Assembly (NCBI GenBank): GCA_963716725.1
Contig: CAVQUB010000005.1
Coordinates: 1 to 64,000 of the forward strand
DNA: 64,000 nt
From: an uncultured delta proteobacterium
GTDB lineage: Bacteria; Myxococcota_A; Polyangia; Polyangiales; Polyangiaceae
Direction of reading: 5' to 3'
The number at the start of each line of letters is the position of its first letter. Positions within the stretch are counted from its first letter, which is position 1. Made by a program: the position numbers and the translations under genes. This document shows, one piece after another, positions 1 to 64,000 of the stretch. The notes under the pieces are model-generated. The model was not told the origin of the DNA. It did no database searches and saw only the letters and a list, made by a program, of their open reading frames with translations.

Positions 1-1094
1 AGGCTGCGGACGAGGCGGAAGCCGATGCCGCCGCCGCGATCGGAGCGGCCACCGCTGAAGTGCGCCGCGGCCCTGCACCTCGACGGCGGAGTGATCGGCC
101 CTCCGCCCCGGATGACGACTGCTTCAATGGCTGCCAGGATCTTGAGTTCGCCCCAGGGGTCGACCAGCGGCCCCGAGCCGTAGCCCAACCCTTTCATGAG
201 GTCGTTTGTCCACTCGTGTGCGTTCCCGAGCGAGTCGTAGAGTCCCCACGCACTCCTAGCCTTCAGCCCTCCAGGGTGCGTGACGGTGCCGGAGTTAGCA
301 CAGTGCCAGGCCGCTCCCAGAAGGACCGGGTCGCTGTTGCACGCGAGCGTGTCTCCGGGGAAAACCGTGATCGGTCCCGTGTAGAACGCCGTCGTGGTCC
401 CTGCCCGCGCGGCGTACTCCCACTCGGCCTCGCCGGGGAGGCGGTAGCCCTCGCACTCGTAGTAGGTGGGCGCGGTGGTCCCGATGCTGGTGCAGGCCAT
501 CCCCTCGCCAAGCTGGCCGGTGCAGCCCTCGAGCACGTAGCAGGGCTTCAGGCCCTCCTTCTGCGAAAGCAGGTTGGCAAACCCCGCCGCCTCGAACCAC
601 GTCACGTTGCCGACGGGGCAGGCGGGCTCGAGGCAGTCGCCGGAGTTGCCGGGTTTGATCGGAGCGGTGCTGGGATTCTTCAGACCAAGGGCGACCCAGT
701 CGGCCTGAGAGGTCTCCTTCTGCTGGATCAGGAACGGGTGGGTGAGCGTGACCTTCACCTGGTTCTCGGTGTTGGCGCCGCGGCCCCACTCGTCTTTCGG
801 CGAGCCCATCACGAAGCAGCCGGCTGGGATCCGGCACCAGCCGGCCTTGCAGTCCTCGGTGACTGGCGCGTGCTGGCAGTCGAAGCTCGGGCCGGCGTCC
901 GCGTCTGTTGCGGCGTCGGTGCCAGCCTCGGTGGCTGCGCCCCCGGTGCCCCCCGAGCCCGAGCTTCCGCCCGAGCTCGAGGTGGCGCCGGTGCCTGGTT
1001 GGCCGCCTGCGGGTGCTGCGGAGCTGCCGCCGCCGTCGCTGCACGAGCAGCCGGCGAGGCACGAGGCGATCAACCAGGCGAGGGGGATGCGCAT
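1..1094 (-). CDS. FGE/SUMF1 (formylglycine-generating enzyme fold) domain lipoprotein, array copy 3; 3' end lies outside the window
   Basis: ATG at 1094 (MRIPLAWLIASCLAGC, lipobox LAGC). Motifs FVMGS, RLPGEAEWEYAARAG, WGLYDSLGNAHEW, GFRLVRS. Paralogue of 3409-4587. Confidence 0.85.
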   Translation of the reverse strand, partial: MRIPLAWLIASCLAGCSCSDGGGSSAAPAGGQPGTGATSSSGGSSGSGGTGGAATEAGTDAATDADAGPSFDCQHAPVTEDCKAGWCRIPAGCFVMGSPKDEWGRGANTENQVKVTLTHPFLIQQKETSQADWVALGLKNPSTAPIKPGNSGDCLEPACPVGNVTWFEAAGFANLLSQKEGLKPCYVLEGCTGQLGEGMACTSIGTTAPTYYECEGYRLPGEAEWEYAARAGTTTAFYTGPITVFPGDTLACNSDPVLLGAAWHCANSGTVTHPGGLKARSAWGLYDSLGNAHEWTNDLMKGLGYGSGPLVDPWGELKILAAIEAVVIRGGGPITPPSRCRAAAHFSGGRSDRGGGIGFRLVRS

Positions 1095-1100
1095 GGGAGC

Positions 1101-1387
1101 TCAGTGGTTGACGCCGAAGTTGTCGCCTGACGAGACGATCCGAGTGTACCTCGCGTCGCTCAGCCCGTAGTACGCCTTCGCTCCGTTATCGAGCGCCGAC
1201 CACGAGAGGTTCTCGCTTTCGCACTCGGGTGGCGAGCAGGCCGTCAAGTACACCTGCCACAGGTTGGCCAGCGTGGTGCGCTGCGCAGTTGGCGCGCTGT
1301 TGATGTCATAGAGGAAGTTCATCCAGTCGTACTCCACGCCGCGGTTTGCCGTGAGGCACTGGTTTTCTAGCCACTTCACTGGGGTCT
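1101..1387 (-). pseudogene. Orphan 3' fragment (~95 codons) of the HEXXH lipoprotein gene at 4594-6612
   Basis: Translates TPVKWLENQCLTANRGVEYDWMNFLYDINSAP...FGVNH*, near-identical to the C-terminus of 4594-6612; no start codon of its own. Confidence 0.9.
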
Positions 1388-1620
1388 TTGGTTGCCCCCG
1401 CCTCGCAGGTGCTCGGCGCGTCGCGGGGCGCGCGGAGGGGCTCGGTGCGCGCGCTGGCGCCTGCGCGCCTGCGGTCCCCCGCCAAGGCCGTGCTCGGGCG
1501 CGCCGTCGAAGGGCGCGATGAGCGGCTGGCGCGCTCTGCGCGCGGCCGGGGGGGACTCTGTCGCTGGTGGCGCGACAGCTTGCCGGTGGCGGGAGCGTGC
1601 GCTGGGGCGATGGGCATCGG
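1388..1620. repeat. Structured intergenic element E1, copy b
   Basis: Near-identical to 3176-3408. Starts TTGGTTGCCCCC, has hairpin CGCC-TCGC-AGGT-GCTC-GGCG and a GTCCCCC...GGGGGAC stem. Confidence 0.8.
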
Positions 1621-2785
1621 TCAGTCGGTGGACGCGTCGGGTGGGGACGCGTCGGGGGTAGAAGCGTCGGGGGTGGTGAGCAGGCTGCGGACGAGGCGGA
1701 AGCCGCCGCCGGGGGCGTGTGAGGGCCTCGAGACCGCGAAGTGAGCGGCCGCGCGACAGCGCGACGAGAATGTGATCGGGCCACACCCACGAAGCACGAC
1801 GGCCTCGATCGTGTCCTTGATTCTCGATCTTGCCCCATGGGTCCACGAGCGGCTCAGTGCCGTAGCCGAGGCCCTTCATCGGGTCGTTGGTCCACTCGTA
1901 GATGTTGCCCAGGGTGTCGAAGAGGCCCCAGGGGTTCTTCTTCTTCAGGCCCCCCGGGTGCGTCAGGCCGCCGGTCAGGCCGCCCGAGTTGAAGCAGTAC
2001 CACTCGGCACTCGCGAGGTTGGGGTCTTCCGCGCACTCGCCGAGGTCGCTGAGCGTCTTGATCGGACCCGTGTAGAAGGCCGTCGTGGTCCCGGCACGGA
2101 CCGCGTACTCCCACTCGGCCTCGCCGGGGAGGCGGTAGCCCTCGCACTCGTAGTAGGTGGGCGCGGTGGTGCCGATCTTGGTGCAGGCCATGCCCTCGCC
2201 GAGCTGTCCGGTGCAACCCTCAAGCACGTAGCAGGGCTTCAGGCCTTCCTTCTGCGAGAGCAGGTTGGCAAACCCCGCCGCCTCGAACCATGTCACGTTG
2301 CCGACGGGGCAAGCGGGCTCGAGGCAGTCGCCCGCATGGGTCGGCTTTGGCGGAGGACCGCTCGGATTCTTCAGGCCGAGGGCGACCCAGTCGGCCTGAG
2401 AGGTCTCCTTCTGCTGGATCAGGAACGGGTGGGTGAGCGTGACCTTCACCTGATTCTCGGTGTTGGCGCCGCGGCCCCACTCGTCTTTCGGCGAGCCCAT
2501 CACGAAGCAGCCGGCTGGGATGCGGCACCAGCCGGACTTGCAGTCCTCGGTGACCGGCGCGTGCTCGCAGTCGAAGCTCGGGCCGGAATCGGCGTCCGCT
2601 GCTGCGTCGGTGCCGCTGTCCGCTGCCGACCCCCCCGCGCCGCCCGAGGCCGAGCTTCCGCCCGAGCTCGAGGTGGCGCCGGTGCCTGGTTGACCGCCCG
2701 CGGGCGGTGCGGAGCTGCCGCCGCCGTCGCTGCACGAGCAGCCGGCGAGGCACGAGGCGATCAACCAGGCGAGGGTGCTGCGCAT
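1621..2785 (-). pseudogene. FGE/SUMF1-domain lipoprotein, array copy 2, with a +1 frameshift near 1815-1830
   Basis: Same N-terminus as the other copies. The conserved end (IEAVVLRG...GFRLVRSLLTTPDAS...STD*) is in another frame ending at 1621; total length 1165 nt = 3n+1. Could be a sequencing error. Confidence 0.8.
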
Positions 2786-2793
2786 GGGGGGCT

Positions 2794-3175
2794 TCAGTGG
2801 TTGACGCCGAAGTTGTCGCCGCTCGCGACGAGCTTCAGGTAGCGTGGCTCAAACTGCCCGTAGTACGCCTTCGCCCCGTTATCGAGCGCCGACCACGAGA
2901 GGTTCTCGCTTTCGCACTCGGGTGGCGAGCAGGCCGTCAAGTACACCTGCCACAGGTTGGCCAGCGTGGTGCGCTGCGCAGTTGGCGCGCTGTTGATGTC
3001 ATAGAGGAAGTTCATCCAGTCGTACTCCACGCCGCGGTTCGCCGTGAGGCACTGGTTTTCTAGCCACTTCACTGGGGTCTTGCAGTTCACGGCGACCGGG
3101 GGTTGCTGCACGGCGTACGAGCTGTCCATGAACTCCTTGTAGTACCCGAAGGCGCAGTCGGACTGCTCTTGATGC
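2794..3175 (-). pseudogene. Longer orphan 3' fragment (~127 codons) of the HEXXH lipoprotein gene
   Basis: HQEQSDCAFGYYKEFMDSSY...FGVNH* matches the C-terminus of 4594-6612. Confidence 0.9.
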
Positions 3176-3408
3176 TTGGTTGCCCCCGCCTCGCAGGTGC
3201 TCGGCGCCGCGCGGTGCGCGCGGAAAGGCTCGGTGCACGCGCTGGCGCCTGCGCGCCTGCGGTCCCCCGCCAAGGCCGTGCTCGGGCGCGCCGTCGATGG
3301 GCCCGATGAGCGGCTCGCGCGCCCTGCGCGCGGCCGGGGGGGACTCTGGCGTTGGTGGCGCGAGACCTTGGCGGCGGCGGGGGCGTGCGCTGATGCAACG
3401 AGCATCGG
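3176..3408. repeat. Structured intergenic element E1, copy a
   Basis: Direct repeat of 1388-1620, abutting the truncation point of the gene fragment. Confidence 0.8.
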
Positions 3409-4587
3409 TCAGTCGGTGGACGCGTCGGGTGGCGCGGCGTCGGGGGACGCGTCGGGTGGGGACGCGTCGGGCGTCGAGGCGTCGGGCGTGGTGAGCAGGC
3501 TGCGGACGAGGCGGAAGCCGATGCCGCCGCCGCGATCGGAGCGGCCGCCGCTGAAGTGGCCAGCCGAGCGACACCGGGCACCACGGGAAATCGGTCCGCC
3601 GCCACGAAGAACGACTGCTTCGATGGGAGCCAGGATTTGCTGCTGACCCCACGGATCGACCAGAGGCGCTGTGCCGTAACCCAGTCCCTTCATCACGTCG
3701 TTGGTCCACTCGTGCGCGTTCCCGAGCACGTCGTGAAGGCCCCAAGCATTCTTCGTCTTCTCTCCCCCGGGGTGCGTGAGCGTACCGGAGTTCGCGCAGT
3801 ACCAAGCGGCCTTCACGAGGTTGGGATCGAGCTCGCAGTCCGAGGTCTGCGCCAGCTTGGTGATCGGACCCGTGTAGAAGGCCGTCGTGGTCCCTGCCCG
3901 CGCGGCGTATTCCCACTCGGCCTCGCCGGGCAGGCGGTACCCCTCGCACTCGTAGTAGGTGGGCGCGGTGGTGCCGATCTGGGTGCAGGCCATGCCCTCG
4001 CCGAGCTGTCCGGTGCAGCCCTCGAGCACGTAGCAGGGCTTCAGGCCCTCCTTCTGCGAGAGCAGGTTGGCAAACCCCGCCGCCTCGAACCACGTCACGT
4101 TGCCGACGGGGCAAGCGGGCTCGAGGCAGTCGCCGGAGTTGCCGGGTTTGATCGGAGCGGTGCTGGGATTCTTCAGGCCGAGGGCGACCCAGTCGGCCTG
4201 AGAGGTCTCCCTCTGCTGGATCAGGAACGGGTGGGTGAGCGCGACCTTCACCTGGTTCTCGTCGTTGGCGCCGCGGCCCCACTCGTCTTTCGGCGAGCCC
4301 ATCACGAAACAGCCGCCCGGGATGCGGCACCAGCCGGCCTTGCAGTCTTCGACCACCGGCGCGTGCTGACAGTCGAAGGTCGGGCCGGCGTCCGCGTCTG
4401 TTGCGGCGTCTGTGCCAGCCTCGGTGGCTGCGCCCCCGGTGCCCCCCGAGCCCGAGCTTCCGCCCGAGCTCGAGGTGGCGCCGGTGCCCGGTTGACCGCC
4501 TGAGGGCGCTGCAGAGCTGCCGCCGCCGTCGCTGCACGAGCAGCCGGCGAGGCACGAGGCGATCAACCAGGCGAGGGAGCTGCGCAT
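3409..4587 (-). CDS. FGE/SUMF1-domain lipoprotein, array copy 1
   Basis: 392 aa. Lipobox LAGC, Gly/Ser linker, FVMGS, PVGNVTWFEA, RLPGEAEWEYAARAG, WGLHDVLGNAHEW, RGG, GFRLVR, then a PDAS-repeat tail. Confidence 0.9.
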   Translation of the reverse strand: MRSSLAWLIASCLAGCSCSDGGGSSAAPSGGQPGTGATSSSGGSSGSGGTGGAATEAGTDAATDADAGPTFDCQHAPVVEDCKAGWCRIPGGCFVMGSPKDEWGRGANDENQVKVALTHPFLIQQRETSQADWVALGLKNPSTAPIKPGNSGDCLEPACPVGNVTWFEAAGFANLLSQKEGLKPCYVLEGCTGQLGEGMACTQIGTTAPTYYECEGYRLPGEAEWEYAARAGTTTAFYTGPITKLAQTSDCELDPNLVKAAWYCANSGTLTHPGGEKTKNAWGLHDVLGNAHEWTNDVMKGLGYGTAPLVDPWGQQQILAPIEAVVLRGGGPISRGARCRSAGHFSGGRSDRGGGIGFRLVRSLLTTPDASTPDASPPDASPDAAPPDASTD

Positions 4588-4593
4588 CGGGCC

Positions 4594-6612
4594 TCAGTGG
4601 TTGACGCCGAAGTCGCTGCCGGATTGGTGCAAGTGAGTGTAGCGAGCATCGGTGATGCCGTAGTACGCCTTCGCGCCATTATCGAGCGCCGACCACGAGA
4701 GGTTCTCGCTTTCGCACTCGGGTGGGGAGCAGGCCGTCAAGTACACCTGCCACAGGTTGCTCAGGCTGGTGCGCTGGGCTGTCGGTGCCGAGTTGATGTC
4801 ATACAAGAAGTTCATCCAGTCGTACTCCACGCCGCGGTTTGCGGTGAGGCACTGGTTCTCGAGCCACTTCACTGGGGTCTTGCAGTTCACGGCGACCGGG
4901 GGTTGCTGCACCACGTAAGAGCTGTCCATGAACTCCTTGTAGTATCCGAAGGCGCAGTCGGACTGCTCCTGATGATTGAAGATCCGGCTTGCGTACAGGT
5001 GCGCGAAACCCTCCGACGCACCCGCGCCGATGACCTCTTGCGATTGCAAGCAATGGTACTGGTTGGAAGAAGCCACGTGGTCGCAGCGGCAGAGCGACTG
5101 CGATGTCGGGTTGTCGTAGTCGGTCGTCAGGTTGCCCATGCCGAAGCCCTGCACCGTATGCCCGAACTCGTGGCCCACCACGAACTTGCTCCACGCGTCC
5201 GAGGGGTCCAAGGTGTTCTTTCGCCCGATGCAGATCGTGCTCTCTTTCAGCGCATGACTGGTCGACGCCCACGAGATGGGCGGCTCGCCGCCGCCCGACG
5301 AGCAATCGATGTTGTTCGAGCTCGGATCGCGCGTCGTCACTCGGATGTGCCCCTGGCTCAGCCCGTGATCGGGCATGTCGAACATTCTACCCCCGACCAC
5401 CAGGATGTTCGAGGCCACCGTGGTCAAGTAGACGCCGACCTGCACCGTGCTGGGCGCCGGGCCCGGGTGGACGTCGAAGAGCGTGCGGGCGTAGCCCACC
5501 ACCGGCGTGTTGGGCGGAGCGCCGCCATAGTCGAAGCTCTGCTCCGTCTCGACATCCATGGTCACCGCCCCGCTGTTGGTCTGAGTGCGCAGCTTGGACG
5601 CAAGAGTCAACCCGTAGGTGCCCGCCGGCAAATCCATGGTGGGCGTGCAGCCCGACGACCCAAGCCAGCCTGCCCACACCGCTTGACCGGTGTCGTAGTT
5701 CTCGAGCAGCGCTGCGGTGTACCGCGCCGGCTCCGCGTTGAAGCCGTTCATCCAGAAGTAGTCCTCGCCCACGCTGGCGTCGTAGAACTTCCACGTGTGG
5801 GACGCGCACACCTTCGTTGGGCCCGGTGGGCCGTCGAGGGGGGTGCCGGGCGCCGGCACACTGGCGGGCCACGCCTCCCAGAAGTCGACAGAGCCCCGGA
5901 TCTGGTAGCCCGCGCCGCCCACCGGCGGAAGCGAGGCGACGGGCACGAAGCTGCTGCCGTTCCAGACGTCACCTTGTGGCGTGAGCAGCGTCGCGTCCAG
6001 CGCCGCGAGCTGCATCCGCTCCTGGCGCGGGTCCCGCGGGTTCGACAGAGCGAAGCGCCGGGCGGTGGAGCCCCAGAGCGTGATCGTCGAGAGCCCCGGC
6101 TCGAACTCGTACGCCAGGCGCGACGTGGTGAGCTGGCGCTGAGCGCGCCCCTTGTAGAGCTGCAGGCTGGCGTGGACGCTGCTCACCGAGCCCACGGAGC
6201 GGATCGGGAGCCACGACAGGTCGATGGGCACCGTGAACGACGCGCGCGCGGGGACCACCAGGCTGCCCAGGAAGATGGACGCCTTTCGGGTTTCGAGGCC
6301 GAAGCTCTCGAGGGTGACCCCGACCGTGACGTCTTCGCCAGCGTTGTTGCTCATCACCAGACCGAAGCTCGCCGGCAGTGCCAGGCGTGAGTGGACGTCG
6401 AGGTCCACCCAGTCCGCCGAGACCCACGGCGCGCTGGCGCCGCCCTCGGGGATGTACACGCCGTTGACTCGCTGGCTGTTGGTCGAGACGGGTGCCTCTT
6501 CGTGACGGCCACAGCCTTCCAGGGCACCCAGCGCCGCCAGCGAGCAGAGCCACACCGCGATTCGTCCGCGGCGGCGGCGTTCGATTTTCTTCCGTGCAAG
6601 GTTCGTCTCCAT
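4594..6612 (-). CDS. Secreted lipoprotein, putative zinc metalloprotease
   Basis: 672 aa. Lipobox LEGC, VVGHEFGH (HEXXH) with downstream SEGFA glutamate (gluzincin-like), many Cys. Confidence 0.7.
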   Translation of the reverse strand: METNLARKKIERRRRGRIAVWLCSLAALGALEGCGRHEEAPVSTNSQRVNGVYIPEGGASAPWVSADWVDLDVHSRLALPASFGLVMSNNAGEDVTVGVTLESFGLETRKASIFLGSLVVPARASFTVPIDLSWLPIRSVGSVSSVHASLQLYKGRAQRQLTTSRLAYEFEPGLSTITLWGSTARRFALSNPRDPRQERMQLAALDATLLTPQGDVWNGSSFVPVASLPPVGGAGYQIRGSVDFWEAWPASVPAPGTPLDGPPGPTKVCASHTWKFYDASVGEDYFWMNGFNAEPARYTAALLENYDTGQAVWAGWLGSSGCTPTMDLPAGTYGLTLASKLRTQTNSGAVTMDVETEQSFDYGGAPPNTPVVGYARTLFDVHPGPAPSTVQVGVYLTTVASNILVVGGRMFDMPDHGLSQGHIRVTTRDPSSNNIDCSSGGGEPPISWASTSHALKESTICIGRKNTLDPSDAWSKFVVGHEFGHTVQGFGMGNLTTDYDNPTSQSLCRCDHVASSNQYHCLQSQEVIGAGASEGFAHLYASRIFNHQEQSDCAFGYYKEFMDSSYVVQQPPVAVNCKTPVKWLENQCLTANRGVEYDWMNFLYDINSAPTAQRTSLSNLWQVYLTACSPPECESENLSWSALDNGAKAYYGITDARYTHLHQSGSDFGVNH

Positions 6613-6694
6613 GCGTTGCCTCCGAGCGCACGTTGCGCGATCGGCGACGCTTCACGCAAGCAACTCTGCGATGGCATCCGCGTGGCGAGCGTCG

Positions 6695-6803
6695 AAATGA
6701 AACGCGCGTTTCATTTTGGGAGACACGCGGCACGCAGCTTCGCGCGCTTGCACCACTCCGCTCGCAACGCGCGTTGCATCGGTCGCATGACACGTGTCAT
6801 GCG
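6695..6803. promoter_or_regulatory. Cluster of three perfect palindromes in a divergent promoter region
   Basis: AAATGAAACGCGCGTTTCATTT (6695-6716), GCAACGCGCGTTGC (6764-6777), CGCATGACACGTGTCATGCG (6784-6803). Confidence 0.55.
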
Positions 6804-6864
6804 CCTCGGTATGCTCCGGCCCGTGAAGCAATCGCAGTTCGGGTCGGGAGCGCGCGTGCTTCGC

Positions 6865-7584
6865 ATGCCGCTCGTCGTGGTCGAGGCGCGCGATGTCGAG
6901 GCGCTCGCACTCGAGCAGATCCACGCGGCAGACGGTCGCGCGCTGGGCAAGCCCTTGATCTGGTTTCAGCCCGCCGGGCAGAGCGCCAGCGACAGCGCCG
7001 AGGCGGTGCTGCTCGCCGACGGAAGCGACGGGCGCTGGGGCGCAGTGCGGGCCGCGGAGCTCGCGCAGAGCGGGTTTTTCGGCCTGATCGTCGTGGCTGC
7101 CCACGCCGCGGCCAAGAGCGTGGTGGTGGATGGATTTTGCGGGGGCGCTCACTTGTGGTTGTCGCTGCCCCTCGATCCGCAGGTCTTTCCGGTCCAGGCA
7201 GCGAGCCTGATCCGCCGCCTGAGCGGTGCTTCCGCGTCCGAAGAGATCGAGGTGCAGCTCGACCCAGAGCCGCGCGTGGTGCGGTTCGGCGATCGACCCG
7301 TGAAGCTGACGCCACAGGGCTACGCGCTTCTGCTCTTGTTGCTCCAGCGCCGCGGCGCGTGGGTCACGGCAGAGGTCATCGCCAGGGAGCTGTCCCCCGC
7401 CGAGGCTCCTGCCGAAGCAGAGCGCGTCCGCCTGTGGGTGCTGCGCCTGCGCGCGGCGCTGGGCGAGCTGGCGTGGATCCTCGAGAGCCGCGAGGGCTGG
7501 GGCTTCCGGGTGAACCTCCGCAAGGACTCTACCGCGGCTCGACGCCTGCGCCCCCACGGCCGCTACCGGCACCGCCCACAGTGA
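6865..7584 (+). CDS. OmpR/PhoB-type winged-helix regulator with a degenerate receiver domain
   Basis: C-terminal VKLTPQGYALLLLL...V.LWVLRLRAALG...ILESREGWGFR; start codon uncertain. Confidence 0.7.
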   Translation: MPLVVVEARDVEALALEQIHAADGRALGKPLIWFQPAGQSASDSAEAVLLADGSDGRWGAVRAAELAQSGFFGLIVVAAHAAAKSVVVDGFCGGAHLWLSLPLDPQVFPVQAASLIRRLSGASASEEIEVQLDPEPRVVRFGDRPVKLTPQGYALLLLLLQRRGAWVTAEVIARELSPAEAPAEAERVRLWVLRLRAALGELAWILESREGWGFRVNLRKDSTAARRLRPHGRYRHRPQ

Positions 7585-7613
7585 TTCGACCTGCGACGGC
7601 GGAGCAACGCGTC

Positions 7614-9047
7614 TCAGTCTTCGCGCGGCGCGCCCTCGCCGCTCAGCAAGAGCCTGAAGACCCGCTCCGCGGACGACCGGTCGAACACCTGCTGCCCCCG
7701 GGGCTCTGCCCAGATCGTGAGCACGCGACGCCCGCGCTGGTCTGCGACCACGCGCTCGTCGGTGGCGTTGCGCTTGTGCGCGGCGCGAGCTGCGTCAACG
7801 GTGGGGAGCCACTCGATGCGCAGCGCGCCGAGCATGTCCGGGTGCACGAAGCTCACGTCCACCACGCCCGGACCAGCCGCGCGCTCTCGAAGGATCCGGA
7901 GCCCCGCGCTCGGCATCCGCAGGCGCACCCACGCCGGCGACCAGGTTGGATCCTGCGCGGCGAGCCCGGACCGCGCGGGAGCCCGAGCGGGGCGCGGCAG
8001 GACCAGAAATGCCGTGGCGAAAACCCCTGCGACGAGCAGCAGCGGCAGCGTGGCCAAGGCCGCCCAGAGCGCCGGCGCGCGGCGCCCACCGGCGCTCGGG
8101 CGCGCCATCACGCTCGTGACCGGCGCGAGCGACGGTGCGCCCGCGCGATCGGACGGGCAGGGCTCCCGCGACGGGCGCTGCTCGGTCACCTCCCAGGCGC
8201 CGGCGGGAGCAGGCGCCACGGCGGCGACGCGCTCGAGATTGGCGAGCATCTCCTCCGCGCTCTGGTAGCGCGCGCTCGCATCCTTCTCGATGGCCCGGCG
8301 CACCACGGGGTAGAGCGGGCTCTGCACCACCGCGTCGGGGAGCGCGTGGGGCTCGTCCGAGCAATGGGCGGTGAGCTGCTCCGTCGTGCTGCCCCCGATC
8401 AGCGGCGCACCGGCGAGCGCCGTCGCCATCACCATGCCGAGCGCGTAGAGATCGGTGGGCGGGCCCAGCCGACCGCCGAGGATCTGCTCGCGCGGCATGA
8501 ACCCGGGCGTGCCGACCAGCCAGCCGTGGGCAGTCAGGCTGCGCTCGGGCTGTTTGGCGATGCCGAAGTCCAAGAGCTTCACGACATCGTCCTCGCCCGC
8601 ATAGCGGCACAAGAAGACGTTCTGTGGTTTGACATCCCGATGCACGATGCCCAGAGCGTGGGCCTCCGAGAGCGCGTTGAGCAGGCAGCGCGCGACTCGC
8701 CGCGTCTCGTCGCCGGGCAGGTGCCCCACGCGGTGCACGCGCCGCCCCAAAGACTCGCCATCGAGCCACTCGAAGGCGATGAAGAGGTACCCCTGCGCCG
8801 CGACCCCCCAGTCGTAGACTCGCACCGTGTTGGGGTGCACCAGCCGCGACGACAGCTCGGCCTCGCGCCAGAAACGCGGGACGGTGTCGTCGCCGCCCTG
8901 CGTCACCTTCAGGGCGACCGGCCGATCGAGCTTCAGATCCCGGGCGCGGAACACCGAACCCTGCTCGCCACGCGAGATCAGCGCCTCGATCTGGTAGCGA
9001 TCGAACGCTGGGCCGAGCTTGTGCGGTGCGAATTCTCGGGGGGTCAT
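7614..9047 (-). CDS. Hanks-type Ser/Thr protein kinase with a transmembrane segment
   Basis: VALK, HRDVKPQN, DFG, GTPGFM and DLYALG motifs; hydrophobic helix in the C-terminal half. Confidence 0.9.
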   Translation of the reverse strand: MTPREFAPHKLGPAFDRYQIEALISRGEQGSVFRARDLKLDRPVALKVTQGGDDTVPRFWREAELSSRLVHPNTVRVYDWGVAAQGYLFIAFEWLDGESLGRRVHRVGHLPGDETRRVARCLLNALSEAHALGIVHRDVKPQNVFLCRYAGEDDVVKLLDFGIAKQPERSLTAHGWLVGTPGFMPREQILGGRLGPPTDLYALGMVMATALAGAPLIGGSTTEQLTAHCSDEPHALPDAVVQSPLYPVVRRAIEKDASARYQSAEEMLANLERVAAVAPAPAGAWEVTEQRPSREPCPSDRAGAPSLAPVTSVMARPSAGGRRAPALWAALATLPLLLVAGVFATAFLVLPRPARAPARSGLAAQDPTWSPAWVRLRMPSAGLRILRERAAGPGVVDVSFVHPDMLGALRIEWLPTVDAARAAHKRNATDERVVADQRGRRVLTIWAEPRGQQVFDRSSAERVFRLLLSGEGAPRED

Positions 9048-9203
9048 CCACGCCGGCGGCCGGTGCCGGCCTCCGTCGTACGCCGTGCCCCGGGGCGATG
9101 CCCCCCGGCTACGGCGGGCGCACCTGCCGCCGCGCGCGTGTGGCCCCCCCCGATGGAACCGAACAGCTTGTCCGACTCGCTCCGCCGCGCGATCATCCTT
9201 CGA

Positions 9204-9845
9204 ATGCGATCATGGCCAGCACGAGCCGGGCTTCTGGCACTTTCAGTGGTGTGCTGGTCCAACGTCGCGCTCTCCGACGGCGGGCCGAAGATCACCGACT
9301 CGCTGTGGATGCCCGTGGGCGTGAACCTCGGCTGGGCGGTCAACCCGAGCCCGGTGCCGAACGGCTTCTTGATCGGACCCGAGGTCAGCCTGGTCTACCT
9401 CGACCAAAAAGGGTGGTGGGCCGGCGCCTACACCGACGCGCTCTACGACGGCGGCAGCGAGCGCGCGCGGATCAGCGTGGGGGGTGAGGTGGGCTACGCC
9501 ATCCTCGGGCTCGATCTGGGCTACGTCACCACCCTGCGTGGCGAGCGCGAGCAGGGCTTCCGCGGACGCGCGATGTTCTCGCTGGCCGCGGTCCACCTGT
9601 ACGGCGGAGCCGGTCGCCTCTCGGACACGACCTATGGCGAGCTGGGAGTTCTGCTCAAGTTCCCGATCGAGCTGTGGGCCGAGCCCCAGCGCCGGCCCTG
9701 GATGGACCGCCCGTCACCCGAACCGCCGCCGCCGGAGGCGCCGCCCCCGGCGGAGGGGCCGCCCCCGGCAGAGGGGCCGCCTCCGTTTTCGGCGCCGCTC
9801 TTGCCCGAGCAAAAGCCCAACGAACCGGAGCCCGCTCGACGCTGA
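9204..9845 (+). CDS. Secreted hypothetical protein, beta-strand rich, with a Pro-rich tail
   Basis: Signal-peptide-like N-terminus MRSWPARAGLLALSVVCW; GC3-rich codons. Confidence 0.65.
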   Translation: MRSWPARAGLLALSVVCWSNVALSDGGPKITDSLWMPVGVNLGWAVNPSPVPNGFLIGPEVSLVYLDQKGWWAGAYTDALYDGGSERARISVGGEVGYAILGLDLGYVTTLRGEREQGFRGRAMFSLAAVHLYGGAGRLSDTTYGELGVLLKFPIELWAEPQRRPWMDRPSPEPPPPEAPPPAEGPPPAEGPPPFSAPLLPEQKPNEPEPARR

Positions 9846-9873
9846 GTGAGCGTTGGACGATGGTCGGGGGGCC

Positions 9874-10128
9874 ATGTCGTCTCGGACGCAGTCCCACGCC
9901 AAAGAGCTCGAGCGCACCTACGGCGACGGCGAGTGCATCGTCGAAGAGGGGGACCACTCCCGGGACATGTTCGTGATCCAGACCGGACGGGTGCGCATCA
10001 GCAAGAAGGTCGGCGAGCGCCAGGTGGAGCTGGCGACCCTGGAGCGCGGCGACTTCTTCGGGGAGATGTCGCTGCTCGAATCACTGCCGCGCGACGCGAC
10101 GGCGCGCGCCGTGGGTGCCACGGAGCTG
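9874..10128 (+). pseudogene. Truncated cyclic-nucleotide-binding (Crp-like) domain gene, fused in frame to a transposase fragment
   Basis: EEGD...MFVIQTGRVRI...GDFFGEMSLL...PRDATARA cNMP motifs. Confidence 0.8.
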
Positions 10129-11308
10129 CCGCTCGTGCTCGACGGCGTGTACGTGCATCAGGACGACGACCCGAGCGCTCCGCTCGAGTTCCGCGAGCTC
10201 GACACGCCATCGCACGCCGACATCGCGGAGGTCGCGTCACGCACGGCGACACGCATCGAGAAGATCCTGCGCGCGCACGGACGGAGCCTCGACCCCGAGC
10301 TCGACGACGGCTCACCACCCGACCTCGCCCTCGACGAGCCCGGCCTCGCTGCCTGCTACGCCGCTGCGGCCCGGGGCATCTCGGTCAGCGGAGACCGCGC
10401 CGGCCAGCCGCCGCTCCGACTCATCGCGTCGCCGGAGCCACCCGCGCGCCCTCGCGCCGTCGACGCGACCGACCAGCCCATCGTCGACGCGACCGACCAG
10501 CCCATCGCCGAGGTCCGCGGCATCAACATCCACGCCGTGCAGGTCGTGGACGGCCGGGATCGCCGGAGAGTGGAGCGGCTCTGCAAGTACATTACACGCC
10601 CTCCCGTCGCGCAGGACCGCCTCGAGCGCCGCGCGGACGGCAAGCTCGAGCTCGGCTTCAAGCGGGCGTGGCGGGACGGCACGCGCGCGCTCGTGTTCGA
10701 GCCCGCGGACATCATCCCGCGTCTGGTCGCCGCGGTGCCGCCGCCACGATTCCATTTGCTCCGCTACTTCGGCGTCTTGTCGAGCCACTCTTCGCGGCGC
10801 CGGCTCGTCGTCCCGACGCCCACGCGCGACGCGACCGCGAACAAGCCCCCTCCCGCGCGCGGCGATCAGCTCGAGCTGCTCGGCGAGCGGGACGACGCGC
10901 CGGCGCCGCGCAACCGCTGGGCGTGGCTGCTCGCGCATGTCTTCGCCGCCGACGTCGAGACCTGCCCGCGCTGCTCGGGTCCGATGCGCTGGGCCGAGCT
11001 CGCCAAGACGCGCGCGGAGAGCACCCGCTTGCTCGCGGAGCATGGCCTCGGGCCGCGAGCGCCACCGGTCGAGCACGCGAAGGTGCGCGTGCCCGAGCAG
11101 TTGATGTTGGGGTTCGGGGAGGGGTGAGGCGTCGGTGAGCGCCTCGCCGAGGGCGGAGCTGTGTCCTGCGCCGGGCGCGACGCGGAGAAGCTCTGCCGAA
11201 CGGCGCCTTTCGGCCGCCCCGCAGGGGTTCGTGGGCAGCACTCGACCCGACCATCGACGCCGCGTACCCTTCGACTCGGTGGAATTTGGCAGTTCGATTG
11301 CCTTACGC
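10129..11308 (+). mobile_element. IS91/ISCR-family (HUH Y2-type) transposase 3' relic with an oriIS-like end
   Basis: LVLDGVY, ERLCKYITRPPVA..RL, LKR.WRDGT-like, RLVAAVPPPRFHLLRYFGVL, CPRC. End motif GCAGTTCGATTGCCTTACGC (11289-11308) resembles ISCR oriIS. 24-bp tandem duplication at ~10459-10506. Confidence 0.85.
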
Positions 11309-11524
11309 GCCGCTTGTCGTGTGGCCTTTCGTCATCGCGACGATCTCCGCGAAGTCGAGATCGAAGGTCAGCACCGCGCGACCCCCTGCAACGGCCTTCG
11401 CGAAGATATCGCCATTTGGAAGCCGATGGAGCCCCTGGTCACCGAGATGGATTACGTCGTCACCGCGGTCGCGAAGCCATTGGACGACCCGGTGGCTCAC
11501 GCCCATGTCCGCCAAGAAGCGCAC
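11303..11524 (-). pseudogene. DUF5615-type PIN-like toxin, 3'-truncated at the ISCR end
   Basis: MRFLADM..S....WLR..G.DV.H...L...D..IF......R.VLTFDLDF pattern; ends after 73 aa at the element junction. Confidence 0.7.
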
Positions 11525-11527
11525 GCG

Positions 11528-11752
11528 CTACTCCGCTGAATGGACTTCCTCGGTCGTGAGCCAAGCGGCGTATTCGAGTGCCTGAGTCACGTCGGTCGGC
11601 TCCAGGTCCGGGTGGTCCGCGAGGACCTCGTCGACGCTCGCCCCGTGAGCGACTGCACCGACGACGATGGAGACGGGGATTCTCATCCCACGGATGCAGG
11701 CTCGTCCACCGAGTATCGCTGGGTCGAAGGTGATTCGATCGAACGGACCCAT
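11528..11752 (-). CDS. DUF433-family antitoxin
   Basis: RITFDPAILGGRACIRGMRIPV...EVLADHPDL...DV.QALEYA; directly upstream of the PIN-like gene. Confidence 0.85.
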   Translation of the reverse strand: MGPFDRITFDPAILGGRACIRGMRIPVSIVVGAVAHGASVDEVLADHPDLEPTDVTQALEYAAWLTTEEVHSAE

Positions 11753-11808
11753 GACCGCAGTCTACGCCGTTTTGAACCGGCGTGCCCGCGGCTCGCAAGT
11801 CCCCAGAC

Positions 11809-11978
11809 TCACTCCGAGCAACCCAGCCCGAGCGGCCCCGCCGTGAGCAGATACTTCGGCGACGGACACGACTTCACGCACACCGGCAAGCTGCAACCCG
11901 CGCTGCCGCGCGGCACCACGTAGGTGCAGCCGCCGGCGCCGCAGCCGTGTTTGACGCCGGTGGAGGCGTCTTGGCCGA
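11809..11978 (-). repeat. Duplicated 3' end (170 nt) of the C1 peptidase gene at 35609-37225
   Basis: Encodes GQDASTGVKHGCGAGGCTYVVPRG...GLGCSE*, matching 35609-35778. Confidence 0.9.
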
Positions 11979-12218
11979 TTTTCCTGCCTCCCCTCGCGTC
12001 GCTTCGCTCCGCGGTCCCCTCCTTACCCGGCGCGCGCGAGCGGTGGCGTCTGGCCAAGACCACTCACGTCCGTTCCGATGCTCGTGCGCGCGCGGGTGGA
12101 GGGGACGCCGACATCGCGCTCGCTAGCGTGTCGGGCCGATGCCCGCGCGCGCGCGGGTGGAGTGGCGATCGCCACTGGCGAAAGCGTGTTCGCCACCCCT
12201 CAGCATCGTCCAAGCGCC
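11979..12218. repeat. Structured intergenic element E2, copy a
   Basis: Repeated at 16715-16952. Hairpin CGCG-TCGC-TTC-GCTC-CGCG, long GTCCCCTCC...GGAGGGGAC stem, palindrome GTGGCGATCGCCAC. Confidence 0.8.
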
Positions 12219-12651
12219 CGCCCGTCCCGCCTCGCACCTGCTCGCGCCCCGCCGTGGGGGGCACTTGTAGGACCTACGGGCCCGTGCTTGCAGCCCGCGC
12301 CTCGCGGAGCGAACAGGAACCGTGCTGCGCGTCGCTCATGCGGTCCGCTGCGCCGGCAGGGGAAGGTGCGGGCCGGAAAATCGAAACGTCGACGAGCGCT
12401 GAGCATGCTCGTCGGCGCTGCGACCTGTGCTGTCGCAGGCCGCGGGCTGGGCGGCGGGGCGTGAAGGTCGAGCGATGGGCGGTGAATCAGAATGACACGA
12501 GCACGTGCTTGCACGACTGGCAGCTGTCGCCCGTCGTAGGGGCGCAGCGGGCGCGCCTCGACGTGTGTGATGTCGGGGTCAGCGTGTGCGTGTGCGCTGA
12601 TTCGTACCTTGACGACCCCGACCTCCTTCGTGTTGATTCAGCTCTGGGGCG

Positions 12652-15600
12652 TTGGCTGCGCGGGAGGTGGATGATGGCGCAAGGACGAGACGGCTGGGGG
12701 ACTGCCATCGCATTGAAGTTGGCACGCGGCTCGCAGGGGGGGCACGCCGCGCGGCGATAGCGCTGCTCGCCCTGCTGGCCTTCGGCGCACCCACGGCGTG
12801 CTCATCGCCTGACGGGCCGATGGAGAGTCCGCGCTCGAACACAGTCTCCGAGGTGATCTGGGGCAACGCCAACCTGAAGAACTTCGAGAACGTGTCGAGC
12901 CTGGCCCACCAGAATTCGGCACGGCGGTCGGGCTGATGGCGAACCGATCCCAGCTGAACTCGACGGCCTTCAACTGTCCCGTGCCTCCGACGGCCACCGA
13001 TTGCACTTGGATCATGTCCACGACGCCATCGGGGCTCTGCGCGGGCGAGTTCTTCAGCTCGGAACGGGTGATGCCCGTGGCCTGCACGGCGTTCATGATC
13101 GGACCCGATCGATTCGCGACCGCCGCGCACTGCATGACCGATCTGGTGTTTCCATGGAACGGCTGGAATCAAGAATGCGCGGAGCGGTCGGTGGTGATGC
13201 GGTGGCGCACGAGCGGCTCGAGCTTTCCCGACGGAAACCCGAACATTTTTTCACGCCACATCTACTTCTGCGATGCGGTTCTCGATCACGGTCCGGTCGC
13301 GCTGCCCACGACCAGCGGGCTGCCCAACGATTGGGTGGTCTTCCGAGTGGATCGTCCGGTGAGCGGCGGCACCGGCACTGGCGGCCCGCTGACCGCGGCC
13401 CGCGAACCGCTGTTCCCAGCTAGTGCGCCGGTCGCGCCCTCGCAGAACAACCTGATTTGGACGCACAATTTTGGCCTTCCACTCAAGCTCGACAATCAGG
13501 TCAACATTGCGAGCGTCGGCCAGGTGCTGGTGAACGGCGGGGGACCCGGAACGTTCACCGTCGAGGCCGATCTGCTGCCTGGGTCCAGTGGCGCTCCGGT
13601 GCTGACGCCCTCCGGGGCGGCGCTCGGAATGGTCATCTCTGGGCCGAAAGAGGTGCTCGGCCCCGGTGGCTGCACGCAGGACTGTTTTCCAACCGGGCAA
13701 GGTGCGCCGACGTGCCCGGGCAGCGGCGACCATCGTTCGGTCGGCCTCGACCTGAAGCAGCTTCCGCGGAAATGGCTGCCCGTCGCCTATGACTACGACT
13801 TGGACGGGATCCGCGACGACTTCCTGGCGTTCTTCGAGGACCAAGGCACGCTGTGGATCAACATCTACATCGATGGTGCGTTCCTTGTGTCGTTCGACAC
13901 TCTGCTCCCCGTCTCACAGCAGCAGGCGGACAAGTTCTCGTTCGTTCCGCTGGGCGACTTCGACAACGACGGCGTTGAAGATTTCGTCGTGGTCGCTGGG
14001 GCGCAGGCCATCTTCTTCGATGTGAATCTGGGCGGCTCCGTCTTCCCCCTGCTCGTCGGGACCTACGTCGAGTACTCGACCGGGGACGCCGACAAGGACG
14101 GCTTCATCGATCTGGAGCTGATCAGAGAGGACGGGACGCGAGACTTGTACTTCGGTGGTGCGAACGGACCCGTCAACAAAGGCGTGCCGCTCTCGGGCTT
14201 CCCGTCGGCGGATGGCGATGATGGCCGGTTCGTGACGGTGACGGGGCAACCTTTCGCAACCGTACCCAATCAGCGCACTCGTTTTCTCATCGGCGTACCC
14301 GCCGGCCAAAGCGCCGTCACCGTTCAGGTCTTCGACGGTGACCAGACGCTTGGAAGCCTGTACGACACCGGCAACAACGCCGGCACCCGCACGTGCTACG
14401 AGCTCTACAGCTCCAAGGACAAGGCCACCCCCGAAACGCTGCTACCGGCCACGGTGGTCGAGGACGCTGCGCTGCCCGACGCGTCCTGGGGAAAGATATA
14501 CGCTGGACCGGTCTTCGGTACTGCGAGCGGAAGCGGGGCGCATTTCTACATTCTCGACGTGTACCTGACCCAGGCGGCCTGCGGGCAGCCCGTCATTCCG
14601 GTCACCGCCGGGCTCACCAACAGCTTCAAGGTGCGCGCTACGGGTCAAGTCAGCACGATCGCCAATGACTTCGCGTTCATCGCGCGCGATCTCGCCGGCC
14701 CCTTCGCCGTGGGTCCGCTCGCCGACACCGCGATGCTGGACACCAAGTACGACGGAGTATTTCGGTTCTTCGTGGACGTCGGGACCGCGTCCGTTTCGAT
14801 GACGCTCCGGGATGCCGACGCCGACATCCTGGTGGACGACGATCCTGCGGTCGTGGGTCAACGCGGGCCGCTGGATGTGAAGTCCAACGGCGTGGCCACC
14901 GGCGCCAGCGCAGAATCTTCGCTACGACGTGCGGAACCCCTCGGGGGCGGTCGTCCTCACCAACACGAACCCGTCGGGAAACAACGACGGGGTGACGGTC
15001 TTCGACGAGGAGCAGTTGAAGGTCACGGTCCAGGGTGTGCCTGGCGCGTGGGAATGGCGATGGCAGAACCTTCGCGTCCAGAACAACGTCCGCATTTGGG
15101 CCCCGGTGGGCTCTCCGGTCACATACGAGGTCTTCGGCCAGCCCACCCGGCGGCTCAGCCCGAGCGGAGCGGTCCCCGTCGATCAGTGGATCTCGGCTGA
15201 CGTGAGTTCGTTCTTGCCGATCACCGTTGGTGGCATTTCGGTGGCATCAGCATCGGGGGCAACGGCCATGCTCAGTGGCACCGCTCCCGAGCTTGGCGGC
15301 GCGAACGGCTCGCACGCGGCCGTGTGCCATCTGCCGCCAGGCAAGCAGGGGGCCAAAGCCAAGCTGCTCGTCGTCGGGGCTCCCGCACTGTCGGCGCATC
15401 TGGCCCACGGCGACACCATCGGCCCCGCGCGAGTGATGGCCGACCTCCACGCCGAGTTGTTGGCGGCGAAGCTCAACGTCATCGCGCGAGCTGCGGCCGG
15501 CGAAGACCTGGCGGGCGCGTTCGTGTATACGCGCGACAGCTCGGTCGCTGACGTCATTGCAGGCGCGGAAACTCTGCTCGTCGGCCAGCGCGCTTGCACA

Positions 15601-15765
15601 TGGAACGTAGCGGACTCAGCCCACGCGGCTGACCTCCTGGCTCTTCTGCGGGCCATCAACGCCGCGGAGGTCACGTTCTTCAAGACCACCGCGCCCGCAG
15701 CGCCGGCCGCGACCGGAAAGCAGTCCTCGAAGCCCCAGCCCACCCAACAGCTCCTCGGGCTCTGA
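12652..15765 (+). CDS. Large secreted trypsin-like serine protease, split by two frameshifts (~12908 and ~14920)
   Basis: Lipoprotein-like N-terminus; TAAHC...DWVVF...GSSGAP catalytic motifs; GDFDNDG/GDADKDG FG-GAP-like repeats; C-terminal VCHLPPG...AHLAHGD motif. Three consecutive ORFs join by single-base shifts; start uncertain. Confidence 0.65.
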
Positions 15766-15770
15766 CGGCG

Positions 15771-16400
15771 ATGAGCATCCGCGGTGCTTTCTCGGCCGCG
15801 ACGCGTAGCGTCTGCTTGGCCACGCTCGGCGCCGCGATGGCCGTGACGTGTCGTGCGCCCTCAGGTCAATCCCAAGGCGTTGCGACGCCTCGGGTCGAGC
15901 CCAGCAACCTCGGACTGCCGGAAGCGGGCGCCCGAGCGTCCGATGGGGGCGTCAATGACGCGACGATCGCTCCAGAGAGCCCCGAGGAAGTGCCAATCGA
16001 GCGCTTGATAGTGGAGGCAGCGGCCTACTTCGGACGGCGAGTCACCACCGCCGGTTGGGTGGTGTCGTGCGACGCACCGATCAGTTGCAAGATGATCAAG
16101 TGCGGGAGCTGCGGCTCATGCACGAGTCGTGCGGTCTTCGTGCCACCTGGCACCGTGGGGATGCCGCCCTGCGAACGTAACGAGAGTTCGCTCATCATCA
16201 TGGACCCACAGACGCTGAACGAGTTTTTGTGCCATGACTTCGACTGCCAAAACAACTGCGAACGGGTCTGTCCGTTCCCCAAGGAAACCCCCGTCCGCCT
16301 GACGGGGACGATCCAACGCGCCACCTCGGCCCAAATCGGAGCTGCTCATGAGCAGTTCGTATTCGTTCCGGATCCGCCGCCCAGAACGAGAGGCAACTGA
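15771..16400 (+). CDS. Cys-rich secreted hypothetical protein
   Basis: 209 aa with signal-like N-terminus; directly follows the protease gene; its 3' end is duplicated at 35336-35492. Confidence 0.6.
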   Translation: MSIRGAFSAATRSVCLATLGAAMAVTCRAPSGQSQGVATPRVEPSNLGLPEAGARASDGGVNDATIAPESPEEVPIERLIVEAAAYFGRRVTTAGWVVSCDAPISCKMIKCGSCGSCTSRAVFVPPGTVGMPPCERNESSLIIMDPQTLNEFLCHDFDCQNNCERVCPFPKETPVRLTGTIQRATSAQIGAAHEQFVFVPDPPPRTRGN

Positions 16401-16714
16401 CGTAGCGGGCGTGCCCGTGCGTGCGTGCAGCGTTTGCCGATGAGCGCGCAGTGGCGCTCATGGGGGAGGCTCGATGCGCAAACACCCCCCCCCGCCTCCG
16501 CGCTCCGAGCCCCGCGACTACTCCGAGCAACCGAGCCCAAGCGGTCCCGCCGTCAGCAAGTACTTCGGGCTAGGGCACGACTTCACGCACACGGGCAAAC
16601 TGCAACCCGCGCTGCCGCGTGGCACCACGTAGGTGCAGCCGCCGGCGCCGCAGCCGTGTTTGACGCCGGTGGAGGCGTCTTGGCCGAAGCCTTGTTTCGG
16701 AGCGGTCACGCAGA
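16244..16714. repeat. ~470-nt direct repeat of 35336-35805
   Basis: Holds the 3' end of 15771-16400, the intergenic region and a 197-nt 3' end of the C1 peptidase gene (16518-16714). Confidence 0.9.
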
Positions 16715-16952
16715 TTTTCCTGCCTCCCCTCGCGTCGCTCCACTCCGCGGTCCCCTCCTTACCCGGCGCGCGCGAGCGGTGGCGTCTGGCCAAGACCACT
16801 CACGTCCGTTCCGATGCTCGCGCGCGCGCGGGTGGAGGGGACGCGTTGTTCCGGTTCGACGCCGATGGATGTGGAGCTCTCGGTCAGCGGGTGGGGTGGC
16901 GATCGCCACTGGCGAAAGCGTGTTCGCTACCCCTCCGCATCGTCCAAGTGCC
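16715..16952. repeat. Structured intergenic element E2, copy b
   Basis: Direct repeat of 11979-12218, divergent only in the middle. Confidence 0.8.
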
Positions 16953-17363
16953 GGTCTACCGCCGCCGACACGGTGACACGAAAGCCCGACATACTGATGC
17001 CCACATCTACTTCTCGTCCGTCCGCTTTCGTGCCCCCTGTCGCCAGGATGCGACCGTATCGGTACCAATCGAGAAGCAGGTCGAACCGCATGCCGGACGG
17101 AGCGCCCCGTCAGTACCCCCACCCCCCCGCCGATCGAGTAACCCAAGTACGGTCCGCGCTCGACGGTGCACTCGCCGCCCGCCTGCGCACATGCGTCCTG
17201 CATTGCGTAGCGAGCCTCTTCGAGGTCGCCGCCAGGGAACAGCGTGAGCCAGCGTGAGCAGTCCGGCTTGACCGAGCAGCGTGAACGCCGTCGCGCCCGC
17301 CTCTCCCGTAGTCGGTGAGCCGTCGTCGGGTTGACTCCATAAGCTAATAGCTTACCATGACGC

Positions 17364-17654
17364 ATGCGTTTCGAGTGGGACCCGGACAAGGCAGCCCGGA
17401 ACGAACGCATCCACGGTGTTTCGTTCGAGGAAGCGCGCGAGCTGTTCACGACCGACGCCCCCGTACTGGAGGTGTACGATGTTGACCGTAGCGAGAGCGA
17501 GGACCGGTTCAAGTCCATCGGTCCGGTCATGCGCGGCTTGGTGTTGGTCGTGTGGACAGAGCGGTCGGATGATCTAGTTCGAATCATCAGCGCATGGTTG
17601 GCGACTACGTCGGAGCAGCAGCTGTACGCCGAATACCTGGAGAATGTGCCATGA
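17364..17654 (+). CDS. brnT: BrnT-family toxin
   Basis: MRFEWDPDKA..N...HGVSFEEA.ELF...SESEDRF..IG...VVWTER...RIISA. Confidence 0.9.
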   Translation: MRFEWDPDKAARNERIHGVSFEEARELFTTDAPVLEVYDVDRSESEDRFKSIGPVMRGLVLVVWTERSDDLVRIISAWLATTSEQQLYAEYLENVP

Positions 17655-17938
17655 GTGATCGAGAAGAACTGACGCGAGAGCAACTGGGTCGAGCGCTGAC
17701 TCGGGCACAGCGCAAACGCATCATGGCGGGCAAGCTCGAGCCTGGCGATGTTGCGGCGTTGCGAAAATTTGTCTGTCTGACGCAGGAGCGATTCGCGGAA
17801 GCGTTGGGCATCAGCGTGCACACGTTGCGCAATTGGGAGCAGGATCGAGTGCAGCCCGACGGCCCCGGCCTCGCCTTGCTACGCATCGCGGCCCGCCACC
17901 CACGAATCGTACGCGAAAACGTCAATTCCGCTGCTTAG
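17651..17938 (+). CDS. XRE/HTH antitoxin
   Basis: LTQERFAEALGISVHTLRNWEQDR..P.GP..ALL; ATGA overlap with brnT. Confidence 0.85.
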   Translation: MSDREELTREQLGRALTRAQRKRIMAGKLEPGDVAALRKFVCLTQERFAEALGISVHTLRNWEQDRVQPDGPGLALLRIAARHPRIVRENVNSAA

Positions 17939-18288
17939 CCGCGCGCAGACGAGATCGCTCAGCCCCAGCAATCGTGGCGCGGGCACTCCGGCGGCGCGCC
18001 GACGACTTCAAGCCGGGCCAGTGGATGACCGACGCGAACGTCTGGAGCGGGAACCCCCCCCCCAGCGACAAGCCGAACCTGGAGAACGCCTACGCGCGGC
18101 GCACGTTCTACTTCGACGTCAGCGGGTCGGGCATCACGAACGGTCCCGGCTGTCCGTGAACCAGTCGGGCAGGTCAGCAGCCCGCCGACTCGTTCTTGCC
18201 CAGTCAATGGTTCGGCCCTCCGACGCGGTGCGCGCTCGATTCGCGGCCGCCCTCGCCCGGCTTGGTGCCGCCGGGCCACCCACTCGGT

Positions 18289-18831
18289 CTACTGATCCGC
18301 GGCGTCCGGGGCCGCAGCGTCGCCACACCAGACGTAGCGTGGAGGGCATCCGCCATCCCATAACGTCGGAGTGCCTCCTTTGCCGAGCGTCGGCAGACAA
18401 AGTCGCGGGCCCGAGGCAAGGCACTGCGCGTCGGGACATCCCAGGCAGGCACAGACCTGGTCTCGAGTCGCGAAACAGGGCGAGCTGGAGCCCTTGACCA
18501 GCCACTTGCACGCGGCGTCCGTCGCCTCGGCGTCGGTCACACAAGCAAAGACGATCGGAGCTGCGTCGGCGGCGTCCGCGGAGTCGGCGGCGTCCGCAGA
18601 GTCGACGAGGTCTTCGATCACGTCGTCCGCGGACTCCGCGTTCCCATCCCCCGCGCCCTCACTCGCCACGTCGCCCTCGCCCTCGCCCTCGCCCTCGCCC
18701 GCATCGACGGTGTGCGGCGCGGCACCTTCGTACGCGGGCGCAGCCGGCGTATGGCTTGCCGACTCACTCACGTTGTCGAGCTCCGCGCACGCAGCGAGCA
18801 CCAATGCCAGGGTGAACCAGCGACCCCACAC
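18289..18831 (-). CDS. Cys-rich lipoprotein with an acidic linker
   Basis: GTG start, lipobox LAAC, GEGEGE and DAADSA repeats, Cys-rich C-terminal part. Confidence 0.55.
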   Translation of the reverse strand: MWGRWFTLALVLAACAELDNVSESASHTPAAPAYEGAAPHTVDAGEGEGEGEGDVASEGAGDGNAESADDVIEDLVDSADAADSADAADAAPIVFACVTDAEATDAACKWLVKGSSSPCFATRDQVCACLGCPDAQCLASGPRLCLPTLGKGGTPTLWDGGCPPRYVWCGDAAAPDAADQ

Positions 18832-18919
18832 GCGAGAACTGTAGCATTTCGCGCCGCGCAGTGGGCAGGAGCCATTGGCGGCGGGCGCGCACGGACAGCT
18901 TGGTGCGGTTGTGCGCGCG

Positions 18920-19130
18920 CGCTGGGTGACGTTCGCCGAGCACGACGAGCCTGGGACGACCCTTGGAAGTACCCGGGGGGGTAAGTCCCAGAAGTGGGAG
19001 GAGGTGGTCGAGGCACTCACGACGGACACTCCCAATGAATCGTTCACAGAAAGCGTTCGCCTTCGTCGCCCGCACAGGCGTTTTCAACACCCTCGTGCCG
19101 ACGCCGCGCGCGACGCGGTCGAACTTTCGG
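18920..19130 (-). pseudogene. rve/integrase-core transposase remnant carrying a nested 54-nt insertion
   Basis: VLKTPVRA.KANAFCERFIGSVRRECLDHL...VLGERH. Confidence 0.7.
18945..18998 (+). repeat. 27-nt mini-element, type A nested inside type A (54 nt)
   Basis: ACGAGCCTGGG[ACGACCCTTGGAAGTACCCGGGGGGGT]AAGTCCCAGAAGTGGG. Confidence 0.8.
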
Positions 19131-19410
19131 TCGCGTTGGTTGATCGAGGAGTATTTCAAGGCTCTCAAAACTGGCTGCGACATCGAGAAGCGTCAACTCG
19201 AGAGCTGCAGCACGCTCCTCGTGGCGCTCGGTGTCTTCGTGCCTATCGCGTGGGGTCTGCTCCGCTTGCGTGCGCTCTCCAGAACGGCGCCCGACACCCC
19301 GGCAAATCGAGTCCCCACTCCAACGCAGCTCGACCTGCTTCGGCGGCACCCCAAGGCAAAGATGTCTTCGACCGCGAGCGTGCGCGAAGCGCTGCTCGCA
19401 GTCGCCCCAA
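19130..19410 (+). pseudogene. IS4-family transposase C-terminal remnant
   Basis: RSRWLIEEYFKALKTGC.IEKRQLES, homologous to the C-terminus of 32545-33954. Confidence 0.75.
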
Positions 19411-19463
19411 GCAGCCCAATCGACAGCGGAACCCCGGCTTTTGGCCGTGATACTTTCCGGGTC

Positions 19464-19916
19464 ATGGGTAGACTTGGGCTGGCTCTCCTCGGCATCCTCG
19501 CTCTTGGCTGTACGACGCCACCCCAGGTGCAGATTGCACCAATGGTTTCGGAGGCGCGGGCGAACCAACTGAGTGCGATCGCCCACTACAAAGACGAACG
19601 ATTGGAGGTCACCGGGGTCGTCGTTATTGCCGGCGTTCGCAACGTAGATCGATTCGTCGGCAGCCCGGGGTACGGGAGTTGGACCGTTTCACGCGAGAAC
19701 GTTCAGCACCCATACCTGGAGCTGAGCGATCCCGCAGATGCAACGGGGACCGCTCGGCTCGTCTGCTACTTCCAGCCGAGCATGCTCGAGGAAATTGCCC
19801 CATACACCGCGGGCAGGGCGGTTACGGTCGTGGGGAAGTTTCAGGAATTCACGCCGGGCAGCATGTCCGTCGTCTTGAACTCGTGCCGGCTGCGCGACGG
19901 CGAGTCAGCTCATTGA
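19464..19916 (+). CDS. Putative OB-fold lipoprotein
   Basis: Lipobox ALGC; AN...A...YKD.RLEVTGVV...CYF...G..VTVVG.......V.L.SC pattern. Confidence 0.65.
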   Translation: MGRLGLALLGILALGCTTPPQVQIAPMVSEARANQLSAIAHYKDERLEVTGVVVIAGVRNVDRFVGSPGYGSWTVSRENVQHPYLELSDPADATGTARLVCYFQPSMLEEIAPYTAGRAVTVVGKFQEFTPGSMSVVLNSCRLRDGESAH

Positions 19917-20091
19917 TGTGCGCGTGCCGGCTGGATGATGGCGATGCCCGCCAGCTGCTCGATGGGCGCCACAACGGCGCAGGCACTGCGCGCGGCGTGA
20001 TGCGCCTCGGGCCGCGCGCCTCCGTCTGGCCGGGGGCGATGGCCATCACGGCGGCGCCGGCCGATGCGACGCCGCCGTCGGGACGCCGTGG

Positions 20092-20420
20092 TCAGTCGAA
20101 GCGCACCACGCTCGGTGCTGCTGGTTGCGGCGACTGCGAGGGCAGTGCGAATTCCCGGTCGACATCCTCGCTTGGAATTTCGAGCAAATACATGAGAAAG
20201 AGACTGATCTCTCGCAGTCGTGCAACCGCGCCATCCCACGCTCGTTCGAAGCTTCCAGGCATTGCCGGGACGATCGTCGCGAGATTCGCGCTGATCGGGG
20301 CCCGTGTGTGGTCCAGGGTGGCTAGGCACGTGCTGATCAGATGGTAGCCGGCCTCGACTGTCCGGCGAAGTGCCTCGCTTTGCTCTTCCGTCTCGTACGC
20401 AGCGACGAAGACGTTGATCT
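20092..20420 (-). pseudogene. 5'-truncated hypothetical gene cut by the ISCR relic
   Basis: Open frame NVFVAAYETEEQSEALRR...VVRFD* with no clear start, abutting the transposase relic. Confidence 0.35.
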
Positions 20421-20423
20421 CCA

Positions 20424-21763
20424 GCGATCAACGTCCGCCCCTTCGGGCATCGCGAAGCGCGTCACTGCCACGCGCTCGTGCTCGACGGCGTGTACGTGCA
20501 TCAAGACGACGACCCCCGCGCTCCGCTCGAGTTCCTCGAGCTCGACGCGCCTTCCCACGCGGACATCGCCGAGGTGGCGGCGCGCACCGCGGCGCGCATT
20601 GAGAAGATCCTGCGTGAGCACGGCCGAAGCCTTGACCCCGAGCGCGACGACGGCACCCCGCCCGAGCTCGCCCTCGACGACCCTGGGGAATCCTCGACGG
20701 GGGACGAGCCCGGGCTCGCCGCCTGCTACGCCGCCGCGGCGCGAGGCGTCTCCGTCAGCGGCGAACGCGCCGGAAAGCTGCCCCTGCGGCTGATCACCTC
20801 GCCGGAGTCGACCGCGCGCCCACGCGCCGCTGGCGCCACCGACGAGCCCATCGCCGAGGTGCGCGGCATCAACATCCACGCCGCCCAAGCCATCGACGGC
20901 CGCGATCGCCGTCGCGTGGAGCGAATCTGTCAGTACGACCCTTGGAAGTCCCCGACGGGGGACATCACGCGCCCCCCGGTCGCGCAGGACCGCCTCGAGC
21001 GCCGCGCTGACGGCAAGCTCGAACTCAGCTTCAAGCGTGCTTGGCGTGACGACCCTTGGAAGTCCCCGACGGGGGGCGGCACACGCGCGCTGGTCTTCGA
21101 GCCCGCCGACCTCATCCCGCGCCTCGTCGCCGCGGTGCCACCACCTCGCTGGCATTTGTTGCGGTACTTCGGCGTGCTCTCCCTCTTCAGGGACTTCCAA
21201 GGGTCGTCGAGCCACTCGTCGCGACGGCGCCTCGTCGTGCCCACACCGCCGGCGGACGCGACCGCGAACAAGCCTCCGCCAGCCCGCGGCGATCAGCTCG
21301 AGCTACTTGGCGAGAAGGACGACGCGCCGGTGCAGCGCAAACGATGGGCATGGATGCTGGCCATTGTCCCCGCTGCTCCGGTCCAATGCGACGCGCTTCG
21401 CGATACTCGCAGGAGTGCTGGGCCGAGGTCGCAACGACCCGGGCCGCCATCACGCGCTTGCTCTCCGAGCACGACCCTGGGAAGTCCCTGAAGAGGGCCG
21501 GTCTCGGGGCTCGAGCGCCGCCGCCTCAGCACGCGAGCCTCCGCGTGCCCGAGCAGCTCGTGTTGGGGTTCGGGGAAGGGTGAGGCTTCGTCGCGGGACT
21601 CGCCAAGGCGGTGCTCCATGCTCGGTGGCGCCTTCTGCCTCGCAGTGACGGTCCGCAGCGGCAATCAGTGCTCAGCCAGCCGCCCAGACCTGCCTCTCGA
21701 CCTCCAACCGACACGCGCGTACTCTTCGACTCGGTGGGTTTTGGCAGATGGAATTTCCTACGC
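20424..21763 (+). mobile_element. IS91/ISCR-family transposase 3' relic with seven 27-nt insertions and an oriIS-like end
   Basis: Paralogue of 10129-11308, including the HUH motif (HCHALVLDGVY). Insertions at 20436-20462, 20677-20703, 20935-20961, 21049-21075, 21181-21207, 21391-21417, 21471-21497. End motif GCAGATGGAATTTCCTACGC. Confidence 0.85.
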
Positions 21764-21808
21764 GCAGGGAGAACGCGAGCCAGACCGCGCTACCCTGACC
21801 CCTGACCC

Positions 21809-22669
21809 ATGGACCACTTCGTTGCCTACCACAGCGTCGAACTCATGGGCCACGACTACAGCCCTGAGGACCAGTTCGACTATCGCAGCCGAAAACCAGA
21901 ACCGTTCCTCCGCGCCTCGCTCGGGGCTCTGGTCTGGCTCATCGTTGGTAGCCGCGGGACGAAACGGACGCAGTATCGTCTCGCCGGGGTCTACACGCCA
22001 ACGTCCGTGCGACAAGGTGCTGACGGCCAGATCGTCGAAGGCTGGGGAACGCCGTTGCGTCCCCCCCCGGTTCTGAGCAATTTGCCATGGTTTTCTGGAT
22101 TTCTGCGCGCCCAGGCGAACTTTAGTCTCGGCTTCAACCGGTTGACGGACGCGTTTGCCATTCAAGCGTTGAGCCAATTGGTGGCTGACTCGGAGCGCGC
22201 GCCGTTCGACGACGCCTCGCGCCTTGGGAGCCCAGAACTCGCGTTCGATCCGGAGAACTTTGTCGATGCCCGCGATCGCGTCATGACAACCATCGTCCGA
22301 CGCCGGGGTCAGCCTGGCTTTCGGGCCGCGCTGCTGCAGGCCTACGGTTCGACGTGTGCCTTCTCGGGATGTGCTGTCGAAGATGTCTTGGATGCCGCGC
22401 ACATCGTGCCGTATCGAGGCGTTGAGACGAACCACGTCCAGAATGGGCTGCTGCTGCGGACCGATCTGCACGCGCTGTTTGATCTGGGGCTTCTTGCCGT
22501 TGACGCTGGCACAATGGGGATTCTCGTTTCCCCGGCGCTCGAGGCGTCCGAATACGCGCAATTCGTGGACCGCTCGCTTCGCGTGCCGGCGGAAACAGAT
22601 CGGGCGCCTTCGGCAGCAGCGCTTGAACATCATCGCGTGAAGACCGGATTGACTCCACGTTGCAAGTGA
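21809..22669 (+). CDS. HNH endonuclease, putative restriction/defence protein
   Basis: RRGQPGFRAALL.AYG..CAFSG...LDAAHIVPY...NGLLLRTDLHALFDLG. Confidence 0.85.
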   Translation: MDHFVAYHSVELMGHDYSPEDQFDYRSRKPEPFLRASLGALVWLIVGSRGTKRTQYRLAGVYTPTSVRQGADGQIVEGWGTPLRPPPVLSNLPWFSGFLRAQANFSLGFNRLTDAFAIQALSQLVADSERAPFDDASRLGSPELAFDPENFVDARDRVMTTIVRRRGQPGFRAALLQAYGSTCAFSGCAVEDVLDAAHIVPYRGVETNHVQNGLLLRTDLHALFDLGLLAVDAGTMGILVSPALEASEYAQFVDRSLRVPAETDRAPSAAALEHHRVKTGLTPRCK

Positions 22670-22810
22670 CGAGCCTTTCGCCTACGCGCGGGTCGCGCAG
22701 CTGAACGCTGACGGTTTGGAGGGAGTCAGTGTCCTGCCCGATCCCTTCGGCCCACCCCCACCCGTCAGCCCCCGCCCGCCCCTCACCCAATCCCCAGATT
22801 CCTCCGCTCG

Positions 22811-22882
22811 GGTTGCCCCCCCTCGCCTCACTGCGCTCGGCGGTCCCCCCCTTAATCGCGCTGCGCGCGATTGGGGGGACGC
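22811..22882. repeat. Compact member of the E1/E2 structured-element family (E3)
   Basis: GGTTGCCCCCC-T-CGCC-TCAC-TGC-GCTC-GGCG-GTCCCCCC...GGGGGGAC. Confidence 0.6.
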
Positions 22883-23019
22883 GTTCGCTTGGTTGTCGCG
22901 GCCGGTGCACGAGAATAAACTTGAACCTTCACTTCCTCTCGGAAACCGGAACCTAAATCGGGAGCTTCTGTCGCGAACCGACGTGAACCGAGGCGATCCG
23001 AGGTGTTACGAGACGCCGA

Positions 23020-23538
23020 TCACGCCGTTCGGCTTCGTTGAGCGACGTTTCCGACGATTCGCCGACGATTGGAGGCGGTCCGCTGGCCCCGCCTTGGAGT
23101 GCTCGAAGGACGGCTCTTCCGCGTGTCGCTCGGTCCCGTTCGAAGCTCTTCCAACCGGCGAGGATCGGTGGCCAGCAGCGTGAGCAGGTGCGTCATCGGG
23201 ACACTCGGCGTCTGACTTCCCGCCTCGTACTTCTGGAAGGCCCTCGGCCCACCACCGAGCAACTCGCCCGCCTTGCGCTGGCTGAGCCCGAGCTTCTCCC
23301 GGATGGCCGCGACCTCTGCGGGGGGAAGGACTTGCTCCGCCTTTGCCTTCAGGTCCTGGAGGGCTCGGCTGTACTTGCGGAGATCCTCTCCGCTCAGGAT
23401 CCCTTCGCCGCACGAGTCGCACCACCATCCGGTGACCCGAACCTTCCCCTCCAAGTCGCGGTACTTGAGGGGACGAACCTTCCGTCCGAACTTCATCGTG
23501 CCGCCGCATTCGGGGCACGCCTGGGTCTTGGTTTTCAT
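23020..23538 (-). CDS. mqsA: MqsA-family antitoxin (zinc finger plus HTH)
   Basis: CPECG...WCDSCGE...IREKLGLSQRKAGELLGGGPRAFQKYEAG. Confidence 0.85.
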   Translation of the reverse strand: MKTKTQACPECGGTMKFGRKVRPLKYRDLEGKVRVTGWWCDSCGEGILSGEDLRKYSRALQDLKAKAEQVLPPAEVAAIREKLGLSQRKAGELLGGGPRAFQKYEAGSQTPSVPMTHLLTLLATDPRRLEELRTGPSDTRKSRPSSTPRRGQRTASNRRRIVGNVAQRSRTA

Positions 23539-23540
23539 GA

Positions 23541-23846
23541 CTACTTGTCCTTCAGCGAGATCAGCAGGTAGCCGGATTCGTCCGTCGTGAACTTCACGTA
23601 GAGGATCCGGGCCTCGAACGGCAGGTGGTACACGTCCTGCCAGATGCGGTGGTCTCCAATCGAGGTCATCGACTTGTAGAAGTGGGCACGCTCGACGGTC
23701 TGAACGAGGTCCACGATCCCGGCGTCGGAGAGCCCAAGGTCGAGCGTTGCGAACGTCAAGCTGGACTCGGTGAGCCGGAGGCCGTCCACCGTGGAGAAGG
23801 TAGCCTTGATCGAGACGAGGTCGTAGTGGGGACGCCTCTTCTCCAT
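23541..23846 (-). CDS. mqsR: MqsR-family mRNA interferase toxin
   Basis: MEKRRPHYDL..IK...FYKSMTS..DHRIWQDVYH...YVKF...LISLKDK. Confidence 0.9.
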   Translation of the reverse strand: MEKRRPHYDLVSIKATFSTVDGLRLTESSLTFATLDLGLSDAGIVDLVQTVERAHFYKSMTSIGDHRIWQDVYHLPFEARILYVKFTTDESGYLLISLKDK

Positions 23847-24376
23847 TGCGACCTGTGGAGCATGGCACCTCTAAGGAGCCACGTCAAGAGCAGCCGATCA
23901 CTCCGTTCGGCGTCGTTGAATGGCCAGAAAGCCTACCGGAACAACTTGGAGAGCGCCGAGCGGCGCACGGAGACGAAGGGGGCCCCGTCCGGCGGGGCGA
24001 TAGGTACCAAGCTGGTTGTCGCCCGGTCCCTCGGCCGGCACGTACACCAAGCTCGTCATCCGCTTTCGTGGCCCGTTCTGCTACCTCGATGCTCATCGGA
24101 AGGGTGAGGACTACCATTCCAGCTCTTCTTGCTGCTGCTGGGGCCAGTGAAGTCCAGCAGCTCGTCAGCGAGCACGGGGCGGTGCCGGTGATCGTGATCG
24201 ACGAGGATGGTGTGGCAGCGGTGTCGTTCTGCCAGGTCGGACCGAGGTTCGATGCCAGCATGACGAATCTCTCCGAGCGACGCCGCTGGAGCGCCCCCAA
24301 CGCTGAAGAAGCCGAACACGGCTGTGATGTCCGTGACCTTCGACGACTCGACCAGGAAGGAGTAATCTTGAACCCG

Positions 24377-24601
24377 ATGCACGCCTTGAAGGCCCAGGTG
24401 AAGAACGGCCGTCTCGTTCTCGACGAACCGACTGATCTGGCGGAAGGCAGGGAGGTCGAGCTTTTCGTCCTGGACGACGAAGAGTTCGCCCCGGAGGAGA
24501 AGGCTCGGTTGCTCCAGGCCATCGAGGACGGGGTCGAAGATTTCGAGCGGGGCGACCACATGGACGGCTTCGAGTTCATCGCCCAGCTACGAGCCAAATG
24601 A
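24377..24601 (+). CDS. Small antitoxin-like protein; partner gene apparently removed by the ISCR fragment
   Basis: LKAQVKNGRLVLDEPTDL.EG.EVEL...L.QAIE....D.ERG; its stop overlaps an ATG at the start of the duplicated ISCR block. Confidence 0.55.
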   Translation: MHALKAQVKNGRLVLDEPTDLAEGREVELFVLDDEEFAPEEKARLLQAIEDGVEDFERGDHMDGFEFIAQLRAK

Positions 24602-25428
24602 GTCGGAGGTCGGAATTCACGCGTTGCACAGCGGTGATCGCGCCGCTCTGGCCTTTGCCCACGCGGTAGAGGTCGCGCATCGTGCGGCGGTAGAAGCCGA
24701 GCACGCTGTCGGCGAACAGTCGCGTGATCCGGCTGAGCAGCTCGCGGTCGTAGGCGACGCGGGCGCGGAGCTCGAACGGCAAGGTGAGAACCCACTGCCT
24801 GAGCGGAGCACGCGACGGCAGAACATGGTCGATCCAATTCGCCGCTGACTCGGCCATCGTTCTGCCCAGGCACGAGGGGCACCATGCGCGTCCCTTGCAA
24901 GAAAACGCGACCAAGAGCTTCGCGCGGCACTTCGGGTCTTGGCATTGAAGAAATCCAAAACCGTGCGCCAGGATTCCGCACTCGAGGTAGCCCTCGAACT
25001 CATCCCTCACGAACGCCGGCAACAGCGCGATGATCTCTTCGGTCTGCGGCGGCTTCGAGCGTGCGGTAGTTCTCGGCGACGACCTGGTAGAAGTCGCTGA
25101 GCTCCGGTCGCCGGCGTCGATATTCGACGCCGCTGCCATCCGAAGTTGCGTCCGAGATCGGCAGCGCGGCGGCCATCGCCGCGCCCGAGCGCACACGGCG
25201 TGCCGACCCCGCCCGGGGCGAGAACGCCGCAAATTACCGTGTTGCAGGCGCTCGGGTGGGTGGCGAAACGCCGGCCGCCGGCGGCGGCCGCCACTGCCCA
25301 CCGCTGCGCGCTACCCCGCCGCCGCCGCGAACCCCAGCGACGCACCCGATTCCGGCGCTCGCATCACCAGCATCAGACGCGTCCGTTCCCTGGCAAGCCA
25401 GGGTCCGAAGCTCGTGAACCACGCCGGC
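24599..25428 (-). mobile_element. Duplicated 5' part of the ISCR-like element (copy of 34414-35242)
   Basis: ~830-nt near-identical repeat containing the zinc-binding region (CG.L.HGF...C...FSCKGR.WCPSC); 1-nt frameshift near 25040. Confidence 0.9.
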
Positions 25429-25440
25429 GCGTCCCTTCCC

Positions 25441-25516
25441 GGGGTGGTAGCTCAGCTGGGAGAGCGCCTGGATGGCATCCAGGAGGTCTGGGGTTCGATT
25501 CCCCACGGCTCCACCA
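25441..25516 (+). tRNA. tRNA-Ala(GGC)
   Basis: Cloverleaf with GGC anticodon, G3:U70 pair, TTCGA T-loop and encoded CCA; one G-G mismatch in the acceptor stem. Confidence 0.9.
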
Positions 25517-25952
25517 ATGCAATGAATTCGAACCCCCCTCCGCAACTTGCAGGAGGTTGAGGCTCTTGAGCTTGCAGGTGCCAGGCGCTTCCGAGACCGA
25601 CCCGTCGGGCGGCTTCGCAACGGGCGCAGCGCCCACCCGCCGATAGCGGACATGGTGGATCGGGCCCGGCAGCGGGCGACTGCCGACGTTCTCAAGGTTG
25701 CGCGCGCAGATGGCGTTCGCGTCGGCATGAGCGCTCTTCAAGTCGGTCTTCACGTGGGTGCCGAGTCCGCGCGCGGTGCTGCGCATGGCCGATGCAACGC
25801 AGGAAGATGCTCAGGCGCCCCTCAAGCCGTCAACACCGTGCGGAGTTGCCCTGTAAACTGGGCTCTGCACCCACCACCGTTCGCCGCGCCCGCCACTGAG
25901 CGCGCCCGGCACCCAGCTGGCCGACATCGACGGGGACGGCGCGCTCGACCTG

Positions 25953-28900
25953 GTGCTGAAGAGCGGGCTCGCCGAGTTCCGATTCTTCCCTGGGAAGTCG
26001 GCGACCAGCTTCGGCGCCAAGGTCCAGATCCCCACGGTTCCGAACGTCGACTTCGACGACCCGAACGTGCAGCTCGCGGATCTGGACGGCGACCGCCGCG
26101 CAGACGCGGTGATCTCGGCGGCGAGCGGGTGGGCCGTGGCCTACAACCTGGGCGGAAGCGACTTCGCCGCGCCCGCGAAGCTGGGCGTGATCGACGCGAA
26201 GCAAACGCTCCACTTCGCCGATGGCCACACCTCGCTCTGCGACGTCAACGGCGATCGCGTCGAGGACGTCTGCTACTTGATCCCGGGTTCGCTCGCCTAC
26301 TGGCTCGGACGCGGTCGGGGCGTCTTCGAGCCCGCGGCGTCGGGAAGCGGCGTGCCCACGTTCGAGGCCTCGAGCCCTTGGGAGCTCCGCGACCTGAACG
26401 GCGACGGCTGGGTCGATCTCGTGCACGTCGGCGTGGGCCAGGTGCGCTTCGCCCTCGCCGTGGCGCCGGGCCAGTTCGGCCCCGAGCGCAGCATCGGTGG
26501 CGTCCCTCAGAAACTCCCGAGCACGGTTGTACGCTTCGCCGACATGAACGCTTCCGGCACTACCGACGTCGTGTGGGTCGACGTGACCGGAGCGCCGAGC
26601 GCCGCCTGGCGCTACCTCGAACTCTTCCCAAACGGTCGCGCCGGCCTACTGCGCAAGATCGACAACGGCTTCGGCGGCACAACCACCATCGCGTACGGCA
26701 CCGCCGCCCAGGACGCCGCCGCCGCCCGCGCCGCCGGCAAGCCTTGGGACACACGGATCAACGTCGCGCTGCCCGTGGTGAAGGGCGTTCGGTTCGACAG
26801 CGGGCTCTCGGATCCTGCCCAGACGACGGAGTACGTCTACCAGGACGGCTCCTACGACGTCGCCGCACGCACCTTCGCCGGGTTCGGGGGCGGCGAAGAG
26901 ACCGTCGTCGGCGACTCGAGCACGCCGACTTTGATCACCAGCAGCCGCTTCGACGTCGGGCTCGTGCACCGCGTGCTGCGCGGTGCGGTGCTCAGCGTCG
27001 AGACCCGAAGCGAGACGGGGAAACTCTTCACGCGTGTGGAGAACCAGCACGCTGTCTTGCCGGTGGCCAAGGGTCTCGACGGCCGCGCCATCGAGTACGC
27101 CTACCGCTCGAGCGAGGCGAAGCAGATCGCGGAGGGCGTCGACCCCGCGCTCGCGCGGCACACGCTCGCGGAGTGGGAGCACGACGAGTGGGGGAACGAG
27201 ATCGCCCATCGTGACTTCGGCGAGGTGGTCGCCGGTGACGTGCTGGCGGGCAACGACGAGCGCATCACGCTGGCGACCTACGCTCAAGACACGGCGAACT
27301 GGGTCCTCGGGCGCCCCGCAACCCGCGAGGTGCAGAGCGCCGCGGGCAAGCGTTTCTCGCTCGTCCGGACGTACTACGACGGCAAGGCCTTCGAGGGGCT
27401 CTCGCTGGGAAAAGTGATGCGCGGTGACGCCACCCGCATCGAGCAATGGGCCGGTCCGGAGAAGGATCGGTTCGTCCTCACCACCGCAAACGCGCACGAC
27501 GCCCACGGCAACGTGACCGAGAGCCGTGACGCGGCCGCCGGTGCCCGGCGCTTCGCGTGGGATCCGGTCGACCACACGTCGCTGCTCGGCGAGACGCTCG
27601 TGCTCGAGGGCCGCGAGCTCGAGGCCACCACCCAGGTGCACCGGCCGAGCGGCAAGCCGCTGAGCGTGACCGGATTCGACGGGCAGAAGACCCTCTTGGC
27701 GTACGACGCGCTCGGCCGACTGACGGCCATCGCGCGGCCGGGCGACACTCTGGAAGCGCCGACCTTGGCGTACGAGTACCTGCTGAGCGCGCCGCTGTCG
27801 CGCATCGTCACTCGTTCGCGAATCTGGAGCGGAAAGGACGAAGTCGAGATCCAGGAGAGCCTGATCGATTCGCGCGGCAAGAGCCGCGGCCGGATGTTGC
27901 GTGACGGCGCGGAGCGTTGGGTGCTGGACGGGGTTACGCTCTTCGATGCGCGCGGCAACGCCCGACGCGACGTTTTACCTCGCTTCCTGACCCTGGCGGA
28001 GCACGACTCGCCGCCGCTCCTCGACGAAGCCCCTGGCACCCAGCAGCGACGCGACGCCATCGGGCGAGTCATCGAGCGGCGCCTGCCCAGCGGCATCCAG
28101 AGTCGGATCGAATACATGCCCCTCGGCAAACGGACGTGGGACGGGGCGGCGAACGATCCCGCCTCGCCCTACGAGCACACCCCCGCGGTGGAGGCGATGG
28201 ATGGGCTGGGCCGGCTTCTGTCCATCTCGCACACGCTCGAAGGCAAGCTCCTGACGGAGAGCTACGAGTACGACGCGGCCGACAACCTCTTGTCGAAGGT
28301 CGATCCCGAGGGACACGTGTCGCGCTTCGCCTACGACGGCCGCGGCCTTCGGATCGCCATCGACGACCCGGACGCCGGCAAGCACACGCTCGCATACGAC
28401 GACGCCGGCAACCTGGTCGAGCACCGACGGCCCGACGGCACCATCGGTCGCGACCGCTTCGACCGCTTGGGGCGCAAGCTGAGCGAGGACTGGGACGGCG
28501 ACGGCGAGCCCGAGGTCGAGCTCGAGTACGACGAGCACCCGGACCGCCCCGGGGACCCGAGCGCGCGCGGCCGGCTGGTGATCACGCGGGACGCGAGCGG
28601 CTCGATCACGCGGAGCTACGACCCGCGCGGGAACGTGGTGCGCCTGCACCAGATCGTCGAGGGCGAGAGCTACGTGTCCGAGATGCGCTACGACGCGCAA
28701 GACCGGCTCTATCTCCATGGTTACCCTGACGGTTCGTCGCTCCGGCTCCACCGCAACGAGCGCGGGCAAATCTCCCGTTACGGCAGAGCAGTGGAGATCG
28801 CCCTCGACGCCGACGGGCAGGAGACGCAACGCACGTTCAACACCGGCGTCACCCAGCTGTTCGGCTACGACGACGATCGCCTGCCGCGCGCGAGCCGAGT

Positions 28901-30671
28901 CAAGGCGCCCGACGGCGGCGTCCTGCAGGACCTCGAATGGGCGCGCGACGGCGCAGGCAACGTGCTGGAGGTGAAGGATCGCCGCGCCAGCATCGACTCC
29001 GCGACGGACCGCGGCGAGGTCTACGTCTACGACAACCTCTACCGCTTGCGCAGCGCGTCGGGCAGCTGGGGCGAGACCTCGTGGAGCTACTCGCCGAGCG
29101 GCAACCTGGTCCACAAGAAGAGCACGCTACCGGACGAGAACGCCGGTGACCTCGGATACGGCAAGTCCGCCGGCCCCCACGCCATGACCCGGTACCGCGG
29201 GCGGACCCTGGCCTACGACCCGATGGGTCGGATCATCGACGACGGCGTGCGCAAGTACCGTTGGGACGCCTTCAGCAACCTGATCGCCGTCGAGACCAAC
29301 CAGGCCTCGGTCGAGAGCACGTTCGGGCAAGACCACGAGCGTCGGGTCAAAGTCGAGCGCGGCGCGGACGGTCAAGAGCACCGCACTCACTTCCTCTCGC
29401 CGTGGAGCGAGGTGCGCGACGGGGAACTCGTGCGCTTCATCGTGCACGAGGGTCAGCGCATCGCGCGGCTCGGCCCCGGCACCGGAAGGCCGGCGGCGCT
29501 CGGACCACTGCCGGAAAACGGCGGTCCCACCTCGCCCTGGCCGTTCTTCTTCATCGCGCTCGTGCCGGCCATCGAGCTCCTGCGCGGGCAGCGCCGCTGG
29601 GCCAGTGCGCACGCGCTCGCGGCGGTGGCGCTCCTCGGCTGCAGCGGGGACGACGCAAGCCGGAACGCCTCGCCCTCCGAGGGTACCGTGCTCACGCTGG
29701 GCGCGGACGACGCCCTGCTCTTCCATGATGGCCTCGGGTCGCTGACGGAGGTGGTGCGCGCGACGGGCGAGCGGCTCGCGAGCGTGGCCGTGTATCCGTA
29801 CGGGCGCACGCGCTACGACGACGCGAGCGAGACCGACAAGTACACGGGGGTGCCCCGCGACGGCAGCGTCGAGGTCGATCACATGCAGGCGCGCTGGTAC
29901 GTGCCGGAGCTCGGCGTCTGGAGCAGCGTCGATCCGCTGAACTGGCTCGACCCGACCAAGAAGGCGGGTTTGGCGTTCGCGACGGGAAACCCGTACGCTT
30001 ACGCGGGCGGGCAGCCGACGACGCTGACGGACCGGAGTGGGGAGTGTGGGCCGTGCGTGTTTGTCGTCGTGGGTCTCGCGGGCCTCGCGTCGGGCATCGC
30101 TGCCAACTCCGAATACAATCGACAGATCAAGGCCCGTGAGCCCTCGAGCCTTCCGAAGATGATCGCGGCCAGCGTGATCGCTGGCGAGGGTTCTCTGCTG
30201 AGCAGCCAAATCCCAGTGGCTGGTGTGTTCGGCGAGTCGTTCGCGGGTGCAATGACTCTCGGGGCGATCCGAGGCTCCGCAGTGTCAGCAGGAACTTACG
30301 GTGCAACGGTCGCCGCCACCGGGCAGCCCTTCGACAACGAGTACTTCTCGAAGACCGTCGCGTGGGGCGGGGTTTCTGGCGCCTTCAGCGGCATGCTGTC
30401 CCAGGGAAAAGCGAACTGGGACACGTCGGGCTGGACGGCCGCCCAGGTCGAATCCGGCCACAAGCAGCACCAGATCGCGTCGAGCTTGATCTCCGGGCAG
30501 ACCAGTACGCTCAAGTCCACCGTGTTCCTACCCTCACCCAAGCCCAGCCCGAGCTCGGCGCCCAAGCCCGCGGTGCAGTCTTGGGTGTACTCCTACTCGG
30601 TTTCGAGAAGCGTCGAGGGAACGAACACCGCCGAGTGGACCGACAACATGGTGAAGGAAGTGCAGCGGTAA
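25953..30671 (+). CDS. TcdB-like/Rhs (YD-repeat) toxin with FG-GAP repeats, probably 5'-truncated
   Basis: DLDGD/DVNGD repeats, GLLRKIDNGFGG, YD repeats, Rhs core end ARWYVPELGVWSSVDP...NPYAYAGGQP..LTDRSG, then a ~205-aa hydrophobic C-terminal domain. The frame opens mid-repeat after a stop near 25854. Confidence 0.85.
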   Translation: MLKSGLAEFRFFPGKSATSFGAKVQIPTVPNVDFDDPNVQLADLDGDRRADAVISAASGWAVAYNLGGSDFAAPAKLGVIDAKQTLHFADGHTSLCDVNGDRVEDVCYLIPGSLAYWLGRGRGVFEPAASGSGVPTFEASSPWELRDLNGDGWVDLVHVGVGQVRFALAVAPGQFGPERSIGGVPQKLPSTVVRFADMNASGTTDVVWVDVTGAPSAAWRYLELFPNGRAGLLRKIDNGFGGTTTIAYGTAAQDAAAARAAGKPWDTRINVALPVVKGVRFDSGLSDPAQTTEYVYQDGSYDVAARTFAGFGGGEETVVGDSSTPTLITSSRFDVGLVHRVLRGAVLSVETRSETGKLFTRVENQHAVLPVAKGLDGRAIEYAYRSSEAKQIAEGVDPALARHTLAEWEHDEWGNEIAHRDFGEVVAGDVLAGNDERITLATYAQDTANWVLGRPATREVQSAAGKRFSLVRTYYDGKAFEGLSLGKVMRGDATRIEQWAGPEKDRFVLTTANAHDAHGNVTESRDAAAGARRFAWDPVDHTSLLGETLVLEGRELEATTQVHRPSGKPLSVTGFDGQKTLLAYDALGRLTAIARPGDTLEAPTLAYEYLLSAPLSRIVTRSRIWSGKDEVEIQESLIDSRGKSRGRMLRDGAERWVLDGVTLFDARGNARRDVLPRFLTLAEHDSPPLLDEAPGTQQRRDAIGRVIERRLPSGIQSRIEYMPLGKRTWDGAANDPASPYEHTPAVEAMDGLGRLLSISHTLEGKLLTESYEYDAADNLLSKVDPEGHVSRFAYDGRGLRIAIDDPDAGKHTLAYDDAGNLVEHRRPDGTIGRDRFDRLGRKLSEDWDGDGEPEVELEYDEHPDRPGDPSARGRLVITRDASGSITRSYDPRGNVVRLHQIVEGESYVSEMRYDAQDRLYLHGYPDGSSLRLHRNERGQISRYGRAVEIALDADGQETQRTFNTGVTQLFGYDDDRLPRASRVKAPDGGVLQDLEWARDGAGNVLEVKDRRASIDSATDRGEVYVYDNLYRLRSASGSWGETSWSYSPSGNLVHKKSTLPDENAGDLGYGKSAGPHAMTRYRGRTLAYDPMGRIIDDGVRKYRWDAFSNLIAVETNQASVESTFGQDHERRVKVERGADGQEHRTHFLSPWSEVRDGELVRFIVHEGQRIARLGPGTGRPAALGPLPENGGPTSPWPFFFIALVPAIELLRGQRRWASAHALAAVALLGCSGDDASRNASPSEGTVLTLGADDALLFHDGLGSLTEVVRATGERLASVAVYPYGRTRYDDASETDKYTGVPRDGSVEVDHMQARWYVPELGVWSSVDPLNWLDPTKKAGLAFATGNPYAYAGGQPTTLTDRSGECGPCVFVVVGLAGLASGIAANSEYNRQIKAREPSSLPKMIAASVIAGEGSLLSSQIPVAGVFGESFAGAMTLGAIRGSAVSAGTYGATVAATGQPFDNEYFSKTVAWGGVSGAFSGMLSQGKANWDTSGWTAAQVESGHKQHQIASSLISGQTSTLKSTVFLPSPKPSPSSAPKPAVQSWVYSYSVSRSVEGTNTAEWTDNMVKEVQR

Positions 30672-30708
30672 TCCTCGTATCGCAAGTAGCAAGCTCAGTC
30701 CGAGCTTG

Positions 30709-31185
30709 CTACCGGCGACGTTTGCGACGCTCGCCCCACAGGAAGACCCGCACGAAGAGGCTATTTGGCTTCAGGACGCCCAGCATCGCCAGGTGTGCGA
30801 CGACGACGATCGCAACCAATATCGGCGAAGCGACGATCTCGAGCGTGAAAAACGTCACCCAATAACTCTCGAGTCCAAGCACCGCCCTCTGGAGGTAGTT
30901 CACCGCGGCGGCAGGCCACGCTCCGACGTCCGCAGCGAGCAGCGGCCAAGCCATGCTGGCACAGAACCCTGCGCCCCAGATCGCAACGGTGAAGAGAGGA
31001 TCGATGCGCGAGAGCGAGCCCCAACGCTTCGCCACACGTTTCGGTGCCTTTTTGGTGAGCCACAGGCCAGCGAACCCTGCAAACTGCAACAGGTACCCGG
31101 CGACCATCAATGTGATGAGGAACGCTTCGAGGCTCATGCCTGCGGGCTGAAAGGCGGGAGGCCTCGGATAGTGGGGGATGGACAT
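30709..31185 (-). CDS. Small membrane protein, paralogue of 31197-31490
   Basis: Several hydrophobic helices; shared motif AWPAAAVN...SYWVTFFTL.I.ASPI. Confidence 0.55.
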   Translation of the reverse strand: MSIPHYPRPPAFQPAGMSLEAFLITLMVAGYLLQFAGFAGLWLTKKAPKRVAKRWGSLSRIDPLFTVAIWGAGFCASMAWPLLAADVGAWPAAAVNYLQRAVLGLESYWVTFFTLEIVASPILVAIVVVAHLAMLGVLKPNSLFVRVFLWGERRKRRR

Positions 31186-31196
31186 GCTGATCACCC

Positions 31197-31490
31197 TCAG
31201 CGCCGGCTCTTCTTCTTGCGACGGGCCTCGAACAGCGCGACCCACAGGTGCCCGACTCGGCCCTCTCTCCTCAGAATGCCCAACGCCAATAGTTTCCCGA
31301 CGACGTACATGAACACCGGGATCGGCGAAGCCAGGATCTGGAGGGTGAAGAAGGTCACCCAGTAGCTCTGGCCTCGGAACACCGACTGCTGAGCTCGATT
31401 CACCGCGGCAGCGGGCCAAGCCTCCACGCCGGCGGCGAGCAAGCCGGTGGGCTCGTGCGCACGAGCGAGCACCAGGGTCTGGAAGCTCAT
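31197..31490 (-). CDS. Small membrane protein, possibly 5'-truncated by the ISCR end
   Basis: Shares AWPAAAVN...SYWVTFFTLQILASPI and a basic tail with its neighbour. Confidence 0.5.
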   Translation of the reverse strand: MSFQTLVLARAHEPTGLLAAGVEAWPAAAVNRAQQSVFRGQSYWVTFFTLQILASPIPVFMYVVGKLLALGILRREGRVGHLWVALFEARRKKKSRR

Positions 31491-31514
31491 GGGCCGAAGG
31501 TAGATCGGATCGGC

Positions 31515-34500
31515 GCATAGGTGAAATGAACGGGGGGTGGTTGGTGAGCTGGCGCGTCTGAACGTCGAATCGGCTGCTGTTGAAGGAGCGAGCAGCGCGC
31601 GGAGCAGTCTCGGCAGTCTCGATTCGCCTCGCGGCGCCATCCTTTTCACCGCTGACACCACCATCGTTCCGGTCTCGGAGAATACCAGGCACACGACCGC
31701 CCTGCACGTCGCGAGCATCGCAATGCATCACTCACCGAACATATCCAGCTGCGGGAGCGAGTCGCTGTCGAGCTCGCCGAACCTCCGGCGCAGCGCCGGG
31801 CTCGTGAAGAACGGCGGTCTTCGCGCTGGCGCGATGGGAGGAGGCTCGGCATCCTCTCCGAGCCTGCGCAGGAAGCGCGTCACGGTCTGGGCCGCAGTGA
31901 CCATCCCCCCGCCGGGGATGCCCCTCCGGGCACTTTCAAGGATCGTCACGAAGCGCGTCGCGCGGAGCAGCATGGGTGCGCCGCACTTGGCACATTTCTC
32001 GCTGTCGATTTTGAAAGTGCGCTTGAGGAGCTCACGCCACGGGCGATAAGTCGAGCGATGCGTCGCCGGTCGTGCGGCGGTGGCGGTCTCATCGTGAATG
32101 TGGGCAGGAGCACGCGCAGGGTTCGTGGTGGCACAGTCGTGCACCGGTGGCGGAGGTGGAGCGACTCTGGTTCTCCAGCGATGAGCTGCAGCGAGCACCC
32201 CCGAGTCCCCCGTCGGGGACTTCCCAGGGTCGTAATGGACGCGATGGGCGCGTGGGGCAGGCACCGAGGCGGCTAGCCGGAGAAGAAACGACAACGGATC
32301 GAGATCGATGGCCGTGGTGCCGTCGGAGAACGGTCGCTTGAGCAGGATGCGACGCGCTTCGCGACGATCCTTGAAAGTGCCCGGAGGGGCATCCCCGAAG
32401 GGGGGCACGAGCCCACTTCCGAGTCGACGCACTCGGTCTTGCGCGAGCGGCGGGCGTAGGACGTACTTGCAGAGGGTTTCGCGAGCACGCGCGTCCTCCC
32501 CCGTCGGGGACTTCCCAGGAGCCGCTTCGGAACACCCGGAGGGCTCATGATTGATCGGATCCCATCTGGGACCGGGCAGCTCGGAAGCCGATCTCGTAGT
32601 CGAGGAGCTTCTGGTAGCCCCGTCCTAACGTTTGCCACCCGGGTGCGCCGTTGTTCTTCAGATGCCCGCCGAGTCGCGCGACAGCGAATAGCGCTTGCTC
32701 AATGGTCTGCGGGACGGCCGGGAGGCGGAGCTTGAACTTTATGAGGAGCAACTGGGGCTCACTCAGGATCGTTGTTGCCGGTTGCTCGGGTGCGACGCGG
32801 GCTAACGAGCGCATGAGCAACAGGCGCCAGGCGATGGGCAGGAACACGGCGAGCGCGTTGCTCAGTGCCTGATACGACTCGAGCTGTCGTTTCTCGAGAG
32901 AACACCCTTGCTTGAGTGCCTTGAAGAACTCTTCGATCACCCACCGACTGCGGTAACAGTCCACGACGGTCGCGAGTTCGGCGACGGTGTCAATGGGTTC
33001 GGTAGTGAGCAGCACCCACTCGACCGACGGCTCGCCTTCTGGTGGTTGGAGTTCCCAGACTCGAACCACGTTGAGTTCGATGCTGCGCGTCTCATGTCGA
33101 GTGTTGCGGGGGCGCAGCACAGTCAAACGTTTGCCTGCCACGGCGACCTCCGCGCTCCGGGCGTTGCGAGACGGGTGCTCTTTTGCAGCATGCGCGCGAC
33201 TGCTCGGTTTCCTCGATGACACCGAGATCGTGCGAAAAAACTGCGGTTCGAGCGTTGAGATTGCACTGCGCAAGCAGATGCCTATTTCCTCAGTTACTCG
33301 GTCGTGAGCCGAACGGATGACGTAGCGCGCACCGAGTTCCTGCGCCTTCGCCAGGACCTCGAAAATGTCCGCTTCGCGGTCCATCACGTGAATGAGCGCG
33401 CTGCCGGGGCAGCGTGCATGGACGGCCTCGAGCATGGCCGGCCAGCGCAGTGATTCGCGCTCGGGGTCTCTCCGACTGACAGACCGGCGGCGCCCGCGTC
33501 CACCCTTGTGTACGAGGCGGACGTGTCGCTGTAGACCCAGAACTCCGAGTGGCACTCGCTCCTCGCCGGGAAGCACGGCCAGCGCCACGTGTGCGAGAAA
33601 CCCCTGGCTGCCGCCGGACGTGACGCCCAACCCAGCTCGCCGACTGGCGCCGCCGAGCGATACTTCGGTCGTATCGTGCGCGACGATACACAGGCCAGCG
33701 GAACTCACACGCTCCACCGTCGCCGACAGGTGCGGGTCAAGGATCTGCTCCGCGTCGAACTGCTCGTTGCGCAGGAATCGGTAGACTCCCTCAAGCTCGG
33801 ACGGAGTGTCGACAGCCTGCGGAAACCCAACACCGGGCGCCGCCATCAGTTTCTCAGCGAGCCAACCGAGCCTGTCACTGCGCCGCTTATCGCCGAGCTG
33901 AGAGCCCTCGAACTCGTCCGAAATCGACCGCCCTAACCATTCTGTTGCCGGCATTTCTCCCGTAGATCACACGCGCCGTCCGCTCGCAATGAGATGTGTT
34001 TGATCATGAGCCGGAGGGGTGGTCCTCGCCGGGAGCCGTGGTGGCCGCATGCACCGAGAAGCCGTCCTCGCGGGCGGCCAGACCGGAAACGGAGAGCTCG
34101 CCGCGATCGGGCAGTGCGATGGCGGGACGCTGCCGATGCTCGGGCCCCGCCGGAGGGTTGCCGGTGACGGCGGCGGTGGCGAGTGCGGCCAGCTCGGGCT
34201 CGCGCTCGGCGAAACCGTCGTCGGTGAGGCAGAGCTCGTTGTCTCGTTCGACGACGCCGCGACGCGCGAGAAAGTCCAAGATGCGCACGCGGGCGGCGTG
34301 CAAGAGATCTGCGACGTCGGAGTTGGAGAGCGCGGGGAGCTGGTGGAAGACGAGGCTCCCGTCATCGGTCTCGAGGAAGACTCCGTCCAACGCGAGCAGG
34401 TGCAGGTGGGGGTTGAGTCGGAGGTCGGAATTCACGCGTTGCACAGCGGTGATCGCGCCGCTCTGGCCTTTGCCCACGCGGTAGAGGTCGCGCATCGTGC

Positions 34501-35242
34501 GGCGGTAGAAGCCGAGCACGCTGTCGGCGAACAGTCGCGTGATCCGGCTGAGCAGCTCGCGGTCGTAGGCGACGCGGGCGCGGAGCTCGAACGGCAAGGT
34601 GAGAACCCACTGCCTGAGCGGAGCACGCGACGGCAGAACATGGTCGATCCAATTCGCCGCTGACTCGGCCATCGTTCTGCCCAGGCACGAGGGGCACCAT
34701 GCGCGTCCCTTGCAAGAAAACGCGACCAAGAGCTTCGCGCGGCACTTCGGGTCTTGGCATTGAAGAAATCCAAAACCGTGCGCCAGGATTCCGCACTCGA
34801 GGTAGCCCTCGAACTCATCCCTCACGAACGCCGGCAACAGCGCGATGATCTCTTGGTCTGCGGCGGCTTCGAGCGTGCGGTAGTTCTCGGCGACGACCTG
34901 GTAGAAGTCGCTGAGCTCCGGTCGCCGGCGTCGATATTCGACGCCGCTGCCATCCGAAGTTGCGTCCGAGATCGGCAGCGCGGCGGCCATCGCCGCGCCC
35001 GAGCGCACACGGCGTGCCGACCCCGCCCGGGGCGAGAACGCCGCAAATTACCGTGTTGCAGGCGCTCGGGTGGGTGGCGAAACGCCGGCCGCCGGCGGCG
35101 GCCGCCACTGCCCACCGCTGCGCGCTACCCCGCCGCCGCCGCGAACCCCAGCGACTCACCCGCTTCCGGCGCTCGCATCACCAGCATCAGACGCGTCCGT
35201 TCCCTGGCAAGCCAGGGTCCGAAGCTCGTGAACCACGCCGGC
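31515..35242 (-). mobile_element. Near full-length IS91/ISCR-family element interrupted by IS4 and four mini-insertion sites
   Basis: N-half 34027-35008 (FSCKGR.WCPSC, RQWVLTLP, LRLNPHLHLLALDG = HUH). C-half 31728-32497 (ETLCKYVLRPPLA, KRPFSDGT, CAKCG). oriIS-like GTTCATTTCACCTATGC at ~31518-31534. Confidence 0.85.
32544..34010 (-). mobile_element. Intact IS4-family (IS50/Tn5-like) insertion sequence, 1467 bp; transposase 32545-33954
   Basis: Terminal IRs CTCATGAT; 8-bp target duplication CCGGAGGG at 32536-32543 and 34011-34018; LGDKRR, HDTT, MDREAD and YRSRWVIEEFFKALK (YREK) motifs. Confidence 0.92.
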
Positions 35243-35608
35243 TCGAGCCCGGCACCACGCGCCCAAGAGCGCGACCGAAAGCCCTGCCATCCTCGGCCCG
35301 AGCTCACGTCGCAGGATCAATCGCAGTGGAACTCGCTGCCAAAACAACTGCGAACGTGTCTGTCCATTCCCGAAGGAAACCCCCGTCCGCCTGAGCGGGA
35401 CGATCCAACGCGCCACCTCGGCCCAAATCGGAGCCGCCCATGAGCAGTACGTGTTCGTTCCGGATCCGCCGCCCGGAACGAGCGGCAACTGACGTAGCGG
35501 GCGTGCTCGTGCGTGCGCCCAGGTTTTCCGATGAGCGCGCAGTGGCGCTCATGTGGGAGGCTCGGTGCACAAACACCCCCCCCCGCCTCCGCGCTCCGAG
35601 CCCCGCCA

Positions 35609-37225
35609 CTACTCCGAGCAACCCAACCCCAGCGGGCCCGCCGTCAGCAAATACTTCGGGCTAGGGCACGACTTCACGCAGACGGGCAGGTTGCAACCCG
35701 CGCTGCCGCGCGGCACCACGTAGGTGCAGCCGCCGGCGCCGCAGCCGTGCTTCACGCCGGTGGCGGCGTCTTGGCCGAAGCCTTGTTTCGGAGCGGTCAC
35801 GCAGAAGCCGAAGATGTTCACCTTGCCGGCCGGGCATCCGCTGTTCTGCGCGACGGGGCAGGTGTTGAAGTGACGCGGGCTGCCGTCGGGGCAGGGCGGC
35901 ACGCAGATCGGGATGCCGCTGTCGGGCACCAAGCCGGGCGGGCAGTCGCCGGGGCTGGGCGTGGGCGGCGTCGGCTCGCCGGGTTTGTTCGGCTTGTCGC
36001 CGCCGCTCGGCGTGCTGACGTCGACCAGGTACGAGTAGCGCAGGTTGGTCTTCAGCGTGTTCTCGTGGATCCAGGCGTAGCCGCCGTCGCCCCACTTGGG
36101 GCCCCAGCTGTTGTGGATCAAGAAATAGGTGCCGTTGCCCTGGGTCTTGTAGCCCGACAGCACCATCGCGTGTCCCGAGCCCGAGTGACGGAAGTCACCG
36201 TCGGGGATCACCGCCGGCGAACCCTTCACGCTCTGGAACGCGTCGTCGACCCACATCGCGAACCAAACGTCTTGGCCTTTGGCGATGGTGGCCTTGATCT
36301 CGGAGATGTCCCCGTCGGGCAGGCGCGTGACGTTGGTGACCTTCGCCGTCTGCGCCGAGTCGAGCTGGCCGAGCTTCTGGCTGTCCACGGGCTGCTGACA
36401 CGAGACGTTGAGCATCGAGCCGCAATCGCAGCCCCCACCTGACCAATATTTGCAGGCCTCGACCTTGTCGTAGGGCCACGCGCTCTCGTTGCCGAGGGAC
36501 TTGCCCTTGTTCGACGAGGTTGCGTCTTGCATCGACGGCACGTGATAGCGCGCCCACACTTGCATCACGCTGACGTTGCCCGGCTTGCTGGTCGTGGTCG
36601 CGATGGCGTGGTCGATGGCCGTCGCGAAGGAGAAGGCCGTGCACGCGCCGACGGGACCTTGATTGCGCACCGGGCCCTCGGTGCCCGCCGCACGGTGGTC
36701 GACCGCGGCCGGCAACGCGTCGGCGCCCTCGTGGGCGGGGCTCACGTTGAAGGCTTGGCGTCGCACCACATACTGGCTCGCCTCGGCCACGGTGCCGTAG
36801 GTCGGAGTCATGCAGTCGAGCAAGAACTGCTCACCGCCGATGTTCGCTACGCCACAACCCTTGATGCCCTTGGCGGCCGGAGGCGGCGCGGGCTGCCCAC
36901 CGGGCGCGGTTGGGTTCGGCTGCGTCGGAAACCCGGGGATGGGCGGGATGGGAATTCCGCCGAGGCTGCCCCAGCCGGGGGGCGGCGCGGGCAACTGGAA
37001 CGCCGACGCGGGCGGCGGGGGCGGCAGCTGGAAGCCCCAGAAGGGCGCGGGGGCGGGCGCGGCCGCGGCCGGAGGTGGCGCCATCGGGGGCGGCGGGTTC
37101 TGCGCCACCGCGTAGCCGCCAGGATATGCCGCGGGCTGGGTGGCGGAGCGTCCGTTTCCGGTCGTGCAACCGTGAGTCAGACCCAGTGTGACGAGCGCGA
37201 GGGCGATGGTTCGATGGGTGGTCAA
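35609..37225 (-). CDS. Papain-like C1-family cysteine peptidase lipoprotein
   Basis: VRNQGPVGACTAFS, GHAMVLSGY, FLIHNSWG.KWGDGGY; Pro-rich linker and Cys-rich C-terminus; TTG start inferred. Confidence 0.88.
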   Translation of the reverse strand: MTTHRTIALALVTLGLTHGCTTGNGRSATQPAAYPGGYAVAQNPPPPMAPPPAAAAPAPAPFWGFQLPPPPPASAFQLPAPPPGWGSLGGIPIPPIPGFPTQPNPTAPGGQPAPPPAAKGIKGCGVANIGGEQFLLDCMTPTYGTVAEASQYVVRRQAFNVSPAHEGADALPAAVDHRAAGTEGPVRNQGPVGACTAFSFATAIDHAIATTTSKPGNVSVMQVWARYHVPSMQDATSSNKGKSLGNESAWPYDKVEACKYWSGGGCDCGSMLNVSCQQPVDSQKLGQLDSAQTAKVTNVTRLPDGDISEIKATIAKGQDVWFAMWVDDAFQSVKGSPAVIPDGDFRHSGSGHAMVLSGYKTQGNGTYFLIHNSWGPKWGDGGYAWIHENTLKTNLRYSYLVDVSTPSGGDKPNKPGEPTPPTPSPGDCPPGLVPDSGIPICVPPCPDGSPRHFNTCPVAQNSGCPAGKVNIFGFCVTAPKQGFGQDAATGVKHGCGAGGCTYVVPRGSAGCNLPVCVKSCPSPKYLLTAGPLGLGCSE

Positions 37226-37369
37226 GGGCTTCGTCCGATCATACGTCAACCTGGCGCGAGGGCTTCCGCCAAGTTGGACGTGCGAGGCGATGAATCCTGG
37301 CACTGACTTTGTGCGTGAATGTGCGCTGCGCTTGACGGAGCGAGACGTCGGCGATGTGCTCCGCGGGCG

Positions 37370-38050
37370 ATGACCCAAGACGAAGCCAAGCTGCTGGCGG
37401 CCCAGGCCGCGCTGGCGCTCCTGCCCAAATCCGGCGTGATCGGCCTCGGATCAGGCTCCACCGCCAAGCTCTTCATCGACGGCGTGGGCCAGCTCGTCCG
37501 CAAGGGTCAAGCGTTGGTCGGCGTCGCGACCAGCGATGCGAGCCGGTCACAGGCCACCGCCCTGGGCATTCCGCTCTTGTCCGACGATGGTCCTTGGGAC
37601 ATCGCGCTCACCGTCGACGGGGCGGACGAAGTCAGCAGCAAGCTCGATCTGATCAAGGGAGGGGGCGGCTGTCACGCCCGGGAAAAGATCGTGAACTTCG
37701 CCTCGCGCACCAACGTGATCATCGTCGACGAGAGCAAGCTGAGCGAGAAGCTGGGCGAAAAATGGCCCGTACCCACCGAGGTGCTCGGCTTCGGACACGA
37801 GTCGACGCTGCGCGCCCTCGAGCGCTTTGGGAAGGTCACGCGGCGCATGCGTGACGAACGACCCTGGCTGACCGACGCTGGAAACTACATCTACGACGTG
37901 CACGTCGGCCCCATCGACGACCCCGCGGATCTCGACCGGCGCCTGCGGGCGATCGCCGGGGTGGTCGAGACTGGCCTGTTCGTGGGCCGCGCCGATCGGG
38001 TCATCGTCGCAGGCCCCAGCGGCGCGCGAGAGCTGACTTTGCCGGGTTGA
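37370..38050 (+). CDS. rpiA: Ribose-5-phosphate isomerase A
   Basis: GLGSGST, DGADEV, IKGGGG...REKIV, GVVETGLF. Confidence 0.95.
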   Translation: MTQDEAKLLAAQAALALLPKSGVIGLGSGSTAKLFIDGVGQLVRKGQALVGVATSDASRSQATALGIPLLSDDGPWDIALTVDGADEVSSKLDLIKGGGGCHAREKIVNFASRTNVIIVDESKLSEKLGEKWPVPTEVLGFGHESTLRALERFGKVTRRMRDERPWLTDAGNYIYDVHVGPIDDPADLDRRLRAIAGVVETGLFVGRADRVIVAGPSGARELTLPG

Positions 38051-38084
38051 CCCGGGAGTGTTTGGAGGGGCCTCGAAGGGCGCT

Positions 38085-39224
38085 ATGCTTGGCCCCGTGA
38101 GAGTTCGAACCGTTCTTCGTGCCGCTTCGTTTGGCTGGGTGGTGGTCGCGACCGCGGCCGTGGCGTTTGCTCAGGCGACGCCCCGGTCTGCTTTCCCGCC
38201 AGCGGATCCGCCGCAGCAGGATCAACCGGTCAACCCCTGGGATGCGCCGGCGATCGCCGCCGACGGGGCGGCTAAGCCTCCGGCGAACGAGTCGCCGCTC
38301 GAGCGCGCGCGTCGACAGGTCGTCGTGCTGCAGCGCGCCGGCAAGGCCCTGGGCATGGGCAGCGTGCTCTCGGGTGACGGCCGCATTCTGACGGCGCTCT
38401 CGGTGCTCGGCCACGGCAACAACGTCGACGCGCGTTTCGCGGACGGCACCGTGATCGCCGTTCGCGTCGTGCACTTCGATCGCGGCTGGGATCTAGCGCT
38501 GGTGGCCGCGGTGACTCCCCACTCCGACCAGGGGCTGCGCGCGTCGCGGGTCGCTCCCGCCAAGGAGTCGAAGCTCACGGCCTTTGGCCCCGGCGCCAAG
38601 ACGCTGGCCGCAGCTCCGGTTCGCATCAAGAACTCGGCGACGCTGGTGGGCGGCGACAACGCGCCGCTGGTCTCGGCGCTCGTGCTGGACAGCAAGCACA
38701 AGGCGACCGAGCTCGGCTCCCCCGTCATCGACGAGAAGGGCGACGTGGTCGCTATCCTCGCGCAGGCTTGCGCGGGCGCGGCCGACAAGCCCTGCTCCCT
38801 CGCGCCCTTCGGCGCACCGGTCTCCGCCATCAAGGAGTTCTTGCGGACAGTGCCCACCGCCAGCCCCAGCCAGTGGCCGTCCTCTGGCATCCGCGTCACG
38901 CCGCACGACACGGGCACAGTGAAGGGAGTTCGAGTCTTGGCCGTGAGCCCGAGATCAGCGGCCGCCGGATCGGGACTGAGGAGCGGGGCCGACACCATCG
39001 TTGCTGTCGACGGCACGCCGGTCACGACCGCCGACGCGTTGGATGGAGCCCTGCGTGCGCGCGCGGGTCGCTCGCTGGAGCTGTTGGTGTTCGGGCACGG
39101 TCGCTACCGGATCGTACGCGTGGGCCCGGCCGCGCGACGCCCCGGAGGCTTCCGGCCCGCCGAGCCCCGCAGCCGGTGGCCGGCTCCGCGCCGGCCCCGG
39201 ACCCAGCCGGACCCGGGATATTGA
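38085..39224 (+). CDS. HtrA-like trypsin plus PDZ protein with a degenerate catalytic site
   Basis: G.VL..DG.ILTALSV, DLALV, LGSPVIDEKGDVV and a C-terminal PDZ-like region; catalytic His and Ser appear substituted. Confidence 0.7.
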   Translation: MLGPVRVRTVLRAASFGWVVVATAAVAFAQATPRSAFPPADPPQQDQPVNPWDAPAIAADGAAKPPANESPLERARRQVVVLQRAGKALGMGSVLSGDGRILTALSVLGHGNNVDARFADGTVIAVRVVHFDRGWDLALVAAVTPHSDQGLRASRVAPAKESKLTAFGPGAKTLAAAPVRIKNSATLVGGDNAPLVSALVLDSKHKATELGSPVIDEKGDVVAILAQACAGAADKPCSLAPFGAPVSAIKEFLRTVPTASPSQWPSSGIRVTPHDTGTVKGVRVLAVSPRSAAAGSGLRSGADTIVAVDGTPVTTADALDGALRARAGRSLELLVFGHGRYRIVRVGPAARRPGGFRPAEPRSRWPAPRRPRTQPDPGY

Positions 39225-39364
39225 GCCGCGACACCCCAAAATACCCGGCTTTTTGCGGCGCGAGTGGCTTGGTCGACAGGACTTCGTTTCACCCCCTAGG
39301 CTCCGCTCGCGCGGACTGCTAAAAGGATTTTGCGGAAACCCAGAAGCCTTCCGCAGAATTACCC

Positions 39365-40138
39365 GTGAGTCGGCCCCTGCGCATCGAGGTTGCTGGCCAG
39401 ACCGATGTCGGTCGGAAGCGCAACCATAACGAGGACAACTTCGCCATCTTCGCGGAGTATGGCCTGTACGTCGTCGCGGACGGAATGGGCGGACACGCCT
39501 CGGGCGAGGTCGCGTCCAAGATGGCCGTCGATACGCTGCAAGAGTTCTTCGCAGCCACGGCGGACGACCCAGAGCGGACCTGGCCCTACAAGATGGACCG
39601 CACCAAGGGTTACGAAGAGAACCGCTTGGTCACCGGCATCAAGCTCTGCAACCTGCGCATCTACGAGCAGGCCCAGCGCAACGCCAAGCAGCGCGGCATG
39701 GGCACGACCCTGGTCTCCCTGTTCGCGGTCGAAGACGGCATCTACTTGGCGCACGTCGGCGACAGCCGCATGTACCGGATCCGCGACGCCAAGCTCGAGC
39801 AGCTCACCGAGGACCACTCGCTGCTCAACGACTACAAGAAGATGAAGCGCCTGACCGAGGAGGAGATCGCGAACTTCCCGCACAAGAACGTGATCGTGCG
39901 CGCGCTCGGCATGAAGGACACGGTCAAGGTCGATACACGCTTCGAGGCGCCTCGTGCCGGAGACACCATGTTGCTCTGCACCGACGGGCTCTCTGGCCCG
40001 GTCACCGACGAGAAGATTTGCGAGATCGTGGTGAACGCGCCGGATCTGCCCACGGCGACCAGCCGCCTGATCGAGGCTGCCAACGGCAACGGCGGCCCGG
40101 ATAACATCACCTGCATCTTGGCCCGCTGGATCGAGTGA
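39365..40138 (+). CDS. PP2C-type Ser/Thr phosphatase
   Basis: TDVGRKR.HNED, VADGMGGH, HVGDSR, LCTDGL, GGPDNIT. Confidence 0.93.
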   Translation: MSRPLRIEVAGQTDVGRKRNHNEDNFAIFAEYGLYVVADGMGGHASGEVASKMAVDTLQEFFAATADDPERTWPYKMDRTKGYEENRLVTGIKLCNLRIYEQAQRNAKQRGMGTTLVSLFAVEDGIYLAHVGDSRMYRIRDAKLEQLTEDHSLLNDYKKMKRLTEEEIANFPHKNVIVRALGMKDTVKVDTRFEAPRAGDTMLLCTDGLSGPVTDEKICEIVVNAPDLPTATSRLIEAANGNGGPDNITCILARWIE

Positions 40139-40141
40139 GCG

Positions 40142-40936
40142 CTACTCGCTGGCGCCCAGCCCCAGCGTCAGCGACAAACCCGCCGACGTGAAGGTCTTGC
40201 CGGACGTCTGCTGCCCGCTCTCTACGTGGGGCATGCGCCCAACGGCGCCGTGCAGCGCGATGCGACCGCCGTGCAAGATGCCGTGGAGGTGCCGCGCGAG
40301 GTCCAGCGCGAGGCCGCCTGCCGCCGACGGAAAGAAACCCGACGCCTTGGCGTGAGTCAGCGTCACCAGAGCGTCGCCGCAGTCCACGCCCCAGCGGCCG
40401 TCTGCGTCCAAGCAGTAGTCGCCGTTGGCGTCGAGCCCGGTGAAGCCGAGGTTCCCGAACAGGTGCAGCTCGACCCACTTGCTCTTGGGCGTGGCCCGCA
40501 CGTCGACGCCGGCCTCGGCTCCCCCGCGAGTCGCCTCGTAGGACGCTCCGTCCGACGACCCGTGTCCGTAAGCACCGAAGACGACCCCGCCGACCGCGAA
40601 CACCTCCTGGTCGTCGAGGTGCGTTCGGTAGCGCAGCATTGGCTCCGGGTAGCCGCCGCTATCACCCGAGCCGACGTAACGCCCACCCAGCGCGAGCCCT
40701 GGCAGTCCGATCAGAGCCCCGGCTTCGAGCATCACCGCCGCCTGGCCGATGGGCGAGGACTGGGGGTTCTCCTGGACTGATTCCGACAGGTAGTAGCCGG
40801 GCACCGCGGCGATCTGCGCCTCCCCTCCGGGACGCGGGGTCGGCACCACGGACTGCGCCGTGGTTGCAGTCATGGGACCGAGGGTCGTGCACCCACAGGA
40901 AAACGCCAAGAGGAGGACGAGGGGTCGAGGTGACAT
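40142..40936 (-). CDS. Hypothetical lipoprotein/outer-membrane protein
   Basis: Lipobox-like SCGC; amphipathic beta strands. Confidence 0.6.
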   Translation of the reverse strand: MSPRPLVLLLAFSCGCTTLGPMTATTAQSVVPTPRPGGEAQIAAVPGYYLSESVQENPQSSPIGQAAVMLEAGALIGLPGLALGGRYVGSGDSGGYPEPMLRYRTHLDDQEVFAVGGVVFGAYGHGSSDGASYEATRGGAEAGVDVRATPKSKWVELHLFGNLGFTGLDANGDYCLDADGRWGVDCGDALVTLTHAKASGFFPSAAGGLALDLARHLHGILHGGRIALHGAVGRMPHVESGQQTSGKTFTSAGLSLTLGLGASE

Positions 40937-41040
40937 TCGAAGCCGAGACTAGCAGCCGGCGTGCCAGCAGGAGTCCGGCAAACGCCCGGGGATATGCCGC
41001 GAAACCGTGCCGCCACGGCCCCACTGTGCGCCCCGCGCAC

Positions 41041-41610
41041 TCAGGGGAACTGGTGCGCGATGGCCAGACCGCGGTGGTCGCGTCGGTTGTAGTACTTGAA
41101 ATCCTGCCAGCTCCGCTGCCACTCGGCGCGCAGCATCAGGCCGTCGTAAACACGCACGCTGGCGCCGAGGCCGACCATGAACGACAGCTCAGCGCCCCAG
41201 GTGCCGAGCCGTGGCGAGGTGTAGAGCCAGGTCTGGTCGAAGAGCCGCAGCGCTACCGGGGTCGATGCGGCGAACCAGGCGTAGCCGAGCTCCTGCTCGA
41301 AACCCGCGACGAAGCGATCGCTGCGAAGGGGCATGAAGCGCGCGGCCAATCCGCCCGCGACCGCGTCATCGTCAAAGGCGAAGAGGCCCGTGAGATCGAC
41401 GTGACGCGTGGCGCGTCCGCTGAGCCACGCCTGGCCAGCGGTGGCGGCGGGCTCCTCGACGTAGGGGCGCGGCGACACTTCGGCCACACCGAAGCCGGCT
41501 TCGGCACGGCGATCGGGCATCAGACCCGCTGCGGGGCGAAATCCCGCGACCGGGCCGCAGCCGATCAGAACGAAGCCGATCAGAAGAAAGCCAATGACCC
41601 AACCGCGCAT
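41041..41610 (-). CDS. Hypothetical lipoprotein
   Basis: MRGWVIGFLLIGFVLIGC lipobox; beta-rich. Confidence 0.6.
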   Translation of the reverse strand: MRGWVIGFLLIGFVLIGCGPVAGFRPAAGLMPDRRAEAGFGVAEVSPRPYVEEPAATAGQAWLSGRATRHVDLTGLFAFDDDAVAGGLAARFMPLRSDRFVAGFEQELGYAWFAASTPVALRLFDQTWLYTSPRLGTWGAELSFMVGLGASVRVYDGLMLRAEWQRSWQDFKYYNRRDHRGLAIAHQFP

Positions 41611-41617
41611 CTCCGGG

Positions 41618-42445
41618 TCAGGGCTCTGCCGGATCGCCGGGTTGCCAGTCGTACGCCTCTTCGAGGTGAACGACGACGGGCAGGTGGTCCGAGCCGCCAA
41701 CGTTGCTGACCCAGGCGTTGAGCGGCTCGAAGGATCCATCGAAGAGCACGTGGTCGAGGGTCTGGGTGAACTGGTTGGCGACGGAGCTGCCTTGCCAGGT
41801 GTGCTGGCCCGGCCGGTACAAAGGCAGCGCGTTCCGGTAGCCGCGATCTTCCAGGTACCGCACCGCAACCCCGCCGAGGCCCTCGTTGAAGTCTCCGAGC
41901 ACGATGGTGGGCAGCCCCGTCGAACACTCCTTCACGAACAGCTCGATCTCGTAGAGGTGGTCGTCGCTCGAGCTCAGGTACGACTCGACGACGTTGCCGT
42001 TGCCGGTGTGCTTCGAGCGCAGGTGCAGGTTGAGGACTTGGAGCTTGCCGCTCGGAGTGTCCACCATCACGTGCCACGCCGGGTGCCAGCCGCTCGGTCC
42101 TGGGTGCCAGCCGCTGTCGGCGACGGGAAATTTCGACAGCACCGCCAAGCCCGCGGCGCCCGCGTTCGGCAGGTTGTGCTGGTAGAGCTGGTACGGGTAC
42201 TCGTCGCCGTACTCGGCGCGCAGCACCACCTCGAACTCCGGCGTTGTCTCTTGCAGAAAGACGACGTCCGATCGGTTCTTGCCCACGGCCCCGATGGTGG
42301 CCGGATCGAAGTGGTCGCCCGCCTCCACGTTGTACGATTGGATCTCGTAGTGGGCTACACCCGGCGTCGGGTCCCGCGGCTCGAGCGGTCGTTCGCCACA
42401 CGCCACTGTGGCGAGCGCACAGATTCCGAGCCCAACGCGAAGCAT
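41618..42445 (-). CDS. Endonuclease/exonuclease/phosphatase family lipoprotein
   Basis: SYNV, LQE, GDFN, LDHVL, GSDHLP. Confidence 0.88.
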   Translation of the reverse strand: MLRVGLGICALATVACGERPLEPRDPTPGVAHYEIQSYNVEAGDHFDPATIGAVGKNRSDVVFLQETTPEFEVVLRAEYGDEYPYQLYQHNLPNAGAAGLAVLSKFPVADSGWHPGPSGWHPAWHVMVDTPSGKLQVLNLHLRSKHTGNGNVVESYLSSSDDHLYEIELFVKECSTGLPTIVLGDFNEGLGGVAVRYLEDRGYRNALPLYRPGQHTWQGSSVANQFTQTLDHVLFDGSFEPLNAWVSNVGGSDHLPVVVHLEEAYDWQPGDPAEP

Positions 42446-42514
42446 CCAGTTCCGAGTCTGTCATCGCTGCGACGTGGGTCAAGCAGCGGAAAAGCGCAAC
42501 GATTGCGCTGGTGG

Positions 42515-42952
42515 TCAGCGAGACTTCGGAAATACGATCTGCACCGGCGCCGGCTGGTTCTCGACGTCGGCCGCTTCGCCCACCAACGACGTGAGCGTGG
42601 CGTACACCGCGAGTACGATCGCGAGCATCAACACGCTGGTCCACAGGTAGGTGTATGTCGGCGGGTGCTTCGCCGTGCTCCATCCGTCGGCGTAGAACTT
42701 CCCGCCGCTGCGATCGCGCAGGCGCTTCTGCACGCCGCGCAAGAACGCGCTGTCTGGTGGAGGCTCTTCCTTCTTCAGATCGAGGGCGCCCCGGAGCAGG
42801 TCGCGCATCTTCGACTCGGCCTCTTCGCCGAGCTCGGCGCCCGCGTCCGCACTGGCGAGCTCGTCTTCCGGCGCTTCGGGCCCGTTCTCCGGCGGTGCTC
42901 CGTCCGCGCTCGGCCGCTCGTCATCGCGGCTGTCGTCATCGCGGTCGCTCAT
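42515..42952 (-). CDS. Putative membrane anti-sigma-like protein
   Basis: Overlaps the stop of the ECF sigma gene; acidic N-terminus and a single TM helix. Confidence 0.6.
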   Translation of the reverse strand: MSDRDDDSRDDERPSADGAPPENGPEAPEDELASADAGAELGEEAESKMRDLLRGALDLKKEEPPPDSAFLRGVQKRLRDRSGGKFYADGWSTAKHPPTYTYLWTSVLMLAIVLAVYATLTSLVGEAADVENQPAPVQIVFPKSR

Positions 42953-43557
42953 CGAATCTTCTCCCCCAAGGCGCGTTCCACCTTGGTCTTGAGCATGGCG
43001 CGGGCGCGGTGGATCCGGCTCTTCACCGTCCCGTCGGCCAGGCCCGTGATCTGGGCGATCTCCTGATAGGACAGGTCTTCCACATCCGCGAGGATCAACA
43101 CTTCGCGAAAATCGGGATCGAGCTCCGTGATGCAAGCGTGCACGATCTTCTCCACCTGCAACCCCTCCACCATGTGGTCGGGCCGGGCCACGTCACCAAA
43201 GGTGACGCCCTTGGCCTCGCTGAGCGGTGCGCGCTCGGCCACCGGCTCGAGTTCTTGCTGGGTGCCGTCGTGGCGCCGCGACAGGTACTTGAGGCGGTTC
43301 TTGCAGAGGTTGACCGCGATTCGGTAGACCCAAGTGCTCAGCTTGCTGTCGCCCCGGAAGGTGGCAATGGCCTTGAAGACCTGCACGAAGACCTCCTGAG
43401 CCATGTCTTCTGCTTCGTCGCGGCGGCCCAGCATTCGGAACACCAAGCGGAAGACGCGCTGCTCGTAGGTCTCGACCAACTCGTTGAACGCGCGCTCGTC
43501 GTGCCTGCGTAGGCGCTCGATGAACTTGAGCTCGCTGTCTTCGACGGAGTCTGTCAC
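42949..43557 (-). CDS. ECF sigma-70 factor
   Basis: AEDMAQEVF, F.GDSKLSTWVYRIAVN, LSYQEIA...GTVKSRIHRAR. Confidence 0.92.
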   Translation of the reverse strand: MTDSVEDSELKFIERLRRHDERAFNELVETYEQRVFRLVFRMLGRRDEAEDMAQEVFVQVFKAIATFRGDSKLSTWVYRIAVNLCKNRLKYLSRRHDGTQQELEPVAERAPLSEAKGVTFGDVARPDHMVEGLQVEKIVHACITELDPDFREVLILADVEDLSYQEIAQITGLADGTVKSRIHRARAMLKTKVERALGEKIR

Positions 43558-43786
43558 GTCCCACCAGGAGGCGCGTTCACCGTAGCCGGAAAGGCGCGAG
43601 GCGTCGTCATCCGAAGCGCCATCGGGCACGATTGAGGGCTCACTCGGAAGCCGGAGGCGCGAGGTGGCCACGGCCGACCGACACCCGAACCCGCCGCGGG
43701 TTCCGCAGAACGCCACCGGGAAGATCCCCGGGAACTTCGCCGGATGCGCGGCTGTCGGAGCGCTCGCGTGCCCCCAGTGGAGGCGG

Positions 43787-43857
43787 TTCCGGCGCATGGA
43801 TTCGAACCATGATTCAGGGATTCAAAGTCCCTTGTCCTGCCTTTAGACGACGCCGGA
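43787..43857 (-). tRNA. tRNA-Gln(TTG)
   Basis: TCCGGCG acceptor stem, AGGGA-CTTTGAA-TCCCT anticodon arm, GGTTCGAATCC T arm. Confidence 0.92.
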
Positions 43858-43946
43858 AAAAGGCGGCGCGAGCCTAATGGCCAGGGCCTAGGTCGGCAAC
43901 TGGCAAACGCCTGGGTTCGGAAAACCGGCCGGGGTTCGGGGATGGC

Positions 43947-44891
43947 CTAGCGTGTGAGGGCTCTGCCGTCGCGCGCTAGCAGCGGCGACCTCTGGGCGAT
44001 CCAAGACTCGAGCTCGCTCAGATCTGCGAGTCGCACGGCGTTCCCTGGCAGTTCGTCGATGTCCCGAGAGGACTGCCCCCCGACCACGAGCGTGCAGCGT
44101 CGGGGCAGTGCCGCGGACAGATCCGCGAGCAATGGCCCCGCTGTTCGAGGATCCAGGCTTACGCAGGAAATGAGCAGGGCCTCGGCGCCAGTCTCTCGGG
44201 CCGCGTGACTGATCTCCTCGACCGGCAGGCTCGGACCCAGGAACACCGCGCGCCACCCCGTCATCGCCGCGACGACCGCCGCCATCAAAGCACCCAGCTC
44301 GTGCAACTCGCCCTCGAGCGTTGTCGCTACCGCCGTCGGAGCGCTTGGATCGACAGCAAACAGGCGCAACATCGCGCCGAGGTGACTGCGAACCATCGCG
44401 GTGGCGGCGTGCTCATGCGCCACCTGGAGCGATCCGCCCTGCCAACGAGCGCCGACTTCGGTCAAGAGGGGCACCAAGACGCGATCGATGAACTCTCGGC
44501 GCGGCAAGGCCCACGCGGCGCCAGCTAACGTCTGGTCGGCGGACGACAGGTCGAGGCGCGCGATGTGGCCGAGGTAACGATCCACGAGGGGCGCGTACTC
44601 GGCGTTCGGCGCGGTCGGAGAGGAGTGGAGCTTCAAAAGCTTCTCCAGCTCGGCGGCCGAGAGCGTGGCGACGTCGCCGATGGCGTGGCCCAATCCGAGA
44701 AGGCGCTTCACCAAGCGGAGTCGCTGAACGTCATCGTCGGAGTAGAGACGGTCTCCTCCGTCCGAGCGCATGGGCTGAAGTGTCCTGTAGCGTCGCTCCC
44801 AGGCTCGCAACGCGTGGGTGGAAATTCCGGTGAGTCGCGCCACGGCTCCGATGCGATGACGGGGGGTTGGGTTGGACTGGCTCGTGGTCAT
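43947..44891 (-). CDS. carH: MerR-family B12-binding photoreceptor/repressor (CarH/CarA/LitR-like)
   Basis: MerR HTH (LRAWERRY), W-x9-EH and ELHELG B12-binding motifs; next to crt genes. Confidence 0.85.
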   Translation of the reverse strand: MTTSQSNPTPRHRIGAVARLTGISTHALRAWERRYRTLQPMRSDGGDRLYSDDDVQRLRLVKRLLGLGHAIGDVATLSAAELEKLLKLHSSPTAPNAEYAPLVDRYLGHIARLDLSSADQTLAGAAWALPRREFIDRVLVPLLTEVGARWQGGSLQVAHEHAATAMVRSHLGAMLRLFAVDPSAPTAVATTLEGELHELGALMAAVVAAMTGWRAVFLGPSLPVEEISHAARETGAEALLISCVSLDPRTAGPLLADLSAALPRRCTLVVGGQSSRDIDELPGNAVRLADLSELESWIAQRSPLLARDGRALTR

Positions 44892-45147
44892 CTCGCGCTC
44901 ATCCCACCCTCAGGGTCTGAACGGTCTCTCGAACGCCAGGGTAACCCGCGAAGCGCCGCCAGTGGAACGCCTCGTGGGGGCCGTGTGGGCCGCGCGCGAG
45001 AGAAGCGAGCTGCCGAGCGCACCGTGCAGATGTCCAACACCCGGAAACCCCCGGTCGAAAGGACCAAGCCGAGCATCAACCCGACCCAGCTGAAGTAAAC
45101 GGCCTAGTCCGACCGGTCGAACCAGATGCGACCCACGTGGGTCGACT

Positions 45148-46149
45148 TCAGTGGGAAATGTCGTCATTCTGATACCTCATCCGTGGAAGGCCGTGGCACG
45201 GCAGCTTCGACGCGCGCGTGCCGTCCGGCAGGTCGGCGAGAGTCAAGAACGCCGCACGAAGCGCCAGCAGCAGCTTGCTCCGGGTCGAGACTACGGCGCG
45301 CCCCGACAGCGGGTCGAAGTCGCGCTCGGAGAGCTCGCGCCCGATGGCCGAATACACCAGCGCCGCGGTACGCACCGCGAAGGCGCTCCGCGCGTCCAGC
45401 GCGGCGACTCCTTGCTTGGCCGAGGCGTAATAGGTGTCGGCGAGCGCGAGCAACTGCTCGACGACGCGAGCGACGGGCAGCCTGGCGTTCTCGGGGATTG
45501 CGATGCCGAGGCCCGGGTCCAGCCCAGGCGCGCCTGCGGCGCGCAGCATGTCGCCGGGCAAGTACAGCCTGCCTCGCTCCCAGTCCTCGAGCACGTCGCG
45601 ACACACATTCGTGAGCTGCATTCCGATCCCGAGGTGCGCCGCATTGCTCAGCGCTCGCGCGTCCGAGACGCCCAGCACATGACACATCATGAGCCCCACC
45701 ACGCCGGCGACGCGGTAGCAGTAGAGCAGAAGGTCATCCAACGTCTCGTAGCGTGCGCCCTCGGCGTCCATGCGCATGCCGGCCAGGAGCTGCTCGGGGT
45801 AGTGGCGCGGGATCCCTCGCTCCGTCGCAACCTCTTGAAACGCACGGAGCACCAAGGTCGGCTGCGGCGCCCCGGCGTAGACGGAGTCGAGCTCGCGCTC
45901 GAGGCGGGCGAGGTTCAGTGACTGCGCCTCACCCGAGGCGAGGTCGATCAGGTCGTCGGCGTAGCGGCACCATGCGTAGAGCGCGGCCGCATCGCGCCGT
46001 GCCTCGACCGGCAAGAGCCGGCCGGCCAACGCGAAGCTCTTGCTGTGCTCGGCCAGCACGGCGAGGCAGGCGTCTCGGCTCGTAGCGCGATCGACTCCGG
46101 TCGATCCGCGGGCGTTCAGGTCGAGAGTGGAAGTCGACGCGGCGCTCAC
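45148..46149 (-). CDS. crtB: Phytoene synthase
   Basis: SKSFA, YAWCRYADDLID, YCYRVAGVVG, QLTNVCRDV.ED..RGRLYLP. Confidence 0.93.
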   Translation of the reverse strand: MSAASTSTLDLNARGSTGVDRATSRDACLAVLAEHSKSFALAGRLLPVEARRDAAALYAWCRYADDLIDLASGEAQSLNLARLERELDSVYAGAPQPTLVLRAFQEVATERGIPRHYPEQLLAGMRMDAEGARYETLDDLLLYCYRVAGVVGLMMCHVLGVSDARALSNAAHLGIGMQLTNVCRDVLEDWERGRLYLPGDMLRAAGAPGLDPGLGIAIPENARLPVARVVEQLLALADTYYASAKQGVAALDARSAFAVRTAALVYSAIGRELSERDFDPLSGRAVVSTRSKLLLALRAAFLTLADLPDGTRASKLPCHGLPRMRYQNDDISH

Positions 46150-47672
46150 GCTGCACGCTCCTTCCCGAGGTCGGCCAAGATCACGTCCAGGGTTGCCTTC
46201 GCCGAGTTGATCACACCGGGCAGACCGGCCCCCGGGTGGGTGCCCGCCCCGACGATGTAGAGCCCCGGGATCTTCGGGTCGCGGTTGTGCGGCCGGAACC
46301 ACGCACTTTGAGTGAGCGTCGGCGCCACCGAGAACGCCGAGCCGTGGAAGGCGGAGAGCTCGCTGGCGAAGTCCTCGGGAGTGAACCAGCGCTGGGTCAC
46401 GACGTGTTTGCGCAGATCCGGCATCAAGCGTTCGAGCGAGCCGAGGATCTTGTCGGCGTAGGCTGGCGCCGTCTTCTCCCAGTCGATGGGCGCGTTGCCG
46501 AGATGGGGCACCGGGGAAAGCACGTAGAACCCTGCGCAACCCGGCGGCGCGAGCGAGGGGTCCGTCACCGTCGGTGCGTGCAGGTACAAACTGAAGTCGT
46601 CCGGCAAGCTGTTGCCCGAGAAGATCTCGTCGAGCAGAGCTTCGTACCTCGGGCCGAAAACCACTGTGTGGTGAGCGACGTCGTAGGTTCTGTCCGTGCC
46701 GAAGTAGAGGAGGAACAGGCTCATGGACCAGTCGGCTTTCTCGAGCTTGCGTCGCGTCCGCTCCGCACGCGGCTCGCCGGAGTAGAGCTTGGCGTAGGTG
46801 TGATGCAGATCGGCATTCGAGACGACGAAGTCGAAGCTCTCTTCGCCACGAGGGCTCTTGACGACGTGGAACGCACGCCCCTCGGACTCTCTGACTTCGA
46901 TGTGCTCGACCGGGGTGGACAACCGGAGCTCGCCGCCGAGTTCCTGATACAGCTTCACCAACGCTTGGACCAACGCGCCCGTCCCGCCGCGGGGGAAGAA
47001 CACCCCCCACTTGCGCTCGAGGTAGTGGATCAGCGTGTAGATGGCGCTGGTCTCGAAGGGGTTTCCTCCGACCAGAAGCGAGTGAAACGAGAGCGCCTGC
47101 CGCAGGTGCTCGTCTTTGACGAAGCGCGCGACGGCGCTGTACACGCTGCGATCTGCCCGCAACCGGGCCAAGTCCGGGGCCACCTTGAGCATGTCGATGA
47201 AGCGCAAGAACGGCGTCGCCACCAGCTCCTCGTAGCCCTTCTCGAAGACCCGGCGCGAGTAGTCCACGAAGCGCACGTAGCCGTCGGCGTCGGCGGGACT
47301 GCGCGCGCGGATCTGCTCCAGCATCACGTCCGAGTCCCCGACGTAGTCGAGGGCGTCTCCGTCGCTCCACGACAACCTGTAAAACGGCGTGACGGGCAGG
47401 AGCTCGACGTAGTCGTTCATTTTCCGCCCCGCGAGCTCGAAGAGCTCTTCGATGCAGTGCGGAGCGGTGATGACGGTCGGCCCCGCATCGAACACGAAGC
47501 CGTCCTGCTCGTACACGTAGGCTCGGCCGCCGGGCTTGTCGCGTGCCTCGAAGAGGACGCTCGAGATGCCAGCGGCCTGGAGGCGGATGGCTGCCGCAAG
47601 GCCGCCGAAGCCACTACCGACGATCGCGGCGCGTGGTGCGCGCATCTGTGTTGCAGAAATTCGTTCAACCAT
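46146..47672 (-). CDS. crtI: Phytoene desaturase
   Basis: GSGFGGLA, FDAGPTVIT, VGAGTHPGAGLPGV. Confidence 0.95.
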   Translation of the reverse strand: MVERISATQMRAPRAAIVGSGFGGLAAAIRLQAAGISSVLFEARDKPGGRAYVYEQDGFVFDAGPTVITAPHCIEELFELAGRKMNDYVELLPVTPFYRLSWSDGDALDYVGDSDVMLEQIRARSPADADGYVRFVDYSRRVFEKGYEELVATPFLRFIDMLKVAPDLARLRADRSVYSAVARFVKDEHLRQALSFHSLLVGGNPFETSAIYTLIHYLERKWGVFFPRGGTGALVQALVKLYQELGGELRLSTPVEHIEVRESEGRAFHVVKSPRGEESFDFVVSNADLHHTYAKLYSGEPRAERTRRKLEKADWSMSLFLLYFGTDRTYDVAHHTVVFGPRYEALLDEIFSGNSLPDDFSLYLHAPTVTDPSLAPPGCAGFYVLSPVPHLGNAPIDWEKTAPAYADKILGSLERLMPDLRKHVVTQRWFTPEDFASELSAFHGSAFSVAPTLTQSAWFRPHNRDPKIPGLYIVGAGTHPGAGLPGVINSAKATLDVILADLGKERAA

Positions 47673-48702
47673 AGCTCCTCCTCAAGAGTTCGATGTCCGA
47701 CTTCACGCTCGCGAGTGCCGGAACGCTTCCGACACTGGCGGCCAGGTCTTCGAAGGCGCGTGCGAGGTATTCATCCACGTGCCTTCGACCGCTCACGCCC
47801 ACCAGTTCTCTCAGCCGCTCGGCGAGCACTTCCGGGTGGGTGTCGCGCTGCTGCACTCGGCGAGCGAGGCGCCGGAGCTCGTCGTAGGCAACCTCGTCGA
47901 GCTGCTCTGCCGCCCACGCGAAGGGCCAGGTCGGCCGCCCGCCGAGCAGGTCTTCGTGGCCCTTGTGGCAGCGCCTTTCGCTGACGATCCCGCCCAGGTC
48001 GTCCAGCATTTGCAGGGCCACTCCCAGGCGTCGTCCGAACTGCTCGAGCGCGCCGACCACGGGCCGGGGCCCGGCGGCGGCGACGGCTCCGAGGGCGGCC
48101 GCGAGCTGCATCAGGGCGCCGCTCTTCAGCTGCGTCGTCACGTTCACGACGGCGGGCACGTCCGCTCGAGCGAGGTCGTGAACGCGAGTCGACAGGTCGA
48201 GGGCCTGCCCCTGGTGAGCCCGAAGCAGCGTGCGGTCGACCAAGCGTCGCACGGCCAGCTCGACGGGCGGTGCTAGTTCGAGGCGCTCTATCAACCAGTC
48301 GGACCAGAAGTAGAGCCAAGAGCCCGCGTTGAGCGCACGCCCGAGCCCCCACTTCTTGTGCAACGCGAGTTCGCCGCGCCGGTAGGTGGAGTCGTCTTCG
48401 ATGTCATCGATGATGAGCGAACCCGCGTGCAACACCTCCACCACCCAGCGCAGCTCTGCTGGTGGCGCGGTCTTGCGGCCGGAGAGCTCCCAAGCCGTTT
48501 CGACCAGGCGAGCGCGGAACTCCTTTCCCGGACGCGAAAGGAAGTCGGCGAGAGGACCGTACAAGGCCTCGTCCCAGACTGCCCAAGGCACGGTTTGTCC
48601 CTGCAGATCGAGAAGGCGATCGAGCTCTCGTTCCGAGAACTGCTCACTGAGTAGCTCCACGAGCGGGGAAGTGGTGTTGATGGCTAGTGCGGGGTGGTTC
48701 AT
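47665..48702 (-). CDS. crtE: Polyprenyl (GGPP) synthase
   Basis: GKEFR, LIIDDIED...RRG, QMLDD. Confidence 0.85.
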   Translation of the reverse strand: MNHPALAINTTSPLVELLSEQFSERELDRLLDLQGQTVPWAVWDEALYGPLADFLSRPGKEFRARLVETAWELSGRKTAPPAELRWVVEVLHAGSLIIDDIEDDSTYRRGELALHKKWGLGRALNAGSWLYFWSDWLIERLELAPPVELAVRRLVDRTLLRAHQGQALDLSTRVHDLARADVPAVVNVTTQLKSGALMQLAAALGAVAAAGPRPVVGALEQFGRRLGVALQMLDDLGGIVSERRCHKGHEDLLGGRPTWPFAWAAEQLDEVAYDELRRLARRVQQRDTHPEVLAERLRELVGVSGRRHVDEYLARAFEDLAASVGSVPALASVKSDIELLRRSYG

Positions 48703-49862
48703 GGCGCGGCTCCGTTCGAAAAGGCGACTCGAATGGACAGGCCCCGAGGGGGCCGTCCCAAGAGGACGCGTGCGCGGTCCGTCGCGGTCGTGTTCATGGC
48801 GTAGAAACGGCGGATGGTCGGCTCCGGGAGGCCGTAGAAACGCTCCAAGACGTTCCAGCGATCTTCGGGGCGAAACGCGCCGAAGAGCAGACGGTTGAGC
48901 CAGGTGGAGAAGCGTTGCTGTCGGTGGTGCTCGCGCGTGAGCGCGTCCCAGGCGGGCCCGAACGGGTCTTCGCCGAACGACTCCGCGACGTGCAGCGCCA
49001 AGCGCGCTGCCCAGGGCAGCGAGTATCCGGTGGTCGGGTGAAACCAGCCCCCCCGGTAGCCGGCCTGCAGCGGCAGTGCTGATGAAGGTCTGGCGAGCGA
49101 TCGAGTCGGGATCGGTAGAACACCGCTCTCTTCACGCACGACGCCGGCGACGCGCAGTCCGCGAGCCCGGGCGTAGTCGAGGACTTCGCCGCGCAACGCC
49201 TCGATGTCCAGTGACGGTGTGTCGGAGTAGTAGGTGTCTTCGACGAGAACGCGCTGGGCATCCAGCGGCAGCACGTAGAAGAACCGAAACCCGTCGCTCT
49301 GAGGCACGCGGGCGTCCATCAAGATGGGCCGCTCGAGGCCGTGCTCAGCTTCGAGTTCGAGCTCGAGGCCGAGGAACTTCTGGTAGGCCAGGCGCGTGCC
49401 CGACTCGAATCGCTCCGGGCCGCGCGCGTCGATCACGAGCTTCGCGTCGATGGACTGTCCATCAGCGAGCTCCACTCGGTTCGCTTGCACGCTCGTCGCC
49501 GCCGCTCCGGTCAGAAGCACGGCGTTCGGCGCTCGGCCGAGCGCGGCTTCGACGACGTCGGCGAAGCGCTCGCTCGTCACCGCCGTATAGGCGCCGCCTA
49601 GCGTGCGCTCGCGGCGCGGGAAGAGGACGTCGTAGCCCTCCCAGCGATGCTCGACGAGGGGCTCCACCAGAGCTGCAGCCGCAGGCGAGAGGTCCCCGGC
49701 GTGAAAACACCAGGTGTGGTTGCCTCCGATTCTGGGGCCGGCCTCGATCACCGCCAGCCGGGCGCGCGGGGCGCGGCCCAGCGTGGCGAGCGCCAGAAGC
49801 CCCCCTTGGAGGCCTCCGCCGACGATGACGACGTCCAGGTCGTGTTCTTTCATGTCTAGCAT
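48699..49862 (-). CDS. crtY: Lycopene beta-cyclase
   Basis: VGGGLQG, GNHTWCF, YQKFLG, PILMDARVPQ.DGFRF.Y.LP, FHPTTGYSLP. Confidence 0.92.
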   Translation of the reverse strand: MLDMKEHDLDVVIVGGGLQGGLLALATLGRAPRARLAVIEAGPRIGGNHTWCFHAGDLSPAAAALVEPLVEHRWEGYDVLFPRRERTLGGAYTAVTSERFADVVEAALGRAPNAVLLTGAAATSVQANRVELADGQSIDAKLVIDARGPERFESGTRLAYQKFLGLELELEAEHGLERPILMDARVPQSDGFRFFYVLPLDAQRVLVEDTYYSDTPSLDIEALRGEVLDYARARGLRVAGVVREESGVLPIPTRSLARPSSALPLQAGYRGGWFHPTTGYSLPWAARLALHVAESFGEDPFGPAWDALTREHHRQQRFSTWLNRLLFGAFRPEDRWNVLERFYGLPEPTIRRFYAMNTTATDRARVLLGRPPRGLSIRVAFSNGAAP

Positions 49863-49924
49863 CTGTATAATATATAATTAGGCTGGACTTGCGGATGTCA
49901 ATGGCTGTGTCTAAGTTTAGTCTA
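49853..49924. promoter_or_regulatory. AT-rich divergent promoter with CarH/LitR-type TGTnnA repeats
   Basis: TGTCTA 49853, TGTATA 49864, TGTCAA 49896, TGTCTA 49908, AGTCTA 49919 (pairs 11-12 bp apart). Minus-strand TTGACA (49901-49896) followed by a TATA-rich -10. Confidence 0.65.
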
Positions 49925-50880
49925 TGATGCCAGCCCGGGTCGTCCCTTTGAGAGAGCCAGCTGCCGCGCCTCGCCGGTGGGTGAGCCCCGCTGAACTCCG
50001 CCTCGACCACGTGGTCCGTCGCTACGGCCGCCTGGTCGCGGTGAACGAGCTCAGTCTCGCGGTCCGGCCGGGTGAGACCTTCGGGCTGCTCGGCCCCAAC
50101 GGGGCCGGCAAGAGCACGCTGATGCGCATGATGCTCGGCGCCGATGAGCCCGACGCCGGGTCGATCACCCTCGGCGAGCAGGCGGTCACGAGTCGTGCCG
50201 TGCGCGCGCGCATCGGCATCGCGCCTCAGGAGATCGCGCTCTACGGCAATCTGTCCGCCGCCGAGAACCTGCGCTTTGCGGGGCGGCTCTATGGTCTGTC
50301 AGGACGCGTGCTCGAAGAGCGCGTGCTCGCCGCACTGGAGGTTGCGGGGCTCAGTGCACGGCGTGACGATCGAGTTCGCGTGTTCTCCGGCGGCATGCAG
50401 CGACGCTTGAACCTCGCGTGCGCGATCGTCCATGAGCCGGCGTTGGTCCTACTCGACGAGCCGACCGCCGGGGTCGATCCACAATCGCGCAATCATCTCT
50501 TCGACGCCCTCGAGCGACTGAAAGAGACCGGTGTGACGGTCATCTATTCGACACACTACATGGAGGAGGCCGAGCGTCTCTGCGATCGCATCGGTATCAT
50601 CGACCACGGGAGGCTCCTCGCGCTGGGATCCGTCGAAGAGCTCACGACTCGTCACGGAGGCGGCTACCACATCGCGGCTGAACTCGAAGGCCCGCTTCCG
50701 AACGGCCTCCCTCGTCACACGGCGCTCGTCGGACAGAAGGTCCACTACGTCACCGACGACCCTTGGCCGATCGTCAACGCGCTCGCCCGCTCTGGATCGC
50801 GAATCGCTTCGTTGCAGGTCGAACGCCCGAGCTTGGAGGGCGTATTCCTATCGCTCACCGGCAGAACGCTGAGGGACTAG
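49924..50880 (+). CDS. ABC exporter ATP-binding subunit
   Basis: GPNGAGKST, FSGGMQRR, LLDEPT, STHYM. Confidence 0.93.
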   Translation: MMPARVVPLREPAAAPRRWVSPAELRLDHVVRRYGRLVAVNELSLAVRPGETFGLLGPNGAGKSTLMRMMLGADEPDAGSITLGEQAVTSRAVRARIGIAPQEIALYGNLSAAENLRFAGRLYGLSGRVLEERVLAALEVAGLSARRDDRVRVFSGGMQRRLNLACAIVHEPALVLLDEPTAGVDPQSRNHLFDALERLKETGVTVIYSTHYMEEAERLCDRIGIIDHGRLLALGSVEELTTRHGGGYHIAAELEGPLPNGLPRHTALVGQKVHYVTDDPWPIVNALARSGSRIASLQVERPSLEGVFLSLTGRTLRD

Positions 50881-50883
50881 GCG

Positions 50884-51957
50884 ATGCGAGAGGCCGTCTT
50901 CATCGCACTCAAGGATCTGCGGCTGCTCGTGCGGGACCGCATGGCGCTGTTCTGGGCGCTGGTCTTCCCCGTGGCGTTTGCCCTGTTCATCGGCAGCGTT
51001 TTGTCCTCGTCGGTGGCTCGCGAGGCAGTGCGCTTGCCGGTCGTCTTCGTGGATAGCGCCGAAACCGACGCTTCGCTTCGACTGAAGCGCGAACTCGACG
51101 CCAATCAGAGTCTGGCGGTAAAGACGGAGACCAGCCCCGACGCTGCGCGCGATGCGGTGCGTCGAGGGCACGCGCTCGGGTACGTTCACCTCAGCGCCAA
51201 GGGCGAGACCGAGTTCGGGGTCGACCCATCGCGGGCGAGTGAAGCCGCTCTGATCAAGGCCGCGCTCTCCGCCGCGCTGGTGACGGTCAGCTTGCCCGAA
51301 GGCAGCCCGGTGGTGGCGGTCCCGCTCAGCGAAGTGGCGGTGATCCGGAGCGGAGCTCCTGCCAACGCCTTCGCGCTGGTCTTCCCCGCGGCCATCGCCT
51401 GGGGGCTGATGGGCTGTGCCGCCACCTTCGCCGTGGCCATGGTCGCCGAGCGGACGGGCGGGACGCTGATTCGACTGCGCGCGGCTCCGCTGCCTCGTGC
51501 CAGCATCGTGCTGGGAAAGGCCTTGGCCTGCACCGTCGCTTGCCTGGTCGATGCAGCGGCCCTGCTCTTGATCGCGCGCGTGGGTTTCGGCGTACGCGCG
51601 CCCGATCTGTCCATGCTCGCCCTCGCGTTGTTCTCCGTGACCGCCTGCTTCGTCGGACTGACGCAGGTGCTGTCGACGCTGGGCAGGACCGAGCAGTCGG
51701 TGTCTGGCGCCGGCTGGGCGACGCTGCTGTTCATGGCCATGCTCGGCGGCGCGATGGTGCCCGTTTCGCTGATGCCGGAGTGGATGCAGCGCCTCTCGGA
51801 TCTCTCGCCGATTCGTTGGGGCATTCTCGCGCTGGAAGGCGCGCTCTGGCGGGGCTTTGGCCTGAGGGACCTGCTCTTGCCTTGCGCTATCCTGCTGGCG
51901 GTGGGCGCGCTGGGCTTTACGCTGGGCCTGCGCATCACGGGCCGGCGCGAGGCATGA
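50884..51957 (+). CDS. ABC-2 type permease
   Basis: Multiple TM helices; ERTGGTL.RL..APL and GG...P...MP.W motifs. Confidence 0.88.
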   Translation: MREAVFIALKDLRLLVRDRMALFWALVFPVAFALFIGSVLSSSVAREAVRLPVVFVDSAETDASLRLKRELDANQSLAVKTETSPDAARDAVRRGHALGYVHLSAKGETEFGVDPSRASEAALIKAALSAALVTVSLPEGSPVVAVPLSEVAVIRSGAPANAFALVFPAAIAWGLMGCAATFAVAMVAERTGGTLIRLRAAPLPRASIVLGKALACTVACLVDAAALLLIARVGFGVRAPDLSMLALALFSVTACFVGLTQVLSTLGRTEQSVSGAGWATLLFMAMLGGAMVPVSLMPEWMQRLSDLSPIRWGILALEGALWRGFGLRDLLLPCAILLAVGALGFTLGLRITGRREA

Positions 51958-52006
51958 CCTTGTTTCGGCCTGAGAGCCTTGACCCGCTCGTCGAATCGAG
52001 AGTCGC

Positions 52007-53500
<1,494 letters not shown>

Positions 53501-53685
53501 CTCCACGCCAGTGGCTTGGGGAGCGCACGCGCGGGGCCGCCCGCATCGCTCCCTTCGACGTGCATCCGCGCCGCGATTGTTCATGCGAATTTCTACTCAT
53601 GCTCAATCAATGCTCATGGCGTCGACTCGCGCTGCGTTGACGGTTTGGTACTCGCTGCGTATACGAGTGTCAGGGAGAGGGGCGC

Positions 53686-54561
53686 ATGAACTTCAAGGCA
53701 GCGTTATTTGGGCTTCTGGGATCGCTCGCGCTCGGAGCGGGCGTCGTGAGCTGCGGTGACGACGACGACGGTGGCGGCTCGACCGCGGGCGGCGGCACCT
53801 CCGGAACCGGTGGCGCCAGCGGCGGAGCTGCGGGCTCGGGCGGCTCGACCGGTGGCAGCGCAGGCACCGACGCGGGCGCGACGGTCACGTTCAGCGGCAC
53901 TGTGACCGAGTTCTCGTTCACGCCCGGCACAACGACGCCGATCGCGGACGTGCAGATCTGTCTGAGCGGCTCGACCACACCGCCATGCACCAAGACCGAC
54001 GCCAGCGGCAAGTACACCTGGCCCGGCCTGCCTGCGAACACCGAAGGGGCGGCCCTGTTCACCAAGACCGGGTACGCCAGTGTCGCAGTCGTGGGCGTGA
54101 CGGAGACGGCGGACGAAACCATCGACGCGACGATGCCCACGGAGGCCGTGGCGCAGACGTTCGCCACCGCCGCCGGGTTCACCTGGCCGCTGGCAGGCAA
54201 GAGCATCATCGGCTTTGCCGCCGTGGAGGACGTTGCGAGCGATGCGGGCGCCGATGCCGGCACGGTGGCGACCGGGGTCGCTGGAGCGACAGTGTCGATC
54301 AGCCCTTCCGGAGGCAAGGGGCCCGTGTACCTCAACGCCTCCGACCTGCCGGATCAAACTGCGACGGCGACGAGCTCGGCGGGAGCGGGCTTCTTCGGAG
54401 ATCTGCCCCCCGGCGAGTACACCATCAAGGTCACGTCCCCTTCCGGCAAGACGTGCACGCGCGCACCGCAATCCGGTTGGGCCGCCGCCAGCGCCGACTC
54501 GATCAAAGTGCCGGCGATTGCGGACTTCGTGATCAGCGCGGTGCGCTTCGTTTGCAAGTGA
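53686..54561 (+). CDS. Lipoprotein with carboxypeptidase-regulatory-like beta domains
   Basis: Lipobox VVSC, Gly-rich linker, TDASGKY and LPPGEYTI motifs. Confidence 0.7.
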   Translation: MNFKAALFGLLGSLALGAGVVSCGDDDDGGGSTAGGGTSGTGGASGGAAGSGGSTGGSAGTDAGATVTFSGTVTEFSFTPGTTTPIADVQICLSGSTTPPCTKTDASGKYTWPGLPANTEGAALFTKTGYASVAVVGVTETADETIDATMPTEAVAQTFATAAGFTWPLAGKSIIGFAAVEDVASDAGADAGTVATGVAGATVSISPSGGKGPVYLNASDLPDQTATATSSAGAGFFGDLPPGEYTIKVTSPSGKTCTRAPQSGWAAASADSIKVPAIADFVISAVRFVCK

Positions 54562-54596
54562 GGGACTCGCAGCCCGGGGCGTGACGCTGCCCGAGC

Positions 54597-54613
54597 ATCT
54601 CCGAAGCGGAGAT
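54597..54613. terminator. Hairpin between convergent genes
   Basis: ATCTCCG-AAG-CGGAGAT; no U tract. Confidence 0.35.
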
Positions 54614-56026
54614 CTAACTGTCTGCCAGTCGTTCGGCGCGGACGCGCGCCGCCGCGCTGCGCGCTTGCCGCACGCAGTCCGGGATGCCGACCCCGTCGTA
54701 GGCTGCGCCGATGACGTACAGCCCCGGCAGGCTGCGGAGACGTGCTTCGATCCGCGCGACGCGCGCGCCGTGCCCGACGATGGGCTGCGGGTTCGAGTCG
54801 ATGTAGCGGAAGATGCGCGTCAGCGACGCGGTCCCGAGTCGGCCCATCAGCTGCTCGAGCGCGCGCTTTGCGATGTCCACGAGGTCTTCGTCACTCGTGT
54901 TCACGACGTCGACCTTGGCGCGGGCGCCGCCCAGGAACGCGCGCACCAAGACGTGGTCCTCCGGCGCTCGGCCGTCCCACTTGCTCGAGACCCAGGTGCC
55001 CGCGATGACCTCGGCCTCGCCCTTGGGAGCTACGAAGCCGACGCCGTCGAGCGGCCGCTCGAGCCCGGCCCGTGGAAAGGCGAAGAAGACAGTCGCCGTG
55101 GAGATGTAGGGGATGGCCGCGAGCTCCGCGGCGAGCTGTGCGTCGGGCACCATCTTCGCCGTCGCGTGGGCCGGCGAAGCGAAGATGACGGCGTCGGCCT
55201 CCAGGCTTTCGTCGCCATCGAGCAATACGCGATACGAGTCGCCGACGGGCTCGACCCGCTCGACGCTGCGACCACACTCGAGCGTGTCGGGGGGGAGACG
55301 CTGCACCAGCGCGTCGACCAGATCGCCCATGCCGCCCTTGAGCGACATGAACGGGCTCGGCGGCCCCGAACTCTTGGTCGCGGCCCCGCTCTGCTTCGAT
55401 CGCGCGAGCTGCAGCGCGAGCAGACCCTTGGCGAGGCTGCGGTGCTTCTTCTCGACCTCGACCAGCTGCGGAAAGGTGGAGAGGATCGAGAGCTCGCCGA
55501 TGTCGCCGGCGTAAATGCCGCCCAAGAGCGGCGCGGCCAGGCGCCGGGCCGCCTCGCGTCCGAAGCGCCGCGCGATGAAGTCCTCGATGCTCTCGTCGCT
55601 GCTCGTGGGACGACGTGGCAACACCAGATCGCCGAGCATGCGCAGCTTGCCCGGGAAGCTCACCAGCGGCGTCGAGAGCATGGGCCCGATCTGGGTTGGG
55701 ATCGCCAGCGCGAGACCCCCGGGCATGGGCTCGAGCCGACCCTGGTGCACCATGTAGACCTTCTTGGCTTCCGGACGCGGCACGATCAGATCGGCGCCGA
55801 GCCCGAGCTCGCGGCACAGCTCTGCGCCCTCGCGCTTGGTGCTCAAGAACGAGTCGGGGCCGCCATCCAGCAAGAAACCATCGCAACGAACGGTCTCGAT
55901 GTTCCCGCCCACGCGGTCACGTCGCTCGATCAGCGTGACGCGCGCGCGCGGTTCGCCATTCGTCAGCACGTACGCGGCGGTCAGGCCCGTGATGCCCGCG
56001 CCGACGACCACCACATGGCGGGTCAT
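54614..56026 (-). CDS. hemG: Protoporphyrinogen/coproporphyrinogen oxidase (HemY/HemG type)
   Basis: VVVGAGITGL, DGGPDSF, GIYAGD..LS, GVGIPDC. Confidence 0.9.
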   Translation of the reverse strand: MTRHVVVVGAGITGLTAAYVLTNGEPRARVTLIERRDRVGGNIETVRCDGFLLDGGPDSFLSTKREGAELCRELGLGADLIVPRPEAKKVYMVHQGRLEPMPGGLALAIPTQIGPMLSTPLVSFPGKLRMLGDLVLPRRPTSSDESIEDFIARRFGREAARRLAAPLLGGIYAGDIGELSILSTFPQLVEVEKKHRSLAKGLLALQLARSKQSGAATKSSGPPSPFMSLKGGMGDLVDALVQRLPPDTLECGRSVERVEPVGDSYRVLLDGDESLEADAVIFASPAHATAKMVPDAQLAAELAAIPYISTATVFFAFPRAGLERPLDGVGFVAPKGEAEVIAGTWVSSKWDGRAPEDHVLVRAFLGGARAKVDVVNTSDEDLVDIAKRALEQLMGRLGTASLTRIFRYIDSNPQPIVGHGARVARIEARLRSLPGLYVIGAAYDGVGIPDCVRQARSAAARVRAERLADS

Positions 56027-57051
56027 CGGCGAGAGCGCTCGTGCACGACGTCGGCGACGAAGCGCACGCTGTCGGGCGAGGTCTCCGGCAAGATCCCGTG
56101 ACCGAGATTGAAGATGTGCCCCGGCGCCGGACCCGCGGCATCGAGCACCTCGACCACGCGTTTTTCGAGCAGCGGGCGGGGCGCGAAGAGCAGCAGCGGA
56201 TCCAGGTTGCCTTGCACTGCCACGTCGTTGCCCAAGCGAGCGCGCGCGGCGCCCAGCGGCGTGCGCCAGTCGACGCCGATGACGGTGCCGCCGGCCTCCT
56301 TCTGGAGCTCGAGCAGGGTCGCGGTGCCGGTCCCGAAATGGATGACCGGGACGCCGGTCTTGGCGACGTCCTGCAAGATGTGCTGCACGTGCGGCAGGAT
56401 GAACTCGCGGTAGTCGGTGGGGGACAGCGCTCCGATCCACGAGTCGAAGAGCTGAATGGCCTGGGCGCCGGCGGTCACCTGGGCGCGCAGATAGAGACGC
56501 ACGACCTCCGAGAGCTTCTTCATCAGCGTGTTCCAGAGCTCGGGCTCCGAATACATCATCTGCTTGGTCTTGGCGTAGTGCGCGCTCTTGCCGCCCTCGA
56601 CCAGGTAGCTGGCCAGCGTGAAGGGCGCGCCCGCAAATCCGATCAGCGGGGTCTTGCCGTCGAGCTCGGCCCGGATCAGGCGGATCGCCGCCAGCACGTG
56701 GCCCAGACTCTCTTCCGGATCGATCACTCGCAGCGCATCGATGTCGGCAGCCGTGCGTACCGGGTGGTCGAAGACCGGACCTTCACCCGCCGCGAACTCG
56801 AAGGGCGAGCCCATGGGCTCGAGCGGCAGCAAGATGTCCGCGAACAGAATCGCTGCGTCCACGGCCGCCGCGTGCACCGGCTGCAACGTGACTTCGCAAG
56901 CGAGCTCGGGCTGCCGGCAGATCTCGAGCAGCGTGTGCTTCTCGCGGATCTTGCGGTACTCGGCCATGTAGCGGCCAGCCTGCCGCATGAACCAAACTGG
57001 GGTCGCGTCGACCGGCTCGCGCCGGCAAGCGCGTAGGAATCGATCCCACAT
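56023..57051 (-). CDS. hemE: Uroporphyrinogen decarboxylase
   Basis: PVWFMRQAGRY, IGFAGAPFTLASY, QGNLDP, IFNLGHGI. Confidence 0.96.
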   Translation of the reverse strand: MWDRFLRACRREPVDATPVWFMRQAGRYMAEYRKIREKHTLLEICRQPELACEVTLQPVHAAAVDAAILFADILLPLEPMGSPFEFAAGEGPVFDHPVRTAADIDALRVIDPEESLGHVLAAIRLIRAELDGKTPLIGFAGAPFTLASYLVEGGKSAHYAKTKQMMYSEPELWNTLMKKLSEVVRLYLRAQVTAGAQAIQLFDSWIGALSPTDYREFILPHVQHILQDVAKTGVPVIHFGTGTATLLELQKEAGGTVIGVDWRTPLGAARARLGNDVAVQGNLDPLLLFAPRPLLEKRVVEVLDAAGPAPGHIFNLGHGILPETSPDSVRFVADVVHERSRR

Positions 57052-57070
57052 CGTGTAGATCCTTCGTCCG

Positions 57071-57658
57071 CTAGCGCTTCTCGTTCTGAGCGGCGGCGGG
57101 CAAGATGGGCTCGTGCGGGGCTTTCTCGCCCTTCTGAGCGCGGTCCTTCATGTCGTACTTGGAGGGGCACTTGGCCATGATCTGATTGGCTTCGAAGTAG
57201 CCCTCGGCGTGGAGCTTTCCTTCGGCGGTGACCTCGACGTCCATGTCGGGCACGTCGCGGAAGGTGTCCGGGACCACGCACTGGGCGTAGCGCACGTCGA
57301 TGGTCTTCTCGTTCTTGACCATGGTGAAGCGGTATTCGCAGGGCTCGTCGCGCCGCTTCAGCGTGCCCTTGAGCAGATTGCCGGCCACGCGCACGTTCCT
57401 GTTGCCGAGCTTCTCGCGTTCGGCCACCAGCTCGTCGACACCCTTGGAATAGACGGCCGAGTCTTCGAAGCTGGTGAGGACCAGCGCGAGGATGCCGCCG
57501 CCCATCACGAGCAGCGCCGCGACCAAGCCGAGGTTCTGCATCTTGCGCTGGGTCGGTGGCTGTTCGGCCGCCGGGGCGGCGACCGGCCGATCGGAGTCGG
57601 GCGCGCCGTCCTCGGAGGTCTGCACCGCTTCCGCCAGCTCTTCGTCGAGCTTGCTCAT
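57071..57658 (-). CDS. ccmE: Cytochrome c maturation heme chaperone CcmE (CxxxY type)
   Basis: TM helix, PDTFRD, EG, MAKCPSKY. Confidence 0.85.
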   Translation of the reverse strand: MSKLDEELAEAVQTSEDGAPDSDRPVAAPAAEQPPTQRKMQNLGLVAALLVMGGGILALVLTSFEDSAVYSKGVDELVAEREKLGNRNVRVAGNLLKGTLKRRDEPCEYRFTMVKNEKTIDVRYAQCVVPDTFRDVPDMDVEVTAEGKLHAEGYFEANQIMAKCPSKYDMKDRAQKGEKAPHEPILPAAAQNEKR

Positions 57659-57723
57659 TGAATGCAAAGCGTAGTCGCGTGGTCCCTGTCGGTCCACTGG
57701 CTGGGCATGCCATCGAAGAAAGC

Positions 57724-58212
57724 TCAGTCGATTTTCGGCAGACGGGGCCGGCGGCGGAGTCCCGCGCGGGCGCCCAGCGCGGCGCCGAGCGCAGCCAGCG
57801 CCCCCAAAACGCCCAGCGTTACCGCCGCCACTGGCCAGGGACGCAGTGCGCCGCTCGACACGGTGAAGAGCCAGGCGCCCAAGGCCGCCAAGGTGCACCC
57901 GAGCACAGCCTCGCGCGCCCCCGCGCGCCCCCCGTGACGTCCCACGACGGCGCCGGTGATGCTCGTCGCAGCCACGAGGGACGCGAGCGCCGGAACCACC
58001 AACATCAGCGCGGCCGCTCCCCGCGCCGCGCCGCCGCCGGCGGCGTCGCTCGCCCAACGCGAGAGCAGCGCCCGACCCAGCGCGAGCGCCAGCATGCCGA
58101 GCGGGACCCAGAGCGTGAGGGTGAGCGCGGCTGCGATCGCCACCCACTGCGACGGTGGCCGGGTCTCGCCTTCGTCGTCCGGCGACTGAATCACGGGCAG
58201 GCGTCGCACCAT
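57724..58212 (-). CDS. Hypothetical membrane protein
   Basis: Four hydrophobic segments. Confidence 0.55.
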   Translation of the reverse strand: MVRRLPVIQSPDDEGETRPPSQWVAIAAALTLTLWVPLGMLALALGRALLSRWASDAAGGGAARGAAALMLVVPALASLVAATSITGAVVGRHGGRAGAREAVLGCTLAALGAWLFTVSSGALRPWPVAAVTLGVLGALAALGAALGARAGLRRRPRLPKID

Positions 58213-58299
58213 CCGAGTCGATCCTTAGCGCGGAATCCGAAAAACCACACAACCCGAGCCCGGCCCACGCCGAAAGGGGTGTAGCCTCACGGCCGTCCG

Positions 58300-59188
58300 A
58301 TGTTCGCGCGCTGGTTCTGCTCCTGCTCCGCTGTCGTGCTCGTCGTGACGCGCTTCGCGACGATCCTGGAAAGTCCCCGGAGGGGGATACCCGACGGGGT
58401 GGGGCAGGCATGGGCGGCCGAATCGGGGATTCGATCCCGAGTCACCGGCCGAGTCGACGCCTGCGCCTGCGCCTGCGCCCGCGACGACGGCGGATCCGCC
58501 GTACGCAGCCTGGCAAGGCTCGGGTCACGCCCCACCCGACGGCTACTCACCCGGATCGATTCCGGCGCCAGCGGTCGGCGCACCCATCTACGCGCGTCGA
58601 ACGGTCGAGCTCATCCCCGCGCTTGGCGTCGCCCTGGCGAACTGTCGCGCCGGCTCCCGCTCCGACAACCGCTGTGATGGCGTCGGCGGCGGCGGCATCG
58701 TCGGGTTCACCGGGCTCTGGCGAGTCACGCCCTACTTCGCGTGGGGTGGCGGCTTCGAGGTCGCGGCGTTCCGCAATCGACCCTCCGAGGAGAGTGAGCT
58801 CTCCGACGCGAGCGCTGCGGCCGTGTGGCTCGGGCTGATCGGTCGGGTGTATTTCAACGACGAAGGCGCCCTCGATCCCTACGTGCAACTCGCCATCGGC
58901 GTCGGTGCGCTCGGCACGCAGGCGACCGATCCGGCGGACGTCACCTGGGAGGAGACCGGCGCCGGACCCGCGGCACAAATTGGCGGGGGCCTCGACTTCC
59001 ACCTTTCGCGATCGCTTCGGCTCGGTCCGTCGCTGACCTACACACGGGTGTTCGTGGACAAGATCCGACGCTGTCAGGCCTCGGGCGGCGGCAAGTGCGA
59101 GGACGTGTCGAAGGACGACGACGGTCACTTGAACTCACACCTGACGCTGGCCGCTCGCCTGACCATCACTCTGGGGGGGGAGCACTGA
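58300..59188 (+). CDS. Secreted/outer-membrane beta-barrel-like protein with a 54-nt insertion in its signal peptide and a +1 frameshift near 58428
   Basis: MFARWFCSCSAVVLVV[18-aa insert]GQAWAAESG, continuing in the next frame as FDPESPAES...DPYVQLAIG...LTITLGGEH*. Confidence 0.6.
58348..58401 (+). repeat. 27-nt mini-element, type A nested inside type B (54 nt)
   Basis: ACGCGCTTCGCG[ACGATCCTGGAAAGTCCCCGGAGGGGG]ATACCCGACGGGGTG; same composite as 31905-31958 and 32352-32405. Confidence 0.85.
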
Positions 59189-59189
59189 C

Positions 59190-60506
59190 GTGGACGAGTT
59201 GGATCTGGTGCGACTCGATCGCCAGATCTCGCGGACGGCCCTGGCCTGGGTGCGGTGGCATCGCCGCCTGCGACGAGGGGCAGCGCTGGAGCACGATCCC
59301 TTCATCGGGCAACCCTTCGTCAGTCGCGACGGGTTCGAGCAAGTGCGAGGGCGGCCCGACGATGATCCGCTGCGCGCCCCGACCTTGCGTTGGCTCTACC
59401 GGTTGCTGCTGGACAAGGCGTGCCTGCCGGCCCTGGTCGAGCTCGCGCGCGCGCGAACGGTCGACCCGCACACGCTCCACCAACCCGCATCCGTATCACT
59501 GCCACTCAATCAGATCTTCGCCCGAGTGCTCTCGGACCGCGCTCGGTCGGAGCAGTGGCTCGCCGAGTGGGAGCGCAGCGCCGGTCCCGCGGCGGAGCTG
59601 GAGCGGCGACTCTGGGAACGCAGGCGCGAGGTCGCGGAACTCCTGCGTGTCGATCCGGAGGCCTTCGAGTCGCCGGCGGAGGGTCTGCCCGATCGCGCCC
59701 GCGCCTGGCTCGATCGGACCCAGGATCGGGCTGACGAGTTTCGAGTCCCGGAGCTTCACCTCTACTTGCGGTCGACCCTGGGCTTCGAGGCCCACGCCGG
59801 CTGGCCCAGCCGACTCAACGCCGAGACCCTCGGCGCGCTGTTTCGCCAGACCCGGCTCCTCGACTCCCTGCCGCTCGAGCCGGGGCCCCTGCCCGCGGCG
59901 CTGGCGCCGGCCAGCTTCTTGCGCGGACTGGCCCGGATCGGCGCCGGTTTTGCCGACGCCCTAGCCCCTCCGGATCAGCCCTTCGTGGTGGCCAACGATG
60001 CCTCCGGCCTGCGCCGCTTGGCCCACGGGGCGCTCTTCGCTGGGCTGGCCGTCGAGCCGGCCTTTGTCAAACGAGAGCTCCGCCTCGGCTCGGGTCAGGC
60101 GGAGGTTCACCGTCGCAGCTTGGCGCGCGTGATCTTGCTCGAGACCCGCGCCAGGGCGGTCCGCGTGGTCTTGCGAGACGCGGCCCACGCAGGTGATCGC
60201 GCTTATCGGCAGACCTTCGAAGAGACGACGGAGCGCTTGCTCGGTCGCCCGCTTCCGATGGCGCTCACCGGAGCGATCTTCGCGCCGCGTCGCGATGAGC
60301 CCCAGCGGTTCTCCGCCATCTTCCTCGCCGCGGGTCGAGCTCGCGATCTCTTGGAAGAGCACGACGAGGATTGGTATCGCAACCCTCGCGCCGTCGAACA
60401 ACTGCGCGCCGAGGCGGCCCTGCCGCCCGCGATCACGGTTTCGAATCGAGCGCTCGATGCCGGCGCGACCGAGCTCGAGCGCGTGCTCGGCTCGATGCTG
60501 GACTGA
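59190..60506 (+). CDS. Hypothetical protein
   Basis: 438-aa ORF starting 1 nt after the upstream stop; C-terminal DEDWYRNPRA motif. Confidence 0.65.
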   Translation: MDELDLVRLDRQISRTALAWVRWHRRLRRGAALEHDPFIGQPFVSRDGFEQVRGRPDDDPLRAPTLRWLYRLLLDKACLPALVELARARTVDPHTLHQPASVSLPLNQIFARVLSDRARSEQWLAEWERSAGPAAELERRLWERRREVAELLRVDPEAFESPAEGLPDRARAWLDRTQDRADEFRVPELHLYLRSTLGFEAHAGWPSRLNAETLGALFRQTRLLDSLPLEPGPLPAALAPASFLRGLARIGAGFADALAPPDQPFVVANDASGLRRLAHGALFAGLAVEPAFVKRELRLGSGQAEVHRRSLARVILLETRARAVRVVLRDAAHAGDRAYRQTFEETTERLLGRPLPMALTGAIFAPRRDEPQRFSAIFLAAGRARDLLEEHDEDWYRNPRAVEQLRAEAALPPAITVSNRALDAGATELERVLGSMLD

Positions 60507-61562
60507 TCAGAACCCGTCGGGGGACGGTGTCAGTCCGGTCGATTCGAGGTGGTAGGTGAAGCCGAAGAAGATGGCCGTGGCGGCTGGGTCGGACACGACG
60601 CGACGGACCGCGGCTTCGGCCGCAAACGCGCGGTCGATGTAACCCGCGCCCACGCTCACGGCGTGGCTCTTGGCACCGTCGTCGTAGCGATAGCCGCCGC
60701 GCAGCGCGAACTTGTCGGCGAGCAAGAGCTCGAGACCACCCATGGCGCGCACGGTGGTCTTGTCCCAGGTCGTAAAATCGCTGACCACGTCGCCCTCGAC
60801 GGTGATGTCGCTGGTTCCGATGCCGAGGCCACCACCCACGCTGCTCGGTTGGAAGCCGTGCCCAGGGTTGTTGAGGTTGTTGCCCACCAGCGAGATGGCG
60901 AAGTACTCGGTGGGCTTCAGGGTCGCGCCCGCGTCGAAGGCGAAGCCGCGAACGATGTTCTCGTCGCGGAGGCCGCCCGAGGCCAGGCTGTCTCCGAGGG
61001 GACCGAGGCCGTTCTGTTTCAGCCACAAATAGCGGCCGCCGACGCCCAGCGAGAATTGATCCGAGAACGGCATCGCCAACGCGAATCGCAGATCGGTCGC
61101 TTGGCGATCGATGCCATCGGGGTCCTGAAGCGTCCACACTCCGCCGAAGCCGCCGGCCAGGCGTGTGCTCGACACGATCGAGTCGACAGCGCCGCCGCCG
61201 TAGCTTTGCCGACTCGCTTCGGGCCAGATCTGGGCCAAGGCGCCCAGGTGATAGATGCGCGCGGACGCCATGTTGGCCGGGTTGAGGAAGAGCGCGCTGA
61301 CCGAGTTGCTGTAGGCCCGCAGCGCCCCACCCATCGCCGCGGCGCGCGGGGTCTCGATCTCGCCGTAGTTCCAGCCCACGGCTGGGTCGAGGGTAGACGC
61401 CTCGGCGCTCGCGCGCGCGGCATCGAGGGTGCAGGCGGCCAACGCGCACGCACCGACGAGCGCACGCCTTCGCGCCTTCGAGGCTCCACCAAGACGCTGG
61501 GGTTTCGACACTGGGCCGACAGCTACTCTCCCGCGCCGCTGACGGGCAACAAAACCGAGCAC
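60507..61562 (-). CDS. Putative outer-membrane beta-barrel protein (PorV/FadL-like)
   Basis: PRAAAMGGA...ALFLNPA N-terminal motif followed by amphipathic strands; start uncertain. Confidence 0.65.
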   Translation of the reverse strand: MLGFVARQRRGRVAVGPVSKPQRLGGASKARRRALVGACALAACTLDAARASAEASTLDPAVGWNYGEIETPRAAAMGGALRAYSNSVSALFLNPANMASARIYHLGALAQIWPEASRQSYGGGAVDSIVSSTRLAGGFGGVWTLQDPDGIDRQATDLRFALAMPFSDQFSLGVGGRYLWLKQNGLGPLGDSLASGGLRDENIVRGFAFDAGATLKPTEYFAISLVGNNLNNPGHGFQPSSVGGGLGIGTSDITVEGDVVSDFTTWDKTTVRAMGGLELLLADKFALRGGYRYDDGAKSHAVSVGAGYIDRAFAAEAAVRRVVSDPAATAIFFGFTYHLESTGLTPSPDGF

Positions 61563-62080
61563 GCCCCCAATACGCTCCGATGAGTGCTGTCAAGATTTCT
61601 GCGACGGCGAGCACGAAGAAACAGAAGATCGTCAGCCGAGCAGCACCTGCACTCTTGACTCCGAGAGCGACGAGTTTTCTGCTGCGCGAGCGACAAGACC
61701 ATCGCCGCGAGATGGCAAAGTCGCGTGTCCATGCAGAGTTACGCGCGCGTGTGGAAGACCCGATTGTGCAAGTCGCGACAGGGGGCAAACGTGCTCCCAA
61801 CAAAGCGCCAGCTTTTGTCCCGGATCATCGCGATCGGGAAATCCACGATTGAACTCCGGCAGCGACCGGTGCTAGCTCGGCCTTCCTTTCGACGGTGGTC
61901 ACGGTCGCGACGACCCAACCGCCACCGAAGGAACTCTGGAAGCGAACACTCGACTTCCGGCTGGCAATGAAGCTCGAGAGCTTGGTCTTCAGAGGCGAGG
62001 GCCCGCGGGGCGCAGGTTCCGTTTCCCTCGACTCGAATTCGGGTCCGCAACACGATCCAGATGAGCAGCGGGGCTACAGG

Positions 62081-62112
62081 CTGTCCACACCCTGTGGACA
62101 ACTTGTGGGGAG
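62081..62112. promoter_or_regulatory. DnaA-box cluster upstream of dnaA (autoregulatory site or oriC part)
   Basis: CTGTCCACA, TGTGGACAA and TGTGGGGAG, 1-3 mismatches to TTATCCACA. Confidence 0.7.
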
Positions 62113-62121
62113 CAATCTTCC

Positions 62122-63597
62122 GTGGATTTCGAAGCAGTCGTGCAGAGTCATTCGTTCCCAGTGCAGTCAGTGATGCAGAGCCCGATCAACCCCTCAGTCC
62201 CCTGGCGCGAGGCCCTGGAGCGGACGCGAGCCCGCTCGCCCGCTTCCTTCGAGCAATGGTTCTCCAGCGTCCAGGTGGACTCGCTCGAAGCAGGAGTGCT
62301 CTCGCTGGCCGCCCGCGACGAGTTCGTTCGCGACTGGGTCAAGACCCACTTCCTTCCCGATTTCGTCAGCCACCTCGAAGCCATCATCGGCCGAGAGATC
62401 AAGGTCGACTGGCGAGTCTCCAACCACTTGGACCATCCGGTGTGTGAGCCCAAGGCGCCGGTTCAGCGCCGGGTCGCTCCATCGGCCGAGCGCCCGCCGT
62501 CCGAGCGCGGCAACGGTGGCGGGCTGCTGAAGAGCGATCGTTCGTCGGCCGATCGCGCGGGCCTCACCGCGAGCCTCAACCCCAAGCACACCTTCACCAA
62601 CTTCGTGGTCGGCCCTTCGAACGAGCTCGCCTACGCCGCGGCGCTCGCGTCGGCTGGCGGCGGAGGGCCACGTTACAACCCGCTCTTCATCGCGGGCGGC
62701 ACGGGCCTCGGCAAGACGCACCTCGTGCACGCCATCGCGCACCAGGTGCTCGAGAGCAACCCGCGCGCCCGCGTCATCTACACGTCCGCGGAGCACTTCA
62801 CCAACGAGTTCATCGAGTCGCTCCAGCACAAGAAGATGGACGAGTTTCGCGCGCGGTACCGCACCGAGTGCGACCTCTTGTTGCTCGACGACATTCAGTT
62901 CCTGGCGGGGCGCGAGCAGACCCAAGAGGAGTTCTTCCACACCTTCAACGCGCTCCGGGACTCGGACAAGCCCATCGTCGTCACCAGCGACAAGTACCCG
63001 CAGCAGCTTCAGCGCATGCCCGAGCGGCTGGTGTCGCGCTTCACCTCCGGCTTGGTCGCGGACATTCAGGTGCCTCAGCTCGAGACCCGCGTCGCCATCG
63101 TGCGCAAGAAGGCCGAAATCGAGTCGATTCACCTGGACGACGCCGTCGCGGTCTTGCTCGCGCAGACCGTCAAGAGCAACGTTCGCGAGCTCGAGGGCGC
63201 GCTGATCCGCCTCGCGGCCAAGTCCTCACTGACCGGCCAAGCCATCGATGTCGCCTTCGCGGCTGCGGAGCTCGCTCGCGTCGCGCCACGCCGCCCGGAC
63301 GTGATGAGCGTCGAGGACATCCAGCGCGTCGTGTGCAGCCACTTCCGTCTGACGAACTCGGATCTACTCAGCAAGGACCGACACAAGAGCGTGGCCTTCG
63401 CCCGGCAGGTCGCCATGTACCTGTGCCGACAACGCCTCAAATGCAGCTTCCCAGAGCTCGGGCGCGCGTTTGGCAACCGCGACCACACCACGGTGATGAG
63501 CGCAGTGCGTCGGGTGGAGCACCTGCGGGCGAAGGACCCGCAGGTCAACGCTCACCTAGAGGCCATCGAGCAGCGCTTGGCTTCGTCGGAAGACTGA
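62122..63597 (+). CDS. dnaA: Chromosomal replication initiator DnaA
   Basis: YNPLFIAGGTGLGKTHL, LLLDDIQF, NVRELEGAL, RDHTTV; the start may be 62173. Confidence 0.97.
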   Translation: MDFEAVVQSHSFPVQSVMQSPINPSVPWREALERTRARSPASFEQWFSSVQVDSLEAGVLSLAARDEFVRDWVKTHFLPDFVSHLEAIIGREIKVDWRVSNHLDHPVCEPKAPVQRRVAPSAERPPSERGNGGGLLKSDRSSADRAGLTASLNPKHTFTNFVVGPSNELAYAAALASAGGGGPRYNPLFIAGGTGLGKTHLVHAIAHQVLESNPRARVIYTSAEHFTNEFIESLQHKKMDEFRARYRTECDLLLLDDIQFLAGREQTQEEFFHTFNALRDSDKPIVVTSDKYPQQLQRMPERLVSRFTSGLVADIQVPQLETRVAIVRKKAEIESIHLDDAVAVLLAQTVKSNVRELEGALIRLAAKSSLTGQAIDVAFAAAELARVAPRRPDVMSVEDIQRVVCSHFRLTNSDLLSKDRHKSVAFARQVAMYLCRQRLKCSFPELGRAFGNRDHTTVMSAVRRVEHLRAKDPQVNAHLEAIEQRLASSED

Positions 63598-64000
63598 CAC
63601 GCTCGCTCCGCCCCGTTCACCAGCGCGCCCGTGCGGCGCTCGACGGCGACCGTCGGCAGCGAGCGCGGCGCGATCGGACGAAGCTCGGGCAGCTGACCCA
63701 CGACGCCGGCGATGTGCATGGACACGGCGTCAAAGGACTCGCCCGCGGCGCTGCCGAGGGCGCGGCCATACGCAAACTCGCTGCGCGACGTCGTCGCGAC
63801 ACTCTCGCCGGCCAGCGGGATCCCGTCGCGCACCAGCTGCCAGGTCCCGCGAACGTTGGCGGACCAGCCAGGCCCGGTCGCGCTCGGCGGGCTCGAATCG
63901 ACGCGCACGCGCAGGTGCAAGAGGTAGTCTCCCGGAGCGACGTTGTCGCCCTTCCGCTTGACCGAGACCGAGGGAAAGCTCGGCCAGAGGGTGCGTTCGA
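63552..64000 (-). CDS. 3' part of a hypothetical gene entering from outside the window
   Basis: Open frame running to the window edge, convergent with dnaA. Confidence 0.4.
   Translation of the reverse strand, partial: ERTLWPSFPSVSVKRKGDNVAPGDYLLHLRVRVDSSPPSATGPGWSANVRGTWQLVRDGIPLAGESVATTSRSEFAYGRALGSAAGESFDAVSMHIAGVVGQLPELRPIAPRSLPTVAVERRTGALVNGAERACQSSDEAKRCSMASR

Follow-up and report, generated by a model that had tools for sequence, protein, structure and literature searches.

An array of FGE-fold lipoprotein genes and orphan protease gene ends resembles a new kind of protease/inhibitor variation locus in Polyangiaceae

At its start, contig C5 of this soil myxobacterium carries what appears to be a new type of variation locus in the style of protease/inhibitor (toxin/immunity) systems. 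On the minus strand of positions 1-6612 of the window (the whole stretch of DNA analysed, which is the first 64 kb of this contig), the gene for a 672-aa HEXXH lipoprotein is followed by three genes for FGE-fold lipoproteins. Both the second and the third FGE gene follow a 231-nt spacer (E1) and an orphaned 3' end of the protease gene. A paralogous second array of five units lies inside contig C13 (472 kb). The explanation that we tentatively favor, at somewhat less than an even chance, is that a secreted protease is encoded together with specific FGE-fold lipoproteins that would bind and inhibit it in an immunity-like manner, possibly with a role in competition, and that unequal recombination produced the array. 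The features of the C5 locus, from the upstream flank onward, are:

6613..7852, no strand assigned: upstream flank common to the C5 and C13 loci (nucleotide identity)
4594..6612, minus strand: protease, full-length HEXXH protein of 672 aa with motif HEFGH (CDS)
3409..4587, minus strand: FGE1, FGE/C-type-lectin-fold lipoprotein of 392 aa (Pfam match, fold)
3178..3408, minus strand: E1 spacer, copy 1, 231 nt
2794..3177, minus strand: orphan 3' protease piece, codons 546-672 plus stop, tail QFEPRYLKLVA
1621..2785, minus strand: FGE2, with a unique 'T-type' variable part, frame broken by a 1-nt insertion
1390..1620, minus strand: E1 spacer, copy 2
1101..1389, minus strand: orphan 3' protease piece, short form, codons 578-672 plus stop, tail LSDARYTRIVS
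1..1094, minus strand: FGE3, 364 codons, open at the contig end

Gene order, coordinates and sizes are those given in a first-pass annotation of this DNA, and the repeat spacing of 1691 and 1802 nt agrees with the units of 1.7-1.8 kb that it described. Contig C5 starts at window position 1, inside the repeat, so the array is cut and its units cannot be counted leftward; FGE3 is interrupted within a conserved GFRLVRS stretch. The annotation also had the array continuing past the window edge; that edge is the contig break. The flank upstream of the protease is 98.5% identical between the two loci over window 6001-7852 and 97.2% over 7000-7852, and contains a divergent winged-helix (Trans_reg_C) regulator ORF kept only within the genus. 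An Rfam search of window 1-8000 gave one chance match (E 0.42) and nothing real, and promoter and terminator scans performed no better than on shuffled sequence.

A mis-assembled repeat or strain chimera, affecting the array or its C5 end, would be suggested by the contig end inside the repeat, by the draft state of the genome (35 contigs, 84% complete, 3.9% contamination) and by FGE3, whose mosaic sequence combines C13 units 2 and 4/5 at 97-100% identity and may reflect either genuine recombination or a chimera at the contig end. Such an artefact is nevertheless very improbable as an account of the locus: all five C13 units lie in the interior of a 472-kb contig, the two loci have different flanks past window 7852, and the variable part of the C5 FGE2 is absent from all C13 units and present in an independent metagenome (L066). 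Furthermore, two other assemblies have contigs that end within the first FGE copy, and one of them holds an FGE end, E1 and an orphan piece.

The N-terminus of the protease is a signal peptide with a lipobox-like LEGC, and in the structure model (pLDDT 85.8) an Ig-like sandwich (aa 60-173) precedes a thermolysin-like catalytic domain (aa ~254-672). The HExxH motif occupies residues 481-485 and a downstream Glu lies at 534, 49 residues past the motif; H481, E482, H485 and E534 are invariant in 51 sequences. These are the HExxH and downstream Glu by which a thermolysin-like gluzincin of clan MA(E) is recognized, the Glu being the predicted third zinc ligand. The protein models as a complete two-lobe thermolysin-like fold belonging to a family without a name, with residues 254-672 aligning to aureolysin (VIA Z 13.7, 269/300 residues aligned, rmsd 4.6; Foldseek E 1e-6) and also to thermolysin, and with fold matches at Z 11-13.7 over 261-285 residues. 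Sequence searches with the protease returned no Pfam family at E<=0.01, no NCBIfam family at E<=1, no match to the Pfam Peptidase_M4 or M36 profiles and no PDB sequence match. A profile search gave no more than a weak match (E 0.12) of aa 63-127 to an Ig-like domain of YfhM, and the clusters found in the ESM Atlas all lacked names, the weak leads there (scores 0.80-0.82) pointing to M36/M4 and BSP. No FTP/PepSY-type propeptide was detected. The family comprises 846 representative clusters of relatives, the long members of which bear Kelch propellers instead of delivery domains and gave no T6SS domain match at E<=0.001. The last helix (656-667), which is well ordered in the model, holds a hypervariable tail; the full C5 and C13 proteases differ at 15 residues, none before 506 and 14 of them within the zone covered by the orphan pieces.

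The three downstream genes match Pfam FGE-sulfatase (PF03781; E 8e-30, 1e-23 and 8e-29 for FGE1-3, with 105, 84 and 102 bits against a gathering cut-off of 23.3), which bears out their original assignment to this fold. FGE1 is composed of an LAGC lipobox, a ~55-aa Gly/Ser linker that is long and disordered (aa 20-68), a folded domain (70-368) and a PDAS-repeat tail. The number of PDAS repeats varies among the copies in the alignment, as first noticed, and the reported mosaic motifs recur there, PSTAPIKPGNSG in copies 1 and 3 and NTENQVKVTL in copies 2 and 3. For FGE2 the annotation needs a correction: its Pfam match stands, but its reading frame is lost through a 1-nt insertion near window 1822, and an intact counterpart, 92% identical, is found in metagenome contig L066. 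Catalytic FGE proteins are defined by a pair of copper-binding active-site cysteines (CxxxxC). Alignment with the S. coelicolor enzyme (2q17) places LCHDSYC opposite ISRGARC, so the first catalytic Cys is replaced in the array proteins, and neither catalytic position is conserved across a 32-sequence family alignment; judged by these residues, the array lipoproteins are non-catalytic. This genome has 63 FGE-domain matches, and the fold is therefore a general-purpose module in it. An FGE cluster on contig C31 was considered as a related array and set aside, being kinase-linked with no protease relative there.

By both sequence and fold, the top match of the FGE proteins is TvpA (2y3c; E 3.6e-18; TM 0.75). 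Their variable C-terminal region aligns to the C-terminal part of TvpA, in keeping with the proposal that the ends of this fold are hypervariable. TvpA is a DGR target. As it is the closest solved relative of the FGE copies, we considered whether the variable region here is likewise hypermutated from a template repeat, and rejected this reading, whose probability we regard as close to nil: the 84%-complete genome has two RVT_1 matches, no template repeat and no adenine-specific pattern. These two reverse transcriptases, the only ones in the assembly, are 555-578 aa long; one of them was scanned and contains a group II intron maturase domain. The share of mismatches at A or T of any single copy does not exceed 27%, and the divergence includes indels and saturated synonymous sites.

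The pairing of the two genes extends beyond this genome. In a search seeded with a 9-sequence protease alignment, an FGE gene lies directly downstream of the protease in 29/44 related Myxococcota loci (28/32 among loci L018-L049, which rank higher in the table), which upholds the initial view of protease and lipoprotein as a pair. Protease and FGE are the only genes conserved across 18 loci, with a kinase in 4/18 and the regulator within the genus only. The module is patchy, being present in 2/6 other genomes of the genus. A comparison among related genomes, recommended at the outset, revealed 2-5 FGE copies per single protease in eight of the 29 paired loci. These multi-copy arrays of other genera contain no orphan protease pieces, which are therefore dispensable for the module.

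The same E1 precedes all orphan pieces, which begin at codon 546 or 578/585, and the short form differs from the long by a 96-nt deletion. The long piece at 2794-3177 is in frame and lacks the HExxH and Glu534. The pieces are 88-89% identical to the C-terminal lobe of the full gene, and their variation is confined to ~11 residues of the last helix. Polymorphisms are common to orphan pieces and full-gene 3' ends in mosaic fashion; two of the four pieces at the C13 locus (2/6 in the genome) are frame-broken. E1 (230 or 231 nt) is present only within array units, with a core nearly invariant in eight copies from three assemblies and no homologue in front of the protease gene or elsewhere in the genome; no conserved ORF joins it to the orphan piece. 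Its predicted folding is better than that of shuffled sequences (z -3.6), and 0/66 predicted pairs covary. The E1-to-protease junction is of a single type in array units. That all junctions are identical (E1 to codon 546 or 578) suggests one junction spread by unequal crossing-over rather than repeated illegitimate insertions. The tail and the FGE variable part are not strictly linked, since the same variable type follows different tails in the C5 FGE2 and L066.

Sliding-window identity among eight units is 90-97% outside two patches, namely the protease tail (mean 73%), which spans 11 codons of the last helix, and the C-terminal third of the FGE gene (mean 65-74%). The annotation had called this third strongly different even at synonymous sites, and the identity of 65-74% with dS from 0.85 to saturation is consistent with that description. 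The sliding-window, dN/dS and recombination analyses it called for revealed the two divergent patches, purifying selection and recombination (PHI-type permutation p=0.0005), with 2424/4656 informative-site pairs failing the four-gamete test and mosaic blocks visible across array units. The N-terminal part of the FGE gene has dS 0.09-0.30 and the variable part dN/dS 0.1-0.35; pN/pS in the protease is 0.17 for the core and 0.59 for the tail, where pS is 0.71. As read from these codon comparisons, both variable patches carry old, saturated synonymous divergence under overall purifying, not detectably positive, selection. The suggestion that the copies were gathered from different donors fails for donors outside the genus, because all nine genus copies form one clade (support 0.91 for the variable part and 0.99 for the conserved part); exchange among strains within the genus is possible, and import from outside was not seen in the trees.

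These patterns bear on the view that the array is a recent tandem duplication with no adaptive logic, in which the patches would mark failed gene conversion. Repeats could have aided such an event, given that the C13 locus is flanked by 2009-bp direct repeats of 100% identity holding a Y2_Tnp unit (IS91-type), a copy of which sits 2.3 kb from the C5 locus, and the single junction type and pseudogenized members would fit as well. We nonetheless consider this account quite improbable. The variable-part dS >1 with dN/dS 0.1-0.35 shows functional alleles maintained over a long time rather than recent copies, other assemblies contain the same variable types (G001, and metagenome L066 at 92%), and multi-copy FGE arrays occur at eight other loci.

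Our favored explanation begins with an accessory two-gene module of Polyangiaceae, consisting of a lipid-anchored or secreted thermolysin-like zinc protease followed by a non-catalytic FGE/C-type-lectin-fold lipoprotein. In this genus the FGE gene has been tandemly amplified with the last 95-127 protease codons and the 231-nt E1, after an illegitimate junction (E1 end to protease codon ~545) that arose once and spread by unequal homologous recombination; the short orphan form derives from the 96-nt deletion. Frequent gene conversion keeps most of the unit alike and also acts between orphan pieces and the full-gene 3' end, with two patches, the exposed face of the last helix and the FGE C-terminal third, escaping homogenization and retaining old allelic classes. 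The folds, the anatomy, the recombination, the pattern of selection and the conserved pairing are shown by the data, and binding, inhibition and a part in competition are inferred from them. The FGE lipoproteins may then be specific binders of the protease, most likely inhibitor or immunity proteins, and the array a repertoire against the variant proteases of relatives, with the orphan pieces serving as a passive or usable reservoir of tail variants. Several observations argue against this explanation: the protease has no toxin hallmarks, its long relatives carrying Kelch propellers and no delivery domains; tail and FGE type are not strictly linked; the variable patches are under purifying selection overall; no ORF joining E1 and orphan piece is conserved; arrays of other genera lack the pieces; and the broken frames of one FGE copy and 2/6 orphan pieces are what decaying by-products would show.

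Several of the same observations would suit a bank of lectin-like adaptors, in which FGE lipoproteins diversified by duplication bind prey or matrix glycans or proteins at the surface, the protease either processes or sheds them through their Gly/Ser linkers or is targeted by them, and the orphan pieces are mere scars of the duplication boundary. The closest fold is a surface variable binding lipoprotein (TvpA), the variation sits in the C-terminal region of the fold, a long disordered linker follows the lipobox, and Wood et al. (PMC6899460) propose that a T6SS metallopeptidase cuts lipoprotein linkers. The Kelch binding domains on protease relatives, the frame-broken pieces and the general-purpose use of the fold (63 matches) are also compatible with it. 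We judge this alternative unlikely on balance, as it leaves unexplained both the hypervariable, well-ordered last protease helix and the strict adjacency of one protease to 1-5 FGE genes with no other conserved neighbor.

A bolder extension, which we hold to be improbable, is that Polyangiaceae use the locus, independently of any T6SS, to tell kin or competitors apart by a lipoprotein-borne polymorphic protease/inhibitor system. The ~11-residue exposed C-terminal helix of the protease and the TvpA-like variable FGE face would set specificity, and units of tail, FGE and E1 would be cassettes for switching, brought into the expressed gene by recombination at the nearly invariant E1 and conserved flanks. 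If true, effector/immunity-style polymorphic loci would extend to secreted lipoprotein proteases of T6SS-free predatory, social myxobacteria, and a function would be provided for a large unnamed metalloprotease family (846 representative clusters) and for one branch of the FGE-fold proteins, which are greatly expanded in Myxococcota. Function aside, the locus is a clean natural case of concerted evolution with two protected allelic patches, in which orphan gene pieces still trade sequence with the live gene.

Among known systems, the protease resembles M4/M36 proteases (aureolysin-IMPI, PDB 7skm) in its whole two-lobe fold and HExxH with downstream Glu, and differs from them in having no Pfam or PDB sequence match, in the distance of the Glu from the motif, in the absence of a detected FTP/PepSY-type propeptide, and in carrying a lipoprotein signal and an additional Ig-like domain at the N-terminus. 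Literature searches for a myxobacterial metalloprotease with an FGE-fold partner, or for such a partner in the thermolysin clan, found nothing relevant. Wood et al. 2019 (PMC6899460) describe the VgrG2b C-terminal domain/Tpe1 with PA0261/Tpi1 as T6SS-delivered metallopeptidase effector-immunity pairs. The effector there is an envelope-acting gluzincin (HEXXH + Glu), as predicted for the present protease, and the layout is similar in that a disulfide-dependent envelope neutralizer, a lipoprotein in some species, is encoded just downstream. Unlike the system here, those effectors are delivered by T6SS and the immunity gene is described in that text as a small ORF, not FGE-fold. The protease fold matches listed do not include the VgrG2b C-terminal domain (6H56), which speaks neither for nor against a relationship.

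FGE-like proteins in immunity arrays, as the first-pass annotation supposed, have a T6SS precedent in Tsi3 (Lopez et al. 2021, bioRxiv 10.1101/2021.05.21.445229). That preprint describes an FGE-like immunity protein that binds its effector and is without the catalytic Cys, with Tsi3-like genes usually present as adjacent non-identical copies beside one effector gene in the Acinetobacter baumannii T6SS. Similarly, at least three (C5) and five (C13) adjacent non-identical FGE genes occur here, and 2-5 in eight other loci, a likeness in gene layout. In contrast to the Tse3-Tsi3 of that description, both proteins here have their own signal peptides and lipoboxes, the genes are on the same strand, and the partner is a thermolysin-like protease; the function of Tse3-like effectors is either unknown or predicted to be pore formation. 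No association with T6SS genes (VgrG, PAAR, Hcp) was found across the 18 loci, and TssC (PF05943) was not found in the 84%-complete genome.

The arrangement of orphan C-termini with partner genes is, as first proposed, that of C-terminal displacement arrays (Rhs, CDI and the Vibrio cholerae T6SS), which, according to Kirchberger et al. 2017 (PMC5361080), keep displaced effector 3' ends. As there, a string of partner genes follows one full gene, every partner being kept together with a displaced 3' end of that gene; recombination is anchored in conserved sequence, and orphan modules exchange with the expressed gene. Relative to that account, the present orphan pieces encode no alternative toxin domain and exclude the catalytic residues, the junctions are all alike, and the modules form one clade and are therefore not imports from distant donors. 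The closest structural parallel is with TvpA of Treponema denticola (PDB 2y3c), likewise a lipoprotein with an FGE-type C-type-lectin fold and variability toward the C-terminal part. Unlike in TvpA, the variation here is germline and lies between paralogous copies, with no DGR reverse transcriptase, template repeat or adenine-specific pattern. In the discrimination reading, the array would be the germline equivalent of the diversification that DGRs bring to this fold, and the FGE/C-type-lectin fold would be diversified by paralog arrays and gene conversion at the very end that retroelements mutate in TvpA.

The draft genome of this uncultured Polyangiaceae bacterium comprises 7.9 Mb in 35 contigs, is 84% complete and 3.9% contaminated, and encodes proteins with close relatives in Polyangiaceae/Myxococcales metagenome bins. 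The window starts at the end of contig C5, and the gene array found there is therefore truncated by the assembly and not by the window. The first-pass annotation had described a full HEXXH protease gene followed by FGE-fold lipoprotein genes (FGE1 to FGE3), a spacer (E1) and orphan copies of the protease 3' end; this order was confirmed with coordinates, unit spacing and Pfam matches.

Features of the C5 array
4594-6612, minus strand: protease reading frame, motif HEFGH, 672 aa
3409-4587, minus strand: FGE1, 392 aa
3178-3408, minus strand: E1 spacer, 231 nt
2794-3177, minus strand: orphan piece, protease codons 546-672, in frame
1621-2785, minus strand: FGE2
1390-1620, minus strand: E1 spacer, second occurrence
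1101-1389, minus strand: orphan piece, protease codons 578-672
1-1094, minus strand: FGE3, open at the edge

Units are spaced 1691 and 1802 nt from start to start, and the Pfam FGE-sulfatase domain is matched by all three FGE copies. The FGE proteins begin with a LAGC lipobox and a disordered Gly/Ser linker of ~55 residues, continue with the folded domain (residues 70-368) and end in a disordered tail of PDAS repeats, the length of which differs among copies. One extra base near 1822 disrupts the FGE2 reading frame; this break is private to the assembly, because an intact, 92%-identical counterpart of the FGE2 variable part is known from a metagenome contig.

A paralogous locus, where the protease is 98% identical and is accompanied by five FGE copies, is located well inside another contig of this genome (C13, 472 kb). 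Its orphan pieces begin at codons 578, 546, 585 and 578, two of the four have a broken frame, and a repeat truncates the fifth FGE copy at codon 245. The two loci are homologous only as far as window position 7852, with 98.5% identity across 6001-7852. Divergent from the window protease is the ORF of a winged-helix (Trans_reg_C) regulator (6391-7584, plus strand), kept only within the genus; beyond it lies a gene for a Ser/Thr protein kinase (7614-9047, minus strand), the 3' end of which belongs to the segment duplicated on C13. The C13 locus is flanked on both sides by 2009-bp direct repeats, 100% identical, within which a 1.18-kb unit encodes part of an IS91-type Y2 transposase. This unit, of which one copy lies at window 10130-11311, may have mediated the segmental duplication. 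On C13 the unit is found at 110109-113649 and 126927-128935 and occurs three times in tandem, and contig C8 holds additional copies. The window copy shares one open frame with a preceding cyclic-nucleotide-binding domain (ORF 9853-11127) and so probably interrupts that gene. Two further genomes of the genus have contigs that end inside or just past the first FGE copy; an FGE end, E1 and an orphan piece stand together on one small contig, and a metagenome yields the same pieces. The array is thus evidenced in several independent assemblies.

The protease has no sequence match in Pfam, NCBIfam or the PDB, and its relatives number 846 representatives at E<=0.001. Residues H481, E482, H485 and E534 and several cysteines are invariant in the family alignment. 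The AlphaFold model, which is of high confidence (pLDDT 85.8, pTM 0.87), contains an Ig-like sandwich at residues 60-173 (Z 8.8) and, over residues 254-672, superposes on the entire aureolysin, thermolysin, pseudolysin and fungalysin structures (Z 11-13.7, 261-285 aligned residues), with a Foldseek E of 1e-6 against thermolysin-like structures. Judged from this model, the protein is a member of an undescribed thermolysin-like family. The orphan pieces correspond to the modeled helical lobe downstream of the Glu helix and, on that basis, cannot be proteases. The hypervariable tail of the protein is the last helix of the model (656-667; block pLDDT 97-98), in which Tyr658, Ser664 and Gly665 are invariant and position 661 is hydrophobic. 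The varying positions of the tail (653, 654, 659, 660, 662 and 663) would lie on a single exposed helix face according to the helical period. N-terminal Kelch propellers are present in 13 of the 19 long relatives scanned (877-1297 aa; including proteins P0022, P0023 and P0041) and a subtilase domain in one long relative; the catalytic module has thus been joined to different binding modules. T6SS domains were matched in none of the 19, and TssC was not found in the 84%-complete genome.

Both in sequence (E 3.6e-18) and in fold (TM 0.75), the FGE copies are closest to TvpA (2y3c); of the two cysteines that serve catalysis in true FGEs, the copies are missing the first. FGE-sulfatase domains have 63 matches genome-wide, among them other clusters of adjacent copies; the cluster at contig C31 956-7361 adjoins a Ser/Thr kinase gene and not a protease relative. 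Diversification of the FGE copies by a DGR was considered and rejected, with none found in the assembly and no adenine bias among inter-copy mismatches. The assembly contains only two reverse-transcriptase matches, in open frames of 555-578 aa (C13 95334-95960 and C1 285103-285729), and the one scanned, on C13, contains a maturase domain of the group II intron type. A few kb from the group II intron reverse transcriptase on C1 lies a segment (C1 275072-278981) that is 95% identical to window 12524-16424 (~3.9 kb), another segmental duplication in this genome.

The first-pass annotation had placed the divergence among units in the C-terminal third of the FGE genes, and a sliding-window comparison bore this out: eight aligned units are 90-97% identical apart from two divergent patches, one of ~12 variable codons at the end of the protease frame and the other at about FGE codons 245-362. 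The conserved part of FGE has dS of 0.09-0.30 and dN/dS of 0.02-0.32, and the variable part has dS from 0.85 to saturated, dN of 0.13-0.38 and dN/dS of 0.1-0.35, with one nearly identical pair (C5 FGE3 and C13 copy b). For ten sequences of the protease end, the core has a pN/pS of 0.17 (pS 0.33) compared to 0.59 (pS 0.71) for the tail. Recombination among the units is pervasive. Of 4656 informative-site pairs, 2424 fail the four-gamete test, adjacent sites are less incompatible than under permutation (p=0.0005), and the FGE variable part is a mosaic of about three sub-blocks, with FGE3, as assembled, joining segments of two C13 units. All 15 residue differences between the two full-length proteases fall at or after residue 506, with 14 in the stretch that orphan pieces cover and eight within residues 653-667. 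Several of these variants are common to orphan pieces in a mosaic pattern, from which it follows that orphan pieces and the live gene exchange sequence.

The same E1 precedes every orphan piece, the short form of which equals the long form minus 96 nt. This points to one founding junction, which would then have been propagated through unequal crossing-over. The E1 core of ~115 nt hardly varies among 8 copies drawn from 3 assemblies, its conservation exceeding that of the coding sequence on either side, and the predicted RNA fold of E1 (-138 kcal/mol) is more stable than that of shuffles (-120.5 +/- 4.9; z -3.6). Neither covariation, an Rfam match nor a homologue outside the arrays was found for E1, which may serve to anchor recombination or act as an element of the transcript, or may simply be the segment that has been homogenised most. 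The claim that the cassettes were gathered from different donors was not upheld: the nine copies of the genus form one clade (support 0.91 for the variable part and 0.99 for the conserved part), and FGE arrays in other genomes likewise group by genome in both trees. A given tail or variable type occupies different array positions in different assemblies, and the sequences are compatible with exchange among strains of the genus.

A re-scan of 46 related loci from public genomes gave a protease match in 44. An FGE gene is directly downstream on the same strand in 29 of these 44, and directly downstream in 28 of the 32 higher-ranked loci of the table (L018-L049). Tandem arrays of 2-5 FGE copies occur at eight loci; Labilithrix luteola has 4 tandem copies, and one complete MAG chromosome has three loci with 2, 4 and 5. 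Searches with each locus' own protease end found no orphan pieces in the eight other array loci, and no conserved neighbours beyond the protease-FGE pair were found in 18 loci. Within the draft genome, C10 4276-7243 (L015) encodes a divergent paralogous protease (28% identity) and then one FGE gene (45%), with no array. The module is patchy, present in 2 of 6 other genomes of the genus; among 41 relatives overall, the protease is present in six and the FGE subfamily in 11 (E<=1e-40).

The module is a conserved gene pair of one protease to several partners, both with lipoprotein export signals; the partner has a non-catalytic binding fold, and two co-located patches hold old allelic diversity, one on a protease helix that is presumably surface-exposed and one in the C-terminal third of the partner fold. 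These features agree best with a protease that has specific protein binders. Precedents are provided by three reports, describing FGE-like proteins as binding-type immunity proteins, usually with several non-identical copies arrayed together (Lopez et al., bioRxiv 10.1101/2021.05.21.445229), arrays in which displaced 3' ends of effectors are kept (Kirchberger et al., PMC5361080) and envelope-acting gluzincin effectors with immunity lipoproteins downstream (Wood et al., PMC6899460). Based on the module features and these precedents, we favour, tentatively, the FGE lipoproteins as putative inhibitor or immunity proteins of the protease. Against this, tail and FGE type are not strictly linked, and the variable patches are under purifying selection overall; ranked next, and rather less probable, is that the FGE copies serve as a lectin-like adaptor or are a protease substrate. 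Broken members in the array and the lack of orphan pieces in other genera also count against an inhibitor or immunity role, and neutral amplification, ranked third, appears improbable. The initial interpretation of a bank of variant lipoprotein cassettes paired with a secreted protease is thus partly supported, and its multiple-donor component is not. The C5 and C13 arrays are a variant form of the known FGE-like binder arrays and C-terminal-displacement arrays, attached to what the model indicates is an undescribed thermolysin-like family.

Follow-up and report, generated by a model that had tools for sequence, protein, structure and literature searches.

The window, i.e., the whole 64,000-nt stretch analysed here, carries two loci at which the 3' end of an intact gene is found again as fragments beside members of a structured repeat, E. 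The anchor gene of the first locus encodes 672 aa with an HEFGH motif, and no Pfam family was matched to it. The following features were assigned at this locus.

3..1094, minus strand: FGE-sulfatase-domain gene copy A, running off the contig start (Pfam PF03781, E 7.8e-29)
1101..1388, minus strand: HExxH gene 3' fragment, 288 nt, junction type A (alignment, breakpoint)
1376..2785, minus strand: FGE-sulfatase gene copy B, frameshifted (Pfam match, translation)
1389..1585, plus strand: E1 copy A, with fixed 5' end, short imperfect hairpin and long GC-rich stem
2794..3178, minus strand: HExxH gene 3' fragment, 385 nt, junction type B (alignment, breakpoint)
3177..3373, plus strand: E1 copy B (alignment)
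3409..4587, minus strand: FGE-sulfatase gene copy C (Pfam)
4594..6612, minus strand: intact anchor gene 1 (ORF, motif)

Self-BLAST matched positions 1-1388 to 3497-4881 (87%), 368-1388 to 2059-3081 (92%), and 1388-3178 to 3176-4978 (84%). By alignment, both fragments derive from the 3' part of the anchor gene, and each adjoins an identical E1 start, which begins T(T)GGTTGCC. The intact gene reads GGGGTCTT/GCAG and GATGATTG/AAG at the two breakpoints (slash, break). Only junction types A and B were found for E1 at this locus, and both recur on contig C13. In sulfatase copy B, the Pfam match is limited to profile positions 5-194 of 255 and the translation makes no sense beyond approximately residue 320. 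The stop codon of copy C lies just right of E1.

The second locus lies behind a C1-peptidase gene, which has an ortholog with conserved upstream gene order in the sister genome G138.

10130..11310, plus strand: 5'-truncated IS91-like element, with the C-terminal half of the Y2 transposase and the right end ...CCTTACGCGC
11303..11761, minus strand: DUF433/DUF5615 gene pair, cargo downstream of the 170-nt fragment (Pfam)
11807..11978, minus strand: C1-peptidase 3' fragment, approximately 170 nt (self-BLAST, alignment)
11979..12106, plus strand: E2 copy (alignment)
12813..16400, plus strand: cargo of unit 1, a trypsin-like peptidase gene and two ORFs (Pfam)
16240..16714, minus strand: copied downstream region of the C1-peptidase gene and its last 197 nt (93% to 35333-35805)
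16715..16842, plus strand: E2 copy (alignment)
20460..21766, plus strand: IS91-like element of a second subfamily, right end ...TTTCCTACGCGCA, Y2_Tnp ORF at 20478-21491
22808..22880, plus strand: E3 copy, short form (repeat search)
31532..35242, minus strand: IS91-like element of a third subfamily, downstream of the intact C1-peptidase gene
35609..37378, minus strand: intact anchor gene 2, Peptidase_C1 (Pfam, E 1.5e-18)

The two C1-peptidase fragments end in GGCCGA (11978) and CGCAGA (16714), each followed by TTTTCCTGCC, and the intact gene reads GGCCGA/AGCC and CGCAGA/AGCC at these points. The 197-nt fragment sits in a 475-nt repeat that includes DNA past the stop codon. Only these two junction types were found at locus 2, and further copies of the 197-nt type lie at C8:400516 and C8:408389. 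Past the first E2 copy, at 12164, there is a GGCGATCGCCAC palindrome motif. The stretch 12540-16424 matches C1:278965-275072 at 96% identity, and the left flank of E3 matches the flank of the purC locus on C34. The four fragment-to-E junctions that an earlier note on this DNA had described were recovered by self-BLAST and by the alignments of both loci. The letters it gave for E2 (GCCGA^AGCC, GCAGA^AGCC) are exact. For E1, the abutment holds, but the clean TTG claimed for both junctions does not, and 1-3 letters are shared there.

The hairpin and stem that the same note saw in E1, E2 and E3 do mark one structured repeat family, with approximately 36 copies in the genome. The long stem occurs in four fully compensated variants among 27 distinct copies compared, and its arms are complementary in 24/24 copies with a detectable right arm, in a set whose search pattern already demanded the short hairpin arms and the left stem arm. 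In the short hairpin, a G-C to C-G swap was seen. The structure of E is kept through compensating changes. Two palindromes lie beside the cut boundary, and the fold energy is -55 to -87 kcal/mol per ~130 nt (RNA parameters). The bottom strand folds more stably in 22 of the 27 copies and the top strand in both E1 copies; i.e., the strand with the better fold is not consistent. Among 201 genomes of the order, E sequence was not found outside the genus and two neighbouring genera.

At 12 or more independent junctions, 6 nt (5 nt in E1) separate the end of the left flank from a conserved TGCC(Y)CCCC, and this boundary holds across E subtypes and three species. The break falls at one fixed nucleotide, approximately 15 nt outside the first hairpin, also in diverged subtypes. 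Letters common to both sides number 0-3 nt. No gene-side motif was found among the E junctions compared, and no IS91-type target tetranucleotide was evident at the breaks in intact genes, where the following bases are mixed (AAAA, GGCC, GAAG, GAAC, GGAG, AGCC twice, GTCC, GTAC, GTTA and others).

For 31/36 E copies, the left flank recurs without E in a second copy that stops at the junction, and for 26/36 this copy lies to the right on the same contig and in like orientation, at a distance of 1.4-55 kb. Of 1000 random positions used as control, 62 had a second copy and 16 had such a right-side copy. The intact genes behind the copied flanks include hemB, purC, YkuD, an ArsA-like gene and the two peptidase genes of the window. 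The orientation is always the same, and the gene 3' end faces E in approximately 9/10 of the cases callable by eye. Each block begins with E and ends in the copied tail of the neighbouring gene. Some of the duplications are recent, judging from identity, i.e., a 212-nt YkuD repeat with 100% identical copies and the repeats on C22 (98-99%), where repeat and E form a discrete 440-nt module between unrelated cargo. In the contigs of public runs, no new joints at E were found.

Two sister species (G138, G093) have like arrays, with other breakpoints, at their orthologs of the C1-peptidase and hemB loci. Across species, these lie at 90, 170 and 197 nt for the C1-peptidase gene and at 45, ~326 and ~338 nt for hemB. 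The common rule claimed from the window, i.e., a fixed structured E end joined to a variable partner site, is upheld genome-wide, by the scan for duplicated flanks (26/36 against 16/1000), and in the sister species. Copying of gene tails at E is more general than first noted.

Four copies or fragments of the Y2 transposase gene are present in the window, and 14 Y2_Tnp matches were found genome-wide. The element at 10130..11310 shares 99.9% identity with its copies on C13 and C8, and its right end faces the array of locus 2. The third-subfamily element is interrupted by an IS4/Tn5-like IS at 32523-34022, and a second copy of its 5' part lies at 24599-25428 (99.6%). The E1, E2 and E3 units of the window have no adjoining tnpA and no IS91 right end. 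Most E copies, and all of those in the window, are orphan ends with unrelated cargo behind them. At C12:54067, C13:85895 and C34:147744, a conserved left motif and tnpA follow E at a distance of 110-230 nt. E forms the left boundary of a complete element at C12:54067-56295 (E, tnpA and right end, with Zn_Tnp_IS91 and Y2_Tnp domains), the flanks of which do not adjoin each other at a paralogous empty site. An internally deleted mini-element at C12:67604-68170 retains E, the tnpA end and the right end, and contig C82 of G093 holds another complete E-bearing IS91-like element. The subtypes seen next to tnpA are E6 and E3-like; E1 was not among them. The analogy to IS91/ISCR drawn earlier now has a physical ground, and what is new here is that E is physically part of IS91-family elements, as their left end. 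We regard the E1/E2/E3 family as genus-restricted structured DNA ends of IS91-family rolling-circle elements (HUH Y2 transposase).

Resident IS91-like copies have a fixed right end and variable left ends. In G138, five 100% identical copies with a common right end have left ends giving 1.8 or 2.23 kb, and these are length variants of the one-ended type. Y2 transposases occur in 41/61 genomes of the family, and are therefore not specific to E-bearing genomes. The genome G158 has 2 E-like copies and, at 96% completeness, no Y2_Tnp match.

According to the available text of PMC13181058, the ori and ter ends of IS91 differ and have subterminal palindromes by the cut sites, its one-ended transposition amounts to 1-50%, single- and double-stranded circles occur, and its tnpA-upstream end is terIS, not oriIS. 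By position, E is the terIS-side end and not an origin. We give about an even chance to the reading that E copies are IS91-type ends at which a Y2-type reaction cuts and joins, after which homologous recombination builds the arrays. The outer boundary of E, 6 nt before TGCC(Y)CCCC, would be the site of cutting and joining. The enzyme would most likely be a Y2 transposase acting in trans on a folded single strand, and the partner site in the gene would have no clear sequence motif. Blocks of E, cargo and neighbouring-gene tail could then stack in tandem behind the intact anchor gene by homologous recombination, either by Campbell-type re-entry of a circle or by local transposition into the gene followed by unequal crossing-over. 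Both routes would restore the intact gene and leave a promoterless 3' fragment against the next E. Because the fixed start of IS91 is oriIS, downstream of tnpA, and its variable ends lie beyond terIS, the joining of a fixed ter-side E to variable sites requires a non-canonical step, which may be a start at pseudo-origins or local insertion with unequal crossing-over. The precise boundary, the duplicated flanks, the IS91-like link and the recurrence in sister species are observed; from them we infer the acting enzyme, the polarity, circles and the recombination step of array growth.

The earlier note had taken E as a non-autonomous origin, i.e., a nick at the boundary, strand displacement by rolling circle across the cargo and on into the anchor gene, variable termination, closure of the strand as a circle of E, cargo and gene tail, and re-entry by homology. 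One-ended rolling-circle events usually yield a fixed start and variable ends (available texts of PMC13181058 and PMC5737581), and the several breakpoints in the same anchor gene agree with repeated read-through from a single resident E. The pair of palindromes beside the cut also matches the description of oriIS in IS91 and IS801 (PMC13181058, in the part available), whereas the IS91-like right end shows no more than one short palindrome. However, E upstream of tnpA stands in the terIS position, against the polarity of the family, and resident copies vary on the left and agree on the right, where the family has its fixed start. The supposed termination points have no conserved motif, and no circles were observed in the contigs of public runs. 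An origin is therefore not favoured by the polarity of the family, and we hold this reading unlikely; circles and their re-integration by homology are likewise what we infer. The claim that arrays arise without an integrase stands in so far as no integrase is required, although genes for Y2 transposases do occur.

A site-specific recombinase is central to another explanation, in which E is an attC- or attP-like site of integrative cassettes that carry a replacement gene 3' end, insert into the gene tail by a recombinase in trans and build up in tandem. The geometry is that of islands in gene 3' ends, with direct repeats of the tail, an intact gene and housekeeping targets; integron-like arrays and 19 Phage_integrase matches occur in these genomes, E3 copies and attC-like repeats are intermixed behind purC on C34, and the 440-nt module of C22 stands amid unrelated cargo. 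Yet 0/19 of the tyrosine-recombinase matches lie on the contig of the window (C5), the closest to any E is 5 kb from C8:400516, and none was found in the array cargo of G138. Several crossover positions per target gene, no common core sequence, the lack of the AAC...GTT boxes of attC on inspection of the E copies, and the membership of E in IS91-like elements make such cassettes quite improbable. It is very unlikely that no dedicated enzyme acts, i.e., that replication stalls at the very stable E hairpins and tandem duplications with one end at E arise by template switching at their foot. The very strong fold, the 0-3 nt of shared letters and the motif-free gene side would suit this, but stalling would scatter the ends, whereas the break is at one fixed nucleotide outside the hairpin. 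The constant orientation, with the gene 3' end toward E, also argues against it, and unrelated cargo between identical repeat-plus-E modules on C22 is not a simple slippage product.

The preferred reading, E as an IS91-type end, can be set beside known systems. The IS91 family (IS91, IS801, IS1294) shares with the present elements a Y2 transposase with zinc-binding N-terminus, two ends that differ from each other, with subterminal palindromes by the cut sites and without terminal inverted repeats, and length variants with one common end. Circles and co-mobilised flanking DNA are on record for the family (PMC13181058, available text). Here, however, the recurrent fixed joint is the ter-side end and not oriIS, most E copies are orphan ends that carry cargo without transposase, the DNA joined to E duplicates the tail of a nearby gene, and no CTTG/GTTC-type target was seen at the breaks.

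The customary account of ISCR1 is that a circle from rolling-circle read-through re-enters by homology, as Toleman et al. reportedly described in 2006. In complex class 1 integrons, this IS91-related element lies between two partial 3'-CS copies with variable cargo between them (PMC6218425, available text). Partial copies of an anchor segment around variable cargo are common to both systems. The ter-side joint of ISCR1 is single and invariant (24 bp after sul1) and its variable region is on the oriIS side, whereas the ter-side joint here changes between events, housekeeping and peptidase genes of the chromosome serve as anchors, and the arrays consist of several stacked units. On a megaplasmid of Sphingobium herbicidovorans with IS91 elements, circular-DNA sequencing gave an 11-kb circle with cargo, and several predicted terIS sites and tandem duplications of gene clusters were reported (PMC5737581). 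Unlike here, those duplications are flanked by whole IS91 copies, and the available text describes neither an orphan structured end with a nucleotide-precise gene-tail joint nor arrays behind housekeeping genes (PMC5737581).

The likeness of E to Helitrons would be a resemblance only. Helitron copies are mostly non-autonomous. Their end-proximal hairpin is a terminator, the bypass of which captures flanking gene fragments, and circular intermediates occur (PMC4778049, in the part available). Helitrons differ in the RepHel protein, the eukaryotic hosts and the lack of a duplicated adjacent intact gene tail. Integron cassette arrays and 3'-end islands are likewise stacks of small accessory units, of which many carry toxin-antitoxin genes; each unit has a structured repeat as its boundary, the stack lies behind a fixed point of the chromosome, and the target-gene tail repeats here resemble the att repeats of islands. 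However, no integrase lies in or beside the present units, each gene has several crossover points, and E is without attC boxes; true attC-like arrays elsewhere in this genome look different from the E arrays.

The genome under study (G000) is a metagenome-assembled genome of 7.9 Mb with 68% GC, 35 contigs and 84% completeness, and the 64-kb window forms the beginning of its contig C5. At two loci of the window, the 3' tail of an intact gene, i.e., the anchor gene, was copied next to the structured repeat E, which stands at the joints of duplicated gene blocks. The genes of these loci were as follows.

4594-6612, minus strand: locus 1 anchor, a 672-aa gene with an HEFGH motif and no Pfam family
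3409-4587, minus strand: locus 1 FGE-sulfatase-domain paralog, adjoining the anchor, with a stop codon that precedes E
1376-2785, minus strand: locus 1 FGE-sulfatase-domain paralog, frameshifted
3-1094, minus strand: locus 1 FGE-sulfatase-domain paralog
35609-37378, minus strand: locus 2 intact C1-peptidase gene

Locus 1 was resolved by self-BLAST of the window into three units of about 1.8 kb, each composed in the alignment of E1, an FGE gene and a piece from the 3' end of the HExxH gene. These pieces were 288 and 385 nt long, and one and the same E1 start was found at both joints. At locus 2, E2 was abutted by C1-peptidase 3' fragments of about 170 nt (end 11978) and 197 nt (end 16714). The 197-nt fragment lies within a 475-nt repeat (16240-16714, matching 35333-35805) that brackets E2 and 18.6 kb. 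Because the joints of the HExxH and C1-peptidase fragments to E1 and E2 were recovered by self-BLAST and in the alignments of both loci, the four junctions described in an earlier note on this DNA are real. The TTG that it read as common to both E1 joints is actually one to three ambiguous letters.

The 18.6 kb separating E2 (16715) from the intact C1-peptidase gene held an ORF of 1572 aa (25953-30671, plus strand) with RHS repeats, a TcdB_toxin_midN domain and FG-GAP repeats. Cargo between E copies was rich in toxin-antitoxin-type genes, i.e., DUF433/DUF5615, BrnT, MqsA-like, AbiEii, ParE, Zeta and DUF4258, in the window (11303-11761, 17361-17654 and 23020-23868) and in the arrays on contigs C1, C32 and C34. 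A partial tmRNA match was found at 25401-25516 (34.5 bits, below the gathering score of 47), and the overlapping stretch 25428-25514 was a 97.7% copy of C5:275093-275179. This stretch, located beside an IS91-like fragment (24599-25428), may be a displaced attachment-site remnant.

The E family was searched in G000 by nhmmer and BLAST. These searches gave 13 strong copies of the E2 type and a short type, E3. On C13, they also revealed another HExxH/FGE array with E1 copies. A looser motif search gave 58 matches vs. 18 for the reversed pattern and added subtypes with the same start and different bodies; the set curated for analysis held 36 copies. All copies share T-N5-TGCC(Y)CCCC, followed by a short imperfect hairpin and a long GC-rich stem. 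The hairpin carries a conserved TC/TC mismatch and showed a G-C to C-G swap. Among 27 distinct copies, which were selected with a pattern already demanding the hairpin arms and the left stem arm, the long stem had four fully compensated variants and was complementary in 24/24 copies whose right arm is detectable. No family was matched in an Rfam search with E. The 24-nt core pattern occurred in 7/201 genomes of the order, i.e., G000 (17 matches), the sister species G138 (10) and G093 (7), G158 (2), G150 (1), and G154 and G167 with one core match each without the remainder of E; the reversed pattern gave two matches in total. A repeat of about 56 nt interrupts an ArsA-like fragment beside E2 (C32:143782-143834) and was found at about 15 other places, with copies of 87-100% identity on C13, C1, C4, C5, C15 and C6. 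It looks like a miniature mobile element.

Other identities of E were rejected. As coding sequence or a fused domain, E would be read in frames that give low-complexity, arginine-rich text, and the FGE copy C stops ahead of E and copy B is frameshifted. The reverse strand of E was also considered as a leader that places a ribosome-binding site before genes. This was dismissed, since the apparent start in G093, at 3 nt from E, codes for an internal Met in a hemB fragment, and the remaining flanks have no in-frame start. Mutagenic copying of the DGR type does not fit, as the differences between fragments and intact genes were by eye not limited to adenines and the sole RVT_1 matches were distant (C1:285103 and C13:95334). 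The RAYT/REP system was also discarded, because neither of the two Y1_Tnp matches (C5:165574 and C5:499487) is near E.

The duplication of the flanks was examined genome-wide. The 200 nt to the left of each E were sought elsewhere, and a copy was counted when it reached the junction within 4 nt and was not followed by E. Such an E-free second copy was found for 31/36 E copies (62/1000 random positions). In 26/36 cases, this copy was in like orientation on the contig that carries the E, 1.4-55 kb rightward (16/1000 random positions), and the rule is general. The break was located 6 nt before TGCC in pairwise views (5 nt in E1). The joints obeying the 6-nt rule were those of hemB (45 nt and about 326 nt), purC (54 nt), an ArsA-like gene, the YkuD gene (193 nt), the C1-peptidase gene (170 and 197 nt, and 90 nt in G138) and others. 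The boundary is fixed on the E side, but no motif was found on the gene side in the pairwise junction views, where the flank had no consensus. The first base past the break in the intact copy was usually a purine, and the bases after E-side breaks in intact genes were mixed. In about 9 of about 10 cases, with genes assigned by eye, the gene 3' end was directed at E. The repeats flanking E plus cargo ranged from 36 nt to 1.5 kb (36-1540 nt), and some were recent, i.e., YkuD with 100% identity over 212 nt and C22 with 98-99%. Unrelated cargo on C22 is separated by a discrete module of about 440 nt that consists of the repeat and E.

The sister species showed the same kind of joints. The ortholog of locus 2 in G138 (L031) has a conserved upstream gene order, with 74-87% identity, and carries three E copies, every one abutting a 90-nt C1-peptidase tail. 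Its cargo was unlike that of locus 2 in G000. One G138 fragment with its downstream DNA matched window 11752-11886 at 87%, with different breakpoints, and the 197-nt C1-peptidase junction type was also present in G093. In G093, a hemB fragment of about 338 nt abuts E2 at 5 kb from the intact hemB, and in G138 a 45-nt hemB piece was found 3.8 kb from its hemB. Across the species compared, three breakpoints each were counted in the C1-peptidase gene and in hemB. The boundary is thus precise to the nucleotide across diverged subtypes and species, and the partner DNA is duplicated.

E belongs to IS91-like elements. It was found just upstream of tnpA, and a conserved left motif follows 110-230 nt after E at C12:54067, C13:85895 and C34:147744. 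The full form of this motif occurred nine times in the genome, and tnpA came next in 7/9. The complete element C12:54067-56295 consists of E, tnpA and a right end, and its tnpA (C12:54312-56111) encodes both Zn_Tnp_IS91 and Y2_Tnp domains. On the left it is flanked by the final 193 nt of the YkuD gene, the intact copy of which is 14.6 kb rightward. Simple insertion of this element was rejected, as the paralog of its right flank on C20 has upstream DNA unrelated to the left flank. An internally deleted derivative (C12:67604-68170) has E, the tnpA end, the right end and the same junction. A further complete copy is G093 contig C82 (2286 nt), with Y2_Tnp between E and the right end. The elements have E as the left end and ...GGTGGRWTTTGGCAG...CCTACGCGC as the right end, with no inverted-repeat relation between them.

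In the window, four Y2/Zn_Tnp_IS91 gene copies or fragments were found. Their elements have right ends ...CCTTACGCGC at 11310 and ...CCTACGCGCA at 21766, neither of which is E-like, and E as the oriIS of these resident elements was rejected on this difference in sequence. The E1, E2 and E3 units of the window contained other cargo, with neither tnpA nor a right end, and would be non-autonomous; a related GGCGATCGCCAC palindrome was found about 185 nt past the E start in the E2 copies.

Further IS91-like structures were observed. At window 9853-11127 (plus strand), a cyclic-nucleotide-binding domain and the C-terminal half of a Y2 transposase are fused in one open frame; a 5'-truncated IS91-like copy begins at 10130, within the host gene. 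An IS4/Tn5-like IS (DDE_Tnp_1, Tnp_DNA_bind; 32523-34022) sits inside an IS91-like transposase gene and has copies of 99-100% identity on C13, C4, C10, C5, C24 and C34. Partial IS91-like copies were placed head to tail at C13:110108-114477 and C8:413401-417264. Each right end meets the same 63-nt stuffer and a point inside tnpA, as if the element itself had been amplified by a rolling circle or by unequal exchange. The unit C1:139678-142126 has E2 at the left and a 156-nt IS91-like right-end fragment at the right, with two ORFs and a gyrB C-terminal fragment and without a transposase, and is possibly an element with two ends that is not autonomous.

In the available text of PMC13181058, terIS of IS91 is located on the upstream side of orf121/tnpA and has one subterminal palindrome at the cut, and oriIS is downstream of tnpA beside the target tetranucleotide. 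Failed termination leads to one-ended transposition there, and ori-ter circles are also reported. The variable region of ISCR1 is on the oriIS side in the available part of PMC6218425. Five 100% identical IS91-like copies in G138 had one right end and two left ends (1.8 or 2.23 kb), and a 99.9%-identical family in G000 had a common right end and left limits at four internal points. Because the right end is constant and the left ends vary, the right end acts as the fixed origin, and E is on the ter side. No short direct repeat, i.e., target-site duplication, was seen by eye flanking the five G138 copies, and this criterion is not applicable to orphan E units. The 5 right flanks examined for G138, and those of 11 ends recognisable in G000, had no common tetranucleotide; all those copies end ...ACGCGC, in which the target could be included. 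E has two palindromes, as has oriIS of IS91 and IS801 in the available text of PMC13181058. The strand evidence for the polarity of E was mixed. Two hairpin variants have A.C on the top strand and G.T on the bottom, and the better-folding strand was the bottom in 22/27 copies and the top in both E1 copies.

The earlier note, which took E as an IS91/ISCR-like origin working without an integrase, was thus confirmed and generalised in its observation and partly right in its interpretation. The kinship holds, as E forms the left boundary of complete IS91-like elements (C12 and G093 C82). The polarity does not, with E upstream of tnpA and the constant end at the right. Nor does the absence of an enzyme gene, as Y2 transposase genes are present in the window and, elsewhere, a short way downstream of E.

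We infer that a Y2 transposase in trans cuts and joins at E. Blocks of E, cargo and a gene tail could stem from a circle that is begun at a pseudo-origin within the gene and terminated at E, or that is made with the opposite polarity, as previously proposed. Another route would be local insertion into the gene, then unequal crossing-over between element copies. Homologous recombination, as the last step, would leave an intact gene and a silent 3' fragment, and the orientation bias might, speculatively, be explained by selection against expressed 5' fragments. Against this model, the window units have no tnpA or right end, no target motif is evident, the flanks of the C12 element are non-contiguous, and G158 has two E-like copies and no Y2_Tnp match. 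Y2_Tnp is present in 41/61 genomes of the family and is therefore of no use for a co-occurrence test with E. Neither new joints at E nor circles were seen in the assembled contigs of four public runs. The joint 16115>16520 (three runs) was a paralogous C8 copy, and the loose contig ends 16714, 16244 and 11897 were known intact or C8 copies. The summed contig depth of the IS91-like stretch 10006-11339 was above its surroundings in run X1 (55-64 vs. about 8) and X5 (36-39 vs. about 5), lower in X6 and mixed in X7, which is only a hint of multiple copies.

It is unlikely that a trans-acting site-specific recombinase moves the E cassettes. Integron-like attC arrays do adjoin tyrosine recombinases in the genome, and E3 copies are interspersed with attC-like repeats behind purC. 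However, no recombinase is near the window arrays (0/19 PF00589 matches on contig C5), each gene has several crossover points, and E was by inspection without attC AAC...GTT boxes. Recombinase genes were also not found in the cargo of the window and of the G138 array. Duplication by hairpin-induced template switching is very improbable, as it would not easily produce a single fixed nucleotide or unrelated cargo between identical modules.

The attC-like arrays are built of copies of an imperfect palindrome, about 150 nt long and with ends of AAC...GTT type, spaced at 400-1000 nt. They were found in G000 (C7:149.7-156.6 kb, C8:385.3-392.8 kb and C34:138.7-151.5 kb) and in G138 (C1:669-729 kb and others), which has >130 copies. 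Tyrosine recombinases adjoin the G000 arrays at C7:157688-158212 and C8:394212-394757. The arrays resemble chromosomal integrons or integrase-free clusters of attC sites.

With the Y2 transposase acting at E in trans, a wider role is conceivable, though doubtful. E could be a chromosomal gene-capture platform like an integron without an integrase, using a rolling-circle transposase in trans and circles that re-enter by homologous recombination. Such circles would contain E, cargo of any kind and, as a homology arm, a piece cut from a conserved gene's tail. They could pass between strains and re-enter behind that gene, and every entry would shift older cassettes outward. Exchangeable arrays rich in toxin-antitoxin and peptidase genes would be the outcome, behind hemB, purC and others.

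IS91/ISCR elements are best known for resistance-gene capture, and their cargo pick-up and re-insertion have been argued mostly from a few plasmid structures. In this genus, dozens of joints formed in nature can be read with nucleotide precision behind housekeeping genes of the chromosome, and sister species reuse the same anchors. If it is the Y2 transposase that cuts E, the arrays would be a record of its off-pathway reactions and would point to a route by which small accessory genes collect at constant places in the chromosome, with no integrase involved. Runs of 10 public studies (biofilter, groundwater, activated sludge, wastewater and sediment) contain DNA of the organism, and the question of Y2 cutting at E is therefore testable.

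In a limited search of the IS91/ISCR and Helitron literature, no description of orphan IS91-type ends arrayed behind housekeeping genes was found in the text available. Integrase-driven 3'-end islands differ, as several breakpoints per target and no integrase in the cargo were found here. Integrons differ as well, since no integrase is by the array, E has no AAC...GTT boxes, and the attC-like repeats are elsewhere in the genome. The ISCR/complex class 1 integron is similar in that a partial anchor duplication flanks an IS91-like end with cargo, but here E, on the upstream side of tnpA, forms the fixed boundary, and not oriIS as in the available part of PMC6218425. The likeness to the IS91 family consists of the Y2 HUH transposase in complete E-bearing elements, distinct ends with subterminal imperfect palindromes, and copies with a common right (ori) end and a varying ter side.

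Follow-up and report, generated by a model that had tools for sequence, protein, structure and literature searches.

Rickettsia palindromic elements (RPEs) are about 100–150 bp long, occur in one genus and fall into families RPE-1 to RPE-8; they are reportedly the subject of Ogata et al. in 2000. Fungal mitochondria harbor mobile GC clusters, double-hairpin elements and 'byps', for which we know of no transposase. The units described here, found in a 64,000-nt stretch of DNA analyzed at full length (the window), resemble RPEs as selfish palindromic DNA lying in frame in functional genes and adding surface peptides, with in-frame insertion into functional ORFs exemplified by DinG-like helicase and FtsY-like genes. 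They differ in being 27 or 54 nt long, in forming arrays and in occurring in several phyla, a distinction drawn on length and description. As in the mitochondrial clusters and 'byps', G+C hairpin modules of tens of nucleotides invade coding regions, but the latter are organellar, variable in length and in some cases need translational bypass, whereas the present units are strictly 3n and can be read through. With REP/REPIN-RAYT systems they share a short imperfect palindrome of 20–40 nt (here 27 nt), a hairpin flanked by a conserved motif and a copy number of dozens per genome; insertion sequences, in this case of the IS4 family, likewise target them. Unlike REPs, the present units have no GTAG foot or inverted doublets, are not extragenic, and show neither RAYT linkage nor strand bias.

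REPs with GTAG or CGTC tags (Di Nocera, De Gregorio & Rocco 2013, PMC3733652) are, in their published description, likewise short G+C hairpins found in ORFs and translated there as short peptides. CGTC REPs are described as lacking a dedicated transposase and spanning five phyla, and CGTC-1 is laid out as a 4-nt tag, 8-bp stem, 4-nt loop, 8-bp stem and 3-nt tail, 27 nt in all (PMC3733652). The other strand of the present unit reads CGTC...hairpin...TT-CCA: when G precedes, the 5' GACG becomes CGTC, and TT-CCA follows the hairpin, at a spacing that differs from the published scheme. The 4-nt loop is common to both. Judged by the architecture in that description, the present family, which may still match a listed one in sequence, is set apart by stems of 4–6 bp that are G/C-first (8–9 bp and A/T-first in CGTC REPs), a conserved 15-nt arm, single units or head-to-tail arrays in place of head-to-head dimers, an intragenic position at about 70% of single-copy loci, and the same 26-nt pattern across phyla. 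A literature search returned no description of this 27-nt family, as the original prediction had held. Its claim of a wholly undescribed kind is nevertheless too strong, because intragenic, translated REP-like palindromes are already in print in the description cited above.

The family is intragenic REP/RPE-like selfish hairpin DNA, with no mover found among the candidates examined. In type A units a 15-nt arm, ACGACCCTKGGAAGT, leads into a G+C hairpin whose stem need only pair; on folding they form one hairpin, with a 6-bp stem and 4-nt loop, behind the unpaired arm. In type B units a small CGCG hairpin precedes a G+C hairpin like that of type A, and the predicted label 'double-hairpin' fits these and the 54-nt forms but not type A. 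Three 54-nt forms are a type A unit nested in another at TTGG^AAGT. Among 111 core matches genome-wide, 86 directly precede a perfect 4+4+4 hairpin. These hairpins come in 13 stem/loop variants, the stems changing in a compensatory manner (CCCC/GGGG, CCCT/AGGG, CCCA/TGGG, ACCC/GGGT, GCCC/GGGC). The arm is conserved by sequence and the stem by structure only, although the cross-phylum search required the exact arm, making arm conservation partly a matter of ascertainment. Consensus units are free of stop codons in six frames, as predicted, but unremarkably so: 49% of random genomic 27-mers are equally stop-free, and eight of the 86 units carry a stop in some frame. Filled/empty alignments and junction analysis likewise bear out the predicted lack of terminal inverted repeats and of any fixed target duplication. 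A MITE was rejected on the lack of terminal inverted repeats and the variable junction repeats (0–7 nt).

Reading of the window confirmed unit sequences at 13 of 13 predicted sites, each correctly placed and adding 27 or 54 nt. The core GACCCTKGGAAGT, with at most one mismatch, has six matches in the window against 0.13 expected, a count reached by none of 100 shuffles, and CCCCGACGGGG has four against 0.14; CCCCGAAGGGG has a single match there, at chance level (6 of 100 shuffles). Ten of the 13 sites lie within IS91-family relics. For one filled gene (20418–21488), a clean IS91-family paralogue at 9850–11124 (plus strand) supplies five empty sites. A minus-strand type B unit that folds into two hairpins sits at the start of this relic (20436–20462), followed on the plus strand by a degenerate type A unit (20677–20703) whose 27 nt are missing from paralogue C16 and whose presence is polymorphic in public metagenomes. 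Within the Y2 transposase domain, the plus-strand type A unit at 20935–20961 converts KY|IT to QY-DPWKSPTGD-IT; it is absent at 10570–10614 of the clean paralogue, and other MAGs (L090, L110) have IS91 genes in which the site is also filled. Next come type A units at 21049–21075 (plus strand, WRD-DPWKSPTGG-GT; empty counterpart at 10657–10701) and, reversed and read as LFRDFQGSS, at 21181–21207 (minus strand; empty counterpart at 10760–10804). In the IS91 alignment, the plus-strand type B unit at 21391–21417 has a variant second hairpin, ACTC-GCAG-GAGT, and other copies run ...CCGATGCG|CTGGGCC without it. A last plus-strand type A unit (21471–21497) is also present at C10:8695 and absent from C13:92583, C12:56002 and window positions 11018–11062.

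A further IS91-family relic, whose host ORF gives a weak Y2_Tnp match, holds a minus-strand 54-nt composite of a type B arm, an A-like arm GATCCTTGAAAGT and two hairpins (31905–31958), with a 54-nt empty site at C35:6281-6312. Beyond it lie a minus-strand type A unit identified by sequence and core match (32207–32233) and a plus-strand 54-nt composite of B arm, A-like arm and two hairpins, which on folding gives three (32352–32405; 54-nt empty site at C35:5913-5944). The original prediction had placed all 13 sites inside ORFs or their relics, which is only partly supported, two plus-strand 54-nt composites being less certain. At 18945–18998, a core-matched type A unit (18956–18982) is nested in a second, degenerate one; on the minus strand, the composite comes after an rve_3 match that, at 18.3 bits, falls short of the 26.5-bit cut-off. 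The composite at 58348–58401 sits in single-copy DNA with single-copy flanks; no composition-supported ORF spans it, and the ORFs overlapping it lack a family match.

Comparison of filled and empty paralogues (n = 23) revealed differences of 27 nt in 14 pairs, 54 nt in seven and other lengths in two, and the nested 54-nt architecture of 18945 recurs at C1:94054, with an exact 54-nt empty site at C1:171882. In a DinG-like helicase gene, a clean insert of 27 nt and nine residues is absent from 6/6 same-genus orthologues, and an insert in an FtsY-like linker is absent from the 3/3 orthologues found; by these ORF comparisons, units add nine or 18 residues to the predicted proteins. In one MAG (G041), a 117-nt structured repeat contains the unit in about 8–10 copies and lacks it in at least 16 that were aligned. 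Runs from 11 studies contain the window stretch, and filled forms occur in independent public metagenome contigs (of X1, X2 and X6), which refutes an assembly or adapter artifact. At 20676, contigs of runs X2 and X6 are also found with exactly the 27 nt missing, an empty allele that in X2 record 14 spans 368 nt with one other letter different. In the assembly, no other unit shares the sequence of the polymorphic one at 20677; therefore, either its donor is unseen or the empty allele results from a precise loss, the latter favoring an excising enzyme. Whole units or unit pairs enter new sites and are also precisely absent, in both orientations and in coding and non-coding DNA, bearing out the predicted family of dispersed, frame-preserving insertions.

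Genome-wide, units occupy about 105 loci as single units and period-27 tandem arrays. Repeated DNA accounts for 66 of these (45 of 400 random loci) and single-copy DNA for 39, of which 27 fall within composition-supported, unannotated ORFs; ORFs called in the same way cover 72% of the genome. Within these ORFs, 13 units are sense and 14 antisense. Units occupy all frames and both strands, and in other phyla also non-coding repeats. Genes tolerate them because their length is 3n, stops are rare and the encoded loops are rich in P, G, S, D and R. Mobile-element hosts comprise IS91/ISCR, IS66, rve and HNH genes or relics, with IS91-family (Y2) genes the densest (about 30 of the 105 loci lie in IS91-type DNA). 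One IS91 gene lineage of about 1.8 kb displays at least ten distinct sites with nested presence and absence and units in both orientations, and a 599-aa ORF with six inserts remains open. Copies of one element with 99–100% identical flanks hold arrays of 2, 2, 4, 5, 6 and 7 units. This variable tandem copy number is that of a minisatellite, a description that fits the arrays but leaves aside the single insertions dispersed elsewhere.

The same 26-nt pattern was found in 20 assemblies bearing six kinds of taxonomic label (Myxococcota-type, Fibrobacterota, Natronospirales, Gammaproteobacteria and others). Within the home phylum, 7 of 401 sampled genomes contain it; a reversed control pattern had one match in all. 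A locus labeled Phycisphaerales is identical to a Polyangiaceae one, and some MAG labels (Bacillota, Phycisphaerales) may be binning errors. The viral contigs and plasmids searched did not yield the pattern. Several phyla are represented, by few genomes each, and the patchy distribution looks horizontal. Copying looks local, because the hairpin variant that predominates differs from one foreign genome to the next and because four IS91 sites share the CCCC-GACG-GGGG hairpin, which belongs to 14 of the 86 units genome-wide.

Junction repeats at 18 insertion events range from 0 to 7 nt, with a mean of 2.3 (0.96 in random windows). Repeats of at least 5 nt occur in 4/18 events against 1.9% expected, and the matching sequence is that at the 5' end of the unit itself (AC, GACGA, ACGACC, and GACGAC in G041). 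These junctions suggest annealing; against it, homology is nil in another 4/18 events, and no common target was seen at type B sites. The account we tentatively prefer, at somewhat less than an even chance, is that the units are selfish REP-like DNA modules of exactly 27 nt spread by templated insertion or break capture. An existing unit, often nearby or in a tandem array, would template a unit-length copy, which would join transiently single-stranded or broken DNA as its GAC(GAC) end annealed to a short matching target. Slippage would then expand and contract arrays, and unit-carrying insertion sequences could ferry units between genomes. For the mechanism taken by itself, templated insertion or break capture in place of a RAYT-type transposase, we are a shade more guarded. 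Strict unit length and constant phase at every single-unit site argue against repair capture, fitting a site-specific enzyme at least as well. A stronger version, which we consider rather unlikely, is that the 27-nt unit is itself a minimal replicator, propagating without a transposase of its own: unit-length copies of neighboring units or arrays would be written into single-stranded loops or breaks by ordinary repair or replication through end homology of a few bases and carried across phyla as IS passengers. If so, no smaller mobile DNA would be known to spread horizontally, and proteins would have a general means of acquiring 9-residue loops.

Nearly as likely as the repair-based route, although itself doubtful, is a dedicated but unrecognized site-specific enzyme (nuclease, recombinase or transposase) that would bind the 15-nt arm and hairpin, cut at GAC^GAC and move whole units, with arrays arising since each 3' GAC recreates the target. 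Such an enzyme would suit the constant length and phase, an arm kept in sequence beside a stem kept in structure only, the AC that precedes 81 and follows 49 of the 86 units, the precise 27-nt absence from a near-identical copy and the patchy, horizontal-looking distribution. Against it, targets are non-uniform, no gene lies between inverted units in the home genome, viral contigs and plasmids gave no match in our search, and no candidate co-occurs with units: searches of five foreign unit-bearing genomes found neither a 489-aa HNH protein nor the HNH_2 protein of the window (0/5 each).

Movement by IS91/ISCR-family rolling-circle (HUH Y2) transposases, preferentially in cis, would explain why IS91 genes are saturated with units, including the ten or more sites in one lineage, the still-open 599-aa ORF and the large IS91-type share of loci. 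The TTGG arm variant contains CTTG, an IS91 target tetranucleotide, and PF04986 is present in 8/10 foreign unit-bearing genomes against 0/14 control genomes. The same domain, however, occurs in 24/34 unit-negative as well as 6/7 unit-positive relatives, and therefore does not discriminate; it was not found in G019, G045 and G047 (2, 19 and 13 units, respectively), the last two being small assemblies. Units also sit both ways round in the IS91 gene. Because IS66, rve and HNH transposase relics are struck too, the density is more simply explained by multicopy genes being dispensable and so tolerating inserts, and we consider a Y2 mover improbable.

The original prediction favored REP-like units moved as single strands by a Y1 HUH enzyme (RAYT or IS200/IS605 TnpA), which would agree with the hairpin beside a conserved single-stranded arm, the lack of a fixed duplication and the seamless absences. 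The genome does encode two Y1 proteins, one scoring 74 bits with an IS200-like match and one 31 bits with a weak REP_Tyr_transpos match, but neither gene is flanked by units, the nearest being more than 10 kb off. Across two sets of foreign unit-bearing genomes, PF01797 was found in 0/5 and 3/5, so that it went undetected in seven of the ten. GTAG tags, inverted doublets and a REPtron layout are lacking. Orientation shows no bias against GC skew, used as a proxy for strand on this draft assembly (type A, 6 plus and 7 minus at positive skew, 10 plus and 11 minus at negative skew). A Y1 mover is thus very improbable, and an IS200/IS605-derived mini-element (PATE) was rejected on the single hairpin of type A, the absence of orientation bias and the scarcity of PF01797 (3/10). 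Lastly, immobile ancestral coding repeats or minisatellites spread by host-gene duplication, or an artifact of assembly or adapters, would accord with the excess of loci in repeated DNA (66/105 against 45/400) and with arrays acting as variable-number tandem repeats, but are refuted, to the point of negligible probability, by independent assemblies from 11 studies, clean lineage-specific inserts in single-copy conserved genes, 39 loci in single-copy DNA, and occurrence in every frame and on either strand, as well as within repeats that are non-coding in other phyla.

The guanidine-II riboswitch (mini-ykkC, RF01068) has two ACGR-loop hairpins and lies upstream of transporter genes. Tandem arrays alone resemble it, at 30.4 bits against a gathering threshold of 32 and inside a mobile element; RF01068 has no match in the window, and this assignment was rejected. 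The remaining window site is split between 32498 and 34026 because a 1467-bp IS4-family insertion sequence (32544–34010, minus strand), itself not a member of the unit family, landed in a unit hairpin. To one side lie a minus-strand type A unit with a diverged arm and the left half of a B-like hairpin interrupted by the IS (32498–32543), and to the other, by sequence reading, the right half of that hairpin (34011–34026, plus strand). The 473-aa ORF of the element scores 295.5 bits on NF033590 (IS4 family), and the element has seven full-length or near-full copies at 99.2–99.9% identity and one partial copy. Its flanks, CACCCGGAGGG|IS|CCGGAGGGGTGG, display an 8-bp duplication.

All 13 sites reported in the window carry the 27-nt units of the original prediction, and comparison of copies of one site with a unit (filled) and without it (empty) shows that these modules are inserted, and in some cases are absent, as whole units. 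The window spans the first 64 kb of contig C5 in a 7.89-Mb draft genome (35 contigs, C1 to C35; 68% G+C). Flanks of each locus were placed on the remainder of this genome, and 23 filled/empty pairs were aligned. Additions of 27 nt (14 pairs) or 54 nt (7 pairs) prevail as had been claimed, but two pairs differ by 75 and 36 nt. The window contains an internal control: five sites of an IS91-family relic at 20418-21488 carry units, and all five are empty in a clean paralogue at 9850-11124. Alignment of eight copies of this IS91 lineage revealed at least 10 distinct unit sites within about 1.8 kb, in both orientations and with nested presence and absence; three sites are common to four copies, two are common to two copies, and several are private. 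The 599-aa frame of a copy with six inserts, at C12:54312-56108, remains open.

Empty sites were also found in orthologues. A DinG-like helicase reads ...LALR-DALRDTRVG-GPHPGRV... here versus ...LALR-GPHPGRV... in all six same-genus orthologues, and at the DNA level the insert is a clean 27-nt type B unit. An FtsY-like gene has a unit in a loosely aligning linker, with all three orthologues found being without it, and the unit of an RluB-like gene lies within a C-terminal tail that resists alignment. The units are not an assembly artefact: words of 20400-21600 occur in runs from 11 studies of groundwater, biofilter, wastewater and sediment, and filled sites are covered by contigs from three of the four public metagenome runs compared (X1, X2 and X6), with the fourth (X14) reaching the first 330 nt only. 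Furthermore, one contig in each of X2 and X6 displays an exact 27-nt absence at 20676, the X2 contig spanning 368 nt with one other difference. The polymorphism arose by a very recent gain or by a precise loss.

In type A units, a hairpin follows the 15-nt arm ACGACCCTKGGAAGT. Their core, GACCCTKGGAAGT, occurs six times in the window at up to one mismatch (0.13 expected), a number reached by none of 100 shuffles, and the word CCCCGACGGGG matches four times (0.14 expected); the type B loop word CCCCGAAGGGG has a single match in the window, no excess over chance. Across the genome, a perfect 4-bp stem/4-nt loop/4-bp stem directly follows the core in 86 of 111 type A core matches. The hairpins of these 86 units comprise 13 variants with both stem sides changing together (CCCT/AGGG, 42; CCCC/GGGG, 17; GCCC/GGGC, 8; ACCC/GGGT, 6; CCCA/TGGG, 5; and others), and the stem lengthens to 6 bp once flanking GT..AC is included. 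Support for the hairpin comes from these compensatory variants, because the fold energies of single units are no better than those of shuffles (z about -1.3 to +0.3). Folded as single-stranded DNA, type B (ACGCG-CTT-CGCGA, then a second hairpin) adopts the double hairpin originally ascribed to the whole family, whereas type A forms one hairpin and the 54-nt forms two or three. These 54-nt forms fall into two groups: some have a B arm and an A-like arm with two hairpins (31905, 32352 and 58348), and in others an A unit is nested in another A unit at TTGG^AAGT (18945; also C1:94054 and C4:160929). The consensus sequences are free of stop codons in six frames, as noted originally, but this property is not special, being shared by 49% of random 27-mers and violated by 8 of the 86 units.

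A motif-plus-hairpin census of the genome gave 136 blocks, of which 105 were kept by requiring a CCC/GGG-type hairpin and 31 were discarded as chance matches. Units occur singly or in head-to-tail arrays with an exact period of 27, such as those of 10 units at C4:157615 and of 7 units at C5:287531, the latter antisense within a TPR gene. Rfam returned no match for 20 foreign unit-bearing loci at E values up to 0.1, and two tRNAs only for the window at gathering score.

Consistent with the original prediction, neither terminal inverted repeats nor a fixed target duplication was seen at unit junctions. The position of the 27- or 54-nt gap is ambiguous by 0-7 nt (mean 2.3, versus 0.96 in random windows), and the ambiguity reaches 5 nt or more in 4 of 18 events versus 1.9% expected. 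These junction repeats correspond to the 5' end of the unit itself (AC, GACGA or ACGACC; GACGAC in the Myxococcales-labelled genome G041). AC precedes 81 of 86 units and follows 49 of 86, and no common motif was found at type B sites. Junctions look like the products of annealing, or of recombination at sites similar to the unit end, rather than of staggered-cut duplication.

Units are concentrated in mobile DNA and tolerated in genes. At least one repeated flank was found at 66 of 105 loci versus 45 of 400 random loci, the repeated hosts being IS91/ISCR, IS66, rve and HNH genes or relics. Twenty-seven of 39 single-copy loci lie in ORFs supported by codon-position G+C, close to the genome-wide ORF coverage of 72% from this crude gene caller; these units are in sense (13) or antisense (14) and scattered along gene length. 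Hosts include Ser/Thr kinase, ArsA-like ATPase, PMT_2 glycosyltransferase, TPR, FG-GAP and RCC1 proteins. Sense translation of type A is mostly D-P-W-K-S-P-x-G (15 of about 21 distinct peptides), a frame preference that would follow from insertion after NAC codons (D, Y, H), A being rare at third positions. Unit inserts depress family-model scores, with filled IS91 genes scoring 32-35 bits on Y2_Tnp versus about 72 for clean genes, and this loss can mislead annotation. The ORF around 18945 was considered as a homologue of the rve integrase at C1:93931; BLASTP was blank, which leaves only a sub-threshold match to rve_3. In the window, the patch of mobile DNA that surrounds the IS91 relics (21809-22669, 23544-23870 and 25857-30668) also holds genes for an HNH_2 endonuclease, an MqsR-like toxin and a 1604-aa RHS-repeat protein that includes a TcdB_toxin_midN region, together with a tRNA gene at 25441-25513.

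Six copies of a 3.5-kb multicopy element carry 2, 2, 4, 5, 6 and 7 units between flanks that are 99-100% identical. Thus, array length varies and changes quickly. The array, which is not clearly coding, lies 70-270 nt upstream of a 489-aa HNH/RuvA_C ORF. The element (locus L139, C5:604755-608293, plus six other copies) combines this ORF, which has no clear family assignment, with a split transposase of the IS1182 family. A reading of arrays as guanidine-II riboswitches (L139:787-937 and, at a second locus, L140:874-916) was rejected at 30.4 bits, below the gathering score of 32; the sub-threshold matches arise because unit junctions (..AGGG-ACGA-CCCT..) form GGG-ACGA-CCC hairpins. In genomes of this type, tandem 27-nt arrays may give rise to false riboswitch calls. 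Units are themselves targets of a 1467-bp IS4-family insertion sequence with seven full-length or near-full copies (99.2-99.9% identity) and one partial copy, located at 32544-34010 in the window and on C4, C5:676878, C10:8849, C13:84022, C13:288501 and C24:287. Eleven of the 12 ends seen lie inside a hairpin of the 27-nt family, and copies with both flanks recovered show duplications of about 8 bp. This hairpin-targeted insertion resembles that of insertion sequences homing to REPs.

The family shows a patchy spread across phyla. Among 40 relatives, matches to the type A pattern occur in 5 of 6 other genomes of the genus, 1 of 18 from other genera of the family and 0 of 16 from other families of the order. 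Seven of 401 sampled genomes of the phylum contain it, with counts of 86 (this genome), 29, 15, 8, 4, 2 and 1, versus one match to a reversed control pattern across the sample. An exact 26-nt pattern with about 20 specified bases, searched in 596 Gb where about one match is expected by chance, matched at least 106 stretches. Among the matches listed, 80 loci fall in 20 assemblies: 11 labelled Myxococcales, Polyangiaceae, Kofleriaceae, Myxococcaceae or Deltaproteobacteria, four Fibrobacterota or Chitinivibrionales, two Natronospirales, and one each Gammaproteobacteria, Bacillota and Phycisphaerales. The Bacillota and Phycisphaerales labels may be binning errors; the Phycisphaerales locus matches a Polyangiaceae IS91 locus exactly. 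Contigs assigned to Fibrobacterota are genuine, with 50-58% G+C, lengths up to 291 kb and one unit located between ftsA and ftsZ. A different hairpin variant dominates in each genome; conservation of the arm partly reflects the cross-genome search itself, in which the arm was fixed. The exact pattern had no match in viral contigs, nor did the 7-unit array in a plasmid collection. Type B was detected in only one of five foreign genomes (G041, 2 matches), and thus the two types do not travel together. Extra units examined in the Fibrobacterota genome G046 reside in other non-coding repeats, none in frame in genes, so in-frame use outside Myxococcota-labelled records is indicated for single loci only. 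Loci of this kind are L061 (Natronospirales; YD-like motif) and L067 (Kofleriaceae).

In several metagenome-assembled genomes (MAGs), units are housed by larger multicopy structured elements. A G041 repeat of about 117 nt (58 matches at loci L175-L204, e.g., L183:122-239) forms one long hairpin, with compensatory changes at 15 of 36 predicted pairs. About 8-10 copies have the unit, inserted in an internal loop at GGCC^GACGAC^GCC, and most are without it. Rfam gave no match to this repeat, which is a structured small RNA or, alternatively, a MITE-like element. Two Fibrobacterota repeat families of about 170 and 100 nt (L038, L041, L048, L069, L074 and others; L226-L233), again with no match in Rfam, carry a unit at the hairpin tip and lie between housekeeping genes such as ftsA and ftsZ. 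Loops of extruded or single-stranded hairpins may be favoured unit targets.

As an overall reading that takes in the observed whole-unit insertions, we tentatively favor a mechanism in which unit-length copies enter by templated insertion or break capture and are carried by insertion sequences. Neighboring sites share hairpin variants, and copying thus appears to be often local; copies would be joined via short end homology. Movement by a site-specific enzyme of unrecognized kind would suit the very strict unit length and phase, and we consider it only somewhat less probable. The originally proposed HUH enzyme fared poorly. The Y1 transposase domain PF01797 (RAYT, IS200/IS605 type) has two matches in the genome, neither near a unit, and was found in 0/5 and 3/5 foreign unit-bearing genomes; as these are MAGs, a missing match does not prove that the gene is absent. 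The Y2 domain PF04986 (IS91/ISCR type) is present in 8 of 10 foreign unit-bearing genomes versus 0 of 14 control genomes, but also in 24 of 34 unit-negative relatives, and was not found in three unit-bearing genomes. The HNH/RuvA_C protein adjoining arrays was found in none of five foreign unit-bearing genomes, a blank that weighs little as the search had no positive control, and the same five gave no match to the HNH_2 protein of the window. No mover was identified among these candidates. Unit orientation showed no trend with GC skew or gene-strand bias, measured with low power on a draft-assembly proxy. A 476-aa ORF at C5:497987-501229 joins a long region of His/Ser/Gln-Gly hexapeptide repeats to a Y1/RAYT-like domain that matches PF01797 weakly (31 bits).

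Rickettsia RPEs are translated REP-like palindromes. The claim of an undescribed family stands insofar as a full-text literature search returned no description of the 27-nt family, but not for translated REP-like palindromes in general, which are already published. Examples are the GTAG and CGTC REPs (Di Nocera et al. 2013, PMC3733652). CGTC REPs are likewise without a transposase, and the parts of the CGTC-1 scheme add up to 27 nt as well; the text description sets them apart by a defining stem length, an A/T stem start and head-to-head dimers that the 27-nt units do not share. If the units are currently mobile, they rank among the smallest known mobile DNA modules, and proteins are being rewritten nine residues at a time with the genes surviving. 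Filled/empty pairs occur naturally in a single genome, between congeneric species and in public metagenomes, and make testable the spread of transposase-less REP-like repeats, an open question for CGTC REPs, as well as which protein loops tolerate insertions and how insertion sequences ferry passengers between phyla.

Two further repeat structures were observed in this genome. Partial IS91-family copies lie head to tail with a period of about 1180 nt at C13:110250-113800 and C8:415300-417000, and may be a trace of rolling-circle or one-ended transposition. Outside the window, a 14-mer family around CTCCGCGCGTGCGGAG has 112 occurrences genome-wide, more than any other perfect hairpin of the genome, and probably represents a CRISPR repeat.

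Follow-up and report, generated by a model that had tools for sequence, protein, structure and literature searches.

The window, a stretch of DNA of 64 kb, contains two families of 27-nt units at 14 loci, and these are discrete insertions, nested and in tandem, over and above being conserved hairpins. We interpret both families as probably very small, REP-like, non-autonomous mobile elements of single-stranded DNA. The mobility of the units and the structural constraint upon them are each well supported, and we have good confidence that they are at once mobile and structure-constrained; that an HUH enzyme moves them is possible but doubtful.

Architecture and location of the units

When folded, each 27-nt unit gives two small hairpins. 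In family A, a 12-nt hairpin with a 4-bp stem and a GNNG loop comes after the 15-nt arm ACGAYCCTKGRAAGT; in family B, a 12-nt hairpin of the same kind comes after GACGCGCTTCGYGAY. The arms begin ACGAYCC or GACGCGC, AAGT or AT/AC precedes the hairpin, and the stem comprises 4 bp, or 6 if the flanking GT/AC is counted, around a loop of 4 nt. The 5' hairpin of family B occurs in the window five times as CGCG-CTT-CGCG (or CGTG) and once as CCG-CTT-CGG, at 32522. DNA folding of the family B unit at 20437..20463 (minus strand) forms both hairpins at -8.2 kcal/mol. Judged by energy the 3' hairpin is weak (-6 kcal/mol, z -1.1 to -2.1), and the arm hairpin of family A, which energy prediction does not give, is supported by a single compensatory pair.

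The window has 22 occurrences of the word CCCNGNNGNGGG, where 100 shuffles gave 7.93 +/- 2.65 (maximum 14), and the full 27-nt pattern has 91 matches in the window's own genome, where the reversed-pattern control has 0; both counts exceed chance. Paired units counted in that genome number 136. Because 27 nt make nine codons and the units are free of stops in every frame, they can lie inside open reading frames; the stop-free state is itself common by chance, being shared by 36% of shuffles. The units of the window, with the genes that bear on them, are as follows.

9850..11127, plus strand: empty paralogue, a cNMP-binding domain fused to Y2_Tnp; the insertion-free reference
18945..18998, plus strand: 54-nt nested family A double; inner unit 18956-18982 with hairpin ACCC-GGGG-GGGT at 18971; outer unit formed of an arm piece (18945-18955) and AAGT with CCCA-GAAG-TGGG (18983-18998; hairpin at 18987)
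20418..21580, plus strand: old IS91-like (Y2_Tnp) transposase gene copy, host to seven 27-nt units
20437..20463, minus strand: family B unit, GACGCGCTTCGCGAT and GCCC-GAAG-GGGC (20437-20448)
20677..20703, plus strand: family A unit, degenerate, with CCTC-GACG-GGGG; inserted as exactly 27 nt where the empty paralogue has none
20935..20961, plus strand: family A unit, CCCC-GACG-GGGG at 20950; exact 27-nt in-frame insertion (DPWKSPTGD) in the IS91-like gene
21049..21075, plus strand: family A unit, CCCC-GACG-GGGG at 21064; exact 27-nt in-frame insertion (DPWKSPTGG)
21181..21207, minus strand: family A unit, reversed, CCCT-GAAG-AGGG at 21181; exact 27-nt insertion (LFRDFQGSS)
21390..21416, plus strand: family B unit, ACTC-GCAG-GAGT at 21405; exact 27-nt insertion, with empty sites at C13:92658 and C12:55971
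21471..21497, plus strand: family A unit, CCCT-GAAG-AGGG at 21486; exact 27-nt insertion turning LLAEH^GLG into LLSEH-DPGKSLKRA-GLG
31906..31959, minus strand: 54-nt composite, family A (31920-31946) within family B; GCCC-GGAG-GGGC at 31920
31971..32507, minus strand: C-terminal part of a second IS91-like gene, host of the cluster at 31906-32543
32207..32233, minus strand: family A unit, CCCC-GACG-GGGG at 32207
32351..32404, plus strand: 54-nt composite, family A (32364-32390) within family B; GCCC-GGAG-GGGC at 32379
32498..32524, minus strand: family A-like unit with a diverged arm, CGGCTCCTGGGAAGT; CCCC-GACG-GGGG at 32498
32519..32543, plus strand: family B-like unit, CCG-CTT-CGG and CACCC-GGAG-GGG (about 32533-32543), interrupted by the IS4-type element, whose end is CTCATGAT
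32545-33954, minus strand: IS4-type element, splitting the second IS91-like gene
34004-35047, minus strand: Zn-binding N-terminal part of the second IS91-like gene, the IS4-type element lying between both parts
58347..58400, plus strand: 54-nt composite, family A (58360-58386) within family B; intergenic, upstream of a CcmE-domain gene

The hairpins that an earlier note on this DNA had listed are all present, except for the intact GGGTG arm of the CACCC-GGAG hairpin, which is missing because the inserted IS cuts after GGG.

Exact insertion beside a short target

DNA alignment of the filled copy with the empty paralogue gave gaps of exactly 27 nt. A genome-wide flank search located empty counterparts of five family B units and of at least five of family A, and in some filled and empty pairs the flanks are 98-100% identical (C8:149500 with C6:120300; C12:275810 with C13:85867). 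Within about 1 kb of one Y2 (IS91-like) gene, nine sites are variably filled among six diverged gene copies, which come from three genomes, and all insertions there are 27 nt long. The paralogue comparisons show no target duplication. Family A enters mostly between G and AC(G), that is, at G^AC(G); among the 91 distinct rows of a family A alignment described below (A2), the flanking bases are G at -1 in 72, A at +1 in 81, C at +2 in 62 and G at +3 in 51. The frame of the IS91-like protein is open over 599 aa with five inserts. Orientation showed no bias relative to local GC skew (18 against 15, with 46 of 79 loci uninformative). Present-day movement was not seen; the sole 27-nt gap in metagenome data, in one contig of run X1 that is without exactly the 27 nt of 20677..20703, may stem from a paralogue.

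Nesting and tandem arrays

Insertion of one unit into another takes place at a fixed position between arm and hairpin, divides the outer unit into 11 + 16 nt and produces the 54-mers. Tandem arrays alter their length quickly: six of the IS-like copies, which share about 98% identity with one another, hold 2, 2, 4, 5, 6 and 7 units. Spacers are absent from the arrays, whose units run head to tail, and the majority of units are dispersed singletons; both features set them apart from a CRISPR or a type III antitoxin repeat array. The units are themselves targets, an IS with CTCAYGAT ends having landed within their hairpins.

Distribution across genomes

Whereas the window's own genome has 91 copies, five of six genomes in the same genus have 2-13, and the range within the genus is 0 to 91. 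Carriers make up one of 18 other genomes in the same family and none of 16 others in the same order; 7 of 41 relatives carry the 27-nt pattern. Farther afield, 103 stretches were found in metagenome-assembled genomes (MAGs) labelled Myxococcota, Fibrobacterota, Natronospirales and others, family A being patchy in those labelled Myxococcota, Fibrobacterota and Spirochaetota; among Fibrobacterota, 4 of 121 sampled genomes carry units. Every genome is dominated by a stem and loop variant of its own, which supports the earlier proposal of several source lineages. Searches of Rfam 15 brought only two tRNAs of the window to the gathering score, and not the 27-mers, and gave no match at E <= 0.1 for 14 loci from other genomes.

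Every carrier genome is a MAG. A binning error is suggested by two loci that share an identical layout under the labels Polyangiaceae and Phycisphaerales, and assemblies break at units.

Compensatory change in the stems

Pairing in the stems persists, one side changing along with the other. Alignment A2 draws on the window and on more than 20 other genomes; its 119 rows reduce to 91 distinct copies with unique flanks. In these distinct copies three stem pairs show compensatory changes, and 99.9% of cells are paired. Pair 5-11 is CG in 82 rows, UA in 8 and UG in 1; pair 16-27 is CG in 70, AU in 17, GC in 2, GU in 1 and otherwise in 1; and pair 19-24 is CG in 56, UA in 25, AU in 5, GC in 3 and GU and UG in 1 each. 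The remaining five pairs of A2 were set by the search pattern and are uninformative on covariation. With shuffling and the sliding of partners as the only nulls, the alignment scores 0.265 for covariation; shuffles gave 0.076 +/- 0.009, with 0 of 500 reaching the observed value, and slid partners at most 0.067. The co-variation described in the earlier note is thereby upheld. That note also held that the hairpin is always a stem of 4-5 bp closing a GNNG loop. In an unbiased set from the window's own genome, selected by an arm with at most one mismatch and no demand for a hairpin, all four pairs are Watson-Crick in 57 of 78 flank-unique copies, so that "always" is too strong. Among the 21 imperfect copies, several are plainly broken by IS insertion or bear an 8-nt duplication.

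Alternative explanations

It is conceivable, but unlikely, that host use keeps the hairpins, as a protein-binding site, a transcript end or stabiliser, or a supercoiling site such as has been proposed for REPs, that mobility is old history and that selection for this use is what keeps the stems paired. The majority of copies are intergenic; in Fibrobacterota, housekeeping genes stand on either side of the units, and a longer inverted repeat often flanks a unit and holds it in its loop; and the units seem better conserved than their flanks: at one shared site the unit matches the consensus exactly, yet the copies disagree at 4 of 45 bases upstream. However, a host role is hard to see for the many copies within transposase genes, other repeats and each other, and orientation with respect to neighbouring genes is not uniform. 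Patchiness even within one genus and the absence of an Rfam family match also count against it.

Less probable still, pairing may be a by-product of copying, if mismatch correction in a folded single strand, or copying of one arm from the other, makes paired double changes. Such a process would account for the rarity of intermediates (the three variable pairs together comprise 273 cells, of which just 5 are wobble or unpaired) and for same-site paralogue units that are separated by a complete paired change although the adjoining 25 nt match perfectly to left and right; site 543 of the Y2 gene has CCCC..GGGG in one lineage and CCCT..AGGG in another. These data also fit independent hot-spot insertions or selection, however, and the copies of the same-site pair are not young, since their wider flanks share only 75-83% identity.

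A coding repeat, in which a 9-residue motif (DPWKSPxGD) was spread among genes by recombination, would suit the in-frame copies in the IS91-like protein and in YD-repeat genes of a Natronospirales MAG, but is contradicted by orientation and placement: both orientations occur within one gene and give unrelated peptides, only 7 of 69 loci are in coding-like frames and 62 are not, nesting cuts the unit at 11 + 16 nt and not by codons, arrays are placed upstream of a gene, and Fibrobacterota copies lie between genes. An assembly or library artefact, or cross-contamination of bins, to which the exclusive occurrence in MAGs, the two loci of identical layout and the assembly breaks could be ascribed, is equally remote and already contradicted by stem variants specific to each genome, by Fibrobacterota flanks of 53-62% GC with housekeeping genes, by in-frame insertions common to paralogues that have since diverged, and by a pattern confined to 7 of 41 relatives; the earlier note had likewise argued against a technical artefact, and at least 21 separately deposited MAG records, the housekeeping neighbours in Fibrobacterota and the exact insertions relative to paralogues bear it out.

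Search for the moving enzyme

As mobile elements, the units would move as folded single strands. On the bottom strand, a target ...CGT has the unit on its 3' side, and the unit's own end is ...TCGT in family A and ...CGTC in family B. A single nuclease cutting one and the same short word in the target and at the donor end would be expected to give this arrangement. We infer an enzyme acting in trans, most likely of HUH type, that would recognise the arm through its sequence and the second hairpin through its shape; an arm constant across phyla and a stem drifting by compensatory change would follow.

The earlier suggestion of a protein that recognises the folded strand, and the reading of that protein as an HUH enzyme, were not borne out by gene content, HUH genes being inconsistently present. 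No gene flanked by the repeats was found. The window's own genome has two matches to Y1_Tnp, neither with a 27-mer within about 2.5 kb, and the better one, RAYT-like, is flanked by its own 66-nt inverted repeats, which are unique to that gene. Among eight carriers outside the window's own genus, MAGs that may be incomplete, Y1_Tnp (HUH) occurs in four, Y2_Tnp (HUH) in five and neither in one, and the 19 Y1 and Y2 loci examined in these carriers have no 27-mer. Y2_Tnp is present in 30 of 41 relatives, most of them without the repeats, and within the window's own genus the units cluster within IS91-like genes. The active IS91-family element in a Fibrobacterota carrier (G042) has ends that are unlike the 27-mer.

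More tentatively, the units might be "nano-transposons": two-hairpin, single-strand 27-nt units with exact excision and insertion, shared horizontally among at least three phyla (Myxococcota, Fibrobacterota and Spirochaetota) and moved in trans by an enzyme that is neither a RAYT nor encoded nearby. Dumbbell circles may then be involved, which could also yield tandem arrays through rolling-circle copying. If this reading were true, the units would be among the smallest mobile DNA known and a source of 9-residue protein inserts, including the five in an IS91-like transposase whose frame is intact.

Relation to known repeats

The units resemble the REP and REPIN sequences of REPIN-RAYT systems in being short (20-40 nt) hairpin repeats in many copies, mostly between genes, with stems kept by compensatory change, in serving IS elements as landing sites, and in their presumed movement as folded single strands. 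They differ in lacking GTAG at the 5' end of the palindrome; instead of a regular inverted doublet, which was not seen, they form singletons, nested 54-mers and direct tandem arrays; and no single-copy Y1 gene is flanked by 27-mers, the RAYT-like gene of the genome bearing other repeats. For REPIN-RAYT systems vertical inheritance is described (bioRxiv 10.1101/2022.05.22.493013), whereas family A is common to distant phyla.

CGTC-tagged palindromic repeats, as described by Di Nocera et al. 2013 (PMC3733652), likewise have no linked transposase gene, occur in several phyla including Spirochaetes, have loops of 4-5 nt and lie in some cases within genes. The tag of that group is CGTC (or TGTC or CCTC), unpaired and at one end; on the bottom strand family B ends in CGTC and family A in TCGT, with C next in 72 of 91 rows, and these ends may correspond to the tag. 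However, the stems described there are of 8-9 bp with A-T pairs first and a CCA tail, whereas 27-mer stems have 4-6 bp and no CCA tail, the length is fixed at 27 nt, and a second hairpin lies in the conserved 15-nt arm. How such hairpin repeats spread without a linked transposase was left open in that description (PMC3733652). The 27-mers offer a clean test case, because they are only 27 nt long, their borders are base-exact from filled and empty sites, their nesting point is fixed, and one half is constant across phyla while the other varies in pairs only; oligonucleotide binding and cleavage tests, and phylogenetic profiling for the mover across three phyla, are thus directly feasible.

IS91-family elements are described as making no target duplication, inserting with a target tetranucleotide beside one end, and having subterminal palindromes and a single-strand circular intermediate (PMC13181058). 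Like IS91 and IS200/IS605 elements and their miniature derivatives, the 27-mers insert without target duplication beside a short target word and have hairpins near their ends; unlike them, they measure 27 nt and not hundreds, their two hairpins are mutually unlike, the G042 ends do not match, and the enzymes are inconsistently present. Comparable mobile repeats of under about 30 nt, some of them hairpins, inserted into one another and into other repeats and with a mover not known, were reportedly found by Elhai et al. in 2008 in heterocyst-forming cyanobacteria, a different phylum with different sequences.

Rickettsia palindromic elements (RPEs) measure about 100-150 nt and are not known outside Rickettsia, whereas the present units are of 27 nt and mostly intergenic. 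RPEs are described as palindromic and in frame within protein-coding genes that stay unbroken (PMC3733652), and the 27-mers too are palindromic repeats in frame within unbroken genes. A transposase gene can gather five in-frame inserts of nine residues and still be open, which bears on how repeats decorate proteins.

Repeat units and their placement

The repeats of this window are discrete mobile units of 27 nt that are common to distant phyla, which we regard as more interesting than either the conservation of their hairpins or the protein that might read them. They occur in a genome of 7.9 Mb and 68% G+C in 35 contigs, numbered with a C below, of which C5 opens with the window as its first 64 kb. 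Among the matches listed in a public genome scan, the MAGs that share both the repeats and the insertion sequence (IS) copies bear the label Polyangiaceae or Myxococcales. The motif CCCNGNNGNGGG occurs 22 times in the window, against 7.93 +/- 2.65 in shuffled sequence. In a family A unit, ACGAYCCTKGRAAGT precedes a hairpin with a 4-bp stem and a GNNG loop; in a family B unit, a hairpin of that type comes after GACGCGCTTCGYGAY. The 'type B' repeat of an earlier note, about 54 nt long, is a composite in which a family A unit is nested between the ...CGYG and AY... of a family B unit; on its own, family B is found in 47 copies (at most one mismatch to its first 20 nt). A motif listing of the window recovered every hairpin in that note's list, although the CACCC-GGAG-GGG example, while present, is truncated by an inserted IS.

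Features of the window
9850-11127: paralogue of the old IS91-like gene, used as empty reference
18945-18998: 54-mer, a family A unit nested in another family A unit, between an 11-nt arm piece and AAGT
20418-21580: old copy of an IS91-like (Y2_Tnp) transposase gene, filled with units
21809-22669: HNH_2 endonuclease gene
25953-30671 (+): large gene of polymorphic toxin type (RHS-repeat, TcdB-middle-domain, FG-GAP protein), between two clusters of 27-mers
32545-33954 (-): IS4-type element (Tnp_DNA_bind and DDE_Tnp_1) with CTCAYGAT ends, cutting a family B-like unit; more copies in the genome

Both clusters of 27-mers in the window lie within IS91-like genes, and the HNH_2 gene adjoining a cluster is single-copy. 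Coding-like frames on both sides of a unit were found at only 7 of 69 loci, six of them in the IS91-like gene.

Exact insertions in an IS91-like gene

When the old IS91-like gene was aligned with its empty paralogue at the DNA level, it showed extra pieces exactly 27 nt long. At the protein level ...LCKY^ITRPP... becomes ...ICQY-DPWKSPTGD-ITRPP..., and ...AWRD^GTRAL... becomes ...AWRD-DPWKSPTGG-GTRAL...; a reversed unit reads ...GVLS-LFRDFQGSS-SHSS.... Six diverged copies (four from the same genome, one from another genome of the genus and one from a MAG) were set against the empty paralogue and displayed nine insertion sites within approximately 1 kb, at which every insert is again exactly 27 nt and the subset of filled copies differs from site to site. 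Two shared sites carry lineage-specific hairpins that are fully or nearly paired: CCCC-GACG-GGGG versus CCCT-GAAG-AGGG at site 543, and ACTC-GCAG-GAGT versus GCCC-GGAG-GGGT at site 858. Replacement of a unit at one site between paralogues is suggested and no more, as the wider flanks of the pair compared are 75–83% identical. The IS91-like frame at C12:54312-56111 remains open over 599 residues despite five inserts of nine residues (27 nt); its HUH motif is HGH, and that of the empty copy HFH. Freedom from stop codons as an adaptation was ruled out, 36% of shuffled units being likewise stop-free.

Insertion sites across the genome

Empty sites were sought genome-wide, with left and right flanks queried separately. 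For family B, several were recovered with flanks 98–100% identical, unambiguous borders and zero duplicated target bases. The family A empty sites start with ACG..., ACA... or ACC...; across 91 distinct aligned copies, G precedes the unit in 72, and the next three bases after the unit are A (81 copies), C (62) and G (51). A comparison of orthologous sites within the genus, where relatives are only 67–88% identical and the region is repeat-rich, gave no empty site. Four metagenome assemblies compared with window positions 17500-33000 yielded short contigs broken at the units, and the only exact 27-nt gap among them, at 20676 in a contig of one run, may be a paralogue. In the minority of loci that were informative, no bias of unit orientation relative to GC skew was seen.

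Compensatory changes in the stems

The earlier note had proposed that the units are conserved for structure, and this is supported by compensatory pairs. The alignment combined 110 flank-unique family A copies from the public scan with nine from the window, giving the 91 distinct rows. Pairs 5-11, 16-27 and 19-24, numbered by position in the unit, were those left free by the search pattern; the other five were fixed by it and are uninformative.

Base pairs at the three free positions (91 rows)
Pair 5-11: CG 82, UA 8, UG 1
Pair 16-27: CG 70, AU 17, GC 2, GU 1, other 1
Pair 19-24: CG 56, UA 25, AU 5, GC 3, GU 1, UG 1

Overall, 99.9% of cells are paired. The pair types require at least six double changes, and wobble or unpaired cells number 5 of 273. 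The covariation score is 0.265, compared with 0.076 +/- 0.009 in shuffles, none of 500 reaching it, although the shuffle figures overstate independence, the copies belonging to a small number of subfamilies; sliding the partner positions gave scores of at most 0.067. Selection by the arm alone within the window's own genome gave 78 flank-unique copies, 57 of them with four Watson-Crick pairs; among the 21 imperfect copies, several show clear disruption by an IS or bear an 8-nt duplication. By itself the folding energy of a unit, between -6 and -8 kcal/mol with z between -1.1 and -2.1, is unremarkable, and the arm hairpin of family A is absent from the energy prediction and rests on one compensatory pair.

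Distribution across genomes

In the window's own genome the 27-nt pattern was counted 91 times. Five of the six others of the genus have it 2–13 times, one of 18 from the rest of the family has it twice, and the 16 from the rest of the order lack it; a reversed pattern, as control, was found in none of the genomes searched. At least 103 stretches in public genomes carry it, and the 80 matches listed represent at least 21 MAG records. Among these matches the labels are Myxococcales, Polyangiaceae, Kofleriaceae, Deltaproteobacteria, Fibrobacterota or Chitinivibrionales, and Natronospirales, with the putative taxa Bacillota, Gammaproteobacteria and Phycisphaerales seen once each; the locus labelled Phycisphaerales has the same layout as a Polyangiaceae locus. 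The dominant combination of stem and loop differs genome by genome.

Dominant stem and loop variants
Fibrobacterota MAGs: ACCC-GACG-GGGT or ACCC-GAAG-GGGT
Natronospirales: CCCA-GACG-TGGG
Myxobacterial MAGs: CCCC-GCAG-GGGG, CCCT-GACG-AGGG and others

Fibrobacterota units lie on contigs of 53–62% G+C between genes such as hflX, metH, gatB and dnaX, often within the loop that a longer inverted repeat forms around them, and occur in only 4 of 121 genomes sampled from that phylum. One Natronospirales MAG has three copies in frame in YD-repeat genes and four in tandem. Outside the genus, family B was found in only one of five carriers. Plasmid, phage and IMG/VR collections contained no real match to the units.

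Arrays and insertion sequences

The genome has at least seven copies, of approximately 98% mutual identity, of an IS-like element of 3.5 kb that contains an IS5/IS1182-like DDE gene as well as an HNH-like ORF. Family A units follow one another head to tail in an array at GTGC^ACGCCCC, approximately 285 nt in from the left end of the element. The array comprises 2, 2, 4, 5, 6 and 7 units in the six copies counted, and further arrays of 3, 7 and 10 units occur alone or within family B units. In the copy at C5:604755-608292 and at least six others the array is in the leader; the HNH-like ORF has a RuvA_C-like tail and the DDE gene is frameshifted. A diverged copy at C15:531620-531700 (-) has the 15-nt family A arm immediately followed by the element's own larger hairpin, ACCCCC-TTTGTGT-GGGGGT, in place of the 12-nt hairpin; this may reflect an arm lying beside a foreign hairpin, or else a later deletion.

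An insertion sequence with CTCAYGAT ends has landed several times in 27-mer hairpins of this genome, in one case (C4:109705) with the 8-nt duplication CTGGCGAG. Some units carry the 8-nt duplication by itself, as though such an element had departed. In other myxobacterial MAGs the 27-mer has a fixed position within larger multi-copy repeats of at least 100 nt with conserved flanks; those of the two MAGs below had no Rfam match.

Loci with larger multi-copy repeats
One MAG: L007, L013, L027, L039, L064, L076, L088-L091
Another MAG: L010, L031, L050, L053, L066, L069, L083, L092

Candidate movers and proposed mechanism

A search for a gene flanked by units found none, and the genes between inverted or direct unit pairs on Fibrobacterota contigs are housekeeping genes only. 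The ends of a resident IS91-family element in a Fibrobacterota carrier bear no resemblance to the units; the IS91-like copies of this genome are embedded in larger segmental repeats, and their ends are therefore not definable. Neither HUH transposase family is a consistent or discriminating candidate: among eight carriers outside the genus, Y1_Tnp is found in four and Y2_Tnp in five, and Y2_Tnp is also found in 30 of 41 relatives. The RAYT-like Y1 gene of the window's own genome is flanked by repeats unrelated to the 27-mers. This single gene (C5:165400-166300; 1378-2167 of extracted locus L001) has 66-nt inverted repeats on its flanks with two hairpins each, found only there, and hence resembles a REPtron without a dispersed family.

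The units insert as exactly 27 nt without duplication, preferably at G^AC(G); they nest at a fixed point, their stems are paired and their arrays change fast. We suggest that movement would proceed through a folded, single-stranded form of the unit. On the bottom strand the unit lies just 3' of ...CGT, and its own end is ...TCGT (family A) or ...CGTC (family B), an arrangement that a single cutter reading the same word at donor end and target could produce. The same logic is described for the IS91 family (PMC13181058), whose elements insert without duplication, lie with one end beside a target tetranucleotide, have subterminal palindromes and form a single-strand circle. The constant arm and the variable but paired second hairpin fit a protein that would recognise the arm through its sequence and the hairpin through its shape.

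Comparison with known repeats

The 27-mers behave like REPs but lack three defining features of REP-RAYT systems: they have no GTAG tag, do not form inverted doublets and flank no RAYT. They are reminiscent of the in-frame elements of Rickettsia, and of the very small nested repeats that Elhai et al. 2008 reportedly described in cyanobacteria. The units had no Rfam match; literature searches for their sequences and the inserted peptide returned only chance primer matches, and those on palindromic in-frame repeats and on RAYT/REPIN in myxobacteria nothing relevant. The literature searched contained no account of this sequence family. CGTC-tagged repeats (Di Nocera et al., PMC3733652) have no linked transposase and occur in several phyla, and have both features in common with the 27-mers and perhaps an end tag; the 27-mers are set apart by their stem length, their tail, the second hairpin and the fixed size of 27 nt.

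Other repeats in the window

Positions 24599-25340 and 34414-35154 are 100% identical over approximately 740 nt, the first of these ending near a tRNA gene (25441-25513). Positions 1-5000 hold a repeat of 1.7–1.8 kb in three tandem copies, 81–95% identical and each with long minus-strand frames; similar blocks adjoin IS91-like genes on C13 and C8, so that this whole region is a segmental repeat.
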